64,000 nucleotides of DNA from Pseudomonadota bacterium. GTDB taxonomy: Bacteria > Pseudomonadota > Alphaproteobacteria > UBA2136 > JASBTF01. Of the stretch, positions 1-64,000 are shown piece after piece (position 1 is the stretch's first letter; each line of letters begins with the position of its first letter). The translations under genes and the position numbers were made by a program. The DNA lies in assembly GCA_030148545.1 (NCBI GenBank), contig JASBTF010000002.1:49218-113217 (forward strand), given 5' to 3'. Below the pieces are notes generated by a model. That model searched no databases, was not told where the DNA came from, and saw only the letters and a program-made list of their open reading frames with translations.

Positions 1-1264
1 TTTACATGACCTATTAAGTAAACGTTTACATACTGAAGAAAAACAACGTCAGCTTAACCTTTACCAACAAGTAGAATTAAAGTTGTTGCCAGTAATGGCG
101 CAAATGGAATGGACCGGTATTGCGGTGGACCAAGGGGTGCTCAACACCCTTTCTCAAGACTTTGCAGAACGCATAACAGCCTTGGAAAAACAGGTTTTTG
201 AGTTGGCTGGTAAGGAATTTAATGTGAACTCCCCCGCACAGTTGGGTGTGGTGTTGTTTGATGAACTGGAACTAAGCGTTAAAGGTAAAAACAAGGCACG
301 CTCTACCAATGTGCAAGTGTTGGAAGAATTAGCCGAACAAGGCCACGAAATTGCGGCAAAGGTTATTGAATTCCGCCAATTGAGCAAGTTACGCTCCACC
401 TACACGGAAGCATTGGCCGGACAAATTAACAGCCAAACGCAGCGCGTACACACCAGTTTTAATGCTGCAGGGGCGGCAACCGGGCGTTTATCATCTTCTG
501 ACCCTAACTTACAGAACATTCCTATCCGTACCGAGGATGGGCGCAAAATTCGCCAAGCGTTTGTCGCTGCACCGGGGCATGTGTTGGTTAGCGCCGATTA
601 TTCACAAATTGAACTACGCTTGCTGGCACATTTTGCTGATGTAAAGCCATTGCAAGAAGCGTTTAAGCAAAATGCGGATATTCACAGTTTTACCGCAGCA
701 CAGGTATTTAATGTACCACGGGATGAAGTAACCAGCGACCAACGCCGCATGGCTAAGGTGGTGAATTATGGGTTACTATATGGCATGGGGCCGCTGAATT
801 TGGGCCGCCAACTAGGGTTAAAACGCGGGGAAGCACAGGACCTGATTGACCAATACTTTGAACGTATGCCGGGTGTGCGCCAATTTATGCAAGCACAGCA
901 GGAGTTTGCTCGCCAACACGGCTATGTACAAACTTTACTGGGGCGTCGGGTATATTTGCCTGATATTCACTCCAAACAGCCGCAATTTAAAGCTGGTGCT
1001 GAGCGGGCGGCGATTAACGCCCCATTGCAAGGTAGTAATGCTGATATTATTAAACTCGCCATGGTGGAGTTGATGCCTAAACTGGTAGGAACAGGTACAA
1101 AATTGCTATTACAGGTTCATGATGAACTCATATGTGAGGTGCCAGAAGAACAGCTTTCAGATATGCAAAAACTAATTGTGGATGCTATGGAAAATGTTGT
1201 GCAGCTTAGTGTTCCGCTAAAGGTAGATGCAGGCAGCGCCCCAGATTGGGATGCTGCCCATTAA
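1..1264 (+). CDS. polA: DNA polymerase I, C-terminal polymerase domain. The 5' end is cut by the window edge; the reading frame is open from nt 2.
   Basis: The upstream in-frame translation LHDLLSKRLHTEEKQRQLNLYQQVELKLLPVMAQMEWTGIAVD continues the ORF. Family A polymerase motifs are present (DYSQIELR, RRMAKVVNYGLLYG, QVHDELICEV). Confidence 0.93.
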   Translation, partial: LHDLLSKRLHTEEKQRQLNLYQQVELKLLPVMAQMEWTGIAVDQGVLNTLSQDFAERITALEKQVFELAGKEFNVNSPAQLGVVLFDELELSVKGKNKARSTNVQVLEELAEQGHEIAAKVIEFRQLSKLRSTYTEALAGQINSQTQRVHTSFNAAGAATGRLSSSDPNLQNIPIRTEDGRKIRQAFVAAPGHVLVSADYSQIELRLLAHFADVKPLQEAFKQNADIHSFTAAQVFNVPRDEVTSDQRRMAKVVNYGLLYGMGPLNLGRQLGLKRGEAQDLIDQYFERMPGVRQFMQAQQEFARQHGYVQTLLGRRVYLPDIHSKQPQFKAGAERAAINAPLQGSNADIIKLAMVELMPKLVGTGTKLLLQVHDELICEVPEEQLSDMQKLIVDAMENVVQLSVPLKVDAGSAPDWDAAH

Positions 1265-1277
1265 TGTATTTATGGGG

Positions 1278-1910
1278 TTATGCTGCCATTTTTTCGCGTG
1301 AATCGAGCATAAGCAGGTGAGCTTGTACCAAGTGTGACAACACATCGTGTTGTTGCGGGTGGTAAAAATGTTGGGTGATCTGCACAATAAGCGTTTCGTC
1401 GTCTTGTTGATCTTTGTCCTTATAGGGGTGTAGCGGGTTACCTTCTGGAATTTCGTTATAAATCACAATACCAGGGTTGCGTTTTACCAATTCATCATAC
1501 ACGACCATGCGCGCGGTATTGTATTCTTCCATAAAACGCCCACGCACCATAATGGCGGCATGGTTGTTTGTGGCGTGCATGGTGTCATTCTCCGACATTT
1601 TTTGTAGTGCTTTTGCAACAAAGTAGCTTTTAATCGTCAAACTAAGCAGTGTGGTCGAGGCAATGAGAATCCCACCCATCTCTTGTGGTGGTAGGTTAAT
1701 CATCAGCATATCTGTCATTTCAGCGGCATCTTCTTCGGCAATACGCAGAATATCAATGGCGCGTTCCAGTGCTTGAGCATTAAGCGGGTGACGCATGTTT
1801 TGGTGTGAGCGGTTAAGCGTTTTCATGAGCTTGTCCAATATGTTAACTATATCTCTACCCCTTTTGGGATACGTACCCTTATATATACACGCACAGATTG
1901 TTCCTGACAC
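1278..1910 (-). CDS. Hypothetical protein (210 aa as drawn, GTG start; the real start may be an internal ATG). Divergent from the sensor kinase.
   Basis: Long ORF convergent with polA. No recognisable motif. No H-NOX YxSxR motif was found. Confidence 0.45.
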   Translation of the reverse strand: MSGTICACIYKGTYPKRGRDIVNILDKLMKTLNRSHQNMRHPLNAQALERAIDILRIAEEDAAEMTDMLMINLPPQEMGGILIASTTLLSLTIKSYFVAKALQKMSENDTMHATNNHAAIMVRGRFMEEYNTARMVVYDELVKRNPGIVIYNEIPEGNPLHPYKDKDQQDDETLIVQITQHFYHPQQHDVLSHLVQAHLLMLDSREKMAA

Positions 1911-1964
1911 CTGACAGGTGATAAAAACTTTGCATACTGTGGTTAATTTATCTACGCTCCTAAT

Positions 1965-3362
1965 ATGCCAAAAACAAAAGCTTCTTTCGTACGTAGCCGC
2001 TATATTTTGGGGCTAAGTATTATTGGTTTTTTAATGCTGACATTTTTTAGTGTGGTGCAATTTTCCCTCGCCCAGCAGGAAGGTGTATCGGCTGTAATTA
2101 ATATGAGTGGTCGCCAGCGCATGCTATCGCAGCGTACCGTTATGCTGGTTGAGGAATATATTAACACGCGGTCACCTATGGTTCATGAGTTGGCTGTAGA
2201 ATCTATTGATTTATTTGAGTTTTCTCACCAAACTTTGCTAAATGGAAACAAAGACGTAGGTGTTAAAAAAATTAATACACCAGCGTTGCAAGAATTATAT
2301 TTTGGTGAAGAAAAACAGCTGGATAAGCGTGTTAGCCAGCAAATAGTTTTGTTGCGTCAGCTACTAACTGAATTAGAAGCACCTCAGCAAAAAGAACTGC
2401 TAAAACGTGTTTTGGCTGAAGCTCATGAACCTCTTTTGCGTGATTTAAACCAAGCGGTAACTTATTATCAAGAATATAGCGATGGATCTCTTGAAAAGCT
2501 GAAATGGCTAGAGCTTGGTATTTTGTTGGCCATGATGTCAGCTTTGATTTTGGAGGTTTTATATATTTTCCGCCCTATGGAACGGCAAATTATACAAAAC
2601 CAAGCTGAAATTGAGCTACAGAAAGAAGAGTTAGAAGTTGCGTATTTACAAGCTAAGAAGTCAGAAGAGTTGAAGAGCCAGTTTTTGGATAACATTAACC
2701 ATGAATACCGTACACCGCTAAACGCTATTATTGGCTTTAGCCAAACTTTGCAGGATTTGCCGGATATTCAGCCCGCTTATAAAAACTTTGCTGGGCTTAT
2801 CTATAAAGCTGGGCAGGACCTTATGTTCCTGATGGAGAATATTTTGCAATTCTCCAAATTACAAAACAACCAGCGCACGCTTAAAAAAGCAGACCCTATT
2901 ATGCTTAACGCATTGGTGTATGACCTAAGAGCTAAATATAAAGACCTAGCGGCAGAAAAAGGGTTAGAACTTGATATTGCCATTAATGAAGAGTTGGAAA
3001 CACCACGTCTTACCAATGCACTGTTATTGCGCCAAATATTGGTAAACCTGTTGGATAATGCGGTTAAGTTTACCAACGAAGGTAAAGTGTCCTTTGTGAT
3101 GCAAGGTGGTAGCAATAGTAAGGACATACAGTTTTTGGTGACCGATACAGGTGCTGGCATACCACCTGACCAAAAGAAAAACCTGTTCCAAGAGTTTAAA
3201 CAAGGTGATGGCACTATGCGCCGCCAACATGGTGGTCTTGGTTTGGGGCTATCACTTGTATCGCGCATTGTAAGCGTGCTTGATGGTACGGTAGATTGTA
3301 CAGATAATGCCCCACAAGGTACTATTGTTACGGTAACCTTGCCGATGCCAAAAGCAGAATAA
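1965..3362 (+). CDS. Sensor histidine kinase with a periplasmic PilJ/NarX-type four-helix sensor. There is no HAMP domain, no receiver domain and no adjacent response regulator.
   Basis: Two TM segments flank a periplasmic domain carrying NMSGRQRMLSQRT (the NarX P-box / PilJ-like signature). The HisKA H-box is NINHEYRTPLNAIIGFSQTL. The HATPase_c motifs are LLDNAVKFT and DTGAGIP...GGLGLGLSL. Confidence 0.85.
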   Translation: MPKTKASFVRSRYILGLSIIGFLMLTFFSVVQFSLAQQEGVSAVINMSGRQRMLSQRTVMLVEEYINTRSPMVHELAVESIDLFEFSHQTLLNGNKDVGVKKINTPALQELYFGEEKQLDKRVSQQIVLLRQLLTELEAPQQKELLKRVLAEAHEPLLRDLNQAVTYYQEYSDGSLEKLKWLELGILLAMMSALILEVLYIFRPMERQIIQNQAEIELQKEELEVAYLQAKKSEELKSQFLDNINHEYRTPLNAIIGFSQTLQDLPDIQPAYKNFAGLIYKAGQDLMFLMENILQFSKLQNNQRTLKKADPIMLNALVYDLRAKYKDLAAEKGLELDIAINEELETPRLTNALLLRQILVNLLDNAVKFTNEGKVSFVMQGGSNSKDIQFLVTDTGAGIPPDQKKNLFQEFKQGDGTMRRQHGGLGLGLSLVSRIVSVLDGTVDCTDNAPQGTIVTVTLPMPKAE

Positions 3363-3380
3363 TTTCAAGAGAGTAGACCA

Positions 3381-3752
3381 ATGGATATTCAACAAGATAT
3401 TGCACAAAACCCCACCATTTTTGGGAAGATTCTGCGTGGCGAAATTCCAAACAATACGGTGTATGAAGATGACCGTGTATTAGCATTTCATGATATTGCG
3501 CCAAAAGCCAAGGTGCATGTGGTTGTTATTCCTAAACTTAACTTTGCCTCCAACATTGGGGAGGTAACAGAAGAACACAAAGAATATTTAGGGTATCTTC
3601 TTGTTAAAATTAATGAAATCTCAGAAAAACTAGGTGTTATTGGGGGTGGTTTTCGGGTGCTAACCAACAGTGGGCCAAACAGTGGTCAAGAAGTACCCCA
3701 CCTCCATTTTCATATTTTGGGTGGAGAGCCTCTTGCTGGTGTAAACGGCTAG
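3381..3752 (+). CDS. HIT-family (histidine triad) nucleotide-binding protein
   Basis: HLHFHILGG histidine triad. 123 aa, HinT-like. Confidence 0.85.
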   Translation: MDIQQDIAQNPTIFGKILRGEIPNNTVYEDDRVLAFHDIAPKAKVHVVVIPKLNFASNIGEVTEEHKEYLGYLLVKINEISEKLGVIGGGFRVLTNSGPNSGQEVPHLHFHILGGEPLAGVNG

Positions 3753-3859
3753 TACTTAGCTGTCCGATTCCCCTTGATTTATAGGCGCTTATTGTCTACA
3801 TATCCCTGTGGATAACTTTGTGATGTGTACAGAGTTACACGTGAAACTGAAGTAGAGCT

Positions 3860-5737
3860 TTGAAAATGCAGGTAAACGAAACCTTTGATGTGATTATTAT
3901 TGGTGGTGGCCACGCCGGGAGTGAGGCTGCGGCAGCTTCTGCACGTTTGGGTGCCAACACCCTGCTGGTAACAGGTAACTTGGATACCATTGGCCAAATG
4001 AGCTGTAACCCTGCTATTGGTGGGTTGGCTAAAGGTCACCTAGTGCGCGAGATTGATGCGCTAGACGGTATTATGGGCCGTATGACTGACAAAGCTGGTT
4101 TGCAGTTCCGTATGCTGAATGCCAGTAAGGGCCCTGCAGTGCGTGGGCCACGTGCTCAGGCCGACCGCAAGCTGTACCGCGAAGCTGTGCAGGAAGAGCT
4201 CTTCAACACACCTCGCCTCACTATTAAGCAAGCCACAGTAGAAGATGTACTGCTAGATGAAAATGGTGCCGTAAAGGCAGTGGTAACAGGTGCGGGTTGG
4301 GTGTTTGGTGCCAAGGCTGTGGTGGTTACAACAGGTACTTTCCTACGTGGGTTAATCCACATTGGTAATAGTAAGGAGTCAGCCGGTCGTGCTGGTGAGC
4401 CAGCGGCAACAGGCCTTAGTGCTACGTTTGAAAAACTGAACTTTAAACTGGGTCGCCTAAAAACAGGCACACCACCACGCTTGGATACCCGTACTATTGA
4501 TTATAGCAAGCTAGAGGTACAGGATGGCGATACCCCAGCGCTGCCGTTCTCGTTTTTGAGTGAGGGTATTGGGCGCGAACAAATACCTTGCCACATTACC
4601 TATACCAACCCAGCCACGCATGAGGTGATTCGTAACAATTTAGACAAGGCCCCTATGTATAGTGGCCAAATTGAAGGTACTGGCCCGCGCTATTGTCCTT
4701 CTATTGAAGATAAGGTGGTGCGCTTTGCTGATAAGGAGCGTCACCAGGTGTTTTTGGAGCCAGAAGGGTACGATAGTCTTGAGGTGTACCCTAACGGGAT
4801 TTCAACCAGTTTGCCGATTGAGGTTCAGCAACAGATTGTGAATAGCATAGAAGGGCTCGAAAACGCGCAGATTTTACGCCCTGGTTATGCCATTGAGTAT
4901 GACTATATCGATCCAACTGAGCTAACTCATACCTTAGAAACCAAAAAGATTCCTCAGCTGTTCCTCGCTGGTCAAATTAATGGCACCACCGGGTATGAAG
5001 AAGCGGCAGCACAGGGGTTAGTAGCTGGTTTGAATGCCGCGCTGAAAGTTGCTGGTAAGCCAAAATTCACGCTAGACCGCGCCGAAGCCTACATTGGTGT
5101 ACTGGTAGATGATTTGGTCACTAAAGGCACTAGCGAGCCTTACCGTATGTTTACTAGTCGTGCTGAGTACCGTTTGCTACTACGCGCGGATAATGCAGAC
5201 CTGCGCCTCACCGCTAAGGGGTTAGAAGTAGGTTGTATTGGTGACGTACGCCAACAAGCGTTTAATAGTAAGCTAGAACAACTTCAGCAGGCACAGCAGT
5301 TGGCCCAAACCACCAAGGTAAAAGCTAGTGATGCGTTGGCGGATGAGATTCGTGCGGTATCAGGCGGTATGAAGGAAACATTAAGTGTGTTTGAGCTACT
5401 TAAGCGCCCGCAGCTAGACTGGAAATGGCTTACTGAACACCTGCCTGAGCTACAAACTGTAACAGCCGAAGTAGCCGAGCAAATTGAGATTGAAGCGCAT
5501 TATGATGGGTATTTAAGCCGCCAACAGGCCGATGCTGCGCAAATGCGTTTAGATGAAGCAATGGAAATTCCAACTACAACAGATTTTGATGCCATTGCCG
5601 GTCTCTCTAACGAGGTGCGTGAAAAATTAAAGCGTTTCACACCTGCTACTTTAGGTGCTGCAGGTCGTATTAGTGGTATTACCCCAGCTGCATTAACCAC
5701 ATTGTGGCTACATATCCGTAAAAACAGCAGTTTATAG
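3860..5737 (+). CDS. mnmG: tRNA uridine 5-carboxymethylaminomethyl modification enzyme MnmG (GidA)
   Basis: [19 protein letters not shown]-binding N-terminus. 625 aa with conserved GidA architecture. Followed by rsmG-parA-parB. Confidence 0.95.
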
Positions 5738-6025
5738 GGAAGAACCAACCTTTGCCCTATTTCGCATACGCGCAGGAGAGTGAAAAAGATGAGAAATTTA
5801 GTTTTGAAGAAGACGCATAGTTTACCCTACGGGGCTGATGAAAAAGTGAATTTATCGCTTTTTCAACTCCTGTCCGTAGGATGGCGGCTAAATCGGCGTT
5901 TGGTTGGGTTATGGCTCAATCAAGTGGGATCCACCACAATCAATCGCCAAAACACCAACCAATCACTGCGTTACGCCGATTTTCCCGGCCACGCGTGCGT
6001 GAAATAGGATAAAGGTTGGTTCTAT

Positions 6026-6631
6026 ATGATTGATTCTCTACAGCCACAGTTGGCTCAGCTTGGTATTGAATTAACTGATACGCATAAAGAGCAATTACAG
6101 CACTATGTAAAATTGCTAATAAAATGGAATAAGGCGTTTAATTTAATTGGTAAAGACACAGAACAGCAAATTTATTTACGCCATATTTTAGATAGTCTCC
6201 AATTATTACCTCATATTCAGAATAGTAAAACGGTAGTAGATGTTGGTAGTGGTGCTGGTATTCCTGGTATTCCACTTGCTATTTGCTTGGCACCACAAAG
6301 TGTGGTGCTGGTTGAGCCTCGTCAAAACCGGGTAGAGTTTTTAAAAACAGTTAAGCGTGAGTTAAACTTAATTAATTGCGATATTAAAAAAGATTTAATT
6401 CAGAATATCCCATTAGAAAACAATACAGATTACCTAGTAACTGCGCGCGCAGTTAAAAAAGTGGATCAAATTTTAGACTGGGTAAAACCTAATAAAAACA
6501 TCAACTACTTACTCCTAAAAGGTAAAACTTACCAAAAAGAGTTAAAGCAAATTGCTAGTAAATATAGCGTGACAATTAAAGATAGCGCGAGTATAACAAA
6601 TCCAGAGGCACGAATTATCGCTTTGCAATAG
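6026..6631 (+). CDS. rsmG: 16S rRNA m7G methyltransferase RsmG (GidB)
   Basis: VVDVGSGAGIPGIPLAI SAM-binding motif. Synteny with mnmG. Confidence 0.9.
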   Translation: MIDSLQPQLAQLGIELTDTHKEQLQHYVKLLIKWNKAFNLIGKDTEQQIYLRHILDSLQLLPHIQNSKTVVDVGSGAGIPGIPLAICLAPQSVVLVEPRQNRVEFLKTVKRELNLINCDIKKDLIQNIPLENNTDYLVTARAVKKVDQILDWVKPNKNINYLLLKGKTYQKELKQIASKYSVTIKDSASITNPEARIIALQ

Positions 6632-6667
6632 TTCGTTCCACATGAAACAAACAAAATGGATTGAGTT

Positions 6668-7453
6668 ATGACGCGGATTATCGCGCTTTCTAATCAAAAA
6701 GGTGGTGTTGGGAAGACAACAACAACGGTAAACCTCTCTACCGCACTTGCAGCGTGTGGTCATAAGGTGTTGGTGGTGGATTTTGACCCGCAAGGAAACA
6801 CAACAACCGCTTTTGGTGTAGATAAGTTTGACTGCGATCGCAGTGTTTACGATGTAATGGTGAATGAGTCTCCTGTAATGGAGTGTAAAGTGGCGACATC
6901 TATCCCTGGGTTAGATGTATTACCTTCTACCATTCACCTTTCAGGTGCTGAGGTCGAGATGGTGAGCATGATCTCTCGCGAATCGCGCCTGAAACAAGCT
7001 TTAGACGCTGTGATGGATGAATATGACTTCATCTTTATTGATTGCCCACCTTCTCTTGGGTTGCTCACGGTAAATGCTCTGGTGGCCGCTAAAGAGGTGA
7101 TGGTGCCGATGCAGTGTGAGTTTTACGCTATGGAAGGTTTAACGCAGTTATTGCAAACTATTTCTATCGTACGCAAACAACTCAACCCAGAGTTGCAGAT
7201 ACTTGGTGTGCTGATGACAATGTACGATAAGCGTAACCGTCTTTCTCAACAGGTGATGGAAGATGTGCGTGCGCACTTAGGTGCTCAAGTTATGCGCACG
7301 GTGATTCCACGTAATGTGCGTTTGTCAGAAGCGCCGAGTCATGGTCGCCCAGGGTTGTTGTATGACCGTAATTGTGCGGGTAGTCAGGCTTACATTGGTT
7401 TGGCAGCAGAAGTGATGAAAAAAGATATGGCGAGTAAGGAGTTGGCAGCATGA
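6668..7453 (+). CDS. parA: Chromosome partitioning ATPase ParA (Soj)
   Basis: KGGVGKTTTTVNL deviant Walker A. 261 aa. Overlaps the parB start by 4 nt. Confidence 0.93.
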   Translation: MTRIIALSNQKGGVGKTTTTVNLSTALAACGHKVLVVDFDPQGNTTTAFGVDKFDCDRSVYDVMVNESPVMECKVATSIPGLDVLPSTIHLSGAEVEMVSMISRESRLKQALDAVMDEYDFIFIDCPPSLGLLTVNALVAAKEVMVPMQCEFYAMEGLTQLLQTISIVRKQLNPELQILGVLMTMYDKRNRLSQQVMEDVRAHLGAQVMRTVIPRNVRLSEAPSHGRPGLLYDRNCAGSQAYIGLAAEVMKKDMASKELAA

Positions 7454-8346
7454 GTGCCGCGCAATCAAACAAAGGTTTAGGTAAAGGGTTGGATGCACTA
7501 TTGGGTGGTGCGGCCGCTGTGGTAGCAGAAGAGCAAGATGTTGCAGTAACAGAAACTCAGTTGGATGTAGAGCAGCTACAGCCTTCTGATGTGCAGCCTC
7601 GCCGTGTTTTTGATGAAGAAAACCTAGCAGCACTTGCGGAATCTATCCGTTCACAAGGGGTTTTACAGCCATTGCTAGTGCGTTTGGTTCAGGGTGAAAC
7701 CGACAAATACGAGATTATTGCTGGTGAACGCCGTTGGCGCGCTTCTCAACGAGCTGGTCTTACCAAGGTGCCAGTGATTATTCGTGAGTTCACAGACGCC
7801 AAGGCGTTAGAGGTTGCATTGGTAGAAAATGTGCAACGTGCAGACCTTAATCCTATCGATGAAGCGGCTGGATATCTACGATTAGTTAATGAATTTGACT
7901 ATACACACGAAGAAATGGCACGTGTGACCGGTAAAAGTCGCAGTCACATTACAAATTTACTACGTTTACTGGCGTTGCCTGATAAGATCAAAGAAGCTGT
8001 AAGTAATAATTTACTTACAATGGGTCATGCGCGCGCTCTGCTTGGTTTAACTGATGATACGCAAACACAACTTCGCGCAGCACAGCAAGTGATAAAAAAT
8101 CGCCTTTCTGTACGCGAAACTGAAGAATTAGTACGACGCCTGACATCGGGTGAAAAATCTCGTCGTGGTCGCAAGCCGAAAGATCCTCAGCTGTCACGCC
8201 AGCAGGAGTATTTGAACACTAAGCTTGGTATGCAGGTACATTTGAAAAAATCGGCACATGGTGAAATTGAATTTAAGCTCACTTGTACCGATGCAAAAGC
8301 TTTTGAAGGGTTTGTTGAGAAGTTGAATCTTTCTCTACCTGAATAG
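7450..8346 (+). CDS. parB: Chromosome partitioning protein ParB (Spo0J)
   Basis: The KGLGKGLDALL N-terminus and the GERRWRA motif of the ParB box are present. Confidence 0.93.
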   Translation: MSAAQSNKGLGKGLDALLGGAAAVVAEEQDVAVTETQLDVEQLQPSDVQPRRVFDEENLAALAESIRSQGVLQPLLVRLVQGETDKYEIIAGERRWRASQRAGLTKVPVIIREFTDAKALEVALVENVQRADLNPIDEAAGYLRLVNEFDYTHEEMARVTGKSRSHITNLLRLLALPDKIKEAVSNNLLTMGHARALLGLTDDTQTQLRAAQQVIKNRLSVRETEELVRRLTSGEKSRRGRKPKDPQLSRQQEYLNTKLGMQVHLKKSAHGEIEFKLTCTDAKAFEGFVEKLNLSLPE

Positions 8347-8371
8347 TCATTCGAGGAGCGTTACATATATA

Positions 8372-8410
8372 AAGCTGTAGCCTATGGGTTGCAGCTTTTG
8401 TTTTTTGTTG
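8372..8410 (+). terminator. Rho-independent terminator after parB
   Basis: The hairpin agctgtagcc/ggttgcagct (with G-U pairs) is followed by tttgttttttgtt. Confidence 0.6.
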
Positions 8411-8839
8411 GTGCAGCTATAAGTATCTCTAATAAATTTTGACTATAGATAGTTATGCAGCGCTAGGTTGGTTAGGTAGAAGGGTAAATAAAATCTAAGG
8501 CTACGGTTATACTGGCTACGTATCCTAATAAGATTGGGTTGTATGAAAAGTGTGGGTTTCAGCAGGTTGGGTGGGATCACGCAGGTGGATCTTTCATGAT
8601 TAAGCATATTAAGTTGAATACAAACGCGTGACAGTTGTGACACACCCCCTTAGCTGATTGATTAAAAATTATGCAGTGCCACTTGTATGGCATGTGCGGG
8701 CGCTTTAATTTCAGCCTCGACGTGAAAGCGTCTCGCTCATGGAAAGAGTGCGCCACGTTGAGGTTGGTTTTGCTAACCAAAGCGAAACGCACAAATGAAA
8801 AACAAGTAAAAGTGCTTTAACGCACTGGGAGATATAAAA

Positions 8840-10030
8840 ATGAAAAAAGCTCTGATGGCTTCTACCGCACTGGTTGCTGCAGGCTTCATCGCTGCGGATG
8901 CTGCCGCTGTTGATGTTGAACTGTACGGTCAGGTAAACAAAGCCTTTGTTGCATATGACGATGGTCAAGTTACTGATAGCGCTGTTGTAGATAACGATGT
9001 TGCTTCTACACGCTTCGGTTTCATGGGTTCACAAGCCCTAGATAACGGTTTGACCGCTTCTGTACTGATGGAACTAGAGTTGCAAAGCAACCCTTCTAAC
9101 AACCTAGTACAGTCTAACACTGCTAACCAATCTAGCGCTGCTGCTAGCACTAACGGTGCTAACGTACGTGACCGTCAAAGCCGTGTTGGCTTGGCAGGTG
9201 ACTGGGGTGCTGTATTCCTAGGTCGTCAATCTACTGCTACCGATGGTACTGCAGAAGCTGACCTAGCTGGTGTTAAAAACCTAATGAACTCTGACGCTTC
9301 TGAAATCGGCGGCGACCTACTGTTCACCAACAAGTCTGTAACTCGTAACGCTGCTGGCGGCGATGTTTACACTGGTGCTAACGGTTCTTTGGCTGACCTA
9401 GACAGTGGTGCTGGCCAACTGAACGTTACTGTTGACCAAGGTCAAGCTGAACTGAACATGGACGGCCAAGGCATCCAAGATGCTATCCGTTACGACAGCC
9501 CAATCTTCAATGGCTTCCAAGGTCGCGTTTCTGTGGCTCAAGGTGGTGACGTTGATGCTGGTGTATTCTACAACGGTAAGTACGACGCTTACGCGATTAA
9601 AGGTGCTCTAGGTTACGTACGTTACAACGACGCTGCTACAGCTGCTAACGACATTGTTGAAAGCCAGCTGAGTGCTTCTGTTTCTGTTAAGCACGACAGT
9701 GGTATTGCTGGTACCGTTGCTTACGGTAAGCGCAGCCTAGACAACAAGTCTACTGGTGTTGAAGACCCAGACTTCATGTACTTGAAAGCTGGTTACGCTT
9801 GGGACGCGTTTGAAGTTGCTGCTGACTACGGTAACTACAGCGACTACATCACCACACAAACTGCAGACCACGAGCTAAAAGCTATGGGTCTGGGTGCTCA
9901 GTACAACCTGGGTAATGGTGTGAGTGTTGCTGGTGTGTACCGCAGCTTCGGTTTCGAAATCGACAGCGCTACCCTGGACAATGCTGATGACATCAGCCTG
10001 TACGCTCTGAACCTCCGCGTGAAGTTCTAA
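8840..10030 (+). CDS. Outer-membrane porin-like beta-barrel protein
   Basis: Signal peptide MKKALMASTALVAAGFIAADAAA. Gly/Asp/Asn/Ala-rich with alternating beta-strand character and a C-terminal ...NLRVKF aromatic terminus. Strong SD. Long 5' leader. Confidence 0.75.
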   Translation: MKKALMASTALVAAGFIAADAAAVDVELYGQVNKAFVAYDDGQVTDSAVVDNDVASTRFGFMGSQALDNGLTASVLMELELQSNPSNNLVQSNTANQSSAAASTNGANVRDRQSRVGLAGDWGAVFLGRQSTATDGTAEADLAGVKNLMNSDASEIGGDLLFTNKSVTRNAAGGDVYTGANGSLADLDSGAGQLNVTVDQGQAELNMDGQGIQDAIRYDSPIFNGFQGRVSVAQGGDVDAGVFYNGKYDAYAIKGALGYVRYNDAATAANDIVESQLSASVSVKHDSGIAGTVAYGKRSLDNKSTGVEDPDFMYLKAGYAWDAFEVAADYGNYSDYITTQTADHELKAMGLGAQYNLGNGVSVAGVYRSFGFEIDSATLDNADDISLYALNLRVKF

Positions 10031-10049
10031 GCTACTGCTTAGTCTAGAC

Positions 10050-10080
10050 AAAAGGCGCCTTCGGGCGCCTTTTACTTTTA
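10050..10080 (+). terminator. Rho-independent terminator after the porin gene
   Basis: aaaggcgcc-ttcg-ggcgccttt hairpin followed by tactttta. Confidence 0.75.
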
Positions 10081-10164
10081 TACCTATAGAGCAGCGCGTT
10101 GTGGACAGATGCACACATCTTCCTTAAGATGCACTCCTGAACGAGATGAAGAGAAAGTAGATCG

Positions 10165-10674
10165 ATGAAATTTATTCCTGTACTAGCCACCACCGCTTTG
10201 GCGCTTACTGTAGCGGCTTGTAGTGGCAAAACCGAGGCTCCAGAAGCTAACCCCCGCCCAGCGGATGCTCCTCAAGGCGAAGGCTTGTTTAGCGGCGCTT
10301 CAGGCAATTTGTTGAGTTTTGGTAAGGCAGCACAAGAAGCGGGTATTCGTTTGAGCGTAAATGGCTACTTGTGGCGTGCCAGCTTAGAAACCATTAGCTT
10401 TATGCCGTTGGCAGAGGTGGATTCTACCGGTGGTGTTGTTACAACCGATTGGTATGTGGACGAGAAAAAGCCAAACGAGCGCGTGCGTGTGAATGTTCTT
10501 GTTTTGGGGACTACACTGCACCCTACTTCATTGAAGGTAAACGTGTTTAAGCAGATGAAAACAGCAAGTGGTTGGGGTGTGGAACAATCTCAGTCAAACG
10601 TTTCACGCCAGCTAGAAGATGCTATTTTAACAGCTGCGCGTGATTTACGTGCTGCTGATGCTGCCGCCCGCTAA
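10165..10674 (+). CDS. Lipoprotein of unknown function
   Basis: Lipobox LTVAAC at the end of the signal peptide. 169 aa. Sits upstream of leuS. Confidence 0.65.
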   Translation: MKFIPVLATTALALTVAACSGKTEAPEANPRPADAPQGEGLFSGASGNLLSFGKAAQEAGIRLSVNGYLWRASLETISFMPLAEVDSTGGVVTTDWYVDEKKPNERVRVNVLVLGTTLHPTSLKVNVFKQMKTASGWGVEQSQSNVSRQLEDAILTAARDLRAADAAAR

Positions 10675-10762
10675 TTTTAAAGATAGGCAGGCTCACCAAC
10701 CGCTTTGGGCACCTGCCCCTGCGCCAAGCTTTGATGAATAGATTAATTGAGATAATAAACCA

Positions 10763-13300
10763 ATGACCACCTATAACCCTACTGAAACAGAATCTAAATG
10801 GCAAAGCCACTGGGCGGAACAGCAAGCTTTTAACAAGCCAGATCAAGATGGCGATAAGCCAAATTACTACGTGCTGGAGATGCTGCCATACCCATCGGGT
10901 AAGCTACACATGGGGCATGTGCGTAATTACACACTGGGCGATGTTTTGGCGCGCTTTATGAGTGCTAAGGGGTATAATGTATTGCACCCAATGGGGTGGG
11001 ATTCTTTTGGCCTTCCAGCTGAGAATGCGGCGCTGAAAAACAAGGTGCACCCAGCAGCGTGGACCAAAGACAACATTGCCTACATGAAGCAGGTGATGAA
11101 CAAGTTTGGCTGGAGCTACGACTGGAACCGCGAAGTAGCCACCTGCACACCAGAATATTACCAACACCAGCAAGCACTTTTCTTGGATATGTACGCGCAG
11201 GACTTAGTGTACCGCAAAGAATCTATGGTGAATTGGGACCCCGTGGAACAAACAGTGCTTGCTAATGAGCAAGTGGTGGATGGCAAGGGTTGGCGTAGCG
11301 GTGCGCCTGTGGAACGTAAAACATTAGCGCAATGGTTTTTTAAAATTACGCATTATGCGCAAGAGTTGTTAGATGACCTTGACCAGCTAGAAGGTTGGCC
11401 AGAGCGTGTGAAAATTATGCAGGAAAAATGGCTGGGCCGTAGTGAAGGTATAACCTTTGGTATGGATGTAACTGGCCATGACAGCCAATTAACCGTTTAT
11501 ACCACACGCCCAGACACAGTATTTGGTATGACATTTTGTGCCGTGGCGCCCGAACACCCACTAGCTCAAGCTACAGCTGAAAATGATGCCAAGGCCCAAA
11601 CCTTTATTGCCGAAACGCAGGGTATGGGTACGGCTGAAGATATTATTGAAAAAGCTGAGAAAAAAGGCTACCTCACGCCGTTTAAAGCGGTGCACCCGTT
11701 TACAGGTGAAGAGCTACCAATTTACATTGGTAACTTTGTGTTGATGAGCTACGGCAGTGGCGCAGTAATGGCCGTACCAGGTCACGATGAGCGCGATTAC
11801 GCCTTTGCTACCAAGTATAACTTGCCCATTAAAACTGTGGTGCAGGGTGCAGATATGCCTGCTGATAATGCTTATACAGGCACGGGAACGCTTGTAGACT
11901 CTGGTGAGTACACGGGTATGGATAATGTGGCTGCTAAAGCCGCTATTATTGAAGCTTTGGAACAAAAGCAGGTTGGCGCGCGTAAGGTGAATTGGCGCCT
12001 GCGTGACTGGGGTGTTTCTCGCCAACGTTATTGGGGTTGCCCTATTCCGTTCATTCACTGTGATGACTGTGGCGTGGTGCCAGTACCAAAGGATCAACTC
12101 CCCGTTCAGCTGCCTGATGATGTGAGTTTTGATAAGCCGGGTAACCCCTTAGAACATCACCCAACATGGAAGCAGTGTACCTGCCCTAAATGCGGTAGTG
12201 CAGCAACGCGTGAAACCGATACTATGGATACATTTGTAGATAGCTCATGGTATTTTGCGCGTTATACCTGCGCCCAGGCAGAAGCACCTGTTGATGTTGA
12301 AGCAGCCAAACAGTGGTTGCCAGTACACCAATACATTGGTGGTATTGAGCATGCGGTGTTGCATTTGCTGTATGCGCGTTTCTTCACCAAAGCATTGCGT
12401 GACTGTGGCCATTTACCGGGTGTGGATGAGCCATTTAGTGCGCTGCTATGCCAAGGTATGGTGGTGGGTAATACCTACCAAGCGCCTAATGGAGACTATA
12501 TTTACCCTAGCCAGGTAGAATGGCGTGGCGACGAGGCTTACCATAAGGAAACAGGCGATAAGCTGACTGTTGGCCGTAACCAAAAGATTTCTAAATCTAA
12601 AAACAACGGTGATGATCCCATTAACTTGGTGGAAAAATATGGTGCCGATACGCTGCGCGTGTTCATGATGTTTACCGCCCCACCAGAGCGTGATTTGGAA
12701 TATACCGATAGTGGAATTGAAGGCGCGTGGCGCTTCCTCAACCGTGTTATTGCATTGGCCGATAAAGTAACTGGCGTTGGTGGTATTGTACCAATGAGCA
12801 GCCTACAACGTGCCGAAGCACAGGCTGTGAAACGTAAGATTCACCAAACAATTGCTAAAGTGACTAAGGATTTAGAAAGTTTTAATTACAACACCATGGT
12901 GGCGGCTATTATGGAGCTCAGCAACACGTTGGGTAGCTTTACACCGCAGGATGATGTGGAACAACAGTTGCTCCACGAAGGGGTGAGCGCGTTGCTACAG
13001 CTGCTTAACCCAGCGGCACCGCACTTAAGTGAAGAGTTGTGGCAACAGCTAGGCCACACCACACCATTATGGCAAACACCGTGGTTGGGTTTTGATGCCG
13101 AAGCCGCCAAGGATAATGAAATCACCTTGGTGGTGCAGGTAAATGGCAAGCTGCGTGCGCGTTTGCAGGTGGCAGCAGATATCAGCAAGGAAGATGCGGA
13201 ACAACAAGCGCTAGACGCAATTTCCGACCAGCTAGATGGCCAAACAATTCGCAAAACTATTGTGGTCCCTGGCCGTCTTGTTAATGTGGTGGCTGCATAA
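10763..13300 (+). CDS. leuS: Leucine--tRNA ligase
   Basis: HMGH and KISKSK class I motifs. 845 aa. CP1 editing domain present. Confidence 0.97.
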
Positions 13301-13331
13301 TGTTCCGTATAAGTGAGCCAGGGAGTAAAGC

Positions 13332-13847
13332 ATGTTGAAAGTATTGTTGGTTATTCCATTTCTAGCTGGGTGTATGGGGTATAAGCCGTTGTATGAGCAG
13401 GCTTCTGCCGCCCGTACCGAGCAAGTACAGCTTGGTGTGGTGGAAATGACCGAGCTGGAAGAAGGTGTGGGTGCACGCCGTGCCGCACAGCAAGTACGGC
13501 AAGAGCTATTGCGCGTTTTTCCGCTACAGGGTGGTGACTATACCTTGAATATTGCTATTCGTGAGCGTGTGGGAACACTGGCGGTACGCCGAGATGCAAC
13601 CGACCAGCGTTTGGAGTTACGTTTACGTGGCCAAGTACGGCTAGAAAATGCAGCTGGTGAAAGATTGTTGGTGTTTAGCGCTTCTACCGAGGCAGCGTAT
13701 AACGTGGGTACCAGCCCCTACGCGACCGATGCAGGTAAGGTGCAGGCACGCCGCACAGCAAGCCGTGCTTTGAGCGAGGAAGTTGCGCTGCGCGTACGGC
13801 GTTATTTGGCGACGGTGGAAGAGTCTAATGATCAGGAGATTAAATGA
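13332..13847 (+). CDS. lptE: LPS-assembly lipoprotein LptE
   Basis: Lipobox FLAGCMGY. 171 aa. Conserved leuS-lptE-holA order. Confidence 0.75.
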   Translation: MLKVLLVIPFLAGCMGYKPLYEQASAARTEQVQLGVVEMTELEEGVGARRAAQQVRQELLRVFPLQGGDYTLNIAIRERVGTLAVRRDATDQRLELRLRGQVRLENAAGERLLVFSASTEAAYNVGTSPYATDAGKVQARRTASRALSEEVALRVRRYLATVEESNDQEIK

Positions 13848-13886
13848 AATATTTAACCTCCTGTGGGGGGCACCCCCAACCCCGCG

Positions 13887-13932
13887 CCAACCTTTGTTTC
13901 AACATAACAAGTGAGGTTGAAACAAAGGTTGG
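13887..13932. repeat. Perfect 17-bp inverted repeat (ccaacctttgtttcaac ... gttgaaacaaaggttgg) with a 12-nt loop. It is flanked by G6/C5 and ccaacc/ggttgg mini-palindromes.
   Basis: Read directly from the sequence in the lptE-holA gap. No T-tract follows it. Confidence 0.8.
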
Positions 13933-14038
13933 CGACCAACCCTGTGGTTGGCAGAGTTTTGATGTTAGCAGTGCGTTTATACAAGCTGCCCAAACGTGTG
14001 GTTACGATCACGATGCGGGACAAAAGGCAGGCTAGCCT

Positions 14039-15034
14039 GTGGAGTGGAAAGCTTGGCAAGTTGAAAAGGAATTGGCGGCGGGGCAAGTACCGCCATTCGT
14101 TTTGGTGTATGGCGATGATCATGGCGCCGTGCATAACATTGCGCAGCAGGTGGTTGCTGCCAGTGGTGTTGCGCTGGGTGATCCGTTTTTAAGCGACCAG
14201 ATTGACGGTGCTGAGCTGCAGGAATCGCCTGGACGTTTACTGGAAGCAGCAACTACCATGGGCTTTGGTGGTGGTATGCGTTTGGTGCGTGTACAGGGTG
14301 CTGCCGCAGGTCAGGGCAAGAGCATGGCCGATGCTGTTACCAATGCCGCCCTAAGCTGCCTACAAGCCGATTTGGTGGACGTTTGTGTGGTGTTGCCAGT
14401 AAGTGGGTTAGATACAAAGAGCAAGCTCGCAAAAGAGGTTGCAAAGCACCCTAGCGCAGTAGCTGTGCGCTGTTTTGCCGCACAGGCGCGAGATGTAGCT
14501 ACAACCATTCGTAATACCTTCCAACAAGCAGGTAAGCGCTGCAATGCCGAAGCACAGCAATTTTTGCAAGATAACTTGGGGCAGGATGCCGCTATTACTC
14601 AGCACGAGCTTAACAAGCTGATTACCTACCTGGGTGACCGAGATGAAGCAACGTTAGATGATGTGTTGGCAGTGTTGGCCAGCGCGCCTTCTCGTAACGT
14701 GTTTGCACTGTGCGATGCTGTGGGCAACCGCCAAACAAGTCAGGCTGATAAATTATTGCATTTGCTACTTGGTGAGGGTGAGGATCCATACAGCGTTGCC
14801 AATATGGTGCACCGGCACCTTAACCGTTTGAGTCATGCTCAACAGGGTTTGCCTGTAGTACCACCGGTGCCGCCGTTCCAAAAACAGGCGTTTCAGGCGC
14901 AGGTAGATCGTTACCCCGCTAAGCGTTTACATAAACTCGCCTCACGCTATTTGGAGCTCCAGCTCCAGCTGCGTGGTGGTGTATTGCCTCCAGAGCTTGC
15001 AGTAAGCCGTTGGGTGCTGGGCATGGCGGCGTGA
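14039..15034 (+). CDS. holA: DNA polymerase III delta subunit HolA (GTG start)
   Basis: FVLVYGDDHG N-terminal motif. 331 aa. Synteny after lptE. The in-frame TAG at 14033 forces the start to GTG 14039. Confidence 0.75.
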   Translation: MEWKAWQVEKELAAGQVPPFVLVYGDDHGAVHNIAQQVVAASGVALGDPFLSDQIDGAELQESPGRLLEAATTMGFGGGMRLVRVQGAAAGQGKSMADAVTNAALSCLQADLVDVCVVLPVSGLDTKSKLAKEVAKHPSAVAVRCFAAQARDVATTIRNTFQQAGKRCNAEAQQFLQDNLGQDAAITQHELNKLITYLGDRDEATLDDVLAVLASAPSRNVFALCDAVGNRQTSQADKLLHLLLGEGEDPYSVANMVHRHLNRLSHAQQGLPVVPPVPPFQKQAFQAQVDRYPAKRLHKLASRYLELQLQLRGGVLPPELAVSRWVLGMAA

Positions 15035-15056
15035 CCAAACCAGTGTTGTGTAACAA

Positions 15057-15082
15057 CAAAAAACGATTAAATATCGTTTTTA
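15057..15082 (+). terminator. Rho-independent terminator after holA
   Basis: aaaacgat-taaa-tatcgtttt hairpin. Confidence 0.65.
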
Positions 15083-15161
15083 GGATTGTGTCCCGAAGAC
15101 TTATATGCGCGCCGTAGGCGCAGGATATAAGTCGCAGGAAAGGAAAAATAGGAAAAGGTAA

Positions 15162-15515
15162 ATGGATACCCCTTTAGAAATCAAACTCAGCAAGGACAAA
15201 CAAACGCTAAGCGTTGTGTTTGCTGAGGCAACGTATGACCTACCGGCCGAGTTTTTGCGGGTGGAAAGCCCAAGCGCCGAAGTGCGCGGCCACGCCTTTG
15301 CTGAGAAAAAGTTGATTAGCGGTAAGCGTGATGTGACCATTACCAACATTTTGCCGCAGGGCAATTATGCGGTGCGCCTCATGTTCTCCGACGGTCATCA
15401 AACAGGCATTTACACATGGGAATATTTGCAGGAATTAGGTGCTAACCAGCAGCAAATCTGGCAAACTTATCTCAATAATTTACTCGATAACGATCTACAA
15501 CGGAGCGCTGCATGA
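15162..15515 (+). CDS. DUF971-like protein (gamma-butyrobetaine hydroxylase-like N-terminal domain family)
   Basis: 117 aa. Carries the conserved ...ESPSAEVRGH...DGH.TGIY.W.YL pattern. Overlaps the next gene by 4 nt. Confidence 0.5.
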   Translation: MDTPLEIKLSKDKQTLSVVFAEATYDLPAEFLRVESPSAEVRGHAFAEKKLISGKRDVTITNILPQGNYAVRLMFSDGHQTGIYTWEYLQELGANQQQIWQTYLNNLLDNDLQRSAA

Positions 15516-15958
15516 AACAGTTAATTGCCTTTATGGCGTTGGTTTTAGCCACCACAAGCTATGCTGAACTTAATAACCCTAAGCCAAACAATGTGGCTGT
15601 GAGCGGTGCTTGGGCGCGTGCTACCCCACCCAATGCTAAGGCCGCAGCGGTGTACTTTACCCTACGCACTGCCGATGGTGATGCGCTGGTAGGTGCCAGT
15701 AGCCCAGCAGCTGAGCGCGTGGAAATTCATGAAACAGTGATGTATCCCAACGGTATGATGGAAATGCAGTACCGTGAAACAGTGGAGCTAACGCAAAACA
15801 CGGTGTATCAGTTTAAGCCGCACAGCTACCACGTTATGTTGCTGGGTCTGTATGAACCACTGCAAGCAGGCTACGAGCTACCACTAACGCTGGAGTTTGC
15901 TACCGCCGGCCGCAAAGTAGTGCGTGTACCCATTCAACCCCTAACCTACCAACCGTAA
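15512..15958 (+). CDS. Periplasmic copper chaperone PCu(A)C family (DUF461)
   Basis: Signal peptide plus the H..M...M copper-binding motif (IHETVMYPNGMMEM). Confidence 0.7.
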   Translation: MKQLIAFMALVLATTSYAELNNPKPNNVAVSGAWARATPPNAKAAAVYFTLRTADGDALVGASSPAAERVEIHETVMYPNGMMEMQYRETVELTQNTVYQFKPHSYHVMLLGLYEPLQAGYELPLTLEFATAGRKVVRVPIQPLTYQP

Positions 15959-15972
15959 TAGGAGCCTGAAAA

Positions 15973-16707
15973 ATGCTTTATGTTTTTGATGTTGACCATA
16001 CGCTGACGCCAAGTAGCTACCCTATGGAAGATGAAATGCTGCCAGTTATGCTGGAGTTTGTGCAAACACAGCAGGTAATCCTTAACACAGGGTCAGATCA
16101 CACCAAAATGTGCTGGCAAATTCCTCAGCAAATCCGTGAACATTGCTTAGCGTTGTACCCTCAGCTGGGCGGTGAGTGCTGGAAAGGCGATGAGCAGCTA
16201 TACAAAAATGACTTTGTGTGGCCACAAGGGTTGCGTGAAGCGCTGGACCAAGAACTTACCAATAGCCAAGCGCCAGATAAAACAGGCGACCATGTGCAAG
16301 ACCGTGGTTCTATGGCGTGTTTTTCCACCGTGGGTAAAGCGGCAGAAAAACCAGAGCGTGCCCGCTATGCCGCGTTTGACCAGCAAACTCAAGAGCGTGA
16401 AGGTATTGCTGCGCGCTTGCGTGCACAGTTCCCTGGTATCGCGTTTGAAATTGGTGGTCAAACAAGTATCAATATTTCGCAAGAAGGGGCGGATAAAAGC
16501 CAGATTTTGACCCATATTCGCCAAACATGGCAGGACCCAATCACCCACTTTGGCGATAAAATGCAGCCCGGTGGCACCGACTACCCTTTGGCACAAGCAC
16601 TGGAGCAAGAAAACCAGCAAACAGGTAAAGGTAATATCAACATTGAGGTTGATGGTTGGCAAGATACCATGGCACACCTCAAACAAGTTTTAGCAAAGGC
16701 GGCGTAA
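15973..16707 (+). CDS. HAD-superfamily hydrolase, phosphomannomutase (PMM-type, HAD-IIB)-like
   Basis: FDVDHTLT (the DxDxT motif) at the N-terminus. ILNTGSD resembles the PMM GGSD motif. Confidence 0.5.
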   Translation: MLYVFDVDHTLTPSSYPMEDEMLPVMLEFVQTQQVILNTGSDHTKMCWQIPQQIREHCLALYPQLGGECWKGDEQLYKNDFVWPQGLREALDQELTNSQAPDKTGDHVQDRGSMACFSTVGKAAEKPERARYAAFDQQTQEREGIAARLRAQFPGIAFEIGGQTSINISQEGADKSQILTHIRQTWQDPITHFGDKMQPGGTDYPLAQALEQENQQTGKGNINIEVDGWQDTMAHLKQVLAKAA

Positions 16708-17616
16708 ATGACCCTCATTCAAGCAACAGGGCTTACCAAAACATACCGCACCACCAATGCGGTAAAAGGGATTGATTTTACTATTGAGGCAGGTGGTTGT
16801 GTGGGTCTGTTGGGGCCAAATGGCGCCGGCAAAACCACCACTATGAAAATGCTCGTGGGCCAAACCACCATTACTGATGGTGAGCTAACTTTGTTTGATG
16901 TGCCAGTAAGCAAACTGAGCGCGGATGAGCGCGGTCGCCTTGGTTTGGTGAGCCAAGACAACAACTTGGACCCTGACCTGACCGTAGAGCAAAACTTGCA
17001 GCTTTATGGGCGCTACTATGGCCTAAGCCGCGATGAAGTAGCACCGCGGGTGGAAGCGTTGTTGGATTTTGTCCAGCTGAAGGAAAAACGTAACGACAGT
17101 GTACGCGCGCTGAGCGGTGGTATGCAGCGCCGTTTGGTAATTGCTCGCGCGCTGATTGCCGACCCTGAATTGGTGATTTTAGACGAGCCAACCACGGGGC
17201 TAGACCCTCAAGCACGGGTGTTGATTTGGCAGCGTGTATTGGAGCTGAAAAAGCAGGGCAAAACCCTGTTGCTCACCACCCACTACATGGATGAAGCACA
17301 ACGCCTGTGCGATCGCATTATTGTGATTGATGGTGGCGAGATTTTAGATGATGGCACACCAAAAGAGTTGATTAAACGCCACGTACCAACACAGGTGTAT
17401 GAGGTAAATAAACCCCTACCAAAAGCACTAGAGGATGATTTGAGCAGTTTTGAAGCGGATGACCTAGGCGACAGCGTGCAAGTGTACGTAAACGACCCAA
17501 AACAGTTGTTTGAAAAACTAGATCACCCCGAAACACAGGTGCGCCTGCATCGCCCTGCCAACTTGGAGGATGTGTTCCTCCGGCTCACAGGCCGTAATTT
17601 ACGGGAGGGTGCGTAA
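16708..17616 (+). CDS. ABC transporter ATP-binding protein (ABC-2 / NodI-like exporter subunit)
   Basis: Walker A GPNGAGKTT, signature LSGGMQRR, Walker B LVILDEPT. Confidence 0.9.
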   Translation: MTLIQATGLTKTYRTTNAVKGIDFTIEAGGCVGLLGPNGAGKTTTMKMLVGQTTITDGELTLFDVPVSKLSADERGRLGLVSQDNNLDPDLTVEQNLQLYGRYYGLSRDEVAPRVEALLDFVQLKEKRNDSVRALSGGMQRRLVIARALIADPELVILDEPTTGLDPQARVLIWQRVLELKKQGKTLLLTTHYMDEAQRLCDRIIVIDGGEILDDGTPKELIKRHVPTQVYEVNKPLPKALEDDLSSFEADDLGDSVQVYVNDPKQLFEKLDHPETQVRLHRPANLEDVFLRLTGRNLREGA

Positions 17617-18378
17617 ATGAAACTTATATCTGCCTTATTATTGCGCCAGTTTTTGGTGTGGCGCCAGTTGTGGATTGGCTCTACGTTGACCAACTTTGCC
17701 AACCCGGCCTTGTTCCTATACGCATTTGGTTTTGGCTTGGGCAGTATGCTGGCCACAGTAGGTGGGGTGGATTACCTCAGTTACATTGTGCCCGGCATGG
17801 TGGCGTACAGCATTTTGTTTAGCGCCAACTTTGATACTACCATTAACGCCTACAGCCGTTTTCAGGTACAGCGCACGTACGATGCATTGCTCGCCACACC
17901 AGTGCGCTTGCCGCATATTGTCCTGTCCGAAATTTTGTGGGCTGCCCTAAAAGCATTGGTGAATGGTGCTGGTGTGCTGCTGGTAGCCGCATTTTTTGGC
18001 GGTGTAGATAGCTTAAGTAATGCCTTACTTACGTTGCCACTGTTCCTGCTGGGTGGGCTAGTTATTGCGTCTATTGGGCTTATGTTTACGTCTCTGGCTA
18101 AGGGTTTTGAGTTTTTTAGCTACATCTTCACCCTGTGGGTGACGCCTAACTTTTTGTTCACTGGCGTGTTCTGGGAAATCGACCGTTACCCTTGGTTTAT
18201 TGAATATATTGCCTACGCCTTGCCGCTACACCACTTGGTGGAAGCCACGCGCCCGCTATTGCTTAATCAACCAGTGGATATGGGTATGTTTGCTATTCAT
18301 GTGGGTTATTTAGCTGTGCTTACAGCCGTAGCAACCGCTGTAGCGCTGGCTCGTTTTAATAAACGGTTGTTCGACTAA
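17617..18378 (+). CDS. ABC-2 family transporter permease
   Basis: 253 aa with six predicted TM segments. Start codon immediately follows the ATPase stop. Confidence 0.85.
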   Translation: MKLISALLLRQFLVWRQLWIGSTLTNFANPALFLYAFGFGLGSMLATVGGVDYLSYIVPGMVAYSILFSANFDTTINAYSRFQVQRTYDALLATPVRLPHIVLSEILWAALKALVNGAGVLLVAAFFGGVDSLSNALLTLPLFLLGGLVIASIGLMFTSLAKGFEFFSYIFTLWVTPNFLFTGVFWEIDRYPWFIEYIAYALPLHHLVEATRPLLLNQPVDMGMFAIHVGYLAVLTAVATAVALARFNKRLFD

Positions 18379-19085
18379 TGGCCGCAGCAAGTCGCGCTAT
18401 TGTTTTTGATACGGAGACCACCGGCCTGAGTCCGGCGGAAGGTCACCGTATTATTGAAATCGGCATGCTAGAGGTGCGCGATGCGGTGCCCACAGGCCGC
18501 AAGTTCCATAAATATATCGACCCAGAGCGCGAAGTGTCGCTGGAATCAACCCGTATTACCGGCATTACCAACGAGGCTTTGCAAGGTATGCCCAAGTTTG
18601 CCGAGCTGGTGGATGAAATGCTGGAATTTGTCGGCGATGCAGCGTTGGTTGCGCATAATGCCTCGTTCGATATGAACTTTTTGAACCACGAGTTGGGCTT
18701 GCTGGGGCGTAATGCATTGAGTAATGAGGTTATTGATACCCTGGCCCTAGCGCGTAAAGCGTTCCCTGGTGCGCGCCACAGTTTGGATGCGTTGTGTCAG
18801 CGCTATGGGGTGGATAACACAGGCCGTAACTACCACGGTGCGTTGTTGGATGCTGAGCTACTGGCTGATGTGTACTTGGAGCTTACTGGCGGCCGCCAAC
18901 GTTCACTAGGTGGTATTGCGGGTAATACAGCGGTTATTGGTGGTGAGCAGACAGCTAAACCAAAGCGAGCACTAGCACAGCTGGGGCGCGACCCACTTAT
19001 TACCCAGCCAACCGAGGCTGAGCTCTACGCTCACCGCGAGCAAATGAGTCGTCTTGAGAAAAACCTATGGTATTCGGATAATTAA
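18378..19085 (+). CDS. dnaQ: DNA polymerase III epsilon subunit (3'-5' exonuclease)
   Basis: Exo I AIVFDTETTGL, Exo II VAHNASFDMNFL, Exo III YHGALLDAELLADVY. Confidence 0.9.
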   Translation: MAAASRAIVFDTETTGLSPAEGHRIIEIGMLEVRDAVPTGRKFHKYIDPEREVSLESTRITGITNEALQGMPKFAELVDEMLEFVGDAALVAHNASFDMNFLNHELGLLGRNALSNEVIDTLALARKAFPGARHSLDALCQRYGVDNTGRNYHGALLDAELLADVYLELTGGRQRSLGGIAGNTAVIGGEQTAKPKRALAQLGRDPLITQPTEAELYAHREQMSRLEKNLWYSDN

Positions 19086-19282
19086 TAGATAATATCTATT
19101 GACTTTAGAAAACGCATAGGTATAGTGCGTATAGTTTTGTAGAATTTGGACATTCTGAAAAAACTATGCCTGCTGGGGATACAGCAGGCCAAACGTGAAG
19201 CGCCGCAATGGCTTTGCCATTGTTAGCTGAGCGATTTGCACAACGCAAAAATAGAAAATTTTTAAGTTGAGACCTTAAAGTT

Positions 19283-20239
19283 ATGAGTACTACTGAACAT
19301 CGCCAAGTTATTGTTTTAGGCAGCGGCCCTGCGGGCTGTAGCGCCTCTATTTACGCAACCCGTGCTGGACTGCAAACCACTATGATTCACGGCATGCAGC
19401 CGGGTGGTCAGCTGACCATCACCACCGATGTGGAGAACTACCCCGGTTATGCCGACCCTGTGCAAGGCCCGTGGATGATGGAGCAAATGCACCAGCAGGC
19501 CATTAACGTGGGTACCGAGGTGTTGCAGGATCATATTAAAGCTGCGCACTTGCAGGAGCGCCCATTCCGCTTAGAAGGCGAGAGCGGCACTACCTACACC
19601 TGCGATGTGCTGATTATTGCGACCGGCGCCAGCGCCAAATGGCTGGGTATGGAAAGCGAGCAAAAGTTCAACGGCCGCGGTGTATCTGCCTGCGCCACCT
19701 GTGATGGTGCGTTTTACAACGGTCAAGATGTAGCGGTAATTGGTGGTGGTAACAGTGCGCTGGAAGAGGCTTTGTACCTTAGCAAAATTGCTAAAAGCGT
19801 AACCATGATCCATCGTCGTGACGAGTTCCGTGGTGAAAAAATTCTCCACGAGCGTGTGTTTGATACCGACAATATCAGCGTGAAATGGAACCGCACTGTG
19901 GACGAATTTGTTGGTGATGCGACCGGTTTAACGCACCTTAAGCTGAAATCCACTACCGATGGTTCAATTGAAGAAGTACCAGTATTGGGCGCTTTTGTGG
20001 CGATTGGCCACAAGCCAAATACCGATTTGTTTAAAGGCCAGTTAGATATGGATGCAACCGGCTACCTAACCACCCCAGCAGGCCAAGTAACCACCAATAT
20101 TCCAGGTGTGTTCGCTGCTGGTGATGTAGCCGACAGCGTGTACCGCCAAGCGGTAACCGCCGCTGGTTTAGGTTGCATGGCCGCGCTAGACGCCGCCCGC
20201 TACTTAGAAGCCGAAGCACACAAGGCTAAAGCTGCTTAA
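19283..20239 (+). CDS. trxB: Thioredoxin reductase
   Basis: GSGPAGCSASIYA FAD site, redox-active CATCDG, GGGNSALEEA NADPH site. Confidence 0.95.
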   Translation: MSTTEHRQVIVLGSGPAGCSASIYATRAGLQTTMIHGMQPGGQLTITTDVENYPGYADPVQGPWMMEQMHQQAINVGTEVLQDHIKAAHLQERPFRLEGESGTTYTCDVLIIATGASAKWLGMESEQKFNGRGVSACATCDGAFYNGQDVAVIGGGNSALEEALYLSKIAKSVTMIHRRDEFRGEKILHERVFDTDNISVKWNRTVDEFVGDATGLTHLKLKSTTDGSIEEVPVLGAFVAIGHKPNTDLFKGQLDMDATGYLTTPAGQVTTNIPGVFAAGDVADSVYRQAVTAAGLGCMAALDAARYLEAEAHKAKAA

Positions 20240-20254
20240 GCCAAGTTAAATGAA

Positions 20255-20280
20255 AAGCCCCCAACAGGGGGCTTTTTTGT
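20255..20280 (+). terminator. Rho-independent terminator after trxB
   Basis: gccccc-aaca-gggggc followed by tttttt. Confidence 0.8.
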
Positions 20281-20432
20281 TATGCATATGGTTTTTTTAT
20301 CACTCTAAATAAAAGAGTGATAATTTTTGCTTGAACGCTATTCTGTAAGGCGGTATATTATCACTCGTTAGCAGAGAGTGCTAACGGTTGAGAAATGAGT
20401 AAATTGATAATAAATATAAGGAGATAAGTATC

Positions 20433-20891
20433 ATGACTTGGCTCACAACAACCCGCCGTAACCGCCCATTTAATATGCTGGAGGATATGGATACCATGTT
20501 CGATAGTATGTTTGGTAACCTGCGCCCCACCTTGGCGCTGGATACCAGCAATTTCAGCAGTAGCTTTACCCCCGCGGTGGATGTGCAGGAAACCGAAACA
20601 TCCTACGAGCTGCAGGCCGATTTGCCGGGCATGCAAAAGCAGGATATTACAGTAGACCTGTCGGATAATGTGCTGACTCTGAAAGGCGAGCGCACTGTGG
20701 AGCGTGATGAAGAAAGCAATGGCCAGCGCATTTACGAGCGCCGTAGCGGTAGTTTTCAACGCAGCTTTAGCCTGCCGCAGGAAGTTAAAAGCGAAGCGGT
20801 AGAGGCCAGCTTCAACAACGGTGTGTTGCACATTAGCTTGCCCAAAGCCGCACCAGCACAACCACAAAAGAAAACCATTGAGGTGAAATAA
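20433..20891 (+). CDS. Small heat-shock protein, Hsp20/alpha-crystallin family
   Basis: The alpha-crystallin domain (AVDVQETETSYELQADLPGMQKQDITVDL...LTLKGER) and the C-terminal IxV-like KKTIEVK are present. Confidence 0.9.
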   Translation: MTWLTTTRRNRPFNMLEDMDTMFDSMFGNLRPTLALDTSNFSSSFTPAVDVQETETSYELQADLPGMQKQDITVDLSDNVLTLKGERTVERDEESNGQRIYERRSGSFQRSFSLPQEVKSEAVEASFNNGVLHISLPKAAPAQPQKKTIEVK

Positions 20892-20913
20892 ACACACCTT
20901 ACCTAACCAAAGA

Positions 20914-20945
20914 ACCCCCGCCACGTGGCGGGGCTTTGCTTTGTA
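20914..20945 (+). terminator. Terminator after hsp20
   Basis: ccccgcc-acgt-ggcgggg hairpin followed by ctttgctttg. Confidence 0.65.
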
Positions 20946-20981
20946 CTCGACAAGGACTCTCTTTTTAGGTGGAATGTGGGC

Positions 20982-21671
20982 ATGACCAAACCCACTATTT
21001 TGCTGGACCTTGATGGCACGCTGGTAGATACTGAGCGCCTTACCCTCCCCTCCATGTTGGAAAGTATTGAACACCACTACGGCATTAAAATGACCACTGA
21101 GGAATATATTAATAACTTTTTGGGTATTGCTGGTAGTGATATTCCGCGCCGTATTGGTGCCCACTATGGGGTGGAGATGGATGACCGCATTATCACCCAG
21201 CGTCCGCGCAAACCAATTGATATTCTGCGCGAGCATGGCGCTGCTCCCGTACCGCACATGACCGAGATTTTGCTAGAGTACGCTAACAACGGCTGCACAC
21301 TAGCTATTGTAAGCAATAGCGACGAACGGCAAATTGGTGCCGCAGTGGGCCACCTTAATCACCCTAACCGTTTTGATTTTATGGAAGCTATTGGGGGGCG
21401 TTATTTCTCCTGCTATAGCCGCCCTAAGCCCGACCCATTTGGTTACGAGAACGCTATGATGGCCGTTGGCGCCCTGCCGGAAGAAAGCGTTGCGGTGGAG
21501 GATAGCCCCGCCGGTGCAGCCGCAGCGGTGGAAGCTGGTATTGCTACCGTAGTTGGCTATGTTGGTGTGGCTCACCACCCGGACCGCCAGCGCGAGCAAT
21601 TGCTGCAAGCTGGTGTAAAAGCAGTGATGGATGACTGGCGCGAGTTTAAAGACATCGTCCCGCTTTCATGA
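20982..21671 (+). CDS. HAD-family hydrolase (phosphatase, DxDxT class)
   Basis: ILLDLDGTLVDTE motif I is 7 aa after the ATG at 20982, which has an aggtgg SD 10 nt upstream. The ORF-track start 20925 lies inside the hsp20 terminator. Confidence 0.75.
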   Translation: MTKPTILLDLDGTLVDTERLTLPSMLESIEHHYGIKMTTEEYINNFLGIAGSDIPRRIGAHYGVEMDDRIITQRPRKPIDILREHGAAPVPHMTEILLEYANNGCTLAIVSNSDERQIGAAVGHLNHPNRFDFMEAIGGRYFSCYSRPKPDPFGYENAMMAVGALPEESVAVEDSPAGAAAAVEAGIATVVGYVGVAHHPDRQREQLLQAGVKAVMDDWREFKDIVPLS

Positions 21672-22660
21672 CTCAGCTCGCTAGCCAGTATCAGCAGCAT
21701 ATTGAGGCTGGAGAAATTCAGCTAGACCCTGCTCAGCAGCAGGTTGTTGAGGCGCTGGACGCCTTACTTGCAGATCTGCAAGCTGAGCAAAATAGCAAAG
21801 GGTTGTACCTGTTTGGCCCTGTTGGGCGTGGTAAATCTATGTTGACCAACATGTTTTTTGCGGCGGTTACGGTGCCCAAGCGCCGCGTGCATTTTCATGC
21901 CTTTATGGAGGAGGTGCACCAGCGCTTGCACGAGGCGCCACGCGGCACCGATGTGATGGTGCATATTGCCGAATCCATTCGCCACGAGTGCCAGCTACTG
22001 CTGTTTGATGAGTTTTATGTGACCAACATTGCCGATGCCATGCTGCTAGGCCGCTTGTTTGAAAAATTGCTAAAAGCTGGCGTGGTTGTGGTCGCAACCA
22101 GCAATTGGCCGCCAGAGGATTTGTTCCAAGGTGGTATTAACCGTCACCAGTTCATGCCGTTTATTCAGTTGATTGAAAACCAGCTCAAAGTGGTGGAGTT
22201 AGATGGTGCTCATGACTGGCGCGCCCAGAATAACGACGGTTTACCATTAGTTATTGATGCGGCGCAGCCTAAAGCGTTTTCAGTGCTTTTTGAAGAATAT
22301 GCCAGCACTGACGCAAAAGAGTGCGAGCTACCTACTGATATTCCGTTCCAGAAGCACGTTGGTGGTGCGGTATGGTATGTGTTTGATGATTTGTGTGCCG
22401 CCGCAGTAGGGCGCGAGGATTACTTGCAGCTTACCCAAGCAGCAGACACTGTTTTTGTGGCAGATATCCCCAAAATGAATGCTAACGAAGCTGATGCCAC
22501 ACTACGTTTTATCACGCTGATTGATATTTTGTATGAGAACAAATGCCGGGTGGTGCTTTCTACCGCCTATCCTCTTACCGAGCTATGTGCTGAGGGCCCA
22601 GCTGCTTTCCCCTTCCAGCGCTGTGTGTCCCGCCTACTTGAAATGCAAGGTTGGGCATAG
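21668..22660 (+). CDS. zapE: ZapE/AFG1-family ATPase
   Basis: LYLFGPVGRGKSMLTNMFF Walker A, LLLFDEFYV Walker B. 330 aa. Confidence 0.85.
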   Translation: MTQLASQYQQHIEAGEIQLDPAQQQVVEALDALLADLQAEQNSKGLYLFGPVGRGKSMLTNMFFAAVTVPKRRVHFHAFMEEVHQRLHEAPRGTDVMVHIAESIRHECQLLLFDEFYVTNIADAMLLGRLFEKLLKAGVVVVATSNWPPEDLFQGGINRHQFMPFIQLIENQLKVVELDGAHDWRAQNNDGLPLVIDAAQPKAFSVLFEEYASTDAKECELPTDIPFQKHVGGAVWYVFDDLCAAAVGREDYLQLTQAADTVFVADIPKMNANEADATLRFITLIDILYENKCRVVLSTAYPLTELCAEGPAAFPFQRCVSRLLEMQGWA

Positions 22661-22746
22661 GCAGCAGTACACTTAAATACACTAAATTTACCTGCGCCAT
22701 TTAGTGGTTGGCAAGGTTGTAAATTGCCGTTAAAACAGCCTGAGTT

Positions 22747-22821
22747 GGACGATTAGCTCAGTGGTAGAGCACTACCTTGACATGGTAGGGGTCACTGGTT
22801 CAAACCCAGTATCGTCCACCA
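22747..22821 (+). tRNA. tRNA-Val (anticodon GAC)
   Basis: Manual cloverleaf fold. Acceptor GGACGAT/ATCGTCC, D-arm GCTC..GAGC, anticodon stem CTACC/GGTAG with loop TTGACAT, T-arm ACTGG-TTCAAAC-CCAGT. 3' CCA is encoded. Confidence 0.9.
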
Positions 22822-22879
22822 TTAATTTTTCTTGTTTAGTTCTTGAAAACTCTTTTTTAGAGCCTATATAGCCTTTATA

Positions 22880-22912
22880 AAACTGCGCTTAGCGCAGTAG
22901 TTCCGTTTTTTA
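22880..22912 (+). terminator. Terminator downstream of tRNA-Val
   Basis: actgcgc-ttag-gcgcagt followed by agttccgtttttt. Confidence 0.7.
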
Positions 22913-22931
22913 TTATTGAAGGAATGTTCTA

Positions 22932-23780
22932 ATGCAGGAATATTTGAAAAATTTGAACGAGGCCAAAGAGCTGGTCTCCCAAATTGAAGCTATGCAAGGT
23001 CGCATTGGTGAATCAGCTGAAATAGCTGATGCCGTGGCTGAAAACTGCCGAACAGTGATACACATGTTGCGTCGCAAGGTTGATGAAAGTCAGCTAAACA
23101 TGAGCCGTGAGCAGCTCAGCCGCTTACAAGTGGACTGTTTGCGCCAAGGCGGTTGTGCTGACTATTACGCTGAGTTGTTTAAATTTTGGCGGGAATCAGT
23201 TGAGCGTATTCGTTCGGGAGCTATTCCTGAGCCACAATACCAGTTGCGTAGGCTTGAAGACATTGGGATGGAATCTTATGAGCGTGGTGTGGAAAACCTT
23301 TTCTACGCTGCCGGTGTAACGCCTGATGAGTGGCGCCAGCTCCAGTTACCAGGTATGAAACAGCAGGCAATTGAAAAAGTGCAATACCTTGCTGCTGGTG
23401 GCGTTTTGGAGGCACAGCACATGCTGCATATTGCTGAGGGTATTCTGTTGGATGAAGGTGTTCGTCTTGAAGATTTAGGCGTTGACTTGGAAATGTTACG
23501 CCTGGCTCGTGTACAGGACTGCCGTTGCCGGTTGGTGGAGCTTTATCGTTATTTGCGGGAAAGTGCTGAATGGCATGCAGAACATTGGCCTGGCATGGTA
23601 GAGCATTGGCTAATGAGCTTTGATGCGGTTTACTACCGCGCCTTGGAGCTTGAGCCAACGTTTTCGCTGGGTTCAATCGCGAATGATGGTGTGCCAGTCA
23701 TTGACCAGACGGTGCTGGAAAAAGCGTATGAAAAGACTCGGCGTACCACCGCACACCAGTTCAACTTACGTCTCTTGTAG
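22932..23780 (+). CDS. Hypothetical cytoplasmic protein (282 aa)
   Basis: Clean ORF with a ggaatg SD region. No motif recognised. Has its own downstream terminator. Confidence 0.6.
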   Translation: MQEYLKNLNEAKELVSQIEAMQGRIGESAEIADAVAENCRTVIHMLRRKVDESQLNMSREQLSRLQVDCLRQGGCADYYAELFKFWRESVERIRSGAIPEPQYQLRRLEDIGMESYERGVENLFYAAGVTPDEWRQLQLPGMKQQAIEKVQYLAAGGVLEAQHMLHIAEGILLDEGVRLEDLGVDLEMLRLARVQDCRCRLVELYRYLRESAEWHAEHWPGMVEHWLMSFDAVYYRALELEPTFSLGSIANDGVPVIDQTVLEKAYEKTRRTTAHQFNLRLL

Positions 23781-23797
23781 TGAGGATTACCTATTTT

Positions 23798-23826
23798 CAA
23801 ACCCCCGCCTAGCGCGGGGGTTTGTT
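23798..23826 (+). terminator. Rho-independent terminator
   Basis: aaacccccgc-ctag-gcgggggttt followed by gtt. Confidence 0.75.
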
Positions 23827-24060
23827 ATGTTAAATACACCCCCCCAAAACATAGGTATACATATTTTGGGTATTTTGAACGTTTCACAGTTTGTGGTGTT
23901 TGGGTGTATTAGGTGTTTACACAAAAACAACGACTTAAAAGTAAGTGAGTATTTACACTTGTTGGTGTGTAAGGGTTTTTGAATGTGCCCCTAAAAATGT
24001 GAAACACCCCATAAAGGGGTGTTATCCACAGATTGTTATGTAAACCCTATTCAGGGCGTA

Positions 24061-24558
24061 TTATTTAGCATTTCGGCACTTGGCGATGATGTCGGTGGTT
24101 GATGCTGTGCCATCTGGACGTGGCATGATGTGAATCTCACCACCCAGTTTGTGTACAGTTGGTGTCTCCGGAAGTGTCTCCACGGTGTAGTCACCACCTT
24201 TGATATACACATCGGGTTTTACAATCTCAATGAGGTGGTCTGCTGTATCCAAATTTTCCTCAAATGGCAGCACAACATCCACACTGTGCATCTCTGCTAG
24301 AATGATCATACGCTCTTCCAGTGGGATAATTGGGCGGCTGTCATTCTTGTTGCGCTTGGCGGAAGAATCGCTATTTACGCCAACAAAAAGCACATCGCAA
24401 ACACCTTTGGCGCGTTGTAAAGCATCCACATGGCCGGAGTGTAGCATGTCGAACAAACCGTTGGTGAAACCCACTTTTAAGCCGTTTTGGCGGCATTCTT
24501 CGGCGTATTTACCTGCGTCTTCACGGCTAACAACGCCGCGACGTGTATTTGAACTCAT
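24061..24558 (-). CDS. hldC: D-glycero-beta-D-manno-heptose-1-phosphate adenylyltransferase (stand-alone RfaE/HldE domain II, HldC-like cytidylyltransferase fold)
   Basis: VGFTNGLFDMLHSGHVDAL (the HxGH nucleotidyltransferase motif), VGVNSDSS, KGGDY and GTASTTDII all match HldE domain II. Confidence 0.7.
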   Translation of the reverse strand: MSSNTRRGVVSREDAGKYAEECRQNGLKVGFTNGLFDMLHSGHVDALQRAKGVCDVLFVGVNSDSSAKRNKNDSRPIIPLEERMIILAEMHSVDVVLPFEENLDTADHLIEIVKPDVYIKGGDYTVETLPETPTVHKLGGEIHIMPRPDGTASTTDIIAKCRNAK

Positions 24559-24573
24559 ATAACTCGATTTCCT

Positions 24574-25218
24574 TTAGTTGTTGTCCATTGGTTGAGGGTT
24601 GGGCGCCTCACGCTCTACAGCGTCACCTAACATGCTTTTAGGGGTCGCTACAGAAACCTGAATATAATCGTGTACTTGCTTCACACCTTTCACGGTGCGG
24701 GCCACGTGCAGGGCACGGGCTTTTTCTTCTTCAGTTTGTGCTAGGCCGGTCATATAAACATGCCCAAGCACTACATCCACCATGTAGTTTACTGAGTAAA
24801 CACCATCTGCAGTGAGCAGTTTGGTGCGTAATTGTGTGGCAATAGCGGCGTCTTGTGCGCCTTCTTTAAGGTCGCCTTTGCTACCCACCATAAGCTCGTT
24901 ATACACAACCGTTACACCAGGGGTGCTTTTGGCAATGTTATTCACGCGCTCAGCATCAGTTTCAGATGTTGTCACACCAGTGAGCAATACGTGTTTGTTC
25001 AACACAGTAACACCAATATCAGTAATAAAGTGGTAGTTGGCACTAGCCAAACGGTCGCGAATGTGGGTGGTGATTTTGCTGTCCTCAAGCGCTTGCTGAG
25101 CACCGCGTTCCTGCACCGTAAAGTAACCAGCAGTAGCTGCGGCACCAATAACAATACCAGCGCAGCCGCTTAGTAGCGGAGCGCTTGCCAAAAGAAGAAA
25201 TAAGGATGTTTTACGCAT
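24574..25218 (-). CDS. BON-domain outer-membrane lipoprotein (DolP/YraP / OsmY-like)
   Basis: Lipobox LLSGCAG. Two BON-like repeats (...GVTVVYNELMV... / ...VKQVHDYIQV...). Confidence 0.75.
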   Translation of the reverse strand: MRKTSLFLLLASAPLLSGCAGIVIGAAATAGYFTVQERGAQQALEDSKITTHIRDRLASANYHFITDIGVTVLNKHVLLTGVTTSETDAERVNNIAKSTPGVTVVYNELMVGSKGDLKEGAQDAAIATQLRTKLLTADGVYSVNYMVDVVLGHVYMTGLAQTEEEKARALHVARTVKGVKQVHDYIQVSVATPKSMLGDAVEREAPNPQPMDNN

Positions 25219-25239
25219 GGCGTTACACTAGCAAAGGGG

Positions 25240-25614
25240 TTAACCCTCGTCTAGCGCCAACGCGTTTTGATGATGTTCAATAAAGGGAAAATGTGGGTAA
25301 ACCAGCAGCAAATCACCGCGAATGGTAAGTTCGGGATAACGGCTGCGCAAGCGCTGGGCTTGGTGTTTTAGGCGCTGAGCTTGGTCGGGGCGTAGTGCGT
25401 TGTGCGCCAGTAATTGCTCGCGCCGGAACTTAACTTCCACCAGTACAAGGGTGTTTTTTTTCCAGACCAAAATGTCAACTTCTGCACTGCTGCCGCGCCA
25501 GTTACGTGCCAAGGGGCGGTAACCTTTAAAGAGCAGTGCCAGCAAGGCAAATTGCTCTCCCCACCAGCCATGGCGCGCTGCGGTGTTGGCAAAGTGCTTC
25601 ATTATTTTGTGCAT
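25240..25614 (-). CDS. yraN: YraN-family (UPF0102) predicted endonuclease. The start is ambiguous (ATG at 25614 or 25602).
   Basis: ALLFKGYRPLARNWR...AEVDILVW...LVLVEVKFR matches the YraN core. Divergent and adjacent to the lpoA-like gene, as in enterobacterial lpoA-yraN. Confidence 0.65.
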   Translation of the reverse strand: MHKIMKHFANTAARHGWWGEQFALLALLFKGYRPLARNWRGSSAEVDILVWKKNTLVLVEVKFRREQLLAHNALRPDQAQRLKHQAQRLRSRYPELTIRGDLLLVYPHFPFIEHHQNALALDEG

Positions 25615-25635
25615 ATGCCCTAAGCTGCGGCACAA

Positions 25636-27447
25636 ATGTTCACGAAACAAGCTCTTGTTGGTTTTTTATTGCTATGGGTGCTGCAAGCACAGGCGCAAGA
25701 GCGCAGTTTGATAGACTGGCAAAGTGCCCAACAGCAAACACAAGAGCCTGATATGGCGGCGTGGGATCTCCCAGCAGTGGAGGTTGCTGAGGAGGTAAGC
25801 GAAAGTTTGGCCACGCTGACTGAGCAAGAACTCACTAGTCGCGTTAATGAAGCCGCCCAGTATGGTAATTGGCCATACTTGGAGCACGCTGCCGACCAAT
25901 TTAGCGCTCGTGAACAAATGGAAAAGGCCGCATTATTACGTGCTGCAGCGGCATTGCAGAAAGGTCAGCCACAGGCGGTGAGCCAGTATTTAGCCATAGT
26001 AACTAACCGTGATTTAGAGCAACAAAAACAGCAAATTTTACAGCAAAGCCAGCTAACTCAGGCTGCTTTAAACCTAGAGCTAGGTAAGCCAGGCAATGCG
26101 CATAGCGCGTTAGAGCATGCCTATGTGGCAGATGGTAGCTTGTATAAAGATCAGGAATTTAAACGCTTGGCACGCCAACTAAATTGGGCAGGTACACCAA
26201 GCCAAACGGTGCCGGTGTTGCGTGTGGGGCTGTTGTTGCCACTTTCAGGTCAGTTTTCTGCAGTAGGTAAGCAGTTGTTGCAGTCAGCACAAATGGCTGT
26301 TTTTGAGGCTAAAAACGCACAAATTATGCTCTACCCAGAGGATACGGGTAGCACGCCTGCACAGGCGCGGGTGGCATTTGAAAAGCTATTGCGCTTGGGG
26401 GTAGATGTCGCCATTGGCCCGCTTACCAAAGGCTCTACAGAAGCGGTGGCGCCGCTGGCGCGTGGTGCGCGACTGCCGTTGCTGGCGCTTACTACCGACC
26501 AAAATGCCGCCAAGCCAGGTATTTACACCATTAACCACCTGCCAGAACAGCAGGTGAAGTCGTTATTGTTGGCGGCTGTAGCGCAAAGCCGTACCGCCAT
26601 TGCAGCGCTTATTCCAAACGATGCTTATGGCCAGCATACGCAGCAAGCATTGCTAAAATATGCCGCCGATATGGGTATTACCGTGAGCCAAATTGTGCCG
26701 TTTGATACCGACAAAAACGACCTAAAAGCCGAGCTAGATATGCTGCTTAATTTGGCTGAGGCGCGCCAAAATTTAAAAGATGAACTGGCGTACTTAGAAA
26801 GCGAATACGAGATTTTAGCCAGCGCCATGAGCGATGTTTCTCTCACCCGTCTAAAAGAGCTTCGTCAAGGGGTAACACCAAGTGCAGCTGCGGAATTTAG
26901 CGGATTATTTATGCCTGTTACGGCGGAGCAAGCCACATTGGTGGCCTCTCAGTTGGCGTTTTATGATGTAGACCAGCAAGATATTTGGTTGATGGGCACC
27001 AGCCGTTGGGATGCGCCAGAACTGCGCCAAAAACGCCCTTCTAGCTTGCGTCATGGTGTGTTGAGCGCCCACCCAACAACACGTTGGAACGACTACCGCA
27101 GCCAGTTTAATAACGTATATGGTGCGGCGCCATTGCCTATAGCCGCCGTGGTTTACGATGCTATTCATTGGCTGGCTGAGGCAAATACTGAGCAAGCTTA
27201 TCACCGTGTGCCATTGGTGCGCAGCCTCACACGCCTGCGTGGCCATGCGGGTGTAGCTGGGCCTATTCGCATTCATGAAGATGGCTCTGCCGAGCGTTGG
27301 TACCCCGTGCAGCCGTTGCGTTATTACAGTGCGCCGTTGGTACGTGCCCCTGTTTTGCCACCAGTGCCATTGCCTAATCCGCTGTTGCCAGAATTTGCGC
27401 CGGCGCCATCATCGCCACGCTATTACATGCCGTGGTGGAATAATTAA
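25636..27447 (+). CDS. lpoA: LpoA-like protein. It has an N-terminal helical/TPR-like region plus a LivJ-type periplasmic-binding fold and is a putative penicillin-binding-protein activator. No lipobox.
   Basis: Signal peptide, then the PBP type-1 fold signature VGLLLPLSGQFSAVGKQLLQSAQMAV. 603 aa. Neighbourhood includes yraN and a BON lipoprotein. Confidence 0.5.
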   Translation: MFTKQALVGFLLLWVLQAQAQERSLIDWQSAQQQTQEPDMAAWDLPAVEVAEEVSESLATLTEQELTSRVNEAAQYGNWPYLEHAADQFSAREQMEKAALLRAAAALQKGQPQAVSQYLAIVTNRDLEQQKQQILQQSQLTQAALNLELGKPGNAHSALEHAYVADGSLYKDQEFKRLARQLNWAGTPSQTVPVLRVGLLLPLSGQFSAVGKQLLQSAQMAVFEAKNAQIMLYPEDTGSTPAQARVAFEKLLRLGVDVAIGPLTKGSTEAVAPLARGARLPLLALTTDQNAAKPGIYTINHLPEQQVKSLLLAAVAQSRTAIAALIPNDAYGQHTQQALLKYAADMGITVSQIVPFDTDKNDLKAELDMLLNLAEARQNLKDELAYLESEYEILASAMSDVSLTRLKELRQGVTPSAAAEFSGLFMPVTAEQATLVASQLAFYDVDQQDIWLMGTSRWDAPELRQKRPSSLRHGVLSAHPTTRWNDYRSQFNNVYGAAPLPIAAVVYDAIHWLAEANTEQAYHRVPLVRSLTRLRGHAGVAGPIRIHEDGSAERWYPVQPLRYYSAPLVRAPVLPPVPLPNPLLPEFAPAPSSPRYYMPWWNN

Positions 27448-27494
27448 ACGAGTTTGATGTGAATAGCGTTTTGGTGAAGCGTTCGCCAAGGTCG

Positions 27495-28670
27495 TTAGGC
27501 GTTATAATCTTCTAAAATTTCGGGAAGGATGCTCTCAAGGAGTGGCCAGCCGCTCTCGCTTAATTTAACGCGATTTGAATCGCTTTGTATGAGTTTGAGG
27601 TGCATTAGTCGTTTTAACCTATTCTCATTAATAATATTGCTATTTGTAAACCCTGATTCATCAGCTGAATCGTGCGGTTTTAGCGACACTCCTTCGGCTA
27701 ATCGTAAACCCAACATCCAGTGCTCTAGTTCCTGTGTGTGGCTATCTAGTTGATTTTCCTCAAAGTGGAAAATTCCTGCCGTTGCTTTATCAATATAGGT
27801 AGCAGGCTGTTTGTAGCATCTGGTGGCGATTTTACCACTGTCAACTCCTGAATACCTGCCATGTGCACCAGCGCCAAGGCCGAGGTAGTCACCATATCGC
27901 CACACGTGCACATTGTGCTTACAGGCATATCCTGTTTTGGCAAAATTACTAATTTCGTAATTTTTAAACTGATGCGTTTTTAGTTCTTTTCGCGTTGCAT
28001 CAAAAAAGTCGGCTTCGGTGTCGCCATCTACCGGTTGCCACTGGCCTTTGCGCACTTGGCCAAAAAAAGCGGTGCCGGGTTCAATGGTCAGTTGGTAGGC
28101 GCTAATGTGTGTGGTGCCTAGGGCTACAGCCGTGGCTAAGTCTTCCTGCCATTGCGCTAAACTTTGGTTTGGTAGCCCATAAATAAGGTCCAAGTTTACA
28201 TTGCCAACAGCATCAATCGCTTCTTTAACCACGTCCAGCGCTTCATCTGCACTGTGTTCACGCCCTAAAAATACCAAATGTTCATCATGTAAGTTTTGCA
28301 CTCCGACCGAAAAACGATTTACCCCCGCCGCGGCAAAAGCTTGGAATTTAGCCGCTTCACTGCTGGTTGGGTTGGCTTCTAGCGTGATTTCACAATCGTC
28401 AGCCAGCGTGTAATGCGTACCAATTTCTTCAATGAGTTCGGTAACAATAGCAGGTGGCATCAAGCTTGGTGTACCGCCACCAAAAAAGATACTCACAATC
28501 TCGCGCTGGCCAGTTTGTGTACGTTCATGCGCCAATTGCTGCTTAAGCGCATCAACATAAGCGCGCACTGGCGCGTCATCAGTCACATGGCTATTAAAAT
28601 CGCAATAAGGGCACTTTTTTAAACACCATGGCCAGTGTATGTACACTGCTAGTTGTTTAGGGTTTTGCAC
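27495..28670 (-). CDS. hemW: Radical-SAM heme chaperone HemW (HemN-like, oxygen-independent coproporphyrinogen oxidase family)
   Basis: CLKKCPYCDF radical-SAM CxxxCxxC at the N-terminus. 391 aa. Adjacent to rdgB as in E. coli yggW-rdgB. Confidence 0.85.
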   Translation of the reverse strand: MQNPKQLAVYIHWPWCLKKCPYCDFNSHVTDDAPVRAYVDALKQQLAHERTQTGQREIVSIFFGGGTPSLMPPAIVTELIEEIGTHYTLADDCEITLEANPTSSEAAKFQAFAAAGVNRFSVGVQNLHDEHLVFLGREHSADEALDVVKEAIDAVGNVNLDLIYGLPNQSLAQWQEDLATAVALGTTHISAYQLTIEPGTAFFGQVRKGQWQPVDGDTEADFFDATRKELKTHQFKNYEISNFAKTGYACKHNVHVWRYGDYLGLGAGAHGRYSGVDSGKIATRCYKQPATYIDKATAGIFHFEENQLDSHTQELEHWMLGLRLAEGVSLKPHDSADESGFTNSNIINENRLKRLMHLKLIQSDSNRVKLSESGWPLLESILPEILEDYNA

Positions 28671-29224
28671 TATTTAAGCGCTTCAACCAGTTTGGCAATG
28701 GCGCGGCTGCGGTGGCTAAGCGTTTTCTTTTGCTCAGGGTCTTCAGCAAAGCTGTGAGTGCCGCCAGTAGGCAGAAAAACAGGGTCATAGCCAAAGCCGC
28801 CTTCACCGCGTGCTTCGTTGAGAATAAACCCATCAACATAGCCATCAAAAAACTGAGTTTTAGCGTTTGGTTCCGCAAGTGCTAATACGCACACAAAACG
28901 TGCGCCACGTGCGCCAAAAGCAGTGTCTTTTAGTTTTGTTAACAGTTTTTCATAACCACCATAATTAGCAGTATCCACACCGGGTTCGCCATTTAGTGCG
29001 TCTACGCACAGACCACTGTCGTCAGCCAGTGCTGGTTTGCCAGTGTGTGCGGCAATAGCTTCAGCTTTTAAGGTGGCGTTTTCAATAAAGGTTTGGCCGG
29101 TTTCAGCCACTTCTGGCAGGTCTACATCGTGGTGCGTTAGTACCGTGATTCCCAACGGCGCCAATTGTTCTTTCAGCTCTGTTATTTTGCCATCGTTATG
29201 CGTGGCGAGTACAAGTTCTTGCAT
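28670..29224 (-). CDS. rdgB: dITP/XTP pyrophosphatase RdgB (Ham1 family)
   Basis: LATHNDGKITE...FGYDPVF motifs. 184 aa. Confidence 0.9.
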   Translation of the reverse strand: MQELVLATHNDGKITELKEQLAPLGITVLTHHDVDLPEVAETGQTFIENATLKAEAIAAHTGKPALADDSGLCVDALNGEPGVDTANYGGYEKLLTKLKDTAFGARGARFVCVLALAEPNAKTQFFDGYVDGFILNEARGEGGFGYDPVFLPTGGTHSFAEDPEQKKTLSHRSRAIAKLVEALK

Positions 29225-29230
29225 CGTAAC

Positions 29231-29995
29231 TTACCCTTGTTGAATCGCTGTATTTTGTGCTTGTACCACCGCTTCAATCCCTTGGCGTGCAAGGTTGTGT
29301 AGTGTTTTAAACTGTGCATCGCTAATCGGGCGTTGTTCAGCTGTGCATTGTACTTCAATCAGGCTCAGCTCGCTGGTCATCACAAAGTTAGCATCAGCAA
29401 TGGCGTTGCTATCTTCAGCATAATCCAAATCCAGTAGCGCGGTATCGGTACCATCAATCCCACAGGAAATCGCCGCAACCTGGTTGTTTAGCGGTAGTAG
29501 TTCTAGCTTACGTTCCTGGAACAGCTTTTGAATTGCCAAATGCAGTGCCACATAAGCCCCGCTAATAGCAGCAGTACGGGTGCCACCATCGGCTTGAATC
29601 ACATCACAGTCCAGCCAAATGGTGCGTTCACCAAGGGCGTTTAGGTCAACCACGCTGCGTAGCGAACGCCCAATCAGGCGGGAAATTTCCACGCTACGGC
29701 TGCTTTGTTTACCTTTAGCTGCCTCACGGTCCATACGGGTGTGGGTGGAACGTGGCAGCATGCCGTATTCCGCAGTAACCCAGCCTTGTTTGCTTTTGCT
29801 TTTTTGGTTTTGGTGGCGCAACCATGGTGGCACTTTTTCGTCCACGCTGGCTGTGCACAGCACGTGGGTTTGGCCAAATTTGGCCAGGCAACTGCCTTCC
29901 GCATAGGGGTTTACATTGGTTTCAAAGCTGACCGAACGTAGCTGAAATGGCGCACGCCCTTCACTACGGCTATTTTTTACAGCGGGATTATTCAT
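29231..29995 (-). CDS. rph: Ribonuclease PH
   Basis: Strong match to Rph: [38 protein letters not shown]...[17 protein letters not shown]. Confidence 0.93.
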
Positions 29996-29996
29996 G

Positions 29997-30479
29997 TTAA
30001 GCGGCTTTCTCGGCTGATTGTGTAATCCAGCTCAGCACATCATCGTGGTGAGTTTTTGTCTTCACTTTTGGCATGACGTGAGCAACGTTACCTTGTGGGT
30101 CAATAATCAACGTCATGCGCACCATACCCATGTATTTTTTGCCGTACATGCTCTTCTCCTGCCAGGCGCCATAGGCATTAGCAGCTTCTTGCTCAGTGTC
30201 GGCTAGCAGGGTGAAGTTCAGGCTCTCTTTAGCCTCAAACTTTTTCAGGCTAGCCGGTTTGTCTGGGCTTACGCCAAGCACCACAATGTTGTTGGCCTCT
30301 AGCTCGCTTTGGCTATCACGCAGGCTGCAGGCTTGCACAGTGCAACCTGGGGTCATTGCGCGTGGGTAAAAGTACAGCACAACCCAGCTGCCTTTGTGCT
30401 GGCTCAGGCTTACCTGTTCTTCATTTTGGTTGAGCAAAGTAAAGTCTGGCGCGGCTTGGCCAACGGTTGGTAACGTCAT
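29997..30479 (-). CDS. bcp: Peroxiredoxin Bcp (thiol peroxidase, AhpC/TSA family). Start taken at the internal ATG at 30479.
   Basis: [13 protein letters not shown]...[16 protein letters not shown] carries the peroxidatic Cys in the TPGCT motif. The 194-aa ORF-track N-terminal extension is non-conserved. Confidence 0.85.
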
Positions 30480-30674
30480 TTTTGTAGTCCCTAAATTAAA
30501 TTCATGTAGTAGCTGAAACATAACGAAGCTGCCAATTTGTGGCAACTTTTTCAAATATTCGGCAATTGTTAGTAAGCGCATACTTACATATTTTGTTGTT
30601 GTTATATTTCCTAGCGTGACAAAACGCTGCGTAGCCGTTACATTACGCGATATTTTAATTCAGAGGAAGTGAAG

Positions 30675-31205
30675 ATGACCGATAATAAAACGCCTGAAAC
30701 CAGTGGTAATGAAACACAGGCAACCGAGCAAGCTCCAGCGCAAGCCATGTTCCGCATGGTAAGCCAATATATTCAAGATTTATCTGTAGAATGCCTAACC
30801 CCAGCAGCGTTGTTGAAAGACCAACAGCACGAGCTAGAACTGCAAGTGGGTGTGCAAACCAACCCGGTGGAAGGCCACGACAACCTATTTACCACTACTG
30901 TAATTCTTAGCGGTACTGGCCGTGCTGAAGGTAAAAACCTGTTTGTGGTGGAGTCTGAGTACACAGGTATGTTCCAAGCCGAGAATATTCCTGCCAACCA
31001 GTTGAAAGCTGTGTTGAGTATTGATGGTGCGTCACTAGTGTTCCCGTTTGCGCGCCAAGTTTTCCAAACCGCTATTCAGGAATGCGGCTACCGCCCGCCA
31101 TTGCTGGAGCCTATTAACTTTGGTGCTATGTTCCAACAGGCCCAGCAACAAGCTGCCGCCCAAGCCGAGCAACTAGCAAAAGAGCCCGCCGCCGGCGCTG
31201 CTTGA
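30675..31205 (+). CDS. secB: Protein-export chaperone SecB
   Basis: MFRMVSQYIQDLSVE...LVFPFARQ...PPLLEPINFGAMF matches SecB throughout. Acidic Gln/Ala tail. Confidence 0.85.
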   Translation: MTDNKTPETSGNETQATEQAPAQAMFRMVSQYIQDLSVECLTPAALLKDQQHELELQVGVQTNPVEGHDNLFTTTVILSGTGRAEGKNLFVVESEYTGMFQAENIPANQLKAVLSIDGASLVFPFARQVFQTAIQECGYRPPLLEPINFGAMFQQAQQQAAAQAEQLAKEPAAGAA

Positions 31206-31256
31206 GCCAAATAAAAAAAGCCCCAGCAGTAAACTGCCGGGGCTTTTTAGTTAAGG

Positions 31257-32744
31257 TTAGTTGCGTGGAGGGAGCTCTTCTTCACCGCCCGTTTCGCCGT
31301 CAGTCCCACCTTCAGCAGGGTCAACAGCTTCAGCTTCACCAGCAGTTACTGGTTCGACTGCGATAGAGCCAGTTTCTTGGTTACCTTTCGGCAATGGAAC
31401 ACCAAGCCGTTCCATCAAGCTACGACCTGCGTCGGTTTGGCCTGCTGCTTCAAGCATAGCACCAAGGTTGGTACCACCTTTTGCAGAGAACAGGTCGAAC
31501 AGGTTGTTGACGCCACCCATAACATCGCCGCTATTGGCGATAACTTTGAGGTCGGCTTCAACCAGCGCTTTCGCTTGCTCGAGGCCAACACCCTTGAAGG
31601 CGGCTACTGCGTCGACCGCGATGAGGTACTGTTGGTAAATCGGGTTGTTACCGATTTCTTTGGCCAACTCGATTTGAGCTTGAATTGGCGCCAGCTCCAT
31701 CAGCTTTTTGGCTTCAGCTTCGGCTTTACCTTTGACCTTGATGCCTTCAGCTTCACGTCTTTCTTCTTCCAGCTGACCTTCAGCACGGATGACCTGAGCT
31801 TCTTTGTCCTCAGTCGCCTTGACGATTTCTTGGTCTTTGGCGATTTCGGCAGCGCGGACTTCTTCCACACGTTTGACAGCCATCAGTTTTTCCGCCGTTT
31901 CACGGGCCTCTTCCTGAATTTGCTGTTGGGCTTGCTCGTTGGCGATGCCGACAGCACGCTCTTCTTCAGCCTTGCGTTGGCCGACGACCTTTTCAGCCTC
32001 GATCTTACGCTCATCGATCGCTTGTTGAGCAGCGATTTCAGCTTCTTGAGCAGCACGATCGTTGCCGGCGATTACCTCGCGGCTTTCGCGGTTGATGTCA
32101 GACTGCTTCTTGGCCATGATATCATGGATTGCCGTGCTGCCCTCGGCATCACGAATATCCATCAGTTCCAGGTTTTTGACTGTTTCAACACCCCAGTCGG
32201 CAAGTTGGTCCTTCAATGCTGCAGTGAACTGTTCACCGAAAGTGTCGCGTTCGATCATGATCTCATCAATGTTGCGTGAAGCCAAAATGCTTCGGGCTGA
32301 GCCACGCACCATTTCAAGCAGCTGGCTTTCCAGTTCATGGATATTATCGACGCGTTCGGCAGCCTTATTGGTATCAACAATACGGAAGAACGCCGTAATG
32401 TCGATCGCCAGTGGCACCCGATCTTTGTCGTAGGCGCTGTAGTTTTCGATCTTTAGGTCGAAGTTCGAGATCGGCAGTTCGATTACGGTAACACCAATCA
32501 TCGGGACCCACGAAGGCCAGCGATAATAAACGTTACCGTTGTTTGGCGTTGTTACCGCGCTGTCTGCATCAGACGAGCCTTTGCGGGCCTGACGACCACC
32601 GTAGGAAGTTGTCTGTGTTTTTGATTGCACGATGTGGACCATGTTGGTTGGCACCACCTTGCGGAAAATCATCGAGATGAAAATCCACAGAGTAACAATG
32701 GCAGCAAAAGTAATGCCAAGGGCGAGAATAAGTAGCGAGTTCAT
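31257..32744 (-). CDS. Flotillin-like SPFH/band-7 membrane protein (YqiK-like)
   Basis: N-terminal TM MNSLLILALGITFAAIVTLWIFI (ATG at 32744, gaaggg SD). SPFH domain, then an Ala/Glu-rich coiled coil (EAEIAAQQAIDERKIEAEK...) and an acidic tail. Confidence 0.8.
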   Translation of the reverse strand: MNSLLILALGITFAAIVTLWIFISMIFRKVVPTNMVHIVQSKTQTTSYGGRQARKGSSDADSAVTTPNNGNVYYRWPSWVPMIGVTVIELPISNFDLKIENYSAYDKDRVPLAIDITAFFRIVDTNKAAERVDNIHELESQLLEMVRGSARSILASRNIDEIMIERDTFGEQFTAALKDQLADWGVETVKNLELMDIRDAEGSTAIHDIMAKKQSDINRESREVIAGNDRAAQEAEIAAQQAIDERKIEAEKVVGQRKAEEERAVGIANEQAQQQIQEEARETAEKLMAVKRVEEVRAAEIAKDQEIVKATEDKEAQVIRAEGQLEEERREAEGIKVKGKAEAEAKKLMELAPIQAQIELAKEIGNNPIYQQYLIAVDAVAAFKGVGLEQAKALVEADLKVIANSGDVMGGVNNLFDLFSAKGGTNLGAMLEAAGQTDAGRSLMERLGVPLPKGNQETGSIAVEPVTAGEAEAVDPAEGGTDGETGGEEELPPRN

Positions 32745-32957
32745 TTGATACCCTTCAGATTTGTCGCGGCCGCTTCTCCTGTGCGACAAAATGAAAATGG
32801 AGAAGCCGTAGTAGGAGCACTGCACAGCGCAGTGCTTTCATGTCAAGTAAGTGGCTTTAAATAGCCACTTACTGAGAAATGTTGTGATAACAGAGGTTGT
32901 ATAAGATTGTATTCAGTGTTTGTCAAGGGGTTGAATACAAAAATTGAGAGTATTAAA

Positions 32958-33260
32958 TTATCCCTGCCAGCCGGTGGTGATGGTAAGCAGGCTTGGAATA
33001 ACCCCAAGGCGAATAAAGCTAATAAGCAGCAAAACAATCAGTGGTGCAAAGTCCATACCGCCAAACACGGTTGGTATTTTTTGGCGTACAGCCTGTATAG
33101 CCGGCTGCGTTAGAGTGTGAATAATCCGTACAATAGGGTTGCTTGGGTGGGCTTGTACCCAGCTTAGTACCACAGCTGCAAACAGCACAAAGCTGTAGAT
33201 CAGCAACAGGTTGTCCAAAATAACAACAACAGCAGTTAGCGCATTTCCAATAATAAACAT
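32958..33260 (-). CDS. YggT-family small integral membrane protein
   Basis: 100 aa, two hydrophobic segments, ...VLSWV... motif. ATG at 33260 with an aggtgag SD. The ORF-track start at 33308 is probably an over-extension. Confidence 0.65.
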   Translation of the reverse strand: MFIIGNALTAVVVILDNLLLIYSFVLFAAVVLSWVQAHPSNPIVRIIHTLTQPAIQAVRQKIPTVFGGMDFAPLIVLLLISFIRLGVIPSLLTITTGWQG

Positions 33261-33293
33261 GGTCTCACCTTTTCTTTTGAGAAAACACCCTAT

Positions 33294-33668
33294 ATGATGC
33301 AGCAACAAATGAAAAGAGAGGCTATATCCATGCTGACCCTGGCGCGTCGATTTACTGTTACCGCACTCATTGCAACAGCTGTTGCTCCAGCCCTGTGGGC
33401 GGAGGTTTTAGCACCCGATACAGTGGGCTGCATTACCCGTAAATCTTATGATCGCTATACTAAGCTTTCAGCCACAAGCCCTGATTTTGCTAAAAAATTG
33501 TTCGATAATGCCTCTTGCTACACACAGAAAAAACCTGTGGAAGCCGCAATTTTGAGCCAAGTTGGCGAAGCAACCAAGGTTGAGCTGCTGAATGGTTCTC
33601 GCATTTGGGTACCTACCAGCGCACTGCTAGAGAGTTTTCCAGCAGAAACTGACGCTGTAGCACAGTAA
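33294..33668 (+). CDS. Small secreted protein of unknown function
   Basis: Signal peptide LTLARRFTVTALIATAVAPALWA. Two Cys residues. First gene of the non-core region. Confidence 0.5.
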   Translation: MMQQQMKREAISMLTLARRFTVTALIATAVAPALWAEVLAPDTVGCITRKSYDRYTKLSATSPDFAKKLFDNASCYTQKKPVEAAILSQVGEATKVELLNGSRIWVPTSALLESFPAETDAVAQ

Positions 33669-33710
33669 TCCCCCTTGAAAATTCACACTTTCGCCTCATA
33701 ATAAAGGGGT

Positions 33711-35309
33711 ATGAAAATTTTGCGCTATAGCCTTTATCTACTGGTGTGTTTAGCGGTGTTACCGCTACAAGCGCAAAACTGGCGTGCGGATATTACACCA
33801 AATCAAACCATGCATGTGGAAGAGTGCACAGCACCAGTTAGCCAAAGTGGTGATGGGAACGATTATTGCCCACATAGCCGTGAGGCAAAGTTTGGTTGTT
33901 GGTGCCAAGATGTAAAATGTTACCCCAATGGTAAATGTGTGCGCGGTAAGTTAAAGCGTTGTGGCCCAGTAGAATGGCACGAAGTGGCCTATAGTGAGCC
34001 AGTAGCAGTTGCCGAAGTAAGCTGTAGTGCGGGGCAAACAGTGTTTAATGACTGGCAAGACCAGCTAGATGATCGTTTAAGTGATGTGCCTGCAGAGGCA
34101 TTAGAAAACCAAGCCTGTATTGATAATAGCGCTACGTATCGTGAAGCACGTGTGTGGAGTGCTTTGGAGCAGCAAACACGGCAGGACATGGCTACAGCAC
34201 GTGGTATCCCAGAAGAATTGATGGCAGAGTTATATCAGTGTGGTTATGGCGGTAAATATGGCCGCGATATTATGGATTTACATGGTGCTAAGGGCGGCGA
34301 AAATGATCTGCCGGATGGGCTGAAAGGTTTGCTACTAGCGAGCGAGCAAACGGATCTGCGTGAGGTTTGGCGTGGTTTGGGTGGCCAAGCCTCAGCCACT
34401 ATGCCAGATGGCGCGGTAGACTTGCTACAAAGCCTACTAGGTGAAGGTTATATTACCAGCGAACTCAAACAAAGCTTAGAAGAAGATAATCGCTTTTTAG
34501 ACGTTGAATGTACGCCGGGAGATGGCCGTGCTGAGTGTATTAAAGCCTGGGGCCAACCTGGCCCAAGTGGTTGGGTTTCTGGTGTAAATAGCACAGTTAA
34601 TCAGGCACTTATCGGCGCGCGCGGCTACCAAGCTGCCGTGGCAAAAGATGTGGCGGTACGCCACTTACCAGAGCCTGACCCAACTGATTTTGGCGAGCTT
34701 ATAGAAAAAATTAACGACGAAGCGCTTGGACCACACAACCATCCGGTACTGGCGTTAGTGCCGGCTACAGTGGCTATTCGCCCCGAGTTGGTGCAAAAAG
34801 CAACGCAAGAGGTGGCAACATTTGTGCCGGGTGGGCTGGTTAATCCTTTTCCACACCACAATGAGGAACAAAAATTTAACCTTGATTTTCCAAGGCTTTA
34901 TGGCGGTTCGGCAAATGAGCACCGAGGGTCTAAGTGCTATGAGTTAGGCGCTGGTACCGATGGTGATGACGCTGCTGACTGGTATAATTATAAGGATGAA
35001 ACTCGCACTGACGGTGTGTTTGGTAGTGTTTTGGAAGAAGCTTTGCGTGACCTATTAAACGTGGGTGGTAGTGGTGATGAAGCTGCCGATTATGCGGCGC
35101 CAGCCATGGTGATGACACTATGGAAAGACACCAGCTGCTGTTTGTATAAGTGCCCGGATGATAAGGTAAAAATCAGTTTAGACGGGTCGATTAAGTTTAC
35201 TTTTGTGGTTTATCCAGAGCCGCCAAATCGTTCTAACAAGTTGTTTTCATTGAAAAATCCTGGCGGTATATTGAGTAAGAAGCAATGGCATATCGATCGA
35301 TATTATTGA
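33711..35309 (+). CDS. Secreted Cys-rich protein of unknown function (532 aa)
   Basis: Signal peptide MKILRYSLYLLVCLAVLPLQAQN. A cluster of about 10 Cys in the first 100 mature residues. No catalytic motif recognised. Confidence 0.6.
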   Translation: MKILRYSLYLLVCLAVLPLQAQNWRADITPNQTMHVEECTAPVSQSGDGNDYCPHSREAKFGCWCQDVKCYPNGKCVRGKLKRCGPVEWHEVAYSEPVAVAEVSCSAGQTVFNDWQDQLDDRLSDVPAEALENQACIDNSATYREARVWSALEQQTRQDMATARGIPEELMAELYQCGYGGKYGRDIMDLHGAKGGENDLPDGLKGLLLASEQTDLREVWRGLGGQASATMPDGAVDLLQSLLGEGYITSELKQSLEEDNRFLDVECTPGDGRAECIKAWGQPGPSGWVSGVNSTVNQALIGARGYQAAVAKDVAVRHLPEPDPTDFGELIEKINDEALGPHNHPVLALVPATVAIRPELVQKATQEVATFVPGGLVNPFPHHNEEQKFNLDFPRLYGGSANEHRGSKCYELGAGTDGDDAADWYNYKDETRTDGVFGSVLEEALRDLLNVGGSGDEAADYAAPAMVMTLWKDTSCCLYKCPDDKVKISLDGSIKFTFVVYPEPPNRSNKLFSLKNPGGILSKKQWHIDRYY

Positions 35310-35860
35310 TTTTGCTTGGCTTTTTTGCCGGAGCACAAGCGCAGGTGCGGGTGTATGACCCGGCCAGTGGGCAGGATGTTTTTGCCAGTGAAGTAGTGCC
35401 ACAACCACAAAAAGCAACATCGGCTAAGGTGCCTACGCGCCGTGCTGCTGTTCAGCATAAGTCGGCATCACGTACTGATATGGTGCCGAACCGTGCCGAA
35501 CCATCGGCATCGCGCGGTAATGGACGCATAGAAATTTTTGTAAACCCGCAAGATTATGGCAGCAAGTTGGCCACATGGCTGCAACCTGTGCAACAATGGG
35601 GTATGGATTATGATGTGTACCTTAACGTGCCTAACAAAGCCGCGTGGCAGCAAGCGCAGGCAACGATGAGCGCTGCTACAGGAGTGGGGAAAAGTTACCG
35701 TAAAGATTGGCGCAATGCGCAGGCCCAAAAGCGTGGTGTGAGCCGTTACCCAGCACTGTGGTACCAGCCGCCACAGGGTGAGGCGAAGGTATTTAACCCT
35801 GATTATGAATGGCAAATGTTGGTAGATCATGCTTTGAAAAATGGAGCAACACGCCGATGA
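35285..35860 (+). CDS. Secreted protein of unknown function (191 aa)
   Basis: Signal peptide MAYRSILLILLGFFAGAQA. ATGA start/stop overlap with the next gene. Confidence 0.55.
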   Translation: MAYRSILLILLGFFAGAQAQVRVYDPASGQDVFASEVVPQPQKATSAKVPTRRAAVQHKSASRTDMVPNRAEPSASRGNGRIEIFVNPQDYGSKLATWLQPVQQWGMDYDVYLNVPNKAAWQQAQATMSAATGVGKSYRKDWRNAQAQKRGVSRYPALWYQPPQGEAKVFNPDYEWQMLVDHALKNGATRR

Positions 35861-36735
35861 AAGTAGTGCTATTTGCAATGTTGTTTTGTGCGTTGCCAGC
35901 TATGGCGCAAGAGCGCTGCTTGGATTACTGGCAAGTAGGTGAGTCTGGCTGCACAGGCCAGCCAGAGCAGGCGAAAGAAGCTGCAACACCAAGCCAAACA
36001 GCGCTAACGCTGGATGATCGGATTGATGATTTTATGGATGGCTATAACAAGCCGCCGCGTGAGTTTGTGGCATTTCATTTAGAACCTACGCTGGAAAATG
36101 CACTGGCATGGGTGGAAAAATATAACGAGATGAGCGAGCGCAATGTGCGTTTGTCTAAAGCGTGGCAGCAAGCGCAGGAGATTCATGGCAAAGCGGCAGA
36201 GCAAGGTGTGGCCTTGCCGGTGAGTATTACCCGTTTGCCCACGGTGCCAGATTTTCGTAGCCAAGTGCCAGCACCTTTGGCGCCAAGTACGCCAGTGTAC
36301 CGCCAACCGCGCCCGCAAGCGCCGGTGGTGGCACCAGAAGCTGCCGACGGTAGCTTAAACATTCGCCGTAGCCAGCCTGTGGTCGCTGGGCGTGTGGGGG
36401 CTATTGGTGAGGAAGATAAGATTGAAATTCGTTATTATTTTTCTATTCAAGGTCCGTATGACCAAGAGTTGATACCGCACCTGGCCCGCGCTCACCAAGA
36501 GCTGAAAGCCGTAACGCGGCTGGTTTGTGTGGATGTAACGCCCATAAACCCTCAGCAGGAAAATATTGCTGGCAAGTTAGATTGTGAGTGGCGCCTACCC
36601 ATACCGGGTGAGCTAGATTTGGTGAATATTCAGGGGACACCAACGCTGGTGATTAACCGCCCAGACAATACGCATGACCGTATTGTGGGGTTGATTGAAT
36701 CTGAAGAATTGAAACGGCGCATTTTAGGCCGCTAG
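35857..36735 (+). CDS. Secreted thioredoxin-fold-like protein lacking CxxC (F-plasmid TraF-like?)
   Basis: Signal peptide MKVVLFAMLFCALPAMA. The C-terminal ...LVCVDVTP...IQGTPTLVINRPD...EELKRRILG resembles the thioredoxin-fold terminus (cis-Pro/GTPT). No CxxC. Confidence 0.3.
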   Translation: MKVVLFAMLFCALPAMAQERCLDYWQVGESGCTGQPEQAKEAATPSQTALTLDDRIDDFMDGYNKPPREFVAFHLEPTLENALAWVEKYNEMSERNVRLSKAWQQAQEIHGKAAEQGVALPVSITRLPTVPDFRSQVPAPLAPSTPVYRQPRPQAPVVAPEAADGSLNIRRSQPVVAGRVGAIGEEDKIEIRYYFSIQGPYDQELIPHLARAHQELKAVTRLVCVDVTPINPQQENIAGKLDCEWRLPIPGELDLVNIQGTPTLVINRPDNTHDRIVGLIESEELKRRILGR

Positions 36736-36773
36736 AACTTGCAAAATGAACAGTATCGCCCTAGGTTAACACC

Positions 36774-37088
36774 GTGAACCAAAAGATTGATCGCAACTAC
36801 GAATATGGCCAAATTGCTCGCGAGCGGATGCTGTGGGCGATTAAACCAATTGGCCTTGTGGTATTGATGGTATGGGTAGTACACCCTGCGACAACCAAGC
36901 TAGATGTTGTAGACCACAATACGCTACTTGGGTTTTTGCTAGGGGCAGCATTTAGCATTGTGCTGAATATGCGTGTGCTGAAGTATTTTTTGGTAGTACG
37001 CCGGCAGAATACGCGTAACCAACGTAACCGTGTGCCAGATGAGTTTTACTTCGGCAAAATTATCGATCGCCTCTTTTCCAAAAACTAA
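36774..37088 (+). CDS. Small two-TM membrane protein (GTG start)
   Basis: 104 aa. Two hydrophobic helices, then a basic tail (RRQNTRNQRNR). Confidence 0.4.
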   Translation: MNQKIDRNYEYGQIARERMLWAIKPIGLVVLMVWVVHPATTKLDVVDHNTLLGFLLGAAFSIVLNMRVLKYFLVVRRQNTRNQRNRVPDEFYFGKIIDRLFSKN

Positions 37089-37379
37089 CGAAGTACCAGA
37101 TTTGGCGATTTATAGTCACCGCTTGGCACTTCAGTAAGCTCGTGTATGTTGTTCATATACACGTCGCTCACTTCGGCCCTGCAGCGGCGCCTCTAAATAC
37201 ACCAAATCTGGCACTTCGGAGGGGTTTCGTTGATGTATTATGTTAAAAACGCCCGTGTTTTGCATAAAAATTGTAAGCGCTTACTTACATTTGGTAGGCA
37301 AGACTGGGCTTGCATGGTAGCGCCAAAGCCCTATATGTTACGCACAGAGTTTTAAAACAGATAAGGAACAGGTTGGCCT

Positions 37380-38795
37380 GTGGCTGATATTAATCGCGAT
37401 GAAAATGATTTGCTGATTTCCAGCAATTTGATGACCCGTCACTGCATGGGTATTGCGGCTACGGGTGGTGGTAAAACCAATTTCCTTAACTTGGTGCTTA
37501 AGCAGCAGATGATGCGTGGCGGCGGTGCAATTCATATTGATGGTAAGAACAGTAAAGAGTCTATCTTGGAGTTTCTTAACCTCGCGCGCCAGCACGACCG
37601 TTGGCAGGACGTACGTATTATTAACATTGCTGATCCGACGCTTTCTAACACTTACAACCCGCTATTACGTGGTGATGCGGATGAATTGACGAGCCGTATT
37701 ATGGACTTAATTGCTGGTGGGGGAGATCCATTTTTCCGTGGGCAGGCTAGCCGTGGGATGAAAGCTATTTCTGGCGTGTTAAAGGCGATGAACCTGCCTT
37801 TTAACTTTGGTGACTTAAATGCGCTGATGAGTGACGAGCGTGCCATGCGCTGGGTGGTTGATAATGGCCCTAAACATACCAAAGAATACGTGGATTACAT
37901 GACGTTTTTTAACCAGCTGTTTGCGCCAAACCCGCGCACAGGTACGCTGGAATTAAACGAACGCAAAATGCAGCACACCTTTGGTGACCTGGGGAGCCGT
38001 TTGCATAGTTACTATGTGGGTGCTGCCGGCCGCGTACTGAACGACTACACCCCTGAGCTGGACCTATACCAGGCGATGAAGGAAAACCTGCTGGTGTATG
38101 TGGCCTTGCCAATGCTGCAAAAGAAAGAAATTGCGGTAGAGTTTGCTAAGTTCTTTATTTCTGACCTACGCACAGCTGTTGGGCAAATTCAGGATGATAA
38201 TTACAAGCCTTCACCTACTTTTTTGGTGCTGATGGATGAGTTTAGTAGTTACGCCATGCCGAGCTTGGCCGCGCTATTTGAGCAGGCGCGGAGCGCAAAT
38301 GTGTGTTTGTTCCCGTTTATTCAGACCATTTCGTCACTTTCGGATAAGGAAAACGGCCTGTCGCAAGATTTTGCCAGCAAAATTTTGGGGAATACCTGGA
38401 ACAAGATTTCGTTTGTGCTGCAAGACCCTGAAAGCTGCGAAGTGATGAGCCGTGTGGCTGGGGAAAGCTTGCAAGAGTCGGTCAGTGAAAGCTTTGGCGA
38501 TAGTATGAGCTTTGCCGGTGGTGAGGATGATGCCTCGGTATTGCGTACGGGTGGCCGTGGGCGTAGTTATGGCCGTAGTGTGAGCCACAGTTATGAGGCG
38601 ATTGTGCGCCCAGAAGATTTTAAAAACCTTGATACGGGTGAAGCGGTATTTATTGGTCGCCAAGATGTGATGAAACTTAAAGTACCGCTGGTGAAGCTGG
38701 ATAACTCGGATAAAAATCTCGATTTCCCTAAATTCCGCCTGCCGCAGCAGCAAGGTGTGGGTTTGGCCGAAAAATTCCACGACAAAGCCAAATAG
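37380..38795 (+). CDS. TraD/VirD4/TrwB-family (type IV coupling protein-like) P-loop ATPase domain without the N-terminal membrane anchor. GTG start.
   Basis: Walker A GIAATGGGKT 23 aa from the start. Walker B TFLVLMDEFSSY. TrwB-like FPFIQTISSL. No TM segment. No other T4SS genes nearby. Confidence 0.55.
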   Translation: MADINRDENDLLISSNLMTRHCMGIAATGGGKTNFLNLVLKQQMMRGGGAIHIDGKNSKESILEFLNLARQHDRWQDVRIINIADPTLSNTYNPLLRGDADELTSRIMDLIAGGGDPFFRGQASRGMKAISGVLKAMNLPFNFGDLNALMSDERAMRWVVDNGPKHTKEYVDYMTFFNQLFAPNPRTGTLELNERKMQHTFGDLGSRLHSYYVGAAGRVLNDYTPELDLYQAMKENLLVYVALPMLQKKEIAVEFAKFFISDLRTAVGQIQDDNYKPSPTFLVLMDEFSSYAMPSLAALFEQARSANVCLFPFIQTISSLSDKENGLSQDFASKILGNTWNKISFVLQDPESCEVMSRVAGESLQESVSESFGDSMSFAGGEDDASVLRTGGRGRSYGRSVSHSYEAIVRPEDFKNLDTGEAVFIGRQDVMKLKVPLVKLDNSDKNLDFPKFRLPQQQGVGLAEKFHDKAK

Positions 38796-38944
38796 CCCGT
38801 AGGGAGTAGGCACCCTTACTGATTTATGACTATTTTCTGGCGCCTGCGTGCTTCATGTAGCTTGCTACACTCCAGTGCTCGGCGCTGGCGAAAATACCCC
38901 TAAATACAGCAAATCTACCTATTCGTAGGGCGGGCTAGTAAATG

Positions 38945-38976
38945 CTAAAAACGACGAAAGCCCCCGCGAGGGGGCT
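38945..38976 (-). terminator. Terminator hairpin between convergent genes
   Basis: gccccc-gcga-gggggc. The T-tract lies on the minus strand (tcgtcgttttt). Confidence 0.6.
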
Positions 38977-38996
38977 CCCGAAGTGTAGTTGCTGGT

Positions 38997-39332
38997 CTAG
39001 GCGGCGTCGAGCATGCGGTCCATAGTTTCCGCTTCGAGTGCGCGGTTTTCGCGGTCCCTAGCCTGATAGTAGCTCAGGCGCATCGCCGCATCCCACAGGC
39101 CGTTTTCATCGAGGGTAATGTAGTCTTCGATAGGCAGACGTGTGCCTTGCAGATAGTTCATGAAGGCATCGCGCGCTTCGGCAGTGTCACGGGTGTTGAA
39201 GCGATGTGCATCATCTTCAATGTCGTAGAACACCGTGATGTAGATGCGGCCGGCGTTGAACTGAGCTCTCACCCAATTGTAGATACCAGTGATGTCCGCG
39301 GCGGCAGTGCCGTTAGTGCTTGCGTTAATCAT
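38997..39332 (-). CDS. Hypothetical protein (111 aa)
   Basis: ORF with a terminator. No motif recognised. Confidence 0.45.
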   Translation of the reverse strand: MINASTNGTAAADITGIYNWVRAQFNAGRIYITVFYDIEDDAHRFNTRDTAEARDAFMNYLQGTRLPIEDYITLDENGLWDAAMRLSYYQARDRENRALEAETMDRMLDAA

Positions 39333-39480
39333 AAGTGAAAACCCTTTGCAGGTAGATGAATCCAGTTTGTAGTTAACATATAGGGCGCTGTGGCGTGTTT
39401 ACAAGTGGGGGGTGTAAAAAATTCTAGCGCTTTGTCAGTTAGGGTTGCATACGTTTGTGCGCTGGCCTATATGAAAAGGT

Positions 39481-39762
39481 ATGGAACAGTTTGCCTATTT
39501 TTATGTGACCTTCTTGGAGCCAGCGCTTAAGTTTTTTGCGTTTTTCATGATTGTAATGGCGGCTATTTGGTTCCTGAACTTTATTCACGATAGCAAAAAA
39601 TATGGCGACATGGCGGTAAGCGTTTTTCAAGGTACCATTAAAGGTTTTGTGGTTACCGTGCAGTATATTGGCCTAGGTTTGTGGTGGGTCGTTATGTTCT
39701 TTGTGCGTATTGTGCGTTTGTTCCTAGCAACCTTGCGCGACTTTTTCACCTCACGGATTTAA
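39481..39762 (+). CDS. Small membrane protein (93 aa, 2 TM)
   Basis: Hydrophobic helices AIWFLNFI and VVTVQYIGLGLWWVVMFFV. Confidence 0.4.
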   Translation: MEQFAYFYVTFLEPALKFFAFFMIVMAAIWFLNFIHDSKKYGDMAVSVFQGTIKGFVVTVQYIGLGLWWVVMFFVRIVRLFLATLRDFFTSRI

Positions 39763-39882
39763 GCCGGCATCGCTACTTAAGTGCCTTGTGGTGGCTTTGC
39801 CAACTGCATAGCTATAGATTGCGAGCCAGCAGCTTGATTTTATAGTGTAAACCTTTTAAGGTACTGCAAACAGAAAGGTTTT

Positions 39883-40863
39883 TTGCAGATGCGTATGGGT
39901 TACTCAGGTAAGTTTTTGGCGGTTTTAGGCGTTGTAGCAACGCTTGGTGGATGCACGACTATGCAGTCTCAGCCTGTATATGGCACACCACAGCAAGGTG
40001 GTTTTGCACAGCCACAACAGCAAGCCCCCTTCCCGTATGCGCAGCCACAAGGTCAGCAGCAAATGCCGCAACAGATGCCATTTGCACAGCAGGGCCAAAA
40101 CCCGTACGCACAACAAAGTTTTAATGCGCCAGCTCCAAGCACTGTAGAAGAGCTGAATGACCCTCTGATGGGTGAAATGGGCGCCCTGCGTGACCGTGTA
40201 ACCCGTGTTGAGCGTGCGTTGATCCGTTTGGATCGCCGTGTGCAGCTGCTTGAGCGTAATGAGCTTGGTCGGATGACGGGTGACCAAACCAGTATGGCAC
40301 CAGCCAGCCAAAATGCGCCACTACAAAGCACCGAAATTGGCCGTGCGGCACCAGCCCCACAGGCAATGAGCACACCACGTGCCGCCCAAAGCTTTGCCAT
40401 GAAGGCGAGCCCTTATGGCCAGGTGCGTCCGGTAGCTTACCCGCAGGCACAAAGCCAAGGCATTACATCTACCCTGCAGGCGGCACCACGCCCAGCAGCG
40501 CGCCAAATGGCAGCCCAACAGCAAAGCGCTTTTCAAGGCCTACCAAGCTTGGCCGACGACACTGAAAAACAAGCACAGCGTGGCGATATTGCCATTTGGA
40601 CGGTGAGCTACAGCGGTGGCAAAGTGTGGCCTGAGCGCCAAGAGCTTGCTGCCAGCCGCGATGTGGTGGAAGCACTACGCAGTGGCCAGCCAGTAGCTAT
40701 TTTTGCTCGTGGCCAGCGCCCGAACAGCAAAGAGTTCCGCGACCGTGTGCAGGCACTGAGCCGTTACTTGAGCAAAGTTGCTAACATGGAGCAAGTACCA
40801 ATTTCTACCCTGCCAGCTGACCACTTGGCTGCTGATACAATCGAGATTGTAACGACGCGTTAA
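39883..40863 (+). CDS. Gln/Pro-rich lipoprotein of unknown function
   Basis: Lipobox TLGGCTT. A low-complexity QPQQ/PFAQQ region is followed by a globular C-terminal domain. Confidence 0.6.
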   Translation: MQMRMGYSGKFLAVLGVVATLGGCTTMQSQPVYGTPQQGGFAQPQQQAPFPYAQPQGQQQMPQQMPFAQQGQNPYAQQSFNAPAPSTVEELNDPLMGEMGALRDRVTRVERALIRLDRRVQLLERNELGRMTGDQTSMAPASQNAPLQSTEIGRAAPAPQAMSTPRAAQSFAMKASPYGQVRPVAYPQAQSQGITSTLQAAPRPAARQMAAQQQSAFQGLPSLADDTEKQAQRGDIAIWTVSYSGGKVWPERQELAASRDVVEALRSGQPVAIFARGQRPNSKEFRDRVQALSRYLSKVANMEQVPISTLPADHLAADTIEIVTTR

Positions 40864-40924
40864 TAAGCCTTATTAAAGCAAGAAGCCGGCTCAGTGAGCC
40901 GGCTTCTTATATATTTAAAAGGTG

Positions 40925-41359
40925 TTAACTTAATGTTTCTTCTTCACTATCTTTAAACTCAGTGATGAGCCCCTCATAAAAATAAAAATATGGTAGAGGG
41001 TCTGCCCCAATATACAGCAAACATCTCACAAGAATGGGCGTAGCTGTCGGGTAAAAAGGAGCTGCCACATTAGAAAAGAAAGATGATTCCTCGTCCATAA
41101 TGTCTGAAAGCGCATCAGCCACACTTTCTGGTAGGTCGAGCGAGGGCTCGTCTAACTCAGCGGCTTGTGTTTCATGCTCCTCATCATCTTCTGTACTGAG
41201 GATAAAGCTGACAGTAAGTTCTAGGCTGATATGACCTGGGTCAATACCATTTTCCTCTAGCAAGGCCTTGCTTTGTTTGAGGATATCGTCTCCCATCGCA
41301 AGTATGGTAGGGTGTAGTTCGGCAGGAATTTCAAGTACATTTGGCATGATCGGCTCCAA
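40925..41359 (-). CDS. Small acidic protein (144 aa) of unknown function
   Basis: A very acidic central region (TEDDEEHETQAAELDEPSLDLPESVADALSDIMDEESS) and an aromatic C-terminus. Confidence 0.5.
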   Translation of the reverse strand: MEPIMPNVLEIPAELHPTILAMGDDILKQSKALLEENGIDPGHISLELTVSFILSTEDDEEHETQAAELDEPSLDLPESVADALSDIMDEESSFFSNVAAPFYPTATPILVRCLLYIGADPLPYFYFYEGLITEFKDSEEETLS

Positions 41360-41431
41360 TGCGGGTGGTCAAAAATAATACATGGTAAGATTTATAATGT
41401 TGAAGCTGCCTCTTGTGGGAGGCCGCTTCTT

Positions 41432-41623
41432 TTATCGGATAATGGGTTGGTTAAAGCGTTTAGGTGTTGGTTGCCGTGAATTGCGTAGTTTTTCGACACT
41501 GGGTGTAGCAGCATCAATACGTGCTTGGGCTGTTGCAATCAACTGAGCGCTTTGTTCGGGTGTAGGTACTACACCTCGCAAACCAGCACCAATTTTGGGT
41601 GCAGCTATTTTGTGAGGAGGCAT
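41432..41623 (-). CDS. Small hypothetical protein (63 aa)
   Basis: Third gene of a compact minus-strand trio. 3-nt gap to the next gene. Confidence 0.35.
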   Translation of the reverse strand: MPPHKIAAPKIGAGLRGVVPTPEQSAQLIATAQARIDAATPSVEKLRNSRQPTPKRFNQPIIR

Positions 41624-41625
41624 TT

Positions 41626-41814
41626 TTATGTCACCTTTTTATCGAAAGCTTTTGCGCAGTCAATTTCTAGTTTTGTTTCCACACTGCAGCTTTTGTAGTG
41701 CTCAATACCGTAGGATTTGGCGAGTGCTAGTACTTCCGCGGCAAAAACTTTTTCAAGCTCATCAAGAGCAAGGTTAAATGCTGCGTTATGTGCATCTTCT
41801 TCGGACTTAAACAT
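41626..41814 (-). CDS. Small hypothetical protein (62 aa)
   Basis: Second gene of the minus-strand trio. Confidence 0.35.
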   Translation of the reverse strand: MFKSEEDAHNAAFNLALDELEKVFAAEVLALAKSYGIEHYKSCSVETKLEIDCAKAFDKKVT

Positions 41815-41828
41815 GCTTTACTCCGTAA

Positions 41829-42104
41829 TTAAGAGGTTCGTTGAGCGAGAAGGTATTCGGTAAGCTCGCCTTGTGACAGGGGTTGGTGGTTATTTTGGGC
41901 AAAAATGACGCTGCGTTGCTCAAAGCTGTAGCCAGCGCGTTGGAGTGCCATGTTTTGCTGAGCAATCGCTTTGGCATGCTCCAGTGCGGGTTGGTAAACC
42001 TGTTGTGCTGTATTGGCAATGTGGGTTAGCCGGTTCTGAACATCGGTTATATTATCGTTGTCGTTAGCGGCAGGGATACCGCAAATTAAGAGTATATCAG
42101 CCAT
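41829..42104 (-). CDS. Small hypothetical protein (92 aa; start at the ATG at 42104 with a ggagat SD)
   Basis: First gene of the trio, MADILLICGIPAANDNDNITDV.... Divergent from the 42521 operon. Confidence 0.4.
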   Translation of the reverse strand: MADILLICGIPAANDNDNITDVQNRLTHIANTAQQVYQPALEHAKAIAQQNMALQRAGYSFEQRSVIFAQNNHQPLSQGELTEYLLAQRTS

Positions 42105-42520
42105 GTGGTGATCTCCGAAGCGGTAAGAAATATGTGTAGCTATTAATACCGTATGCAATAACAGCTCGCAATGGGTTTTTAGGCTTACTGGTTTGTATGG
42201 TAGTGGGAACATCGTGGTCCCTAGGTCACGGAGTGACTAGGTCCACGCGGGGGCTGGGGCTGGCCCCAGTGATGAGGGGTGGCTTTGCCAGCCCCGAAAT
42301 CATCTTAATAATGTATACCTGACGCTTGTGTAGGCGGTAAAATATGTGTTTTTTGCAAATAGGGCTTGTGCAATTTGGGTTGTGCCCTATATCGTTACAC
42401 GAACACGGTTTTTGCCACAGGTAAAAACCTGACACCTGCGCTAGGCGGCGATCTTCGCTTAGCGATTCGGGCCAGCATGTAGCTGACCTGCTGATAACGG
42501 AACGGAAAAGGAACACACCG

Positions 42521-43054
42521 ATGACTGAACAAGCACAGGCTGCACCTCAACAAGAGCAGCAACAAGCGCAACCACAAAAGAAAACCCGTAAATCTCAGTA
42601 TCAGGCACGTTTGGAGAACCAAAAAGCTCAGCTAGAGCGCCATGGTAACTTTGCTGAGGTGGTGATTCGCACCACACCAGAGGGTACCGACATGATTAAT
42701 TTTGCGCGACTGTGGGAATATGTGCTGGTTCAGGCCGACCGTAATACACGTGGTTACATTGCTAAGAGCAGTCGTGAAGACTTTGAGCAAACACGTGCTG
42801 ACTTTGAAGCAAGTGTTGACTTTATGGTGAGTAAAATTAAAGAAGCTGTGGACCGCCATGATATGGACCTAAGCGGTACCAACTTTATTTCACGCGTGGC
42901 GCAGCGTTACCACATTGCTGAACGCAAATCTAAGGCGAAACCAGCGCAGCCAAAGCAAGAAACTAGCTCTGCTGCTGAAGCAGCGCCAAAAGCTGCTGAA
43001 ACACCAGCAGAAGCGCCAGCAGCGGTAGCAACAGATGAGGTAGAGAGCTTTTAA
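42521..43054 (+). CDS. Hypothetical protein with Gln-rich N-terminal and Ala/Pro/Lys-rich C-terminal tails (177 aa)
   Basis: Clean ORF after a long regulatory gap. Confidence 0.5.
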   Translation: MTEQAQAAPQQEQQQAQPQKKTRKSQYQARLENQKAQLERHGNFAEVVIRTTPEGTDMINFARLWEYVLVQADRNTRGYIAKSSREDFEQTRADFEASVDFMVSKIKEAVDRHDMDLSGTNFISRVAQRYHIAERKSKAKPAQPKQETSSAAEAAPKAAETPAEAPAAVATDEVESF

Positions 43055-43082
43055 GCTCTTACACAGGGGGAAGGAGTAGAAA

Positions 43083-43403
43083 ATGGGTAATCAAACACTG
43101 GATATTGTAACCACTGGGTTTATGTTTTTCTCCATTATTGGGGCAGCATGGTGGGCTGGTTCGGTTATGCAAGCCGATGGTGCTGAAAAACTGGAACAAG
43201 CTTGCTACCCTGTAGGCTTTGCAACTGACCAAGTACAGCGTTTAACAACAGCGCTCGTAGGTTTTACACCACGTTGGACAGTAGCCACCAAGCAATACCT
43301 AGAGGGTGGTTGTTATTACTTCTTCTCCATTATTCTTAAGCCAGATATTGACCCTGAGACGTTGCCAGATGGGTCACCTGTTGGTGGTGTGAGAACACAA
43401 TAA
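43083..43403 (+). CDS. Small membrane protein (106 aa)
   Basis: N-terminal TM TTGFMFFSIIGAAWWAG. gggggaaggag SD. Confidence 0.5.
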   Translation: MGNQTLDIVTTGFMFFSIIGAAWWAGSVMQADGAEKLEQACYPVGFATDQVQRLTTALVGFTPRWTVATKQYLEGGCYYFFSIILKPDIDPETLPDGSPVGGVRTQ

Positions 43404-43410
43404 TTCTATT

Positions 43411-43437
43411 AAAAAGCGCCCTGCGGGGCGCTTTTTA
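43411..43437 (+). terminator. Rho-independent terminator, copy 1 of the duplicated hairpin
   Basis: aaaaagcgccc-tgcg-gggcgcttttt. An identical sequence recurs at 45270. Confidence 0.85.
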
Positions 43438-43524
43438 ATTAATCCTTGACACATTGCATACATATATCTAGTTATAGCCTGTAACATCAAGCTTTTCTTG
43501 TTTTGGCCCGTAAGGGAGCATCTT

Positions 43525-44634
43525 ATGCCTGTAATTAATATTGTAGCTGGCGTGCTTATTGTTGCGTTAGCTTTATTCTGTAAATTTTGGAGGCCGCGCG
43601 AGTTTGTGTGGTTGGAAACTGCTGCTCAAATCGCAGTGCCAGTGGTGTTTGGTGTCATCATTTTATTTGCTACACGTGGCATGCAAATGGTTGATACGGA
43701 GATTTGGAATGGTCAAGTTACCGATACACGCCAGGTGCGGGTATCGTGCGAGCACTCTTATGAGTGCTTTTGTACTGAGAGTTGCTCTGGCTCGGGTAGT
43801 AATCAGTCGTGTACGCGTATTTGTCAAACTTGTTATGACCACTCTCATGATTATGACTGGCGTGTGTATTCTGATGTTGGTGACTTCAATATCAGCCGTA
43901 TTGATCGCCAGGGGCGGCGCGAGCCACCGCGTTGGGCGGCTGTTAGACCAGGTGACCCAGTTGCGCGTGAACGTAGTTATATAAACTATGTTCAAGCTAG
44001 CCCTGATAGTTTGTTTAATGTTCAGCGTGCTGCTGATCATGAATGGGAAGTGCCTGATTATCCTAGTGTGCATGATTATCAACACGTGGACCGGGTGTTG
44101 ACCATTGATACTACTCTGTCGGATGAGCAGGTGTGGAATGACGGTTTAGCCAATATGCTGCGTACATTGGGCCCTGACAAACAGGCAAATATCATTTTGT
44201 TTGTTGTGCAGGGTATACCAGCTGAATACCGTTATGCGGTAGAAGAAGATGAGGACTGGTTGGGTGGTAACAAAAATGACGTCGTGATCTTTTTGGGTGT
44301 GGCTGAGGATGGCCTTACACTCAGTTGGGTCGATGTTATGACCTGGGCACTTAACTATCAGAACTCAGCTTTACAGCTTAACTTGCGCCGTGCTTTGCAA
44401 GGTGTGGGTGAGTTGGATGCGGCGCAAATGTTGCCGTTGATTGAAAACCATGTACGCGAAGATTTTAATCGGCCAGAAATGGCAAGCTTTGAATATCTCC
44501 GCCATAACATTCAGGTGCCGCTTTGGGTTCAGGTGGTAATGCTGTTAGTACAACTTATTGTTGCCGGTGGATTAGCCGTGTACTTCCACAGTAATGAAAT
44601 ACGAAATTGGTCACCGGCGCCGTTGCGGTGGTAA
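43525..44634 (+). CDS. Bitopic/polytopic membrane protein with a Cys-rich extracytoplasmic domain
   Basis: N-terminal TMs. The CEHSYECFCTESCSGSGSNQSCTRICQTCYDHSHDYDW cluster has 9 Cys. C-terminal TM. aagggag SD at 43512. Confidence 0.55.
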   Translation: MPVINIVAGVLIVALALFCKFWRPREFVWLETAAQIAVPVVFGVIILFATRGMQMVDTEIWNGQVTDTRQVRVSCEHSYECFCTESCSGSGSNQSCTRICQTCYDHSHDYDWRVYSDVGDFNISRIDRQGRREPPRWAAVRPGDPVARERSYINYVQASPDSLFNVQRAADHEWEVPDYPSVHDYQHVDRVLTIDTTLSDEQVWNDGLANMLRTLGPDKQANIILFVVQGIPAEYRYAVEEDEDWLGGNKNDVVIFLGVAEDGLTLSWVDVMTWALNYQNSALQLNLRRALQGVGELDAAQMLPLIENHVREDFNRPEMASFEYLRHNIQVPLWVQVVMLLVQLIVAGGLAVYFHSNEIRNWSPAPLRW

Positions 44635-44684
44635 CCAAAGAGTACTGATTATCTCTCTTTCATGCATGAAAAAAGGAGTAGCTC

Positions 44685-45245
44685 ATGCGTAATGTACTGA
44701 TTGCAATTAGCGTTGTTGTTGGTTTGGTTGTTGTCACCATTATTGGTAACATGTGGCACTATGCCTCTTATGGGGCGCGTATGGATAACCAAATTCCAAC
44801 ATCCTACGAAAACCTTCAGAACGAACGGAGCCAGTTTGGGTTGCAAGTTCGTGAAGCTGTGCAAACAACCAGTATGGCTGCCGATGACGTTGAGCGTGTT
44901 GTGACAAGCGCTATTGAAGCACGTTTTGGTGAGGATGGTAGTACAGCTGCTTTTCAGTGGTTTCAGGAGCAAAATCCGGGTTTAGATTCGAGCTTGTACA
45001 CCAACCTGCAAGACTTGATTGTAACTGGTCGGCGTGATTTTCAGCGTCAGCAAACACGCTTTCTTGATATCAAGCTTAGCTATGACAATCAAATTGATCA
45101 ACCTTGGTCGGGGTTTTGGCTCCGCCTGGTAGGTAAGCCACAAATCAATTTGGATGATTATAATATTGTCGTTTCGCGTGAAGCTCGCGAGATTTTTGAA
45201 TCTGGTGAGGATCAGGAAATTCAACTACGGCCGGATAGCAACTAA
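44685..45245 (+). CDS. N-terminally membrane-anchored protein, weakly LemA-like
   Basis: TM VLIAISVVVGLVVVTIIG, then ...YENLQNERSQ...SAIEAR... reminiscent of LemA. Weak. Confidence 0.4.
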   Translation: MRNVLIAISVVVGLVVVTIIGNMWHYASYGARMDNQIPTSYENLQNERSQFGLQVREAVQTTSMAADDVERVVTSAIEARFGEDGSTAAFQWFQEQNPGLDSSLYTNLQDLIVTGRRDFQRQQTRFLDIKLSYDNQIDQPWSGFWLRLVGKPQINLDDYNIVVSREAREIFESGEDQEIQLRPDSN

Positions 45246-45269
45246 AGCTGTTATCTCTATAACGAATGA

Positions 45270-45297
45270 AAAAGCGCCCTGCGGGGCGCTTTTTTTG
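45270..45297. terminator. Bidirectional terminator, copy 2 of the duplicated hairpin
   Basis: aaaagcgccc-tgcg-gggcgctttttttg between convergent genes. Confidence 0.85.
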
Positions 45298-45305
45298 TGG
45301 TGAGT

Positions 45306-46688
45306 TTATTTTTCGAGCTCGAGTAGCATGTCGTCTACCGCGGCAACTTTACTGCGCATTTCTGCAAGCAAGGTGGCGTCATCGTGCTGGAGTTCTACCA
45401 CGCCATCAAACGGTGGGTAGCTATCTAGGTGTTGACGCAGGTTGGGGTATTGTGTGCGGGTAAACTGCAATAGCAGGCAGTTGTTGAGCATAATTTCCCC
45501 AATGCGGAAGTTGAACAAACCGCTATCGGTGTAAATATCGTCCCACTGTTTGGTGAGAATGCCTAAGCCTTGTTCATCACAAATGTCGACCACCATGTCC
45601 CACACGGGGTGTTTGTTTTCGGTGATATCAATCAGGTTGAAAATGAGGCGTAAGTCGTTACTAATTTTGTTGCTAGCAGCGTTAATAAGGGCTGGCAAGC
45701 GCAAAACAACTTGGCCGTTACCAAGGTAGAAACCTGGCGCTTTATCGTTGAGGTCTACCGGGTTGAGGTTGAGCTCACGCACGGTGGCCACAAAGAAGTT
45801 GGTAAGCTCTTGTTGTAGGCGTGCACGTTCTTCTGGGCTGGCATCGGTTTGTGTTTCGTTATTGTGCTGTTGCAACCATTTTAAGCGTTGTTGCTCAGCT
45901 TTAAGCAGCATTTCGTGCAGGTTGCGGGTAATGGGATCGCTGTTGGCTGGCATATGCAGTGGGTCGTTGTGGTAGCGCACAGCGGTGAGCAAAGCACGGC
46001 GGATTTGGCGGTTGACATCCTTACCTTGGCTAAGACCCAAAGCACGGAAAGACGGCATTTGCGACAGGACAAAAGCGCTTAGGCCACCATGGTCCTTGCA
46101 GCGCTGCACAAATTTAATTTTATCGCGGCGCCAAAACTGCCACATCGGGAAACTGCTGCGTTTTTCTTCGAATGCATAAATTTTGCCTAAGTCAACAGCC
46201 AGTGCGGCAGCGCGGTGTAGGGGTGAGGCACCTTCGAGCCGGCGCATGGCCGCCCAGCGCTGTAAGCTGCGCTTGTATAGGGTGTCTTGCAGGTTGTTTA
46301 GGTCAGCGGGCCACGTGCGGTAACCGTTGAGGAAGCCCATGAGCTCGGCTTCTAGCGGGCTGAGAGATTCGGCTGCTGGGGTGGCGATAAGGTCGGGCAA
46401 AAATTTGGAGAGACTAACCGGGAAGTTAAAGCCGGTACCTGTTTCGTCCACGTGGGTGGCCTCGAACCCGGTTTTGGCATATTGCGCAAGTGTGATGAAC
46501 TGCGTGCAGAGCCACACAAAGAACACACCACCAAAGGTGGCACCACCAACTTGAACAACGCCACGGAAATAGTGTTGTAGGTTTAAGCCTGTTTCACCTA
46601 GCACGTAGGTGTAAATAACTTGAATGCCAGCGCCAAAAATGACCATTAAGGACACCAGAAAGGCGAAGCGGAACTTAGGATCGTACAT
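45306..46688 (-). CDS. Membrane protein (2 N-terminal TM) with a large cytoplasmic domain of unknown function. Divergent from the pilus-like operon.
   Basis: 460 aa. TMs FRFAFLVSLMVIFGAGIQVIYTYVL and GGVFFVWLCTQFITLA. No P-loop. Confidence 0.55.
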   Translation of the reverse strand: MYDPKFRFAFLVSLMVIFGAGIQVIYTYVLGETGLNLQHYFRGVVQVGGATFGGVFFVWLCTQFITLAQYAKTGFEATHVDETGTGFNFPVSLSKFLPDLIATPAAESLSPLEAELMGFLNGYRTWPADLNNLQDTLYKRSLQRWAAMRRLEGASPLHRAAALAVDLGKIYAFEEKRSSFPMWQFWRRDKIKFVQRCKDHGGLSAFVLSQMPSFRALGLSQGKDVNRQIRRALLTAVRYHNDPLHMPANSDPITRNLHEMLLKAEQQRLKWLQQHNNETQTDASPEERARLQQELTNFFVATVRELNLNPVDLNDKAPGFYLGNGQVVLRLPALINAASNKISNDLRLIFNLIDITENKHPVWDMVVDICDEQGLGILTKQWDDIYTDSGLFNFRIGEIMLNNCLLLQFTRTQYPNLRQHLDSYPPFDGVVELQHDDATLLAEMRSKVAAVDDMLLELEK

Positions 46689-46819
46689 GGTTTTTTTACC
46701 ACACCTGTTTTAGTCAATGACCACTTACTGTGCGTGGTCGGGTTGCTGTTGCCTCTAGGCTTGCCGTACAAATAGAGCGCAGTCAAGTTATTGATGACCA
46801 ATTGCGCGCAAAACGGATA

Positions 46820-48076
46820 ATGTTGATGATGACAAAACACAAAATTTTAAACGTAACCACCCTACTAAGCTCGGTGCTCATAGCGAGTGCTGCCCATGCG
46901 GCGCCAGTACCTGGTTACATTCCACCAGTAACGTACAGTACCGCACCGGCTTATGCCGATGATACACGCGGAGTGTTTGTGCCAAGCCACGAACAACATC
47001 GCCTGCGTACCAGCCGCGAACTGGAGCTGGCGGCAAACCCGCCACGTGGTAACGACACCCCACTATACGCACAGGAAAATCCAAATGTGGATGCGTATGA
47101 AAAGCAGTTGAACATGATTTCTAGCGGTGTGAATAACTATGCGAGCGAGATGGACCGTATTGCAACCAACCCAGGTATGTTGAACGGTGGTGAAGCAAGC
47201 GCAGATGCACACCTGTACGATAGCAGCCAGTTTCCTGCTACAATGCCGGCGCAAGCGCCACAGCAAGCCCCAATAATGGCTGTGCCTGTTCAGCAGGTAC
47301 CACAAGGTTTCCAAATTGCACAAATGCAACCACAACAGCCTTACATGCCTAGCCAAAACATGAACATGCCAGCCGCCGTACCGCTAATGGATGGGGGTGT
47401 TGAAATGGCTGTGGGTAAGGTAAATACACACCCGCTGGATATGCACAACAGCTTGGTACGCATTAAGGAAGATCGTATTAGCATTCGCCGCACCCTGCAG
47501 CGCATGATGGACCAAATTGGTGCTGGCGACTGGCAAATTGTGTGGGATTTAGCCGAGCATAATGCCGCGTTGCCTGATACTGAAATTGCTATTGAAACCG
47601 AAGAGCCATTTGTGAATGTGTTGAACGCAATGCTCGCACGCATGCAGACCCGTAGTGGTCAGCCGCTGCGGGTGATTCGTTACGACCGTACCAAGCGTTT
47701 GGTTATTACTGACCGCCAAGGTGGTCACCAACTGGCAGAGAGTGTATCGCCTGTAGGTGTGGAAAAAACCGCTAAGCTGGCTGTAACCGAAGATGTGCTG
47801 CGCGAAGCTATGGTGAGCTTGCACTACGATGAAGTGCCACTGGTAGACGCGTTGGAGAATATTATTAACCAAGCTGGTCGTGGTGAATGGCGCTTGCGTA
47901 TGTACGCTGGGTTAGACCAAGTGCTGCGCCCTGCGCACATTGAAGAGCCATTTAGTGTGGCGATGGACCGCCTGCTGCGCCTATTTAACTTGAAATACGA
48001 AGTATTCCCTGGCGGCAAGCTGGTGGTGGTAACACAAGATAACTCCTTTGGATTTAATAAGTTAGGCGCCCAATAA
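46820..48076 (+). CDS. Secreted protein with C-terminal tandem PilL/TcpQ/STN-like domains (secretin-associated, pilotin-like?)
   Basis: Signal peptide MLMMTKHKILNVTTLLSSVLIASAAHA. Two C-terminal copies of an ...VNVLNAMLARM...RLVITD / ...VDALENIINQAG...KLVVVTQD module. taATGa overlap with the secretin gene. Confidence 0.5.
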   Translation: MLMMTKHKILNVTTLLSSVLIASAAHAAPVPGYIPPVTYSTAPAYADDTRGVFVPSHEQHRLRTSRELELAANPPRGNDTPLYAQENPNVDAYEKQLNMISSGVNNYASEMDRIATNPGMLNGGEASADAHLYDSSQFPATMPAQAPQQAPIMAVPVQQVPQGFQIAQMQPQQPYMPSQNMNMPAAVPLMDGGVEMAVGKVNTHPLDMHNSLVRIKEDRISIRRTLQRMMDQIGAGDWQIVWDLAEHNAALPDTEIAIETEEPFVNVLNAMLARMQTRSGQPLRVIRYDRTKRLVITDRQGGHQLAESVSPVGVEKTAKLAVTEDVLREAMVSLHYDEVPLVDALENIINQAGRGEWRLRMYAGLDQVLRPAHIEEPFSVAMDRLLRLFNLKYEVFPGGKLVVVTQDNSFGFNKLGAQ

Positions 48077-49911
48077 TGAAGCGTATTGCTGCTCTTACCC
48101 TTAGCGTACTCCTTGCTGGCTGTACGGTAAGCCACGTACAAAAAAACAACCCGACCGATGCTTTTAAAGAGCACGACCGTGACCGTGCAGGACACAATGC
48201 GGTTGTTGGTGTAGGTGCACCGGTAAGTGTGCAAACAATGCGTGCTAATGCCACATTTAGCATGCGCGGTAGCCAAGACCTAGGCGCGGTGATGAAACGC
48301 CTCGCAGGGACGTACAACATGGGTGTGCGCTACGGTGATGGTGTGCGCATGAACCAGCTGAAAGACATTCTTATTTCTGAGCTCGATTTTAACGAGTCTC
48401 GTAGCTACATTGAAGATGTTTACGGTGTACAAATTATTCGTGAAGGTGAGCGTCGCTTGCTGGTATTGCCTTCGGCCAGTGCACCACGTGTAGGCAGTTT
48501 TGCCCCAGGCTTGAATGTAACTTTGGCGCAGGCTGTGCGCGGCCTATCGGACCTGTGTGGCTTTAACATGGTGATTACCGAGAACAAGCAAAAGCTGGCC
48601 ACCACTTTGGTTACGGCTAACTTGCAAGAAATCACCTGTCATGAAGCATTTGATGCGTTGTTGACGCCGCAAGGTTTATCGTTGGTGGATGAAGGTAGCT
48701 ACTATACCATTAGTGGTTTCCCTACCCGTAACTGGCGTATTAATTTGTACGAGCCAGAGCGTAGTGAAAGCCAACAGCTGACGTATCAATCTCAGTTTGG
48801 TGGTGAGAGCTCTGAAGGGTCTTCTAGTCAGTCTGTTGGTGGTAGTGCCAACATGAGCATTAGCGTAGAGCGTAACTTGTTTGATGACCTTGAAAAGGAT
48901 TTGACCGAACTGCTGGATAAATCTTGTGAAGAGGCGAAATCGGCCGCCAGCTCTGCTGGTGTGGCTGTGTTAAATCCAAATGCTGGTATTGCACCGTTGC
49001 CAAGCGTAGCAACACCTGATGCGGGTGGCGATACTGTTTGTGGCTATGTGCGTGTGAACAAATCGGTTGGTTTGGTGCAAATGCGTGCGCCTCACAAGGT
49101 GCTAGAGCATGCCGAGCAGCTCATTAAGCAAATTGAAGATATTGCTAGCCGCCGCCTGATGGTAGAGGCGCGTGTGCTGGCGGTAACGCGTGATAACAAC
49201 TTTAACAAATTTGGTAACCTCACAACCGATGATTTGGCCGGGATTTCTGGCAGCAATAACGCGGCACCTGGTGACCAGCTGACACTTGCTTTGTCTAATA
49301 GTGGTAGCGTAGCAAGCCAGCTTACTAACTTGCTGAACAGTGCAAACATTACCTTTAAAACAGGCTCGCTAGACGCTGTGGTTGGTATTGCTGAGCGTTT
49401 TGGTACGACCTATCAACTGATGAAGCCAACAATGGAAGTTATGGACCGCCAGCGCGCGACGTTGATTGACGGCTTTAACCAGATTTACTTTGAGGTAGAC
49501 ACCACCACCGACACCACAACAGGCGGTAGTGTAACTAACGAAGATGTAAACATTAAAACTCAGTTTGTAGGGTTGCAGTTTAGTGTTGTAGCCCAAGTGG
49601 CCGATGAAGGTGAGCCGCACACAGTGCAGCTACAGCTACCTATTACCGAAATCCTTGAGTTTGTCGATATTCCGGGTAGTGGTGGTAAGGCACCGGTGGT
49701 TTCCACACGTCTGATCGACCAAAAAGTACGTGTTCGTGATGGTGAGATTAAAGTTATTGGTGGTTTAACCAAAACCGTAGCGCGTGATACGCGCAGCGGT
49801 ACACCGTTGATTGGTAATATTCCTGCGGTGGGTGAGCTCGCTAAATCGGAAGATATTGATTACGAGCAGGTAGAGTTTGTAGTTTTGCTGCAGGTAAAAC
49901 GCTTGCAATAA
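48076..49911 (+). CDS. Secretin (lipoprotein-type, as in type IVb pilus BfpB/TcpC/PilN-R64 secretins)
   Basis: Lipobox LLAGCTV. The C-terminal secretin signature is ...VRVRDGEIKVIGGLTKTVARDTRSGTPLIGNIPAVGELAKSEDIDYEQVEFVVLLQVKRL. Confidence 0.8.
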   Translation: MKRIAALTLSVLLAGCTVSHVQKNNPTDAFKEHDRDRAGHNAVVGVGAPVSVQTMRANATFSMRGSQDLGAVMKRLAGTYNMGVRYGDGVRMNQLKDILISELDFNESRSYIEDVYGVQIIREGERRLLVLPSASAPRVGSFAPGLNVTLAQAVRGLSDLCGFNMVITENKQKLATTLVTANLQEITCHEAFDALLTPQGLSLVDEGSYYTISGFPTRNWRINLYEPERSESQQLTYQSQFGGESSEGSSSQSVGGSANMSISVERNLFDDLEKDLTELLDKSCEEAKSAASSAGVAVLNPNAGIAPLPSVATPDAGGDTVCGYVRVNKSVGLVQMRAPHKVLEHAEQLIKQIEDIASRRLMVEARVLAVTRDNNFNKFGNLTTDDLAGISGSNNAAPGDQLTLALSNSGSVASQLTNLLNSANITFKTGSLDAVVGIAERFGTTYQLMKPTMEVMDRQRATLIDGFNQIYFEVDTTTDTTTGGSVTNEDVNIKTQFVGLQFSVVAQVADEGEPHTVQLQLPITEILEFVDIPGSGGKAPVVSTRLIDQKVRVRDGEIKVIGGLTKTVARDTRSGTPLIGNIPAVGELAKSEDIDYEQVEFVVLLQVKRLQ

Positions 49912-49998
49912 CAAGAAAAAGTCAGGAAGATGTCAGACATGTTTTTGAAAAGTCACATAAACCACACGCAACCGCACCAATTGCGGAAGGGGGAATAT

Positions 49999-50685
49999 AT
50001 GCAAAAATTTAATACTCAGCACTGGCAACAGCTGCTGCAACAACGCAACCGTGCAGCACAGCACGCTGGTTATACCATTGACCAAACTGTGCTGATTGTT
50101 GCGATTATCGCGATTTTGATCACCATTATTGTAACCACCGTGGGTATTGACCTTATTAACCGTGCAAGCGGTACTAAAATGTCATCCCAGCTTAAGCAGG
50201 TGGAAGACTCTGTGAGTGTGTTCTTTGCGAACAACCTGTTTTGGCCTCACCAAGACCCAGCTATTGTTGATACAACCAACGCTGGCTACTTGGCTGCTGA
50301 TGATACAACAGCGCTAACCAACGCCTTTGCGGATGAGTTCCCAGGCTTTGAAGTTGTAGGTATTTTGCAGCACACCTTTGGTATTGGTGGCGGTAACATT
50401 GAAATTATCCACGTACAGGACATTCCTGCTGCGGGTACCGACCGCTACGTAGTATTGTTCCGCGATGTGCCATACGAGGAAGCAAACAATGCTGACCGTG
50501 CAATTGATGGCCGTACCGCTGCTGGTAACGAAGGTCGCCTACGTATTGGTGAAAATGATGGTGCTCTAGCTGATGTTGCAGACTGTAACGCCGGTACCGA
50601 CACCGCAGCCAACGACCGTGCAGCTGATGCAGATGATGATGGTCTGGTAGACGTGTGCTACCAAGCGAACATCACCGCCAACTAA
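49999..50685 (+). CDS. Putative type IVb-like major pilin, atypical. It has a 24-aa basic leader ending in Gly and a hydrophobic alpha1-N, but Asp4/Gln5 instead of Glu5.
   Basis: MQKFNTQHWQQLLQQRNRAAQHAG | YTIDQTVLIVAIIAILITIIVTTVGIDL. Strong SD (gaagggggaa). The C-terminal Cys pair (DCNAG...VCYQ) would suit a disulfide D-region. Confidence 0.45.
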   Translation: MQKFNTQHWQQLLQQRNRAAQHAGYTIDQTVLIVAIIAILITIIVTTVGIDLINRASGTKMSSQLKQVEDSVSVFFANNLFWPHQDPAIVDTTNAGYLAADDTTALTNAFADEFPGFEVVGILQHTFGIGGGNIEIIHVQDIPAAGTDRYVVLFRDVPYEEANNADRAIDGRTAAGNEGRLRIGENDGALADVADCNAGTDTAANDRAADADDDGLVDVCYQANITAN

Positions 50686-50713
50686 GCGGAGTAACCAACT
50701 AATCTAAAAACTC

Positions 50714-52612
50714 ATGGCCGATAATAATAACAAGACGCCAGCAGCAACGCCCTCCACTTCGGGGGGTGTTGGTGCCTTTGATGGGCAGGTTTCTGGCGCT
50801 TATGACGAGCAAGCTGTGAGTGATGGCCCAGTGCCCGATTTAAGTTTGGGCCAGCAAACAAGCGAGGGTGATGGTCTGCTGAGTCAGCAAACCAATGCGG
50901 CGGTGGAGAGCACCAGTAACTATCGCGATTTTTACCGTACTGTACTGGAAACATTATTAGCTTCTACAGACCTGGATTTGGACCAAATGGCCAAGGACCA
51001 GGTAAAAGCTGCGTTAGAGAGCAACAAACTCCCTCAGCTTGCAGCACGAGAGCTCATAAATCGCCGTTTAATTAACCGCGTGCAGTTGGCACGTGCGGTT
51101 GCGCGTACAAATGGCCGTAAAGAGATTCTATCCACCTTAGATTTGCCGCCAGAGGCAGATATGTTGCGCCGGGACCTGCCGGATAAGGTGAACCAGTTGC
51201 TACGTAACGAGCGGATGGTGCCTATTTACCTGAAAGAGCTAGGTGGTGGCCGTAAGGAGTTGCATGTAGCGCATGAAGGTGGTGCAAGCGACATGGTAGT
51301 GGAAAGTGCGCTGACCGACCTGCTGCCACAGCATGATTTTGTGTGGCACTTTATTCGTCGTGAAGTAGCTGGTGCGTTTTGGCTGGCTGGCGAAGACGAC
51401 AACATTGATGCCAATATGGAAGCTGAGGCGCTGCTGGATCGTATTATTGATAATGCGATTGATGCGCGTTCTAGTGATATTCACATTGATCCTTCCATTA
51501 AGGGTGAGCCGCGCGCCATTGTGAAATACCGGATTGATGGTTTTGTGCACCCGCGCGAGGCAATTACGCTGCAGCAGCTAGACCGCTTGCGGGTGCGTAT
51601 TGAAAACTTGGCGCGTATGCCTAAGGTAAACCTGAACCACCCTAACAAAGGGGCGTTTACCCGTGGTGGCTATGACTGGCGTGTACAAATTCAGCCACAT
51701 GCTGGCCGTTTGGGCCCTGTGCCGCGCGTGGTTATTCGTCGCCTGAACCCTGACGTGATGCCGATGGAAGCTTTGGGGTACCCACCAGACTTTATTGAAA
51801 AGATTAAATCAGCCGCTGCAGCACCAGATGGTGTGCTGCTGTGGACGGGTCCTACTGGTTCGGGTAAGACCGAGTCCATCCACTCTGCGGTGGTGAGTGT
51901 AAACCCAATGGCACGTGGGTTGAGTGTTCACACTATTGAAGACCCCCCTGAGAAGCGTGTGACGGGTTATGCGGTGCAAATGGAGATATCGGAGGAAGAT
52001 CCTGCACGATTTGGCCTTCCGTTGCTTAAATCGTCTCTCCGTGCGGACCCTGATGTGGTTGTTTTTGGTGAGGTGCGAGATGCCCCTATGGCCAAGTTGG
52101 TGTTTGAAGCTGCCAACACAGGTCACCTTGTGTTTACAACATTGCACACCAACAGCGCGTTGGATGCGGTGAAGCGTTTGGATGAATTGGGCACCGGCGG
52201 CTTTATGATTTCTTATGTGCGGGGTATTGCCTCCCAGCGATTAGTGCGACGTTTATGCACGCACTGCCGTGTGCCAATGGAAGAACCTGATGAATATACA
52301 CAATATGTTTTTGACAAATATAACGTATCGCTAGATGGTGCTAAGCTATTTAAGGCTAAGCCACAGGGTTGCCCAAGTTGTAATTTCCTTGGTTATTATG
52401 GCCGTATTGCAATGGCGGAATGGTTGCGCCCAACGAAGGAGTTGGTAGAGGTGTGTGCCAGTGGTAACTACGATGATTTGGAAGATGTAGCCCGCCGTGC
52501 TGGTTGGTTGCCTATGGGTCATATGGGGACGTTGCACGTTAAAAACGGTATTACCGACTGTGCCGAGCTTTCCACCAAAGTACTTGAGCTTGCCGGCGAG
52601 CTGCTGACGTAA
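50714..52612 (+). CDS. GspE/PilB/TcpT-family secretion/pilus assembly ATPase with a long N-terminal extension
   Basis: Walker A LLWTGPTGSGKTES, Asp box, Walker B DPDVVVFGEVRD, His box FTTLHTNSALDAV, tetracysteine CTHC...CPSC Zn motif. Confidence 0.85.
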   Translation: MADNNNKTPAATPSTSGGVGAFDGQVSGAYDEQAVSDGPVPDLSLGQQTSEGDGLLSQQTNAAVESTSNYRDFYRTVLETLLASTDLDLDQMAKDQVKAALESNKLPQLAARELINRRLINRVQLARAVARTNGRKEILSTLDLPPEADMLRRDLPDKVNQLLRNERMVPIYLKELGGGRKELHVAHEGGASDMVVESALTDLLPQHDFVWHFIRREVAGAFWLAGEDDNIDANMEAEALLDRIIDNAIDARSSDIHIDPSIKGEPRAIVKYRIDGFVHPREAITLQQLDRLRVRIENLARMPKVNLNHPNKGAFTRGGYDWRVQIQPHAGRLGPVPRVVIRRLNPDVMPMEALGYPPDFIEKIKSAAAAPDGVLLWTGPTGSGKTESIHSAVVSVNPMARGLSVHTIEDPPEKRVTGYAVQMEISEEDPARFGLPLLKSSLRADPDVVVFGEVRDAPMAKLVFEAANTGHLVFTTLHTNSALDAVKRLDELGTGGFMISYVRGIASQRLVRRLCTHCRVPMEEPDEYTQYVFDKYNVSLDGAKLFKAKPQGCPSCNFLGYYGRIAMAEWLRPTKELVEVCASGNYDDLEDVARRAGWLPMGHMGTLHVKNGITDCAELSTKVLELAGELLT

Positions 52613-52753
52613 AACTGCTCTTACGCTCTTACGGGTTAGAAATGTTGGCCTGTTTAGTGCGAAGTTATCAATAATCACACACTGCGCCCGCTCAATGTTT
52701 CGGTGCGGTTTGTTTTGCTGGAGATTTGTTGAGATAGGAGATAGGCTAAGTCT

Positions 52754-53836
52754 ATGCTTGATATTCAGGTCGGTATTACGAGTTTAGGAATTGAGGATCG
52801 GATTGCGTTTTTCCGGACTCTTTCTAGCTGGTTGCAGTCGGGCGGTGGTATGGCCGTGGCCGAGGCTGTGAAGAATACCTGCGACGGTTTTAGCCGTGAT
52901 GAGTATAAAACCCTGAAGAGCAAAATGGATATTATTGTACGTGCGGTACAAAGTGGCCAAACACCGTTTTATATGGCGCTGCGCGATGCAAATATTGGTT
53001 TTCAACGCCAAGAACTGGCAATTTTAGAGGCTTCGGAAAAAAGTAACCAGCTGAAAGAGGCTGTGCCATCGCTTGTTGAAGCGCTTGATACGCGCCATAA
53101 AAGCCGTAAAGCGCTGGTGGGTAAACTAACCATGCCGCTTATTGGTGGTTTTGCGTTGATTTTGATGTCGCTCGGGGTGTTGATTGTCATGATGCCTACC
53201 ATTATGGAGCCAACGCTAAAGCGTAACCCTGAGGCGCTATATGACTTTCCATCCATTATTCGTTTTTACTGGTATGCTTCTGTATGGTTGCGGGCTAATT
53301 GGTTGGTAACCACCATTTTTGGATTGTCTCCAGTTATTTTGATGATTATGCGTTTTGTGCCAGCATTTAAGCCTATTTTTCAACGTACGTTGGTACAGCT
53401 ACCGATAACTAAAAAGCTGATTATTAACTTTAATGCCATGGTGGTGGTGTATTTTATGCCAGCGCTGCTGCGCAGTGGTATGCCAACACACCAAGTGTTG
53501 GATACGTTGGCTGACTGTGTGGATAACATTAGTTTGGCCAATATTTTACGCACAGCTGCGCAAGAGCATGAAGGTGGGGTGCGTATGAGTGATGCGGTAC
53601 AGCTTTTGCCGTTTAGAACATCGTTTGTGAATGCCGTGCACTCGGGTGAGTTAACTGGGGCCATTGCCGACCGTGTGGCAGATTTAAAAGAGCCTTATAC
53701 CTTGGAGCTAACGCGCCAAATTGGTAAAATTACCAAAACGCTAATGACAATGGTGATGGCCGTATTGTTGCCGCTGTTTATGATTAGTACCTACACAACA
53801 TTGATGGCGCCGATTTTTGCGCTGATGAATTTTTAG
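52754..53836 (+). CDS. GspF/PilC/TcpE-family inner-membrane platform protein
   Basis: 360 aa. N-terminal cytoplasmic helical domain plus 3 TM regions. The size and topology match the T2SSF family. Sits immediately after the ATPase. Confidence 0.6.
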   Translation: MLDIQVGITSLGIEDRIAFFRTLSSWLQSGGGMAVAEAVKNTCDGFSRDEYKTLKSKMDIIVRAVQSGQTPFYMALRDANIGFQRQELAILEASEKSNQLKEAVPSLVEALDTRHKSRKALVGKLTMPLIGGFALILMSLGVLIVMMPTIMEPTLKRNPEALYDFPSIIRFYWYASVWLRANWLVTTIFGLSPVILMIMRFVPAFKPIFQRTLVQLPITKKLIINFNAMVVVYFMPALLRSGMPTHQVLDTLADCVDNISLANILRTAAQEHEGGVRMSDAVQLLPFRTSFVNAVHSGELTGAIADRVADLKEPYTLELTRQIGKITKTLMTMVMAVLLPLFMISTYTTLMAPIFALMNF

Positions 53837-53845
53837 GAGAGCGTA

Positions 53846-54958
53846 ATGAGATATGTAATGTTCTCTCCCCAAGGTAAGCACTACGAGAATGGCTCTAGTG
53901 GTGAGATGACCGGTATTTTTGTACCAAATGCTGACCAAATCCGCCGTTTAGAGAACTTGCCAGATCCAAACCGCCGCAGTGTTGCTGAGCGTTACGGCGC
54001 AGGAACACGTATTCCGTTGTGGAATAGCACGGTGGGTGGCACGTGGGTGTTTGGGACCATGGATGAAGCTTTGGCAGAGCGCCGGCATGGGCTGAGCGTT
54101 TACTTGCCGCAGCACTTTGTGCCGGAAAGCTGCGATGTTTTTTACTTTGTATTTGGCCGCGAATGGATTGTGCATGGCGTGCGCACGGTTTCGGACGAAG
54201 GGTTTGTAGACTGGCGTGTTTCCAAAATGCAAGCAACCGAACAAAGCGTTATGGACGAGTTGTTAGGTTCTATTAGTAGCCGCATGCTTACCGGCACGCA
54301 GGACCAAGCGCTGATTGCGGTGATGGGTGATGACAAGCTGCTGGCTGATGTAAAAGCAGTTGTAGAGCCGTTAAATTTGGATGTAACGCGTTTTTCAGCG
54401 CTATCGCCACAAAAGGCAACCAAACCACTATACAAACATGGTGATTTTGGGCTGATGATGCTCACAGTGGCGACGTTTGCTGCACTTACACTGGTTGCGG
54501 TGAGTATTCTGTTTTTGCTGAACACCAAGGAATATAATGATTTGAAGAATAATGTGCGTAAGGTTCAGGCGCAGATTAGTCGGGTGCAGCTTAATAAAAA
54601 TATTTCGGTAAAAGCACCGCGGGTGGTGCTGGCAGCTATTGAAAAGCCATATAACTTTAAAGTTTCAGATGTTGCGAGCGCCGTGGGTGAGGCCATAAGT
54701 GTGTTTGGTGAAGTTAGCAAGGTGAATGTGGGCCATGGTGCACAGGACCGTTTTGAGCGCCGCATTGGCCAGCAATATGTGGTGGATGCAACGGTAGAGC
54801 TAAAGAATGTTGATGCCGCCTTGTTGGTAGCCCAAGAAGAAGTGGCGCAGCAGATATTAAAAACACGCCCATGGATTAAGCGCATTGAGCGCATTGACGG
54901 TGGCTCGACAGGGCCAAACGCAACGATGACGCTCAAAGTAACGGTGCAGGTGCGATAA
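53846..54958 (+). CDS. Bitopic inner-membrane protein with the GspL/BfpC-like topology (cytoplasmic domain ~190 aa, one TM, periplasmic domain)
   Basis: Single TM FGLMMLTVATFAALTLVAVSILFLL in mid-sequence. Position in the operon. Confidence 0.4.
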   Translation: MRYVMFSPQGKHYENGSSGEMTGIFVPNADQIRRLENLPDPNRRSVAERYGAGTRIPLWNSTVGGTWVFGTMDEALAERRHGLSVYLPQHFVPESCDVFYFVFGREWIVHGVRTVSDEGFVDWRVSKMQATEQSVMDELLGSISSRMLTGTQDQALIAVMGDDKLLADVKAVVEPLNLDVTRFSALSPQKATKPLYKHGDFGLMMLTVATFAALTLVAVSILFLLNTKEYNDLKNNVRKVQAQISRVQLNKNISVKAPRVVLAAIEKPYNFKVSDVASAVGEAISVFGEVSKVNVGHGAQDRFERRIGQQYVVDATVELKNVDAALLVAQEEVAQQILKTRPWIKRIERIDGGSTGPNATMTLKVTVQVR

Positions 54959-55458
54959 TGAAAAGAACAACTTTTAAATACCTTTGGCTGGCGACAGTAT
55001 TCTTTTTGCTGATTAGCTCGTTTTTTGTTTACCGACAAAGTTTGTCTATGCAGAGCGATATTGACCGCGCGAGTATGCGCCTGGAGCAATTAAAGCGTGA
55101 CTTGCGGGCGAGTGAGCAGCTTTCTATTGATTTGGCAGCGCTAGATGACCTGACCATGAATGAGAAAAACGCTACCAAGCTAGATGTGTTGCGCCACCTT
55201 GGTTTGGCAGAGTCTAATTACAAGTATAATGGTGGTAGCCGAAGTGAACGCCGCTTGGGGAACACGCGCCTTTATATTCGCCGCTTTACACTACAGGGTG
55301 AAGATACCTACGAGCAGGTGATAAACCAGCTTAATGTGTTGAATGATAACCAAAAAGTATCTCTGCATGGTTTTACGCTGGCACCAGGTAAGGGCTATGG
55401 CGATACGGTGGCATTTAGTGCTGAGGCGCGTTTTTACGCGCTGGACAAGAAGGAGTAA
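54958..55458 (+). CDS. Small bitopic protein, GspM/PilO-like (N-terminal TM plus coiled coil)
   Basis: TM LWLATVFFLLISSFFVY, then a helical region. taATGa coupling. Confidence 0.4.
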   Translation: MKRTTFKYLWLATVFFLLISSFFVYRQSLSMQSDIDRASMRLEQLKRDLRASEQLSIDLAALDDLTMNEKNATKLDVLRHLGLAESNYKYNGGSRSERRLGNTRLYIRRFTLQGEDTYEQVINQLNVLNDNQKVSLHGFTLAPGKGYGDTVAFSAEARFYALDKKE

Positions 55459-55461
55459 GCT

Positions 55462-56082
55462 ATGAAGCGTCTTTGTTTTTTACTTCTTGTGACACCACAG
55501 TTATTTGCTGCACAGGCGTTGTGGCGTGTAGATAGCGAACAAGCTGGGGAACCAATGCCAAACCAAGAGCGTGCGGCATCTTTCTTCCCGCAGCGGGAAG
55601 CACCTGCACCAAAGATTGTGAAAAAACCACGCGAAGTGCAAAAGCCAAAAGCACCAACACTTACGGCTGCAGAGGTGCGTCGTCGTGAACGTGCGGTGCA
55701 GGCATCGCGCTTGCTCTCTGATATCCGCCAGTTGATGGCGAATGAAGAGTTATTACAGCCGCGTATGGCTGATGTGACTATAACCGCATATGCCGAAGGC
55801 AGTAATGGTCCACGTGTGCTGATTGAAAACAGTTGGCGAGGTGCTGGCGAGGTGCTGGTTGTACCGGTGCAGCGCACAGGTAAAATTGTGGAATTGGTAG
55901 AGCAACTACGTAGTTTTGACCAAGCTTTGGCCGGTAATGTGGAAGAAGAGTTAAATGAAATTGCTGACCTTTCTACCGAAGTAAGCCTAGAGCTGCTGGA
56001 GGTAGATAAAGAACATATTCGGCTACGCCAACCCGATGGCAAAGTACACGTTATTCCGGTGGTTGTCGGCCAAGGCTGGTAA
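55462..56082 (+). CDS. Periplasmic protein of the cluster (signal peptide; PilP/GspC-like?)
   Basis: Signal peptide MKRLCFLLLVTPQLFAAQA. A basic stretch is followed by a beta-rich C-terminus. Confidence 0.35.
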   Translation: MKRLCFLLLVTPQLFAAQALWRVDSEQAGEPMPNQERAASFFPQREAPAPKIVKKPREVQKPKAPTLTAAEVRRRERAVQASRLLSDIRQLMANEELLQPRMADVTITAYAEGSNGPRVLIENSWRGAGEVLVVPVQRTGKIVELVEQLRSFDQALAGNVEEELNEIADLSTEVSLELLEVDKEHIRLRQPDGKVHVIPVVVGQGW

Positions 56083-56122
56083 CATGCCCCATAAGTTAAC
56101 TAACGGGGGATAAAACACATAA

Positions 56123-57178
56123 ATGCAAGCGCTCATTTACATGACGCTGTTTGGGATATTACTGGCCACAACGGGTGGTCTTATTGGTGTTGCACTAGAC
56201 TCCTCCACACAATTGATTCAGCAACAAGTAAATGCCACTAAGCAGTACTTTGAGCAGGTTGAGTTTATTATGACTGAGCACGTGCTGGCAGACAGTATGG
56301 AATTGCCAACGTTGGTGCTCCCCGAAGATATATTTTTGTTAGATGAAGTACAAAATGGTGTGCTGTGGCAGGGGGAGAATACACAAACCGATTTGTGGCG
56401 TGAGTCGTTTGAAGTGCTAACCGCAACAGATTGGTTGCCCGTGGTGAGTACACCTGGAGGGTATGTTACTGCAACTGTGCAGGCTTTTGCGCTGGTTTCT
56501 AGCGGGCCAGATAAACAGTTTGATGCGGATACTCAAAGCGCGATGAATGCCGCTCAAGATACAATTAACGACTATACGGATGTTACAAACCTAGCCGCAG
56601 TTGCTGGCGGGGATGATATTGTTCATACGTTTAATACGGCAACCCCATCGCTACAGTTTTGGAACCAAATTGATGCAGCGGTAGAACGCTTGGCTTTTGG
56701 TTTGGAGAGTTATTACTCGCAAGAGTTAAAAAACTTTAACCGCGATTTGGTAGTTTGGTTACAAGACTATTACGATAACTTTGGCCACACCTATGTGTAT
56801 GATCCAATTACAGGCAGTTATTCGGTAAACGTAACTGATACCAGCTGGTTGGCACTTGTAGATACCAAGCCAACTATGGTGACGATGACGCTAAATTTAC
56901 GCCAAATTGCGCAAGATGTTGCCGATGGCTTGGCCGTAGATCCCACCACCACGTTATATGAGCTACCAGACCCGGTGGGGATGGCAGATGCATTGAATTT
57001 TTTGTTGGTAGAGTCGGGCTTGACGATGCTGTTTTGTAATGCCAGCGCAACGGTGGTAGGCTGCAATTCAACAGGGGTAAATAACGATATGATTCGTGTG
57101 GTTTACCAAAAAGACCCCAGCGCAAGTAGTTGGAATATTGACATGAATGTGTTGGTTAATGAGGAGATAGAGTTTTAA
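56123..57178 (+). CDS. Membrane-anchored protein with a hydrophobic N-terminus (possible non-canonical pilin-like or assembly protein)
   Basis: MQALIYMTLFGILLATTGGLIGVAL N-terminus. No G-F/M-T-L-x-E motif. Confidence 0.35.
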   Translation: MQALIYMTLFGILLATTGGLIGVALDSSTQLIQQQVNATKQYFEQVEFIMTEHVLADSMELPTLVLPEDIFLLDEVQNGVLWQGENTQTDLWRESFEVLTATDWLPVVSTPGGYVTATVQAFALVSSGPDKQFDADTQSAMNAAQDTINDYTDVTNLAAVAGGDDIVHTFNTATPSLQFWNQIDAAVERLAFGLESYYSQELKNFNRDLVVWLQDYYDNFGHTYVYDPITGSYSVNVTDTSWLALVDTKPTMVTMTLNLRQIAQDVADGLAVDPTTTLYELPDPVGMADALNFLLVESGLTMLFCNASATVVGCNSTGVNNDMIRVVYQKDPSASSWNIDMNVLVNEEIEF

Positions 57179-58362
57179 TGGTACAGCAGCGTAAACACGG
57201 TGGTTTCTCCTTGGTTGAAGTGGTGATGGTGCTGTCGGTGATGGCGATCCTCATGACCGTGGCCACACCATCTATTCTTGATTTTATTAACTTGCAGCGC
57301 GAGCGTGAGGAAGAAAACGTGCACCGCGAAATTCAAAAAGCGTTTGAGGCTTATGTGCGTGAGAATGGCTCGCTACCAGGTGCGGTATCGCTCACGGCGG
57401 AGCTGTCGCGGGTGAGTAATTTGTCCCAAGGGCAGCTAGATACCGACCAATGGGGCCGTCCTCGGGTTTATGTTATGCACACGGAGCAAGAAACATTTTT
57501 GGATGCTGATGTAGATATTAATTATGTAACGGTGTTTACCACCGGGCCAGACCGTATTGTAGACGCAGGTACTGTTGGCGTGGCGGTAGATGCCAACCAA
57601 GAGCCAGATGTGCTCACCGATGGTGACTGGTGGCATAATGGCGTTATTCCTGTAGATGAGTACCAAAACGTGGGTGCTGCAGGTGATGACCAGTTGACTA
57701 AGTTTACCGATTACCAAATTAAGATTGAGCAATACAACACCACGCTAGAGCGCATGCAGAACTTGGCCCGTGCGCTGGATATTTATGCGCAATCTCGGTT
57801 GATTGAGCAGCAGATTAATTACAACCAAAACCAGCCAACACCACCAGCTGCGCCATACTCAGTAGCAGCCGCTGCGGCGCTGGACCCTAAAAGCCCCTCT
57901 ATTTTGATGTTTTACCCACCATCGGACGCACCAGAAGCGGCAGACGCTTTTTATGCCAATGCCGATGGCCAGAACTATTACTCGCCAAATGTGCTGACAG
58001 ATATGGGCACCTACGGTTTTAGCGGTGGCCGGGTGGATAATGGCGCTGATGACCCAACACGCCGTACGGAAATGATTTTACTGATGCGCTTGCTTGGTTT
58101 GCCAGACAGTAACTGCTGTAGCGCGCTACACCGTGGCTCAGACGGTGAGGAGAAAGCTTTTTTCTACTTTAGCAACCCACGCCCACGTACAGGGGCTACG
58201 GCATGTGGTACGCGTCCTAGCTTGGCCGTATTGGACGATGGTGGTGGTAATGCCGTGGTAGATACGCTGGATTACCCCGTTTACGACGTAGATATTACCT
58301 TGCCGCCGCGCATTACCACCGACTTTATTGCTAATGGTAACAACGGCGCCACCTGTGGCTAG
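57178..58362 (+). CDS. Large (394 aa) type IV minor pilin / pilus-tip-like protein with a canonical class III signal
   Basis: MVQQRKHG | FSLVEVVMVLSVMAILMTVATPSI. This has the prepilin cleavage-site Gly, Phe+1, Glu+5 and a hydrophobic alpha1-N. Two C-terminal Cys pairs. Confidence 0.75.
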   Translation: MVQQRKHGGFSLVEVVMVLSVMAILMTVATPSILDFINLQREREEENVHREIQKAFEAYVRENGSLPGAVSLTAELSRVSNLSQGQLDTDQWGRPRVYVMHTEQETFLDADVDINYVTVFTTGPDRIVDAGTVGVAVDANQEPDVLTDGDWWHNGVIPVDEYQNVGAAGDDQLTKFTDYQIKIEQYNTTLERMQNLARALDIYAQSRLIEQQINYNQNQPTPPAAPYSVAAAAALDPKSPSILMFYPPSDAPEAADAFYANADGQNYYSPNVLTDMGTYGFSGGRVDNGADDPTRRTEMILLMRLLGLPDSNCCSALHRGSDGEEKAFFYFSNPRPRTGATACGTRPSLAVLDDGGGNAVVDTLDYPVYDVDITLPPRITTDFIANGNNGATCG

Positions 58363-58380
58363 CCTAAACGTCAGACAATT

Positions 58381-58842
58381 GTGAGTGAGCATTTACTTTT
58401 GTTGGTGGCAGAGGCATTGCCATGGTTTTTTCCGCTTTTAATGGTGGTTTTGGGGGGTGTTTTTGGCAGCTTTTTAAGCTGCATGACCTACCGTGTGCCA
58501 TGTGGGCTTAACCCCAGCCAGCCGCCCAGCTATTGCCCGCAGTGCAACACACCGCTAGGTGTGGTGGACCTGGTACCCGTGCTCAGCTGGGTGTTTTTGC
58601 GTGGCAAATGCCGCCACTGTGGGGCCAAGTTTGGGTATCGGTATCTGCTTATTGAGCTTGCAACCATTGCTGTGGCTTATGCCGTGTGGCTATTTGTTGG
58701 GCCGCATTGGCACCTGTTGCCAGCCTTTGCAGGCGCAGTGGCTGGGCTGTTTGTGCTACTTTGTGCAGTGGTGGAACGCCACCTGGCGCCTCGGGTGTTG
58801 CTCTTTTCCCTCATGATGTTGGGGGTTATTGCCCTTACCTAG
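58381..58842 (+). pseudogene. Prepilin peptidase-like protein truncated to the N-terminal Zn-finger/TM domain (153 aa). The A24 catalytic domain is absent and the first catalytic Asp position is replaced.
   Basis: GSFLSCMTYRVP...CPQC...CRHCG matches the PilD N-terminal tetracysteine domain. Where PilD has I-D-x-D-H-x-L-L-P-D, this protein has V-V-E-R-H-L-A-P-R, and it stops about 25 aa later. No GGGD[VI]KL motif is found in any frame downstream. Confidence 0.55.
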
Positions 58843-58889
58843 GTGCAACCCTTGTTTGGTTGTGGCGGCTGCCACACACTCTGATCGGG

Positions 58890-61800
58890 ATGATTTATGC
58901 CGTGACCCGCGTTAGTTTACTTGTGGCCAGTGTTGCCACGGTTTTTGCTTGCACCGCATTAACCCCAGTACAAGCGGCGGAAGAGGCACAGGTTGCCACT
59001 GGCACTATTGAAAAACCGCGCATTTACATGCGCCGCACCACCCCCCTGCCCCCCAAGCCAACCGAGGAAGAGTTGGAAGATAAGATCCGTCGCATTTTGG
59101 CAGAGTCACTGGTGCAACCAGCACCAAATGTGGAAGTAGCCCTACGTGAAATTGCCCGCCAAACTGTGGTAAGTGGTAATGAGGCTGAGGTTCAAGCTGC
59201 GATTCGCCGTGTGGCTGAGCAAACACTACGTGACAATGGCGATGAGCTACGCGCACTAGCACTACAAACACTGAGTGACAACGAGGGGTACATCTCCACC
59301 GTGGCACGCCGTACGGTAGAGCAATCGGACGATGTGATTGCTGGTGTGGCACAAGAGGTGGCTGCAGCTGAGTTTGCGGCGAATCGTCCGCTGATTGAAG
59401 ATGTGGCAACAGTGATTGCCAGCAGCCAAATTCAACGTGCACAACCACGTTTTGAGGAACTTGCCGAGCAAATTGCTGACCGGGTGGCACTGGCTCAACT
59501 AGATGCGGCACGGCCCGACTTTTTGGCTGAGAGCGAGCTGATTGCAACCCGTATTGCACAGAGTGAATTGAAGGCCACAGCCCCTGCCCTGTTGGCAGAA
59601 GGCGAGCAGCGTGCGCAGCGCATTGCCGACCGCACAGCAGCGCAACAATTGGCCGCCGCACGCCCAGAGTTTGCCGCCACAGCACGTGAAATTGCAATGG
59701 CAGAAATTATTGCCTCTGAGCCACGGGTACGGACACTGGCGAACGAAATTGCTTTCCGTGTGGCTGAGGACCGTATTACAGCAGCACAACCAGCCTTTGC
59801 TGAGGCTGCAACTGCTATTGCCGCAGCACAAGTGGCTGGCGCACAACCAAATTATGAGCAGTTGGCGGAGCGTATTGCTCAGCGTGTTGCTGCCGACCAA
59901 TTGATTGCTATTCGCCCTGAACTTAACAGCGATGCGCAGGAAATTGCAGTGGCCGAAATTGCTGCAGCGATGCCGCAAATTCGTGACCTGGCGCAAACCG
60001 AAATTGGCAATGCACGTGGGCTAATGGCGCAAGTAACGCGAGAGACCATTACCGGTGGCGAGGAAGGTGATATCCGCGCTGCAATGGCTGGTATTGCCCG
60101 CCAAACATTGGCCGATAGTGGCGATGCGTTGCGTGCTTACACGATTCAGGCGCTTGGTGAAAATGAAGAGTTTATTCAATTGGTTGCTCGCCGCACGGTG
60201 GAGCAATCGGATGACGTGATTGCTACGGTAGCAGGCCAAGTGGCAAGCGAGCAGCTGGCCGCAGCACAGCCAGAATTTTTAGCCGAAAGCGAGCAAATTG
60301 CTGCCCGTTTGGCACAAAGCGAAGTTGAAGCTGTTGAACGCCGTTTGCAAAAACGTGCTGAAAAAACAGCGGGTAAGGTTGCTAAGGCCAGTATTCGCCA
60401 AGCAGAACGTGAGTTTGAGATTTCAGCAGAAGAAATTGCCCAGCGTATTGCTCAGCGCCAGTTAAAAGCAGCTGAAAAAGGCTTGTTGAAAGAAAGTGAA
60501 CAAATTGCGCAGCGCGTAAGCCGTGAGCAGTTTAAGCAGGCTCAACCACGTATTGAGGCCACAGCAACCGAATTGGCTGAACGCATTGCTGCTCGCCAAA
60601 TTGAAGCAGCGGAAGAGCGCTTTGAGCTTTCAGCGCAGGATATTGCAACACGTGTAGCTGACCAACGTTTTACTGGTGGTAGCGAAGAAATTGCCGCCAT
60701 TGCTGGCCGTGTAGCTGATGAGCGTTTTGTGAACGGTGGCCAAGAAATTGAAGAGATTGCTGAGTTGGTTGCACAGCGTGTGAGCCAGCGTGAGCTCACC
60801 CAGGCGCAGCCACAATTAGCACGTTTAGCGCGTGATGAGGCAGAGGCTGTGTTGGCTGAAGCGGAGCAGGATATTCGTGCTCTTGCGCAGGCTGAGGTGG
60901 CTGGTGCGCGTAACATGATGGCTGAGGTTGCACGCCAAACTGTGGTGGACCCCAATGCGGCGGATATCCGCAGCGCCATGCGTGATGTAGCCGCACAAAC
61001 ATTGACCGAGAGTGGTGATGAACTGCGTGCTATGGCGTTACAGTCGCTCAGTGAAAATGAAGGTTTTATTCGTATGTTGGCGCGCCAAACGGTGACCGAC
61101 TCTGACGATGTGATTGCCCGTGTGGCTGAAGAAGTGGCAAGCGAGCGCTTGGCTGCTGCTAAGGCTGATTTTGCAACCACGGCTGAACAAATTGCGGTGG
61201 CACAGTTGGATGGACGTGAGCAGAGTTTCCGTGCCATTGCGCGTGAAGAAGCGCAGCTATTGGATAGCGAAGTACAAAGTGCGTTTGCTCAAGTGGCACG
61301 TAACACCGTGTTGAACCCAGATGAGGATGTGGCGGATTCCTTGCGCCGTGTAGCACGCCAAGTGGTAGTTGATGGGGATGAAACGGTTGTGGCCTCTATT
61401 GCTGATGTAGCACGCGAAACGTTAACCGATAGTAGCGATGCAGCGGTACAAGCTGCTGTACGCCGTGCTGCCGAACAAGCGCTACGCGCCAATGGGGATG
61501 AAATTCGTGCTATGGCATTGCAAAGCTTAGCGGATAGCGATGAGTTTATTCGCCTTGTTGCCCGCCAAGAAGTTGAAGACAGCAGTGCATTTATTGGTGA
61601 TGTAGCCCGCCAAGTGATTTTGGGTGAAGACGACAAAATTGAATTTGCGATTCAGCGTATTGCCAGTGCCACGGTGGATGAAAAGCTAAAGCAGCAAGGT
61701 TTAGTATCACCATTGGGTGACGTAATTGTGGATGACAGCGCTATTGCCGTAGCCACGCTAGATGGTGAGCCTGCCCGCTTTGCAGAACCAGCACCAATAG

Positions 61801-62108
61801 CCGGTGACTGGATTGATTTGCAGGATTACCAAGTGGTGATTCACGCTGATGATGTAACGCTAGAAGATATTGTGAGCGATGTGATGCACCAAGCGCAAAC
61901 GTTTGTAGGCCCGTGGGAGCTAGAGTGGGGCATTAGCCGCGCTAACCGCGATATTCTGCTAGAGAAATTTACACTTAATGCCGAAACCCGCTTTGACCAT
62001 TTTGTGAGTTATTTGTCTGAGTACATGATGTCGTTGCGTGGCATTAAGCTGGATTTCCAACTATACCAAAAAGACCGCCGATTGGTGATTACCGACAATG
62101 CAATTTAA
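58890..62108 (+). CDS. Giant secreted Ala/Glu/Gln/Arg-rich tandem-repeat protein (1072 aa) with a C-terminal PilL/TcpQ/STN-like domain
   Basis: Signal peptide MIYAVTRVSLLVASVATVFACTALTPVQA. About 23-aa AQPxFxxxAxxIAxRxAxxQL repeats interleave with four ~72-aa modules (...GDELRAMALQSLSENEGFIRMLARQTVTDSDDVIARVAEEVAS...). C-terminal ...DFQLYQKDRRLVITDN. Confidence 0.7.
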   Translation: MIYAVTRVSLLVASVATVFACTALTPVQAAEEAQVATGTIEKPRIYMRRTTPLPPKPTEEELEDKIRRILAESLVQPAPNVEVALREIARQTVVSGNEAEVQAAIRRVAEQTLRDNGDELRALALQTLSDNEGYISTVARRTVEQSDDVIAGVAQEVAAAEFAANRPLIEDVATVIASSQIQRAQPRFEELAEQIADRVALAQLDAARPDFLAESELIATRIAQSELKATAPALLAEGEQRAQRIADRTAAQQLAAARPEFAATAREIAMAEIIASEPRVRTLANEIAFRVAEDRITAAQPAFAEAATAIAAAQVAGAQPNYEQLAERIAQRVAADQLIAIRPELNSDAQEIAVAEIAAAMPQIRDLAQTEIGNARGLMAQVTRETITGGEEGDIRAAMAGIARQTLADSGDALRAYTIQALGENEEFIQLVARRTVEQSDDVIATVAGQVASEQLAAAQPEFLAESEQIAARLAQSEVEAVERRLQKRAEKTAGKVAKASIRQAEREFEISAEEIAQRIAQRQLKAAEKGLLKESEQIAQRVSREQFKQAQPRIEATATELAERIAARQIEAAEERFELSAQDIATRVADQRFTGGSEEIAAIAGRVADERFVNGGQEIEEIAELVAQRVSQRELTQAQPQLARLARDEAEAVLAEAEQDIRALAQAEVAGARNMMAEVARQTVVDPNAADIRSAMRDVAAQTLTESGDELRAMALQSLSENEGFIRMLARQTVTDSDDVIARVAEEVASERLAAAKADFATTAEQIAVAQLDGREQSFRAIAREEAQLLDSEVQSAFAQVARNTVLNPDEDVADSLRRVARQVVVDGDETVVASIADVARETLTDSSDAAVQAAVRRAAEQALRANGDEIRAMALQSLADSDEFIRLVARQEVEDSSAFIGDVARQVILGEDDKIEFAIQRIASATVDEKLKQQGLVSPLGDVIVDDSAIAVATLDGEPARFAEPAPIAGDWIDLQDYQVVIHADDVTLEDIVSDVMHQAQTFVGPWELEWGISRANRDILLEKFTLNAETRFDHFVSYLSEYMMSLRGIKLDFQLYQKDRRLVITDNAI

Positions 62109-63642
62109 GAAACTATACCTAACCTTATTGGTAACCACAGCGTTAACTGCTTGTGGCACAACAAGTACCGAACGTGAGCTGCTAAAGGCTGATCCGTTTG
62201 TGCCACCACAACAGGGTGATGGCGGTATTGAGGTGGCGCGCACCAACGTGGTGGGCCGTGCTGGTGTGCAGCAGGATGCTGACTGTGCAGCGGTGGCATT
62301 AGGTGTCAGCGTGGGTAGCTTGCAGGGTGAAGAACAGTATTTGTTTGATGCTTCTGGCGAGCCATGCCCGGTGCCAGGTACTTTGTTTGATGGCCGCACA
62401 GCAGTAGATAGCCGTGCCACAGCGGTAGATACAAACATTCGGTTTGTAGATACAATGGGCTACACTCCACCACGTACAGGTGTGGAAGGTGGTGCAGCGG
62501 TGCCGGTACTTGTAGTGCCGCCGAGCAAAAAATTAAATGCTCAATACCCGCCAGAAATGGCAGGTGATGATGGTGTAACAACGGTGATGTTGGCTTACCC
62601 GCAAGAGCAAGCACCGCAGCCTGTGCCACAGGCAGTGAGCCGTCCACCGGTAGATTTAGAAGCTAAAATTGCCCGCATGATGGAGCTGGAGCAGCGCCAA
62701 GCTGAAAAAGCGGCGCGCACACGTGTTTTAACCGAATCTGAGCGCTTATTGGCGGATATTCGTGATCTTGAGCGTATGAGTGAGACACAGCTCATTGAAG
62801 CGCATCAGGAACGCATTGAAGGATTAACAGCACAACTGCGTGAGCAGGAGCGTGCATTGGCGGTAAAAGAGCGCCACCAGGCAGATATTCAGGCGCGTAT
62901 TATACAAGCTGAACAACAGCAAGCGGCACAACACCAGTTTATGCGCCAAGAGCAAACACGTTTGGCGGAAGAGCGTGAACAACTGCAGCTACGCTTGGCA
63001 CAAATGAGTGCGGCAAACGAGCGTTTGGCAAACCGCCAACAACAGCGCGAAGAAGTGTTATTGCAGCAAATTAGCCAGTTAAGCGCTAATTTGGAGGCTG
63101 CTGAGATTGCTGCTGAGCAAGGCCGTCATGAATTGGTGGTGGAGGCAGCACAACGCATTGCCGAGGCTGAGCAACTGGCACAGGCGGCACGCACTGCCCA
63201 GCAACAAGCGCAGCAGCGCGAGGCATTACGCCTAAAAGTTGAGGGCGAAACCATGATGGAACGTGCGCTAGCCATGAATGAGGGTCGCCAAATTTTTGTA
63301 GAAGGCTTAAGCGACCAGTTGGCTATGGAAAGTAGCGAGACATTGGCACCGCTACCGCTAGACACAATACCGTTGTTTATTGAGGCGGTAGATACACCGC
63401 TGCGCGATATTTTTGAGCGTGTATTTAAACAGGCAGAAAACATGGCTGGTACGTGGCGTCATCGCTTTGAGTTAGATGCACAAAATGAAGAGATTTTAGA
63501 CGAACTGTGGACCGTAACGGCAGAAACAACGTTTGGCGAGTTTATGGCGTCTATTGCGGCACAGGTACAAGCAGAGCATCAGGTTCAGTTGCGTTACCGC
63601 CAGTTTGATACCGCGCGCTTGTTTGTGATCTCTGACAGGTAA
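62098..63642 (+). CDS. Outer-membrane-type lipoprotein with a long coiled coil and a C-terminal PilL/TcpQ/STN-like domain (PilL-like)
   Basis: Lipobox ALTACGT. The Gln/Glu/Arg-rich heptad region spans about 200 aa. C-terminal ...QVQLRYRQFDTARLFVISDR. 11-nt overlap with the upstream gene. Confidence 0.6.
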   Translation: MQFKKLYLTLLVTTALTACGTTSTERELLKADPFVPPQQGDGGIEVARTNVVGRAGVQQDADCAAVALGVSVGSLQGEEQYLFDASGEPCPVPGTLFDGRTAVDSRATAVDTNIRFVDTMGYTPPRTGVEGGAAVPVLVVPPSKKLNAQYPPEMAGDDGVTTVMLAYPQEQAPQPVPQAVSRPPVDLEAKIARMMELEQRQAEKAARTRVLTESERLLADIRDLERMSETQLIEAHQERIEGLTAQLREQERALAVKERHQADIQARIIQAEQQQAAQHQFMRQEQTRLAEEREQLQLRLAQMSAANERLANRQQQREEVLLQQISQLSANLEAAEIAAEQGRHELVVEAAQRIAEAEQLAQAARTAQQQAQQREALRLKVEGETMMERALAMNEGRQIFVEGLSDQLAMESSETLAPLPLDTIPLFIEAVDTPLRDIFERVFKQAENMAGTWRHRFELDAQNEEILDELWTVTAETTFGEFMASIAAQVQAEHQVQLRYRQFDTARLFVISDR

Positions 63643-63661
63643 TTAATGATGTTGCCCTACG

Positions 63662-63690
63662 AGCAAGCACCGGCTTTGCCGGTGCTTGCT
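63662..63690 (+). terminator. Strong 12-bp-stem hairpin ending the operon
   Basis: agcaagcaccgg-ctttg-ccggtgcttgct. The T-tract is weak. Confidence 0.5.
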
Positions 63691-63896
63691 ATACATAAAG
63701 TTGCCGTATAGGCACGGTTTATACCCCGAAAGTAAAAAAAATATGCCTAAACACTTGAAATGATGTTGGCGCTGTTCCATATGTGTGTACAAAGAGGGCC
63801 TGTGGGTACTCTAAATAGCGGTGGTGCAGGGTGTGTTGCCGCAGGGACTTGGGAAGGTTACCATAAGAGGTAACGGAACAATTTGGAGAGATGATA

Positions 63897-64000
63897 ATGA
63901 ATCGTAAATTTGTAACATTTGGTTTGGCTGGCGCTGCTGCTGCAGTAGCTCTGCTATCACCTGAGCTGGCTTTGGCACAGAGTGGTAATGCTAGTGGTGC
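63897..64000 (+). CDS. Secreted protein, N-terminal fragment (continues beyond the window)
   Basis: ggagagatgataATG SD. MNRKFVTFGLAGAAAAVALLSPELALAQSG signal peptide. Confidence 0.5.
   Translation, partial: MNRKFVTFGLAGAAAAVALLSPELALAQSGNASG

Follow-up and report, generated by a model that had tools for sequence, protein, structure and literature searches.

The thin pili of R64 and PAPI-1 are encoded by operons located beside genes of a type IV secretion system (T4SS), which is I-type in R64 and G-type in PAPI-1. Both include a lipoprotein secretin and a PilV adhesin and lack a retraction ATPase, and R64 PilU consists of a protease domain only. BfpC of the BFP system has an actin-like fold. 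Also, competence is mediated in many bacteria by secretin-dependent type IV pili. Here, we describe a locus that was compared with these and further systems. It lies in a stretch of 64,000 nucleotides (the window; GC ~49%), for which an initial annotation had proposed a divergent type IVb-pilus/T2SS-like machine. Between 46820 and 63642, 13 tightly packed ORFs (O1-O13) are located on the forward strand:

O1, 46820..48076, +, secreted protein with two TcpQ/PilL-like domains (mean column identity 51%)
O2, 48076..49911, +, lipoprotein secretin (Pfam Secretin 77.9 bits, 8.6e-22)
O3, 49930..50685, +, small pilin (alignment; hhalign to O10 N-terminus 94%, E 8e-8)
O4, 50714..52612, +, PilB/GspE-type assembly ATPase with tetracysteine Zn motif (T2SSE 232.7 bits)
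O5, 52754..53836, +, GspF/PilC platform (T2SSF 77.7 bits in two stretches)
O6, 53846..54958, +, bitopic protein with actin-like cytoplasmic domain, TM helix, long helix and ferredoxin-like periplasmic domain
O7, 54958..55458, +, bitopic protein with TM helix, coiled coil and predicted alpha-beta-beta x2 domain
O8, 55462..56082, +, Sec-exported periplasmic protein
O9, 56123..57178, +, pilin-like O10 paralogue (hhalign vs O10 97.7%, E 1.6e-12, 180 columns)
O10, 57178..58362, +, 394-aa canonical prepilin G↓FSLVE (N_methyl 26.7 bits)
O11, 58381..58842, +, stand-alone prepilin-peptidase N-terminal Zn-finger membrane module (A24_N_bact 92.6 bits)
O12, 58890..62108, +, repeat-rich coiled-coil protein, probable lipoprotein
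O13, 62098..63642, +, coiled-coil lipoprotein with C-terminal TcpQ-like domain

The start/stop overlaps proposed for these same-strand genes were all seen in the sequence: stop and start share one base (TAATG) at 48076, 54958 and 57178, and O12 and O13 overlap by 11 nt (62098-62108). The remaining intergenic gaps comprise 3-47 nt, plus a single gap of 141 nt. A terminator scan gave no strong terminator inside the 13-gene block, and a strong bidirectional terminator is located upstream of it (45269-45294). The start codon of O1 is probably ATG 46820, at the beginning of the signal peptide, and not 46689 or 46730. For O12, ATG 58890 is the probable start, which leaves no overlap with O11. In the family check suggested by the initial annotation, the Secretin, T2SSE and T2SSF ORFs all scored above the Pfam gathering cutoffs. 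O1-O13 is a real, intact operon for a very divergent T4P/T2SS-like envelope machine.

For the core of the machine, the predicted lipoprotein secretin, Zn-finger GspE/PilB-type ATPase and GspF/PilC platform were recovered. O2 combines its Pfam match with an LAGC lipobox, and a lipobox is present in 24 of 25 orthologues. In O4, Cys515, Cys518, Cys553 and Cys556 are invariant in 30 homologues, and O5 matches T2SSF above the gathering cutoff. The assignment of this core to type IVb is not supported, as the ATPase is nearer to PilB/GspE and the secretin nearer to GspD/MshL than to type IVb proteins. Within NCBIfam, O2 matched MshL first (116.7 bits over the whole model; cutoff 250.2) and GspD second (78 bits), and the PilN family model gave 24.7 bits (cutoff 287.65). 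The best PDB matches of O2 were GspD, a Pfam Secretin_N (N1-N3) domain was not reported for it, and almost no plasmid homologues were found. O4 reached 222.6 bits with PilB and 217 bits with GspE, each below cutoff, and its PDB ranking was PilF/PilB (188/179 bits), GspE (156) and BfpD (107). The best plasmid matches of O4 were GspE/PulE proteins (GspE-type matches 162-197 bits), while unnamed ATPases of the T2SS/T4P/T4SS family, located on enterobacterial plasmids of 56-120 kb and taken here to be IncI PilQ, gave 117-120 bits. The best NCBIfam match of O5 was GspF with 67 bits (cutoff 424). ComGA scored lower than PilB for O4, and ComGB lower than GspF for the platform. All scores with NCBIfam equivalogs of T4aP, T4bP, T2SS and MSHA were far under their cutoffs; together with the core Pfam matches, this agrees with the proposed type IV filament (T4P/T2SS-like) machine outside every canonical gene set.

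The accessory proteins are orphans at the sequence level. Pfam TcpQ matches 10 orthologues (best E 1.9e-5) and the TcpQ-like domains of O13 and O1 match in hhalign (94.5%), in line with the PilL/TcpQ-like proteins suggested before. The window copy of O1 itself remained under the cutoff of 27 (15.2 bits, E 0.023), but O1 orthologues gave significant TcpQ matches. No plasmid homologues of the TcpQ-like domains were found. O1 is a probable secretin partner, and by eye the C-terminal domain of O12 looks like the TcpQ-like domain of O13 and O1. O12 carries 3-4 repeats of 882-894 nt, and its length is very variable among relatives (191-914 aa). A lipobox is present in 15 of 20 O12 orthologues and in 17 of 20 O13 orthologues. 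The suggested GspL-like/GspM-like pair was retained in part: the AF2 model of O6 (pLDDT 84) and its fold matches point to a GspL or PilM-PilN type architecture, but T2SSL/M and PilM/N/O/P matched none of 93 O6-O9 orthologues. Weak evidence suggests a PilO/GspM-like topology for O7. For O8, all 19 orthologues shown have signal peptides and none a lipobox; no family matched O8.

Among the pilin-like proteins, O3 has a non-canonical processing site, G↓YTIDQT, in which Asp4/Gln5 replace Glu5. Two Cys are located in the C-terminal part of the window copy and of many orthologues. As annotated, O3 is a pilin, judged from its hhalign match to O10, but the long leader of 46 aa needs the first ATG. Orthologue leaders have ~9-25 aa in the alignment, and the alternative start ATG 49999, after GGAAGGGGG, leads to a 23-aa leader. 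In the alignment, O9 begins straight at the hydrophobic helix without leader or cleavage motif. O10 was correctly recognized as canonical, and its alignment shows a prepilin; it exceeds the N_methyl cutoff, and TIGR02532 gave 23.1 bits (cutoff 16.3). With its large, Cys-containing C-terminal domain, it is a candidate tip or adhesin pilin. O11 has no A24 aspartyl-protease domain, and no A24 peptidase domain was found elsewhere in the locus. Its description as a peptidase remnant, in the sense of decay, is contradicted by 22 aligned related loci, all of which keep the short N-domain-only protein stand-alone (108-183 aa, five invariant Cys). A retraction ATPase (PilT) was not found in the locus.

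Orphan secreted-protein genes had been noted at 33-46 kb; this set includes conserved partners that had been overlooked, namely a thioredoxin-like protein and a T4SS coupling protein (T4CP) in split form. Likewise overlooked were the T4SS pilin genes after O13. The following genes flank the operon:

35809..36735, +, periplasmic thioredoxin-like protein, TraF/TrbB-like (syntenic in 14 loci)
36774..37088, +, 104-aa two-TM protein with conserved NR[VM]P.E[FY]Y.G tail (directly upstream of the T4CP gene, 25 loci)
37380..38795, +, T4CP (TraD/VirD4-like) ATPase without TM segments (T4SS-DNA_transf 43.6 bits, TraG-D_C 39.8 bits)
39481..39762, +, 93-aa membrane protein with conserved RDFF[TI]S C-terminus (syntenic in 24 loci; no family match)
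39883..40863, +, lipoprotein with Q/P-rich linker, coiled coil and conserved C-terminal domain (syntenic in 27 loci)
42521..43054, +, highly conserved cytoplasmic protein (55-79% identity in relatives; no PDB/Pfam relative)
43083..43403, +, 106-aa single-TM protein with conserved AC.P...GGCYYFF motif (syntenic in 25 loci)
45306..46688, -, 460-aa protein, divergent from O1 (syntenic in ~28 loci; 27-47% identical)
63891..64000, +, start of a TraA/TrbC/VirB2-like T4SS pilin gene at the window end (position and signal-peptide form as in relatives)

Orthologues of the thioredoxin-like protein match Thioredoxin_2 (11 members, best 2.2e-9) and TraF (6 members, best 1.1e-7); the CxxC kept in relatives is lost in the window copy, which reads GPYD. 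The 104-aa protein probably represents the T4CP membrane anchor in detached form. The T4CP itself matches SXT_TraD of NCBIfam (93 bits, below cutoff) and Pfam TrwB_AAD_bind (25.6 bits). Over its full length it is 51-79% identical to the copies of relatives; identity to plasmid T4CPs is ~33%, and the closest of these to be inspected is located on an MPF_F plasmid. Cys24 of the lipoprotein at 39883..40863 is invariant, and PDB and Pfam gave no relative of it. The 460-aa protein has two N-terminal TM helices followed by a conserved cytoplasmic domain, with no family or PDB relative. Downstream of O13, two T4SS pilin genes occur in tandem. In the related locus L065, the orthologue of the 63891 pilin matches Pfam TrbC (28.3 bits; cutoff 27.9), and TrbC, TraL, TraE and TraK matches follow directly after O13 in F-plasmid gene order, the latter three each under curated cutoffs. 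Beyond L065, seven loci have pilin-like genes after O13, with TraL in three of these and TraE in one. VirB4/TraC, TraB and relaxase were not found in the DNA examined, which ends 3.4 kb past O13.

The operon is colinear in ~50 MAG or metagenome loci, flanking housekeeping genes included. In 31 genome loci plus L065, every ORF is intact and in colinear order; for metagenome loci, colinearity covers the upstream block through O1-O3. Synteny extends to the housekeeping genes upstream (radical-SAM and neighbours) in those relatives' loci that reach that far, and the operon is always located between the T4CP block upstream and T4SS pilin/tra-like genes downstream. At the level of gene order, this colinearity including the housekeeping flanks demonstrates a fixed chromosomal position and vertical inheritance of the locus. 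O4 identity is 55-76% within the clade, <=32% to outgroup ATPases and ~35% to plasmid ATPases, and no close plasmid relatives of the O4 ATPase or the O2 secretin were found. Sequence comparison places the machine in a clade of its own, deeply separated within the superfamily. The machine was found only in uncultured, MAG-only bacteria labelled Alphaproteobacteria. One of these, L025, is UBA6189, which is listed in Ca. Mitibacteraceae, a basal (early-branching) Rickettsiales family; the average GC of basal Rickettsiales is 40-52%, against ~49% in the window.

The best explanation for the 13 genes is a type IV filament machine that is both complete and functional. We rate the chances as somewhat better than even that it is a lineage-specific contact filament working with the adjoining, divergent F-type T4SS. 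The filament would be extended by O4, with O3 as putative shaft and O10 as putative tip or adhesin. The machine has its secretin O2 in the outer membrane, its platform O5 in the inner membrane and O6 as GspL/PilM-N-like bitopic connector; O7 and O8 may be partners of O6, and O1, O12 and O13 could be partners of the secretin. Prepilins would have to be cleaved by a peptidase encoded outside the locus, and the contribution of O11 would then be limited to the N-terminal methyltransferase-associated module or to a scaffold. By analogy to the R64 and PAPI-1 thin pili, the filament might serve as cell-contact or attachment organelle for the F-type T4SS, and the whole assembly may have become a domesticated chromosomal system, with the delivery of DNA or effectors into other cells as a possible function. 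We infer the functional T4SS link from conserved adjacency only. One subclade lacks O3, which casts doubt on a role as shaft pilin, and since an F-type T4SS builds a pilus itself, the need for another filament is not obvious. Further observations speak against this reading: O4, O5 and O2 are nearer to T2SS/T4aP/MSHA than to conjugative type IVb proteins, the locus is without retraction ATPase and A24 peptidase domain, the TraL, TraE and TraK matches are each under curated cutoffs, and VirB4/TraC, TraB and relaxase were not found up to 3.4 kb past O13.

It is unlikely that the locus encodes a T2SS-like exporter, in which a short O3/O9/O10 pseudopilus driven by O4 would move periplasmic proteins in their folded state through the secretin; orphan secreted proteins encoded nearby could be its substrates, and the T4SS neighbours would be irrelevant. 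GspC was not found, three pilin-like proteins face the five pseudopilins expected, and O10, with 394 aa and its large C-terminal domain, is unlike pseudopilins. An exporter would fit the GspD matches of O2 (best in PDB, second behind MshL in NCBIfam), the GspF match of O5, the GspE/PulE proteins as plasmid ATPases closest to O4, the modelled GspL-type architecture of O6, the weak GspG matches of O3 (19 bits) and O10 (25.5 bits), and the absence of a retraction ATPase. However, Gsp equivalog scores are all far under cutoffs, T2SSL/T2SSM matched 0 of 93 orthologues, the secretin is a lipoprotein with TcpQ-like neighbours and no reported Secretin_N, and the position between T4SS genes is invariant.

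Similarly improbable is a pilus of the ordinary kind, for adhesion, biofilm or motility, whose genes adjoin those of the T4SS by chance and which is functionally uncoupled from it. Twitching would lack PilT, and the order of T4CP block, pilus operon and tra-like genes is maintained even where accessory proteins are down to 22-40% identity, a distance over which chance neighbours are expected to separate. Nevertheless, papers on basal Rickettsiales list 'T4P' as present and tie it to attachment or biofilm, and the sequences give no sign of a physical T4SS link. We assign a very low probability to a DNA-uptake or DNA-export pilus with the FtsK-like coupling ATPase moving DNA: T4CPs are DNA translocases, TrwB_AAD_bind was matched, and competence pili are secretin-dependent, but no ComEA/ComEC-like or relaxase gene is present in the DNA examined, and ComGA and ComGB scored under PilB and GspF. 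Least credible is an origin from an integrated conjugative element that carried a thin-pilus operon and is now in decay, for which conjugation-type genes on the flanks, O11 truncated relative to PilD, the window thioredoxin without CxxC and lineage-specific insertions in the window could be cited, but 13 of 13 ORFs are intact, likewise the orthologues in complete loci, the same housekeeping genes adjoin at a fixed position, the borders show no tRNA and no clear GC break, the short O11 is conserved with its five Cys, and O4 and O2 have no close plasmid relative.

The machine read here as a contact filament shares features with several known systems. With MSHA it shares MshL as top NCBIfam match of O2 (116.7 bits), but this score is under the 250.2 cutoff, MshM/MshN-type genes were not found, and neither the gene set nor its order resembles mshH-Q. 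The Zn-finger GspE-like ATPase, the GspF-like platform, the secretin core with GspD as its nearest PDB match and the modelled GspL architecture of O6 resemble the T2SS, from which the locus differs by equivalog scores of ~1/5 to 1/3 of the cutoffs, by lacking GspC, the five-pseudopilin set and any T2SSL/T2SSM sequence signal, and by the unreported Secretin_N (N1-N3) of O2.

TCP of Vibrio cholerae and BFP of EPEC likewise combine in one operon a TcpC/BfpB-type lipoprotein secretin with a TcpQ-like companion, a pilin whose first residue is not Phe and whose leader exceeds that of type IVa pilins in length, and a bitopic protein of actin-like fold (O6 here, BfpC there). In contrast to them, O4 scores 107 bits with BfpD vs 188 with PilF, O3 has no Glu5, three TcpQ-domain proteins are present instead of one, and a complete TcpJ/BfpP peptidase is absent from the locus. 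As in the F plasmid tra region and the Rickettsiales RAGE, a TraD-like T4CP and a TraF/TrbB-like thioredoxin are followed by pilin, TraL, TraE and TraK; here, however, scores are weak, VirB4/TraC is absent from the DNA examined up to 3.4 kb past O13, the T4CP is split from its presumed membrane anchor, the 17-kb pilus operon and ~six orphan genes lie between T4CP and traA, and two pilin genes occur in tandem.

The type IVb thin pili of R64 (PilI-PilV) and PAPI-1/pKLC102 (PilL2-PilV2) are likewise encoded by a single operon within or beside T4SS genes. Common features are a lipoprotein secretin adjoining a TcpQ/PilL-like protein, a large prepilin (O10), which is comparable to the PilV adhesin in size and position, and the absent retraction ATPase. 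On the other hand, O4 scores 117-120 bits with the presumed IncI PilQ vs 162-197 bits with GspE-type proteins, O2 reaches 24.7 bits with PilN (cutoff 287.65), plasmid homologues are lacking for the TcpQ-like domains and nearly so for the secretin, and O11 consists of the N-domain only, R64 PilU of the protease domain only. Furthermore, the partner T4SS of this locus looks F-type (MPF_F), and the locus is chromosomal and, by its gene order, vertically inherited.

The window holds a complete secretin-dependent type IV filament gene set, minus the protease, in a block of thirteen consecutive plus-strand ORFs (O1-O13) between 46.7 and 63.7 kb. We lean towards the view that it encodes a contact filament serving the adjoining T4SS, driven by the ATPase O4 and passing through the secretin O2. 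The following ORFs, all on the plus strand within 46820-63642, make up the block:

O1, O12, O13: TcpQ-like proteins
O2: secretin
O3: small putative pilin
O4: ATPase
O5: platform protein
O6, O7: bitopic membrane proteins
O8: periplasmic protein
O9: leaderless pilin-like protein
O10: large prepilin
O11: A24_N_bact protein

The same-strand block was found as the initial annotation had described it, together with the one-base TAATG overlaps at 48076, 54958 and 57178 and the 11-nt overlap at 62098-62108. The remaining intergenic gaps measure 3-47 nt, with a single exception of 141 nt. The likeliest start of O1 is ATG 46820, at the beginning of a signal peptide, and that of O12 is ATG 58890, which leaves no overlap with O11. 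A simple scan detected no strong terminator within the block; the strong bidirectional one that it did detect (45269-45294) lies just beyond the operon.

The ORFs proposed as secretin, ATPase and platform all matched their families above the Pfam gathering cutoffs. O4 (T2SSE, 232.7 bits, cutoff 24.9) belongs to the PilB/GspE family of hexameric ATPases, and the four cysteines of its zinc motif do not vary among 30 homologues. O5 (T2SSF, 77.7 bits over two stretches) is a polytopic platform protein of the PilC/GspF type. O2 (Secretin, 77.9 bits) carries an N-terminal LAGC lipobox, which is present in 24 of 25 orthologues and bears out its description as a lipoprotein secretin. The curated equivalogs, by contrast, all remained below cutoff:

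NCBIfam equivalog scores of the core proteins
PilB: 222.6 bits, cutoff 675.65
GspE: 217.4 bits, cutoff 630.25
GspF: 67.1 bits, cutoff 424
MshL (MSHA pilus): 116.7 bits, cutoff 250.2
GspD: 78.4 bits, cutoff 351
PilQ: 53.4 bits, cutoff 284
PilN (type IVb secretin): 24.7 bits, cutoff 287.65

Against solved structures in the PDB, O4 scored higher with PilF (188 bits) and PilB (179 bits) than with GspE (156 bits) and BfpD (107 bits), and O2 higher with GspD (48 bits) than with PilQ (32 bits) and RcpA (30 bits). By score ranking, O4 does not group with the type IVb ATPases (BfpD, TcpT, PilQ of R64). In the plasmid search, its best matches were of GspE/PulE type (162-197 bits), while unnamed T2SS/T4P/T4SS-family ATPases on enterobacterial plasmids of 56-120 kb, which we take to be IncI PilQ, reached 117-120 bits. 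This search yielded three weak matches for the O2 secretin and no homologue of the TcpQ-like region; Secretin_N_2 was weakly matched in the secretin of one relative. Because of these scores, the structure ranking and the plasmid searches, the core is not type IVb by sequence, and the earlier assignment is not supported for it, as ATPase and secretin both rank other families higher. Nor is the locus a near-identical copy of a characterised operon, since all curated equivalogs fell short. T4aP systems were no better matched, with the PilB and PilQ equivalogs below cutoff and PilM/N/O/P Pfam matches in none of 93 O6-O9 orthologues, and the locus has a single ATPase gene and no PilT retraction ATPase.

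The N-terminal 240 residues of O4 (50714-51430) are of low complexity, and homologue lengths range from ~560 to 1007 aa, the variation lying at the N-terminus. The segment following this region looks T2SSE_N-like by eye, without a Pfam match.

Among the pilin genes, O10 scored above cutoff for N_methyl (26.7 bits, cutoff 21.2) and TIGR02532 (23.1, cutoff 16.3), which indicates a class III signal peptide and agrees with its earlier description as a canonical minor pilin. O9 begins directly with the hydrophobic helix, lacks a leader, and is judged by profile comparison to be a paralogue of prepilin O10 (hhalign 97.7%, E 1.6e-12). On the same kind of evidence O3, likewise related to O10 (hhalign 94%), is classed as a pilin. 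The alignment of O3 shows the conserved site G|YTIDQT, with Asp4/Gln5 where Glu5 is near-universal; its orthologues have a leader of 9-25 aa, Tyr at position 1 and about 150-200 mature residues, many with two Cys in the C-terminal part. In a subclade of six loci (L001, L010, L012, L015, L029, L065), O3 is missing between secretin and ATPase and the large O10 homologue is the sole canonical prepilin at the locus, which leaves the identity of the shaft pilin uncertain. Six other loci (L016-L019, L021, L027) have ~1.1 kb of extra sequence between the O10 and O11 orthologues, perhaps a separate gene or a longer pilin gene; the L018 ORF that contains the O10 match continues through this stretch and reaches 684 aa.

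O11 matched A24_N_bact at 92.6 bits, above the Pfam gathering cutoff. The aspartyl protease domain Peptidase_A24 is absent from O11 and from its orthologues in 22 loci, which measure 108-183 aa and share five invariant cysteines. Retention of this short N-domain form in 22 loci speaks against the remnant of a peptidase previously suggested, and judged from these sequences O11 is no decayed peptidase. With five ORFs above Pfam cutoffs, the lipobox and the invariant zinc cysteines, the factual part of the initial annotation is confirmed.

TcpQ/PilL-like domains occur in O1, O13 and, judged by eye, O12. Pfam TcpQ was significant in 10 orthologues (best E 1.9e-5), and the TcpQ-like domain of O13 aligned with O1 (hhalign 94.5%). 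O12 (58890-62108) contains 3-4 imperfect repeats of 882-894 nt each. Orthologue lengths range from 191 to 914 aa, in contrast to the conserved C-terminal TcpQ-like domain of O13, and this pattern suggests that O12 is a length-variable spacer or surface protein. O6, O7, O8 and O9 match no family, and the GspL-like and GspM-like proteins proposed earlier could not be recovered by sequence, as a Pfam scan found T2SSL/M, or any other pilus or T2SS accessory family, in none of the 93 O6-O9 orthologues. By structure alone, O6, whose relatives were found by homology search with a 27-sequence alignment, shares the GspL architecture. O7 showed no significant hhalign similarity to O6, and its resemblance to PilO/PilN in a low-confidence single-sequence AF2 model (pLDDT 56) is only a hint. 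No credible match came from profile searches of the PDB with O6, O9, O1, the minus-strand gene at 45306-46688 or the upstream genes at 42521-43054 and 39883-40863. A T2SS-like exporter, with GspD as the first-ranked structure for O2, is unlikely: neither the window proteins nor the 93 O6-O9 orthologues have a T2SSL, T2SSM or GspC Pfam match, and the locus holds only three pilin-like genes versus the five pseudopilins GspG-K of a T2SS.

Upstream of the operon lies a gene block with T4SS-type members, whose order is conserved across related loci:

35809-36735: periplasmic thioredoxin-like protein; orthologues match Thioredoxin_2 and TraF
36774-37088: 104-aa protein with two TM segments
37380-38795: soluble T4SS coupling ATPase (T4CP), Pfam T4SS-DNA_transf and TraG-D_C above cutoff
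three small membrane proteins or lipoproteins
42521-43054: very conserved cytoplasmic protein
45306-46688, minus strand: membrane protein, divergently transcribed

The T4CP reached 93.1 bits with NCBIfam SXT_TraD (cutoff 366) and is 33% identical to T4CPs of large plasmids, of which the one inspected was typed MPF_F.

Some features of this region are peculiar to the window or to few loci. In relatives, the TraF/TrbB-like thioredoxin has the motif YYFSAxCP[YF]C. The corresponding sequence in the window is YYFSIQGPYDQE, so that both active-site cysteines are lost, as they also are in locus L047, and the window copy is probably redox-inactive. A 290-nt non-coding gap (37089-37379) separates the genes of the two-TM protein and the coupling ATPase, which abut or overlap in relatives (716/722 in L029, 9998/9998 in L037). 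Two insertions interrupt the conserved block, one with three minus-strand ORFs (40925-42516) and one encoding two membrane proteins, a Cys-rich one of 378 aa with two TM segments and a TM protein of 186 aa (43498-45245), followed by the terminator; their ORFs have no homologue among the related loci fetched. At 33711-35309, a 532-aa secreted cysteine-rich orphan is encoded, which matches no Pfam family and lacks homologues in the related loci; a 532-aa ORF in L037 is of equal length by coincidence and shows no similarity. A histidine kinase whose N-terminal sensor domain is of PilJ type (Pfam PilJ, 3.8e-12) is encoded at 1965-3362, among the housekeeping genes of the window.

Downstream, L065 is the sole relative whose DNA reaches far enough, ending 3.4 kb past O13. 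The genes following O13 are:

gene 1: TrbC/VirB2-type pilin (TrbC 28.3 bits, cutoff 27.9)
gene 2: second pilin-like gene
gene 3: TraL (22.1 bits, cutoff 24.4, E 1.9e-4)
gene 4: TraE (18.6 bits, cutoff 24.8, E 1.3e-3)
gene 5: TraK (TraK_C, 13.6 bits, cutoff 28.5, E 0.076)
gene 6: no family match, lytic-transglycosylase-like by eye

Weak NCBIfam matches (TraA, TraL, TraE, TraK_Ftype) agree, and the order of these weak traA-traL-traE-traK matches is that of the F plasmid. Seven further loci have a pilin-like gene after O13, with TraL in three and TraE in one of them, and an ORF of the same form, cut by the window end, begins at 63891. An independent adhesion pilus seems as improbable as the exporter. 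A DNA-uptake or DNA-export system is very improbable.

More than 100 homologues of the O4 ATPase (58-70% identity) were found, each of them in a metagenome or a MAG. When one genome per species was scanned, the window's own genome not being among these representatives, 31 loci were obtained, all in MAGs, labelled mostly Alphaproteobacteria or Proteobacteria and some Magnetococcales; searching metagenomes with the upstream coupling protein added 21. The most conserved proteins share about 70-79% identity with those of the window's nearest relatives. Every locus long enough keeps the O1-O13 order, the accessory proteins being only 22-40% identical. The same housekeeping genes (radical-SAM gene 27495-28670 and neighbours) precede the block in the longer metagenome loci, no tRNA lies at the block borders, and GC is ~49% throughout the region; the locus is therefore regarded as fixed and vertically inherited and not as a recent island. 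A plasmid or ICE origin was considered and rejected, secretin and TcpQ-like region being essentially without plasmid homologues and the Cupriavidus MPF_F plasmid that has the related T4CP carrying no pilus operon; a decaying ICE is scarcely credible.

Locus L025 belongs to MAG UBA6189, placed by Schön et al. in Ca. Mitibacteraceae, the deepest Rickettsiales family; a Micavibrionales lineage was dropped, as the Micavibrio genome paper reports no T4SS and UBA6189 is placed in that family. For basal Rickettsiales, Schön et al. and Castelli et al. scored T4P and 'CONJ' only as present or absent (PMC9352585, PMC10847448). Given the position of UBA6189 and these bare entries, the locus is a concrete, testable candidate for the pre-host-association contact machinery of Rickettsiales.

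We regard the system as a genuine, unusual member of the known type IV filament superfamily, a variant and not a system of a new kind. Within the superfamily it forms a further branch, deeply separated, with a PilB/GspE-like core, a type IVb-like outer-membrane module and accessory proteins that are mostly sequence orphans. Its interest lies in the fixed union with a T4SS, in several non-canonical parts and in its presence in a clade of which one MAG has been assigned to the basal Rickettsiales; the Glu5-less pilin, the leaderless pilin paralogue and the stand-alone PilD N-domain bear on pilin processing and assembly. To our knowledge, no MPF_F system has been described in which such a machine is permanently embedded in the F-type T4SS locus. 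A bolder proposal, which we consider rather doubtful, concerns MAG-only relatives of basal Rickettsiales: in them, the pilus-like filament machine and an F-type T4SS with its split coupling protein would have merged into a single apparatus, fixed in the chromosome and passed on vertically. The filament machine would establish contact or even contribute to the conduit, with the coupling ATPase supplying substrates to it. If true, the result would be a hybrid system for cell-to-cell delivery that has not been described before, and it could be an ancestral cell-interaction tool in the lineage that later yielded the obligate intracellular Rickettsiales.

For the favoured contact filament, O4 would polymerise O3 on a platform of O5, O6 and O7, while O9 and O10 would serve as minor subunits or at the tip. 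The fibre would leave through the secretin O2, whose escorts or anchors would be the TcpQ-domain proteins O1, O12 and O13. The single operon, the lipoprotein secretin adjoining TcpQ/PilL-like domains, a pilin whose first residue is not Phe and the lack of a retraction ATPase at the locus are all type IVb-like. By analogy with the thin pili of R64 and PAPI-1, which make cell contact for conjugation, the fibre would contact target cells for the adjoining T4SS.
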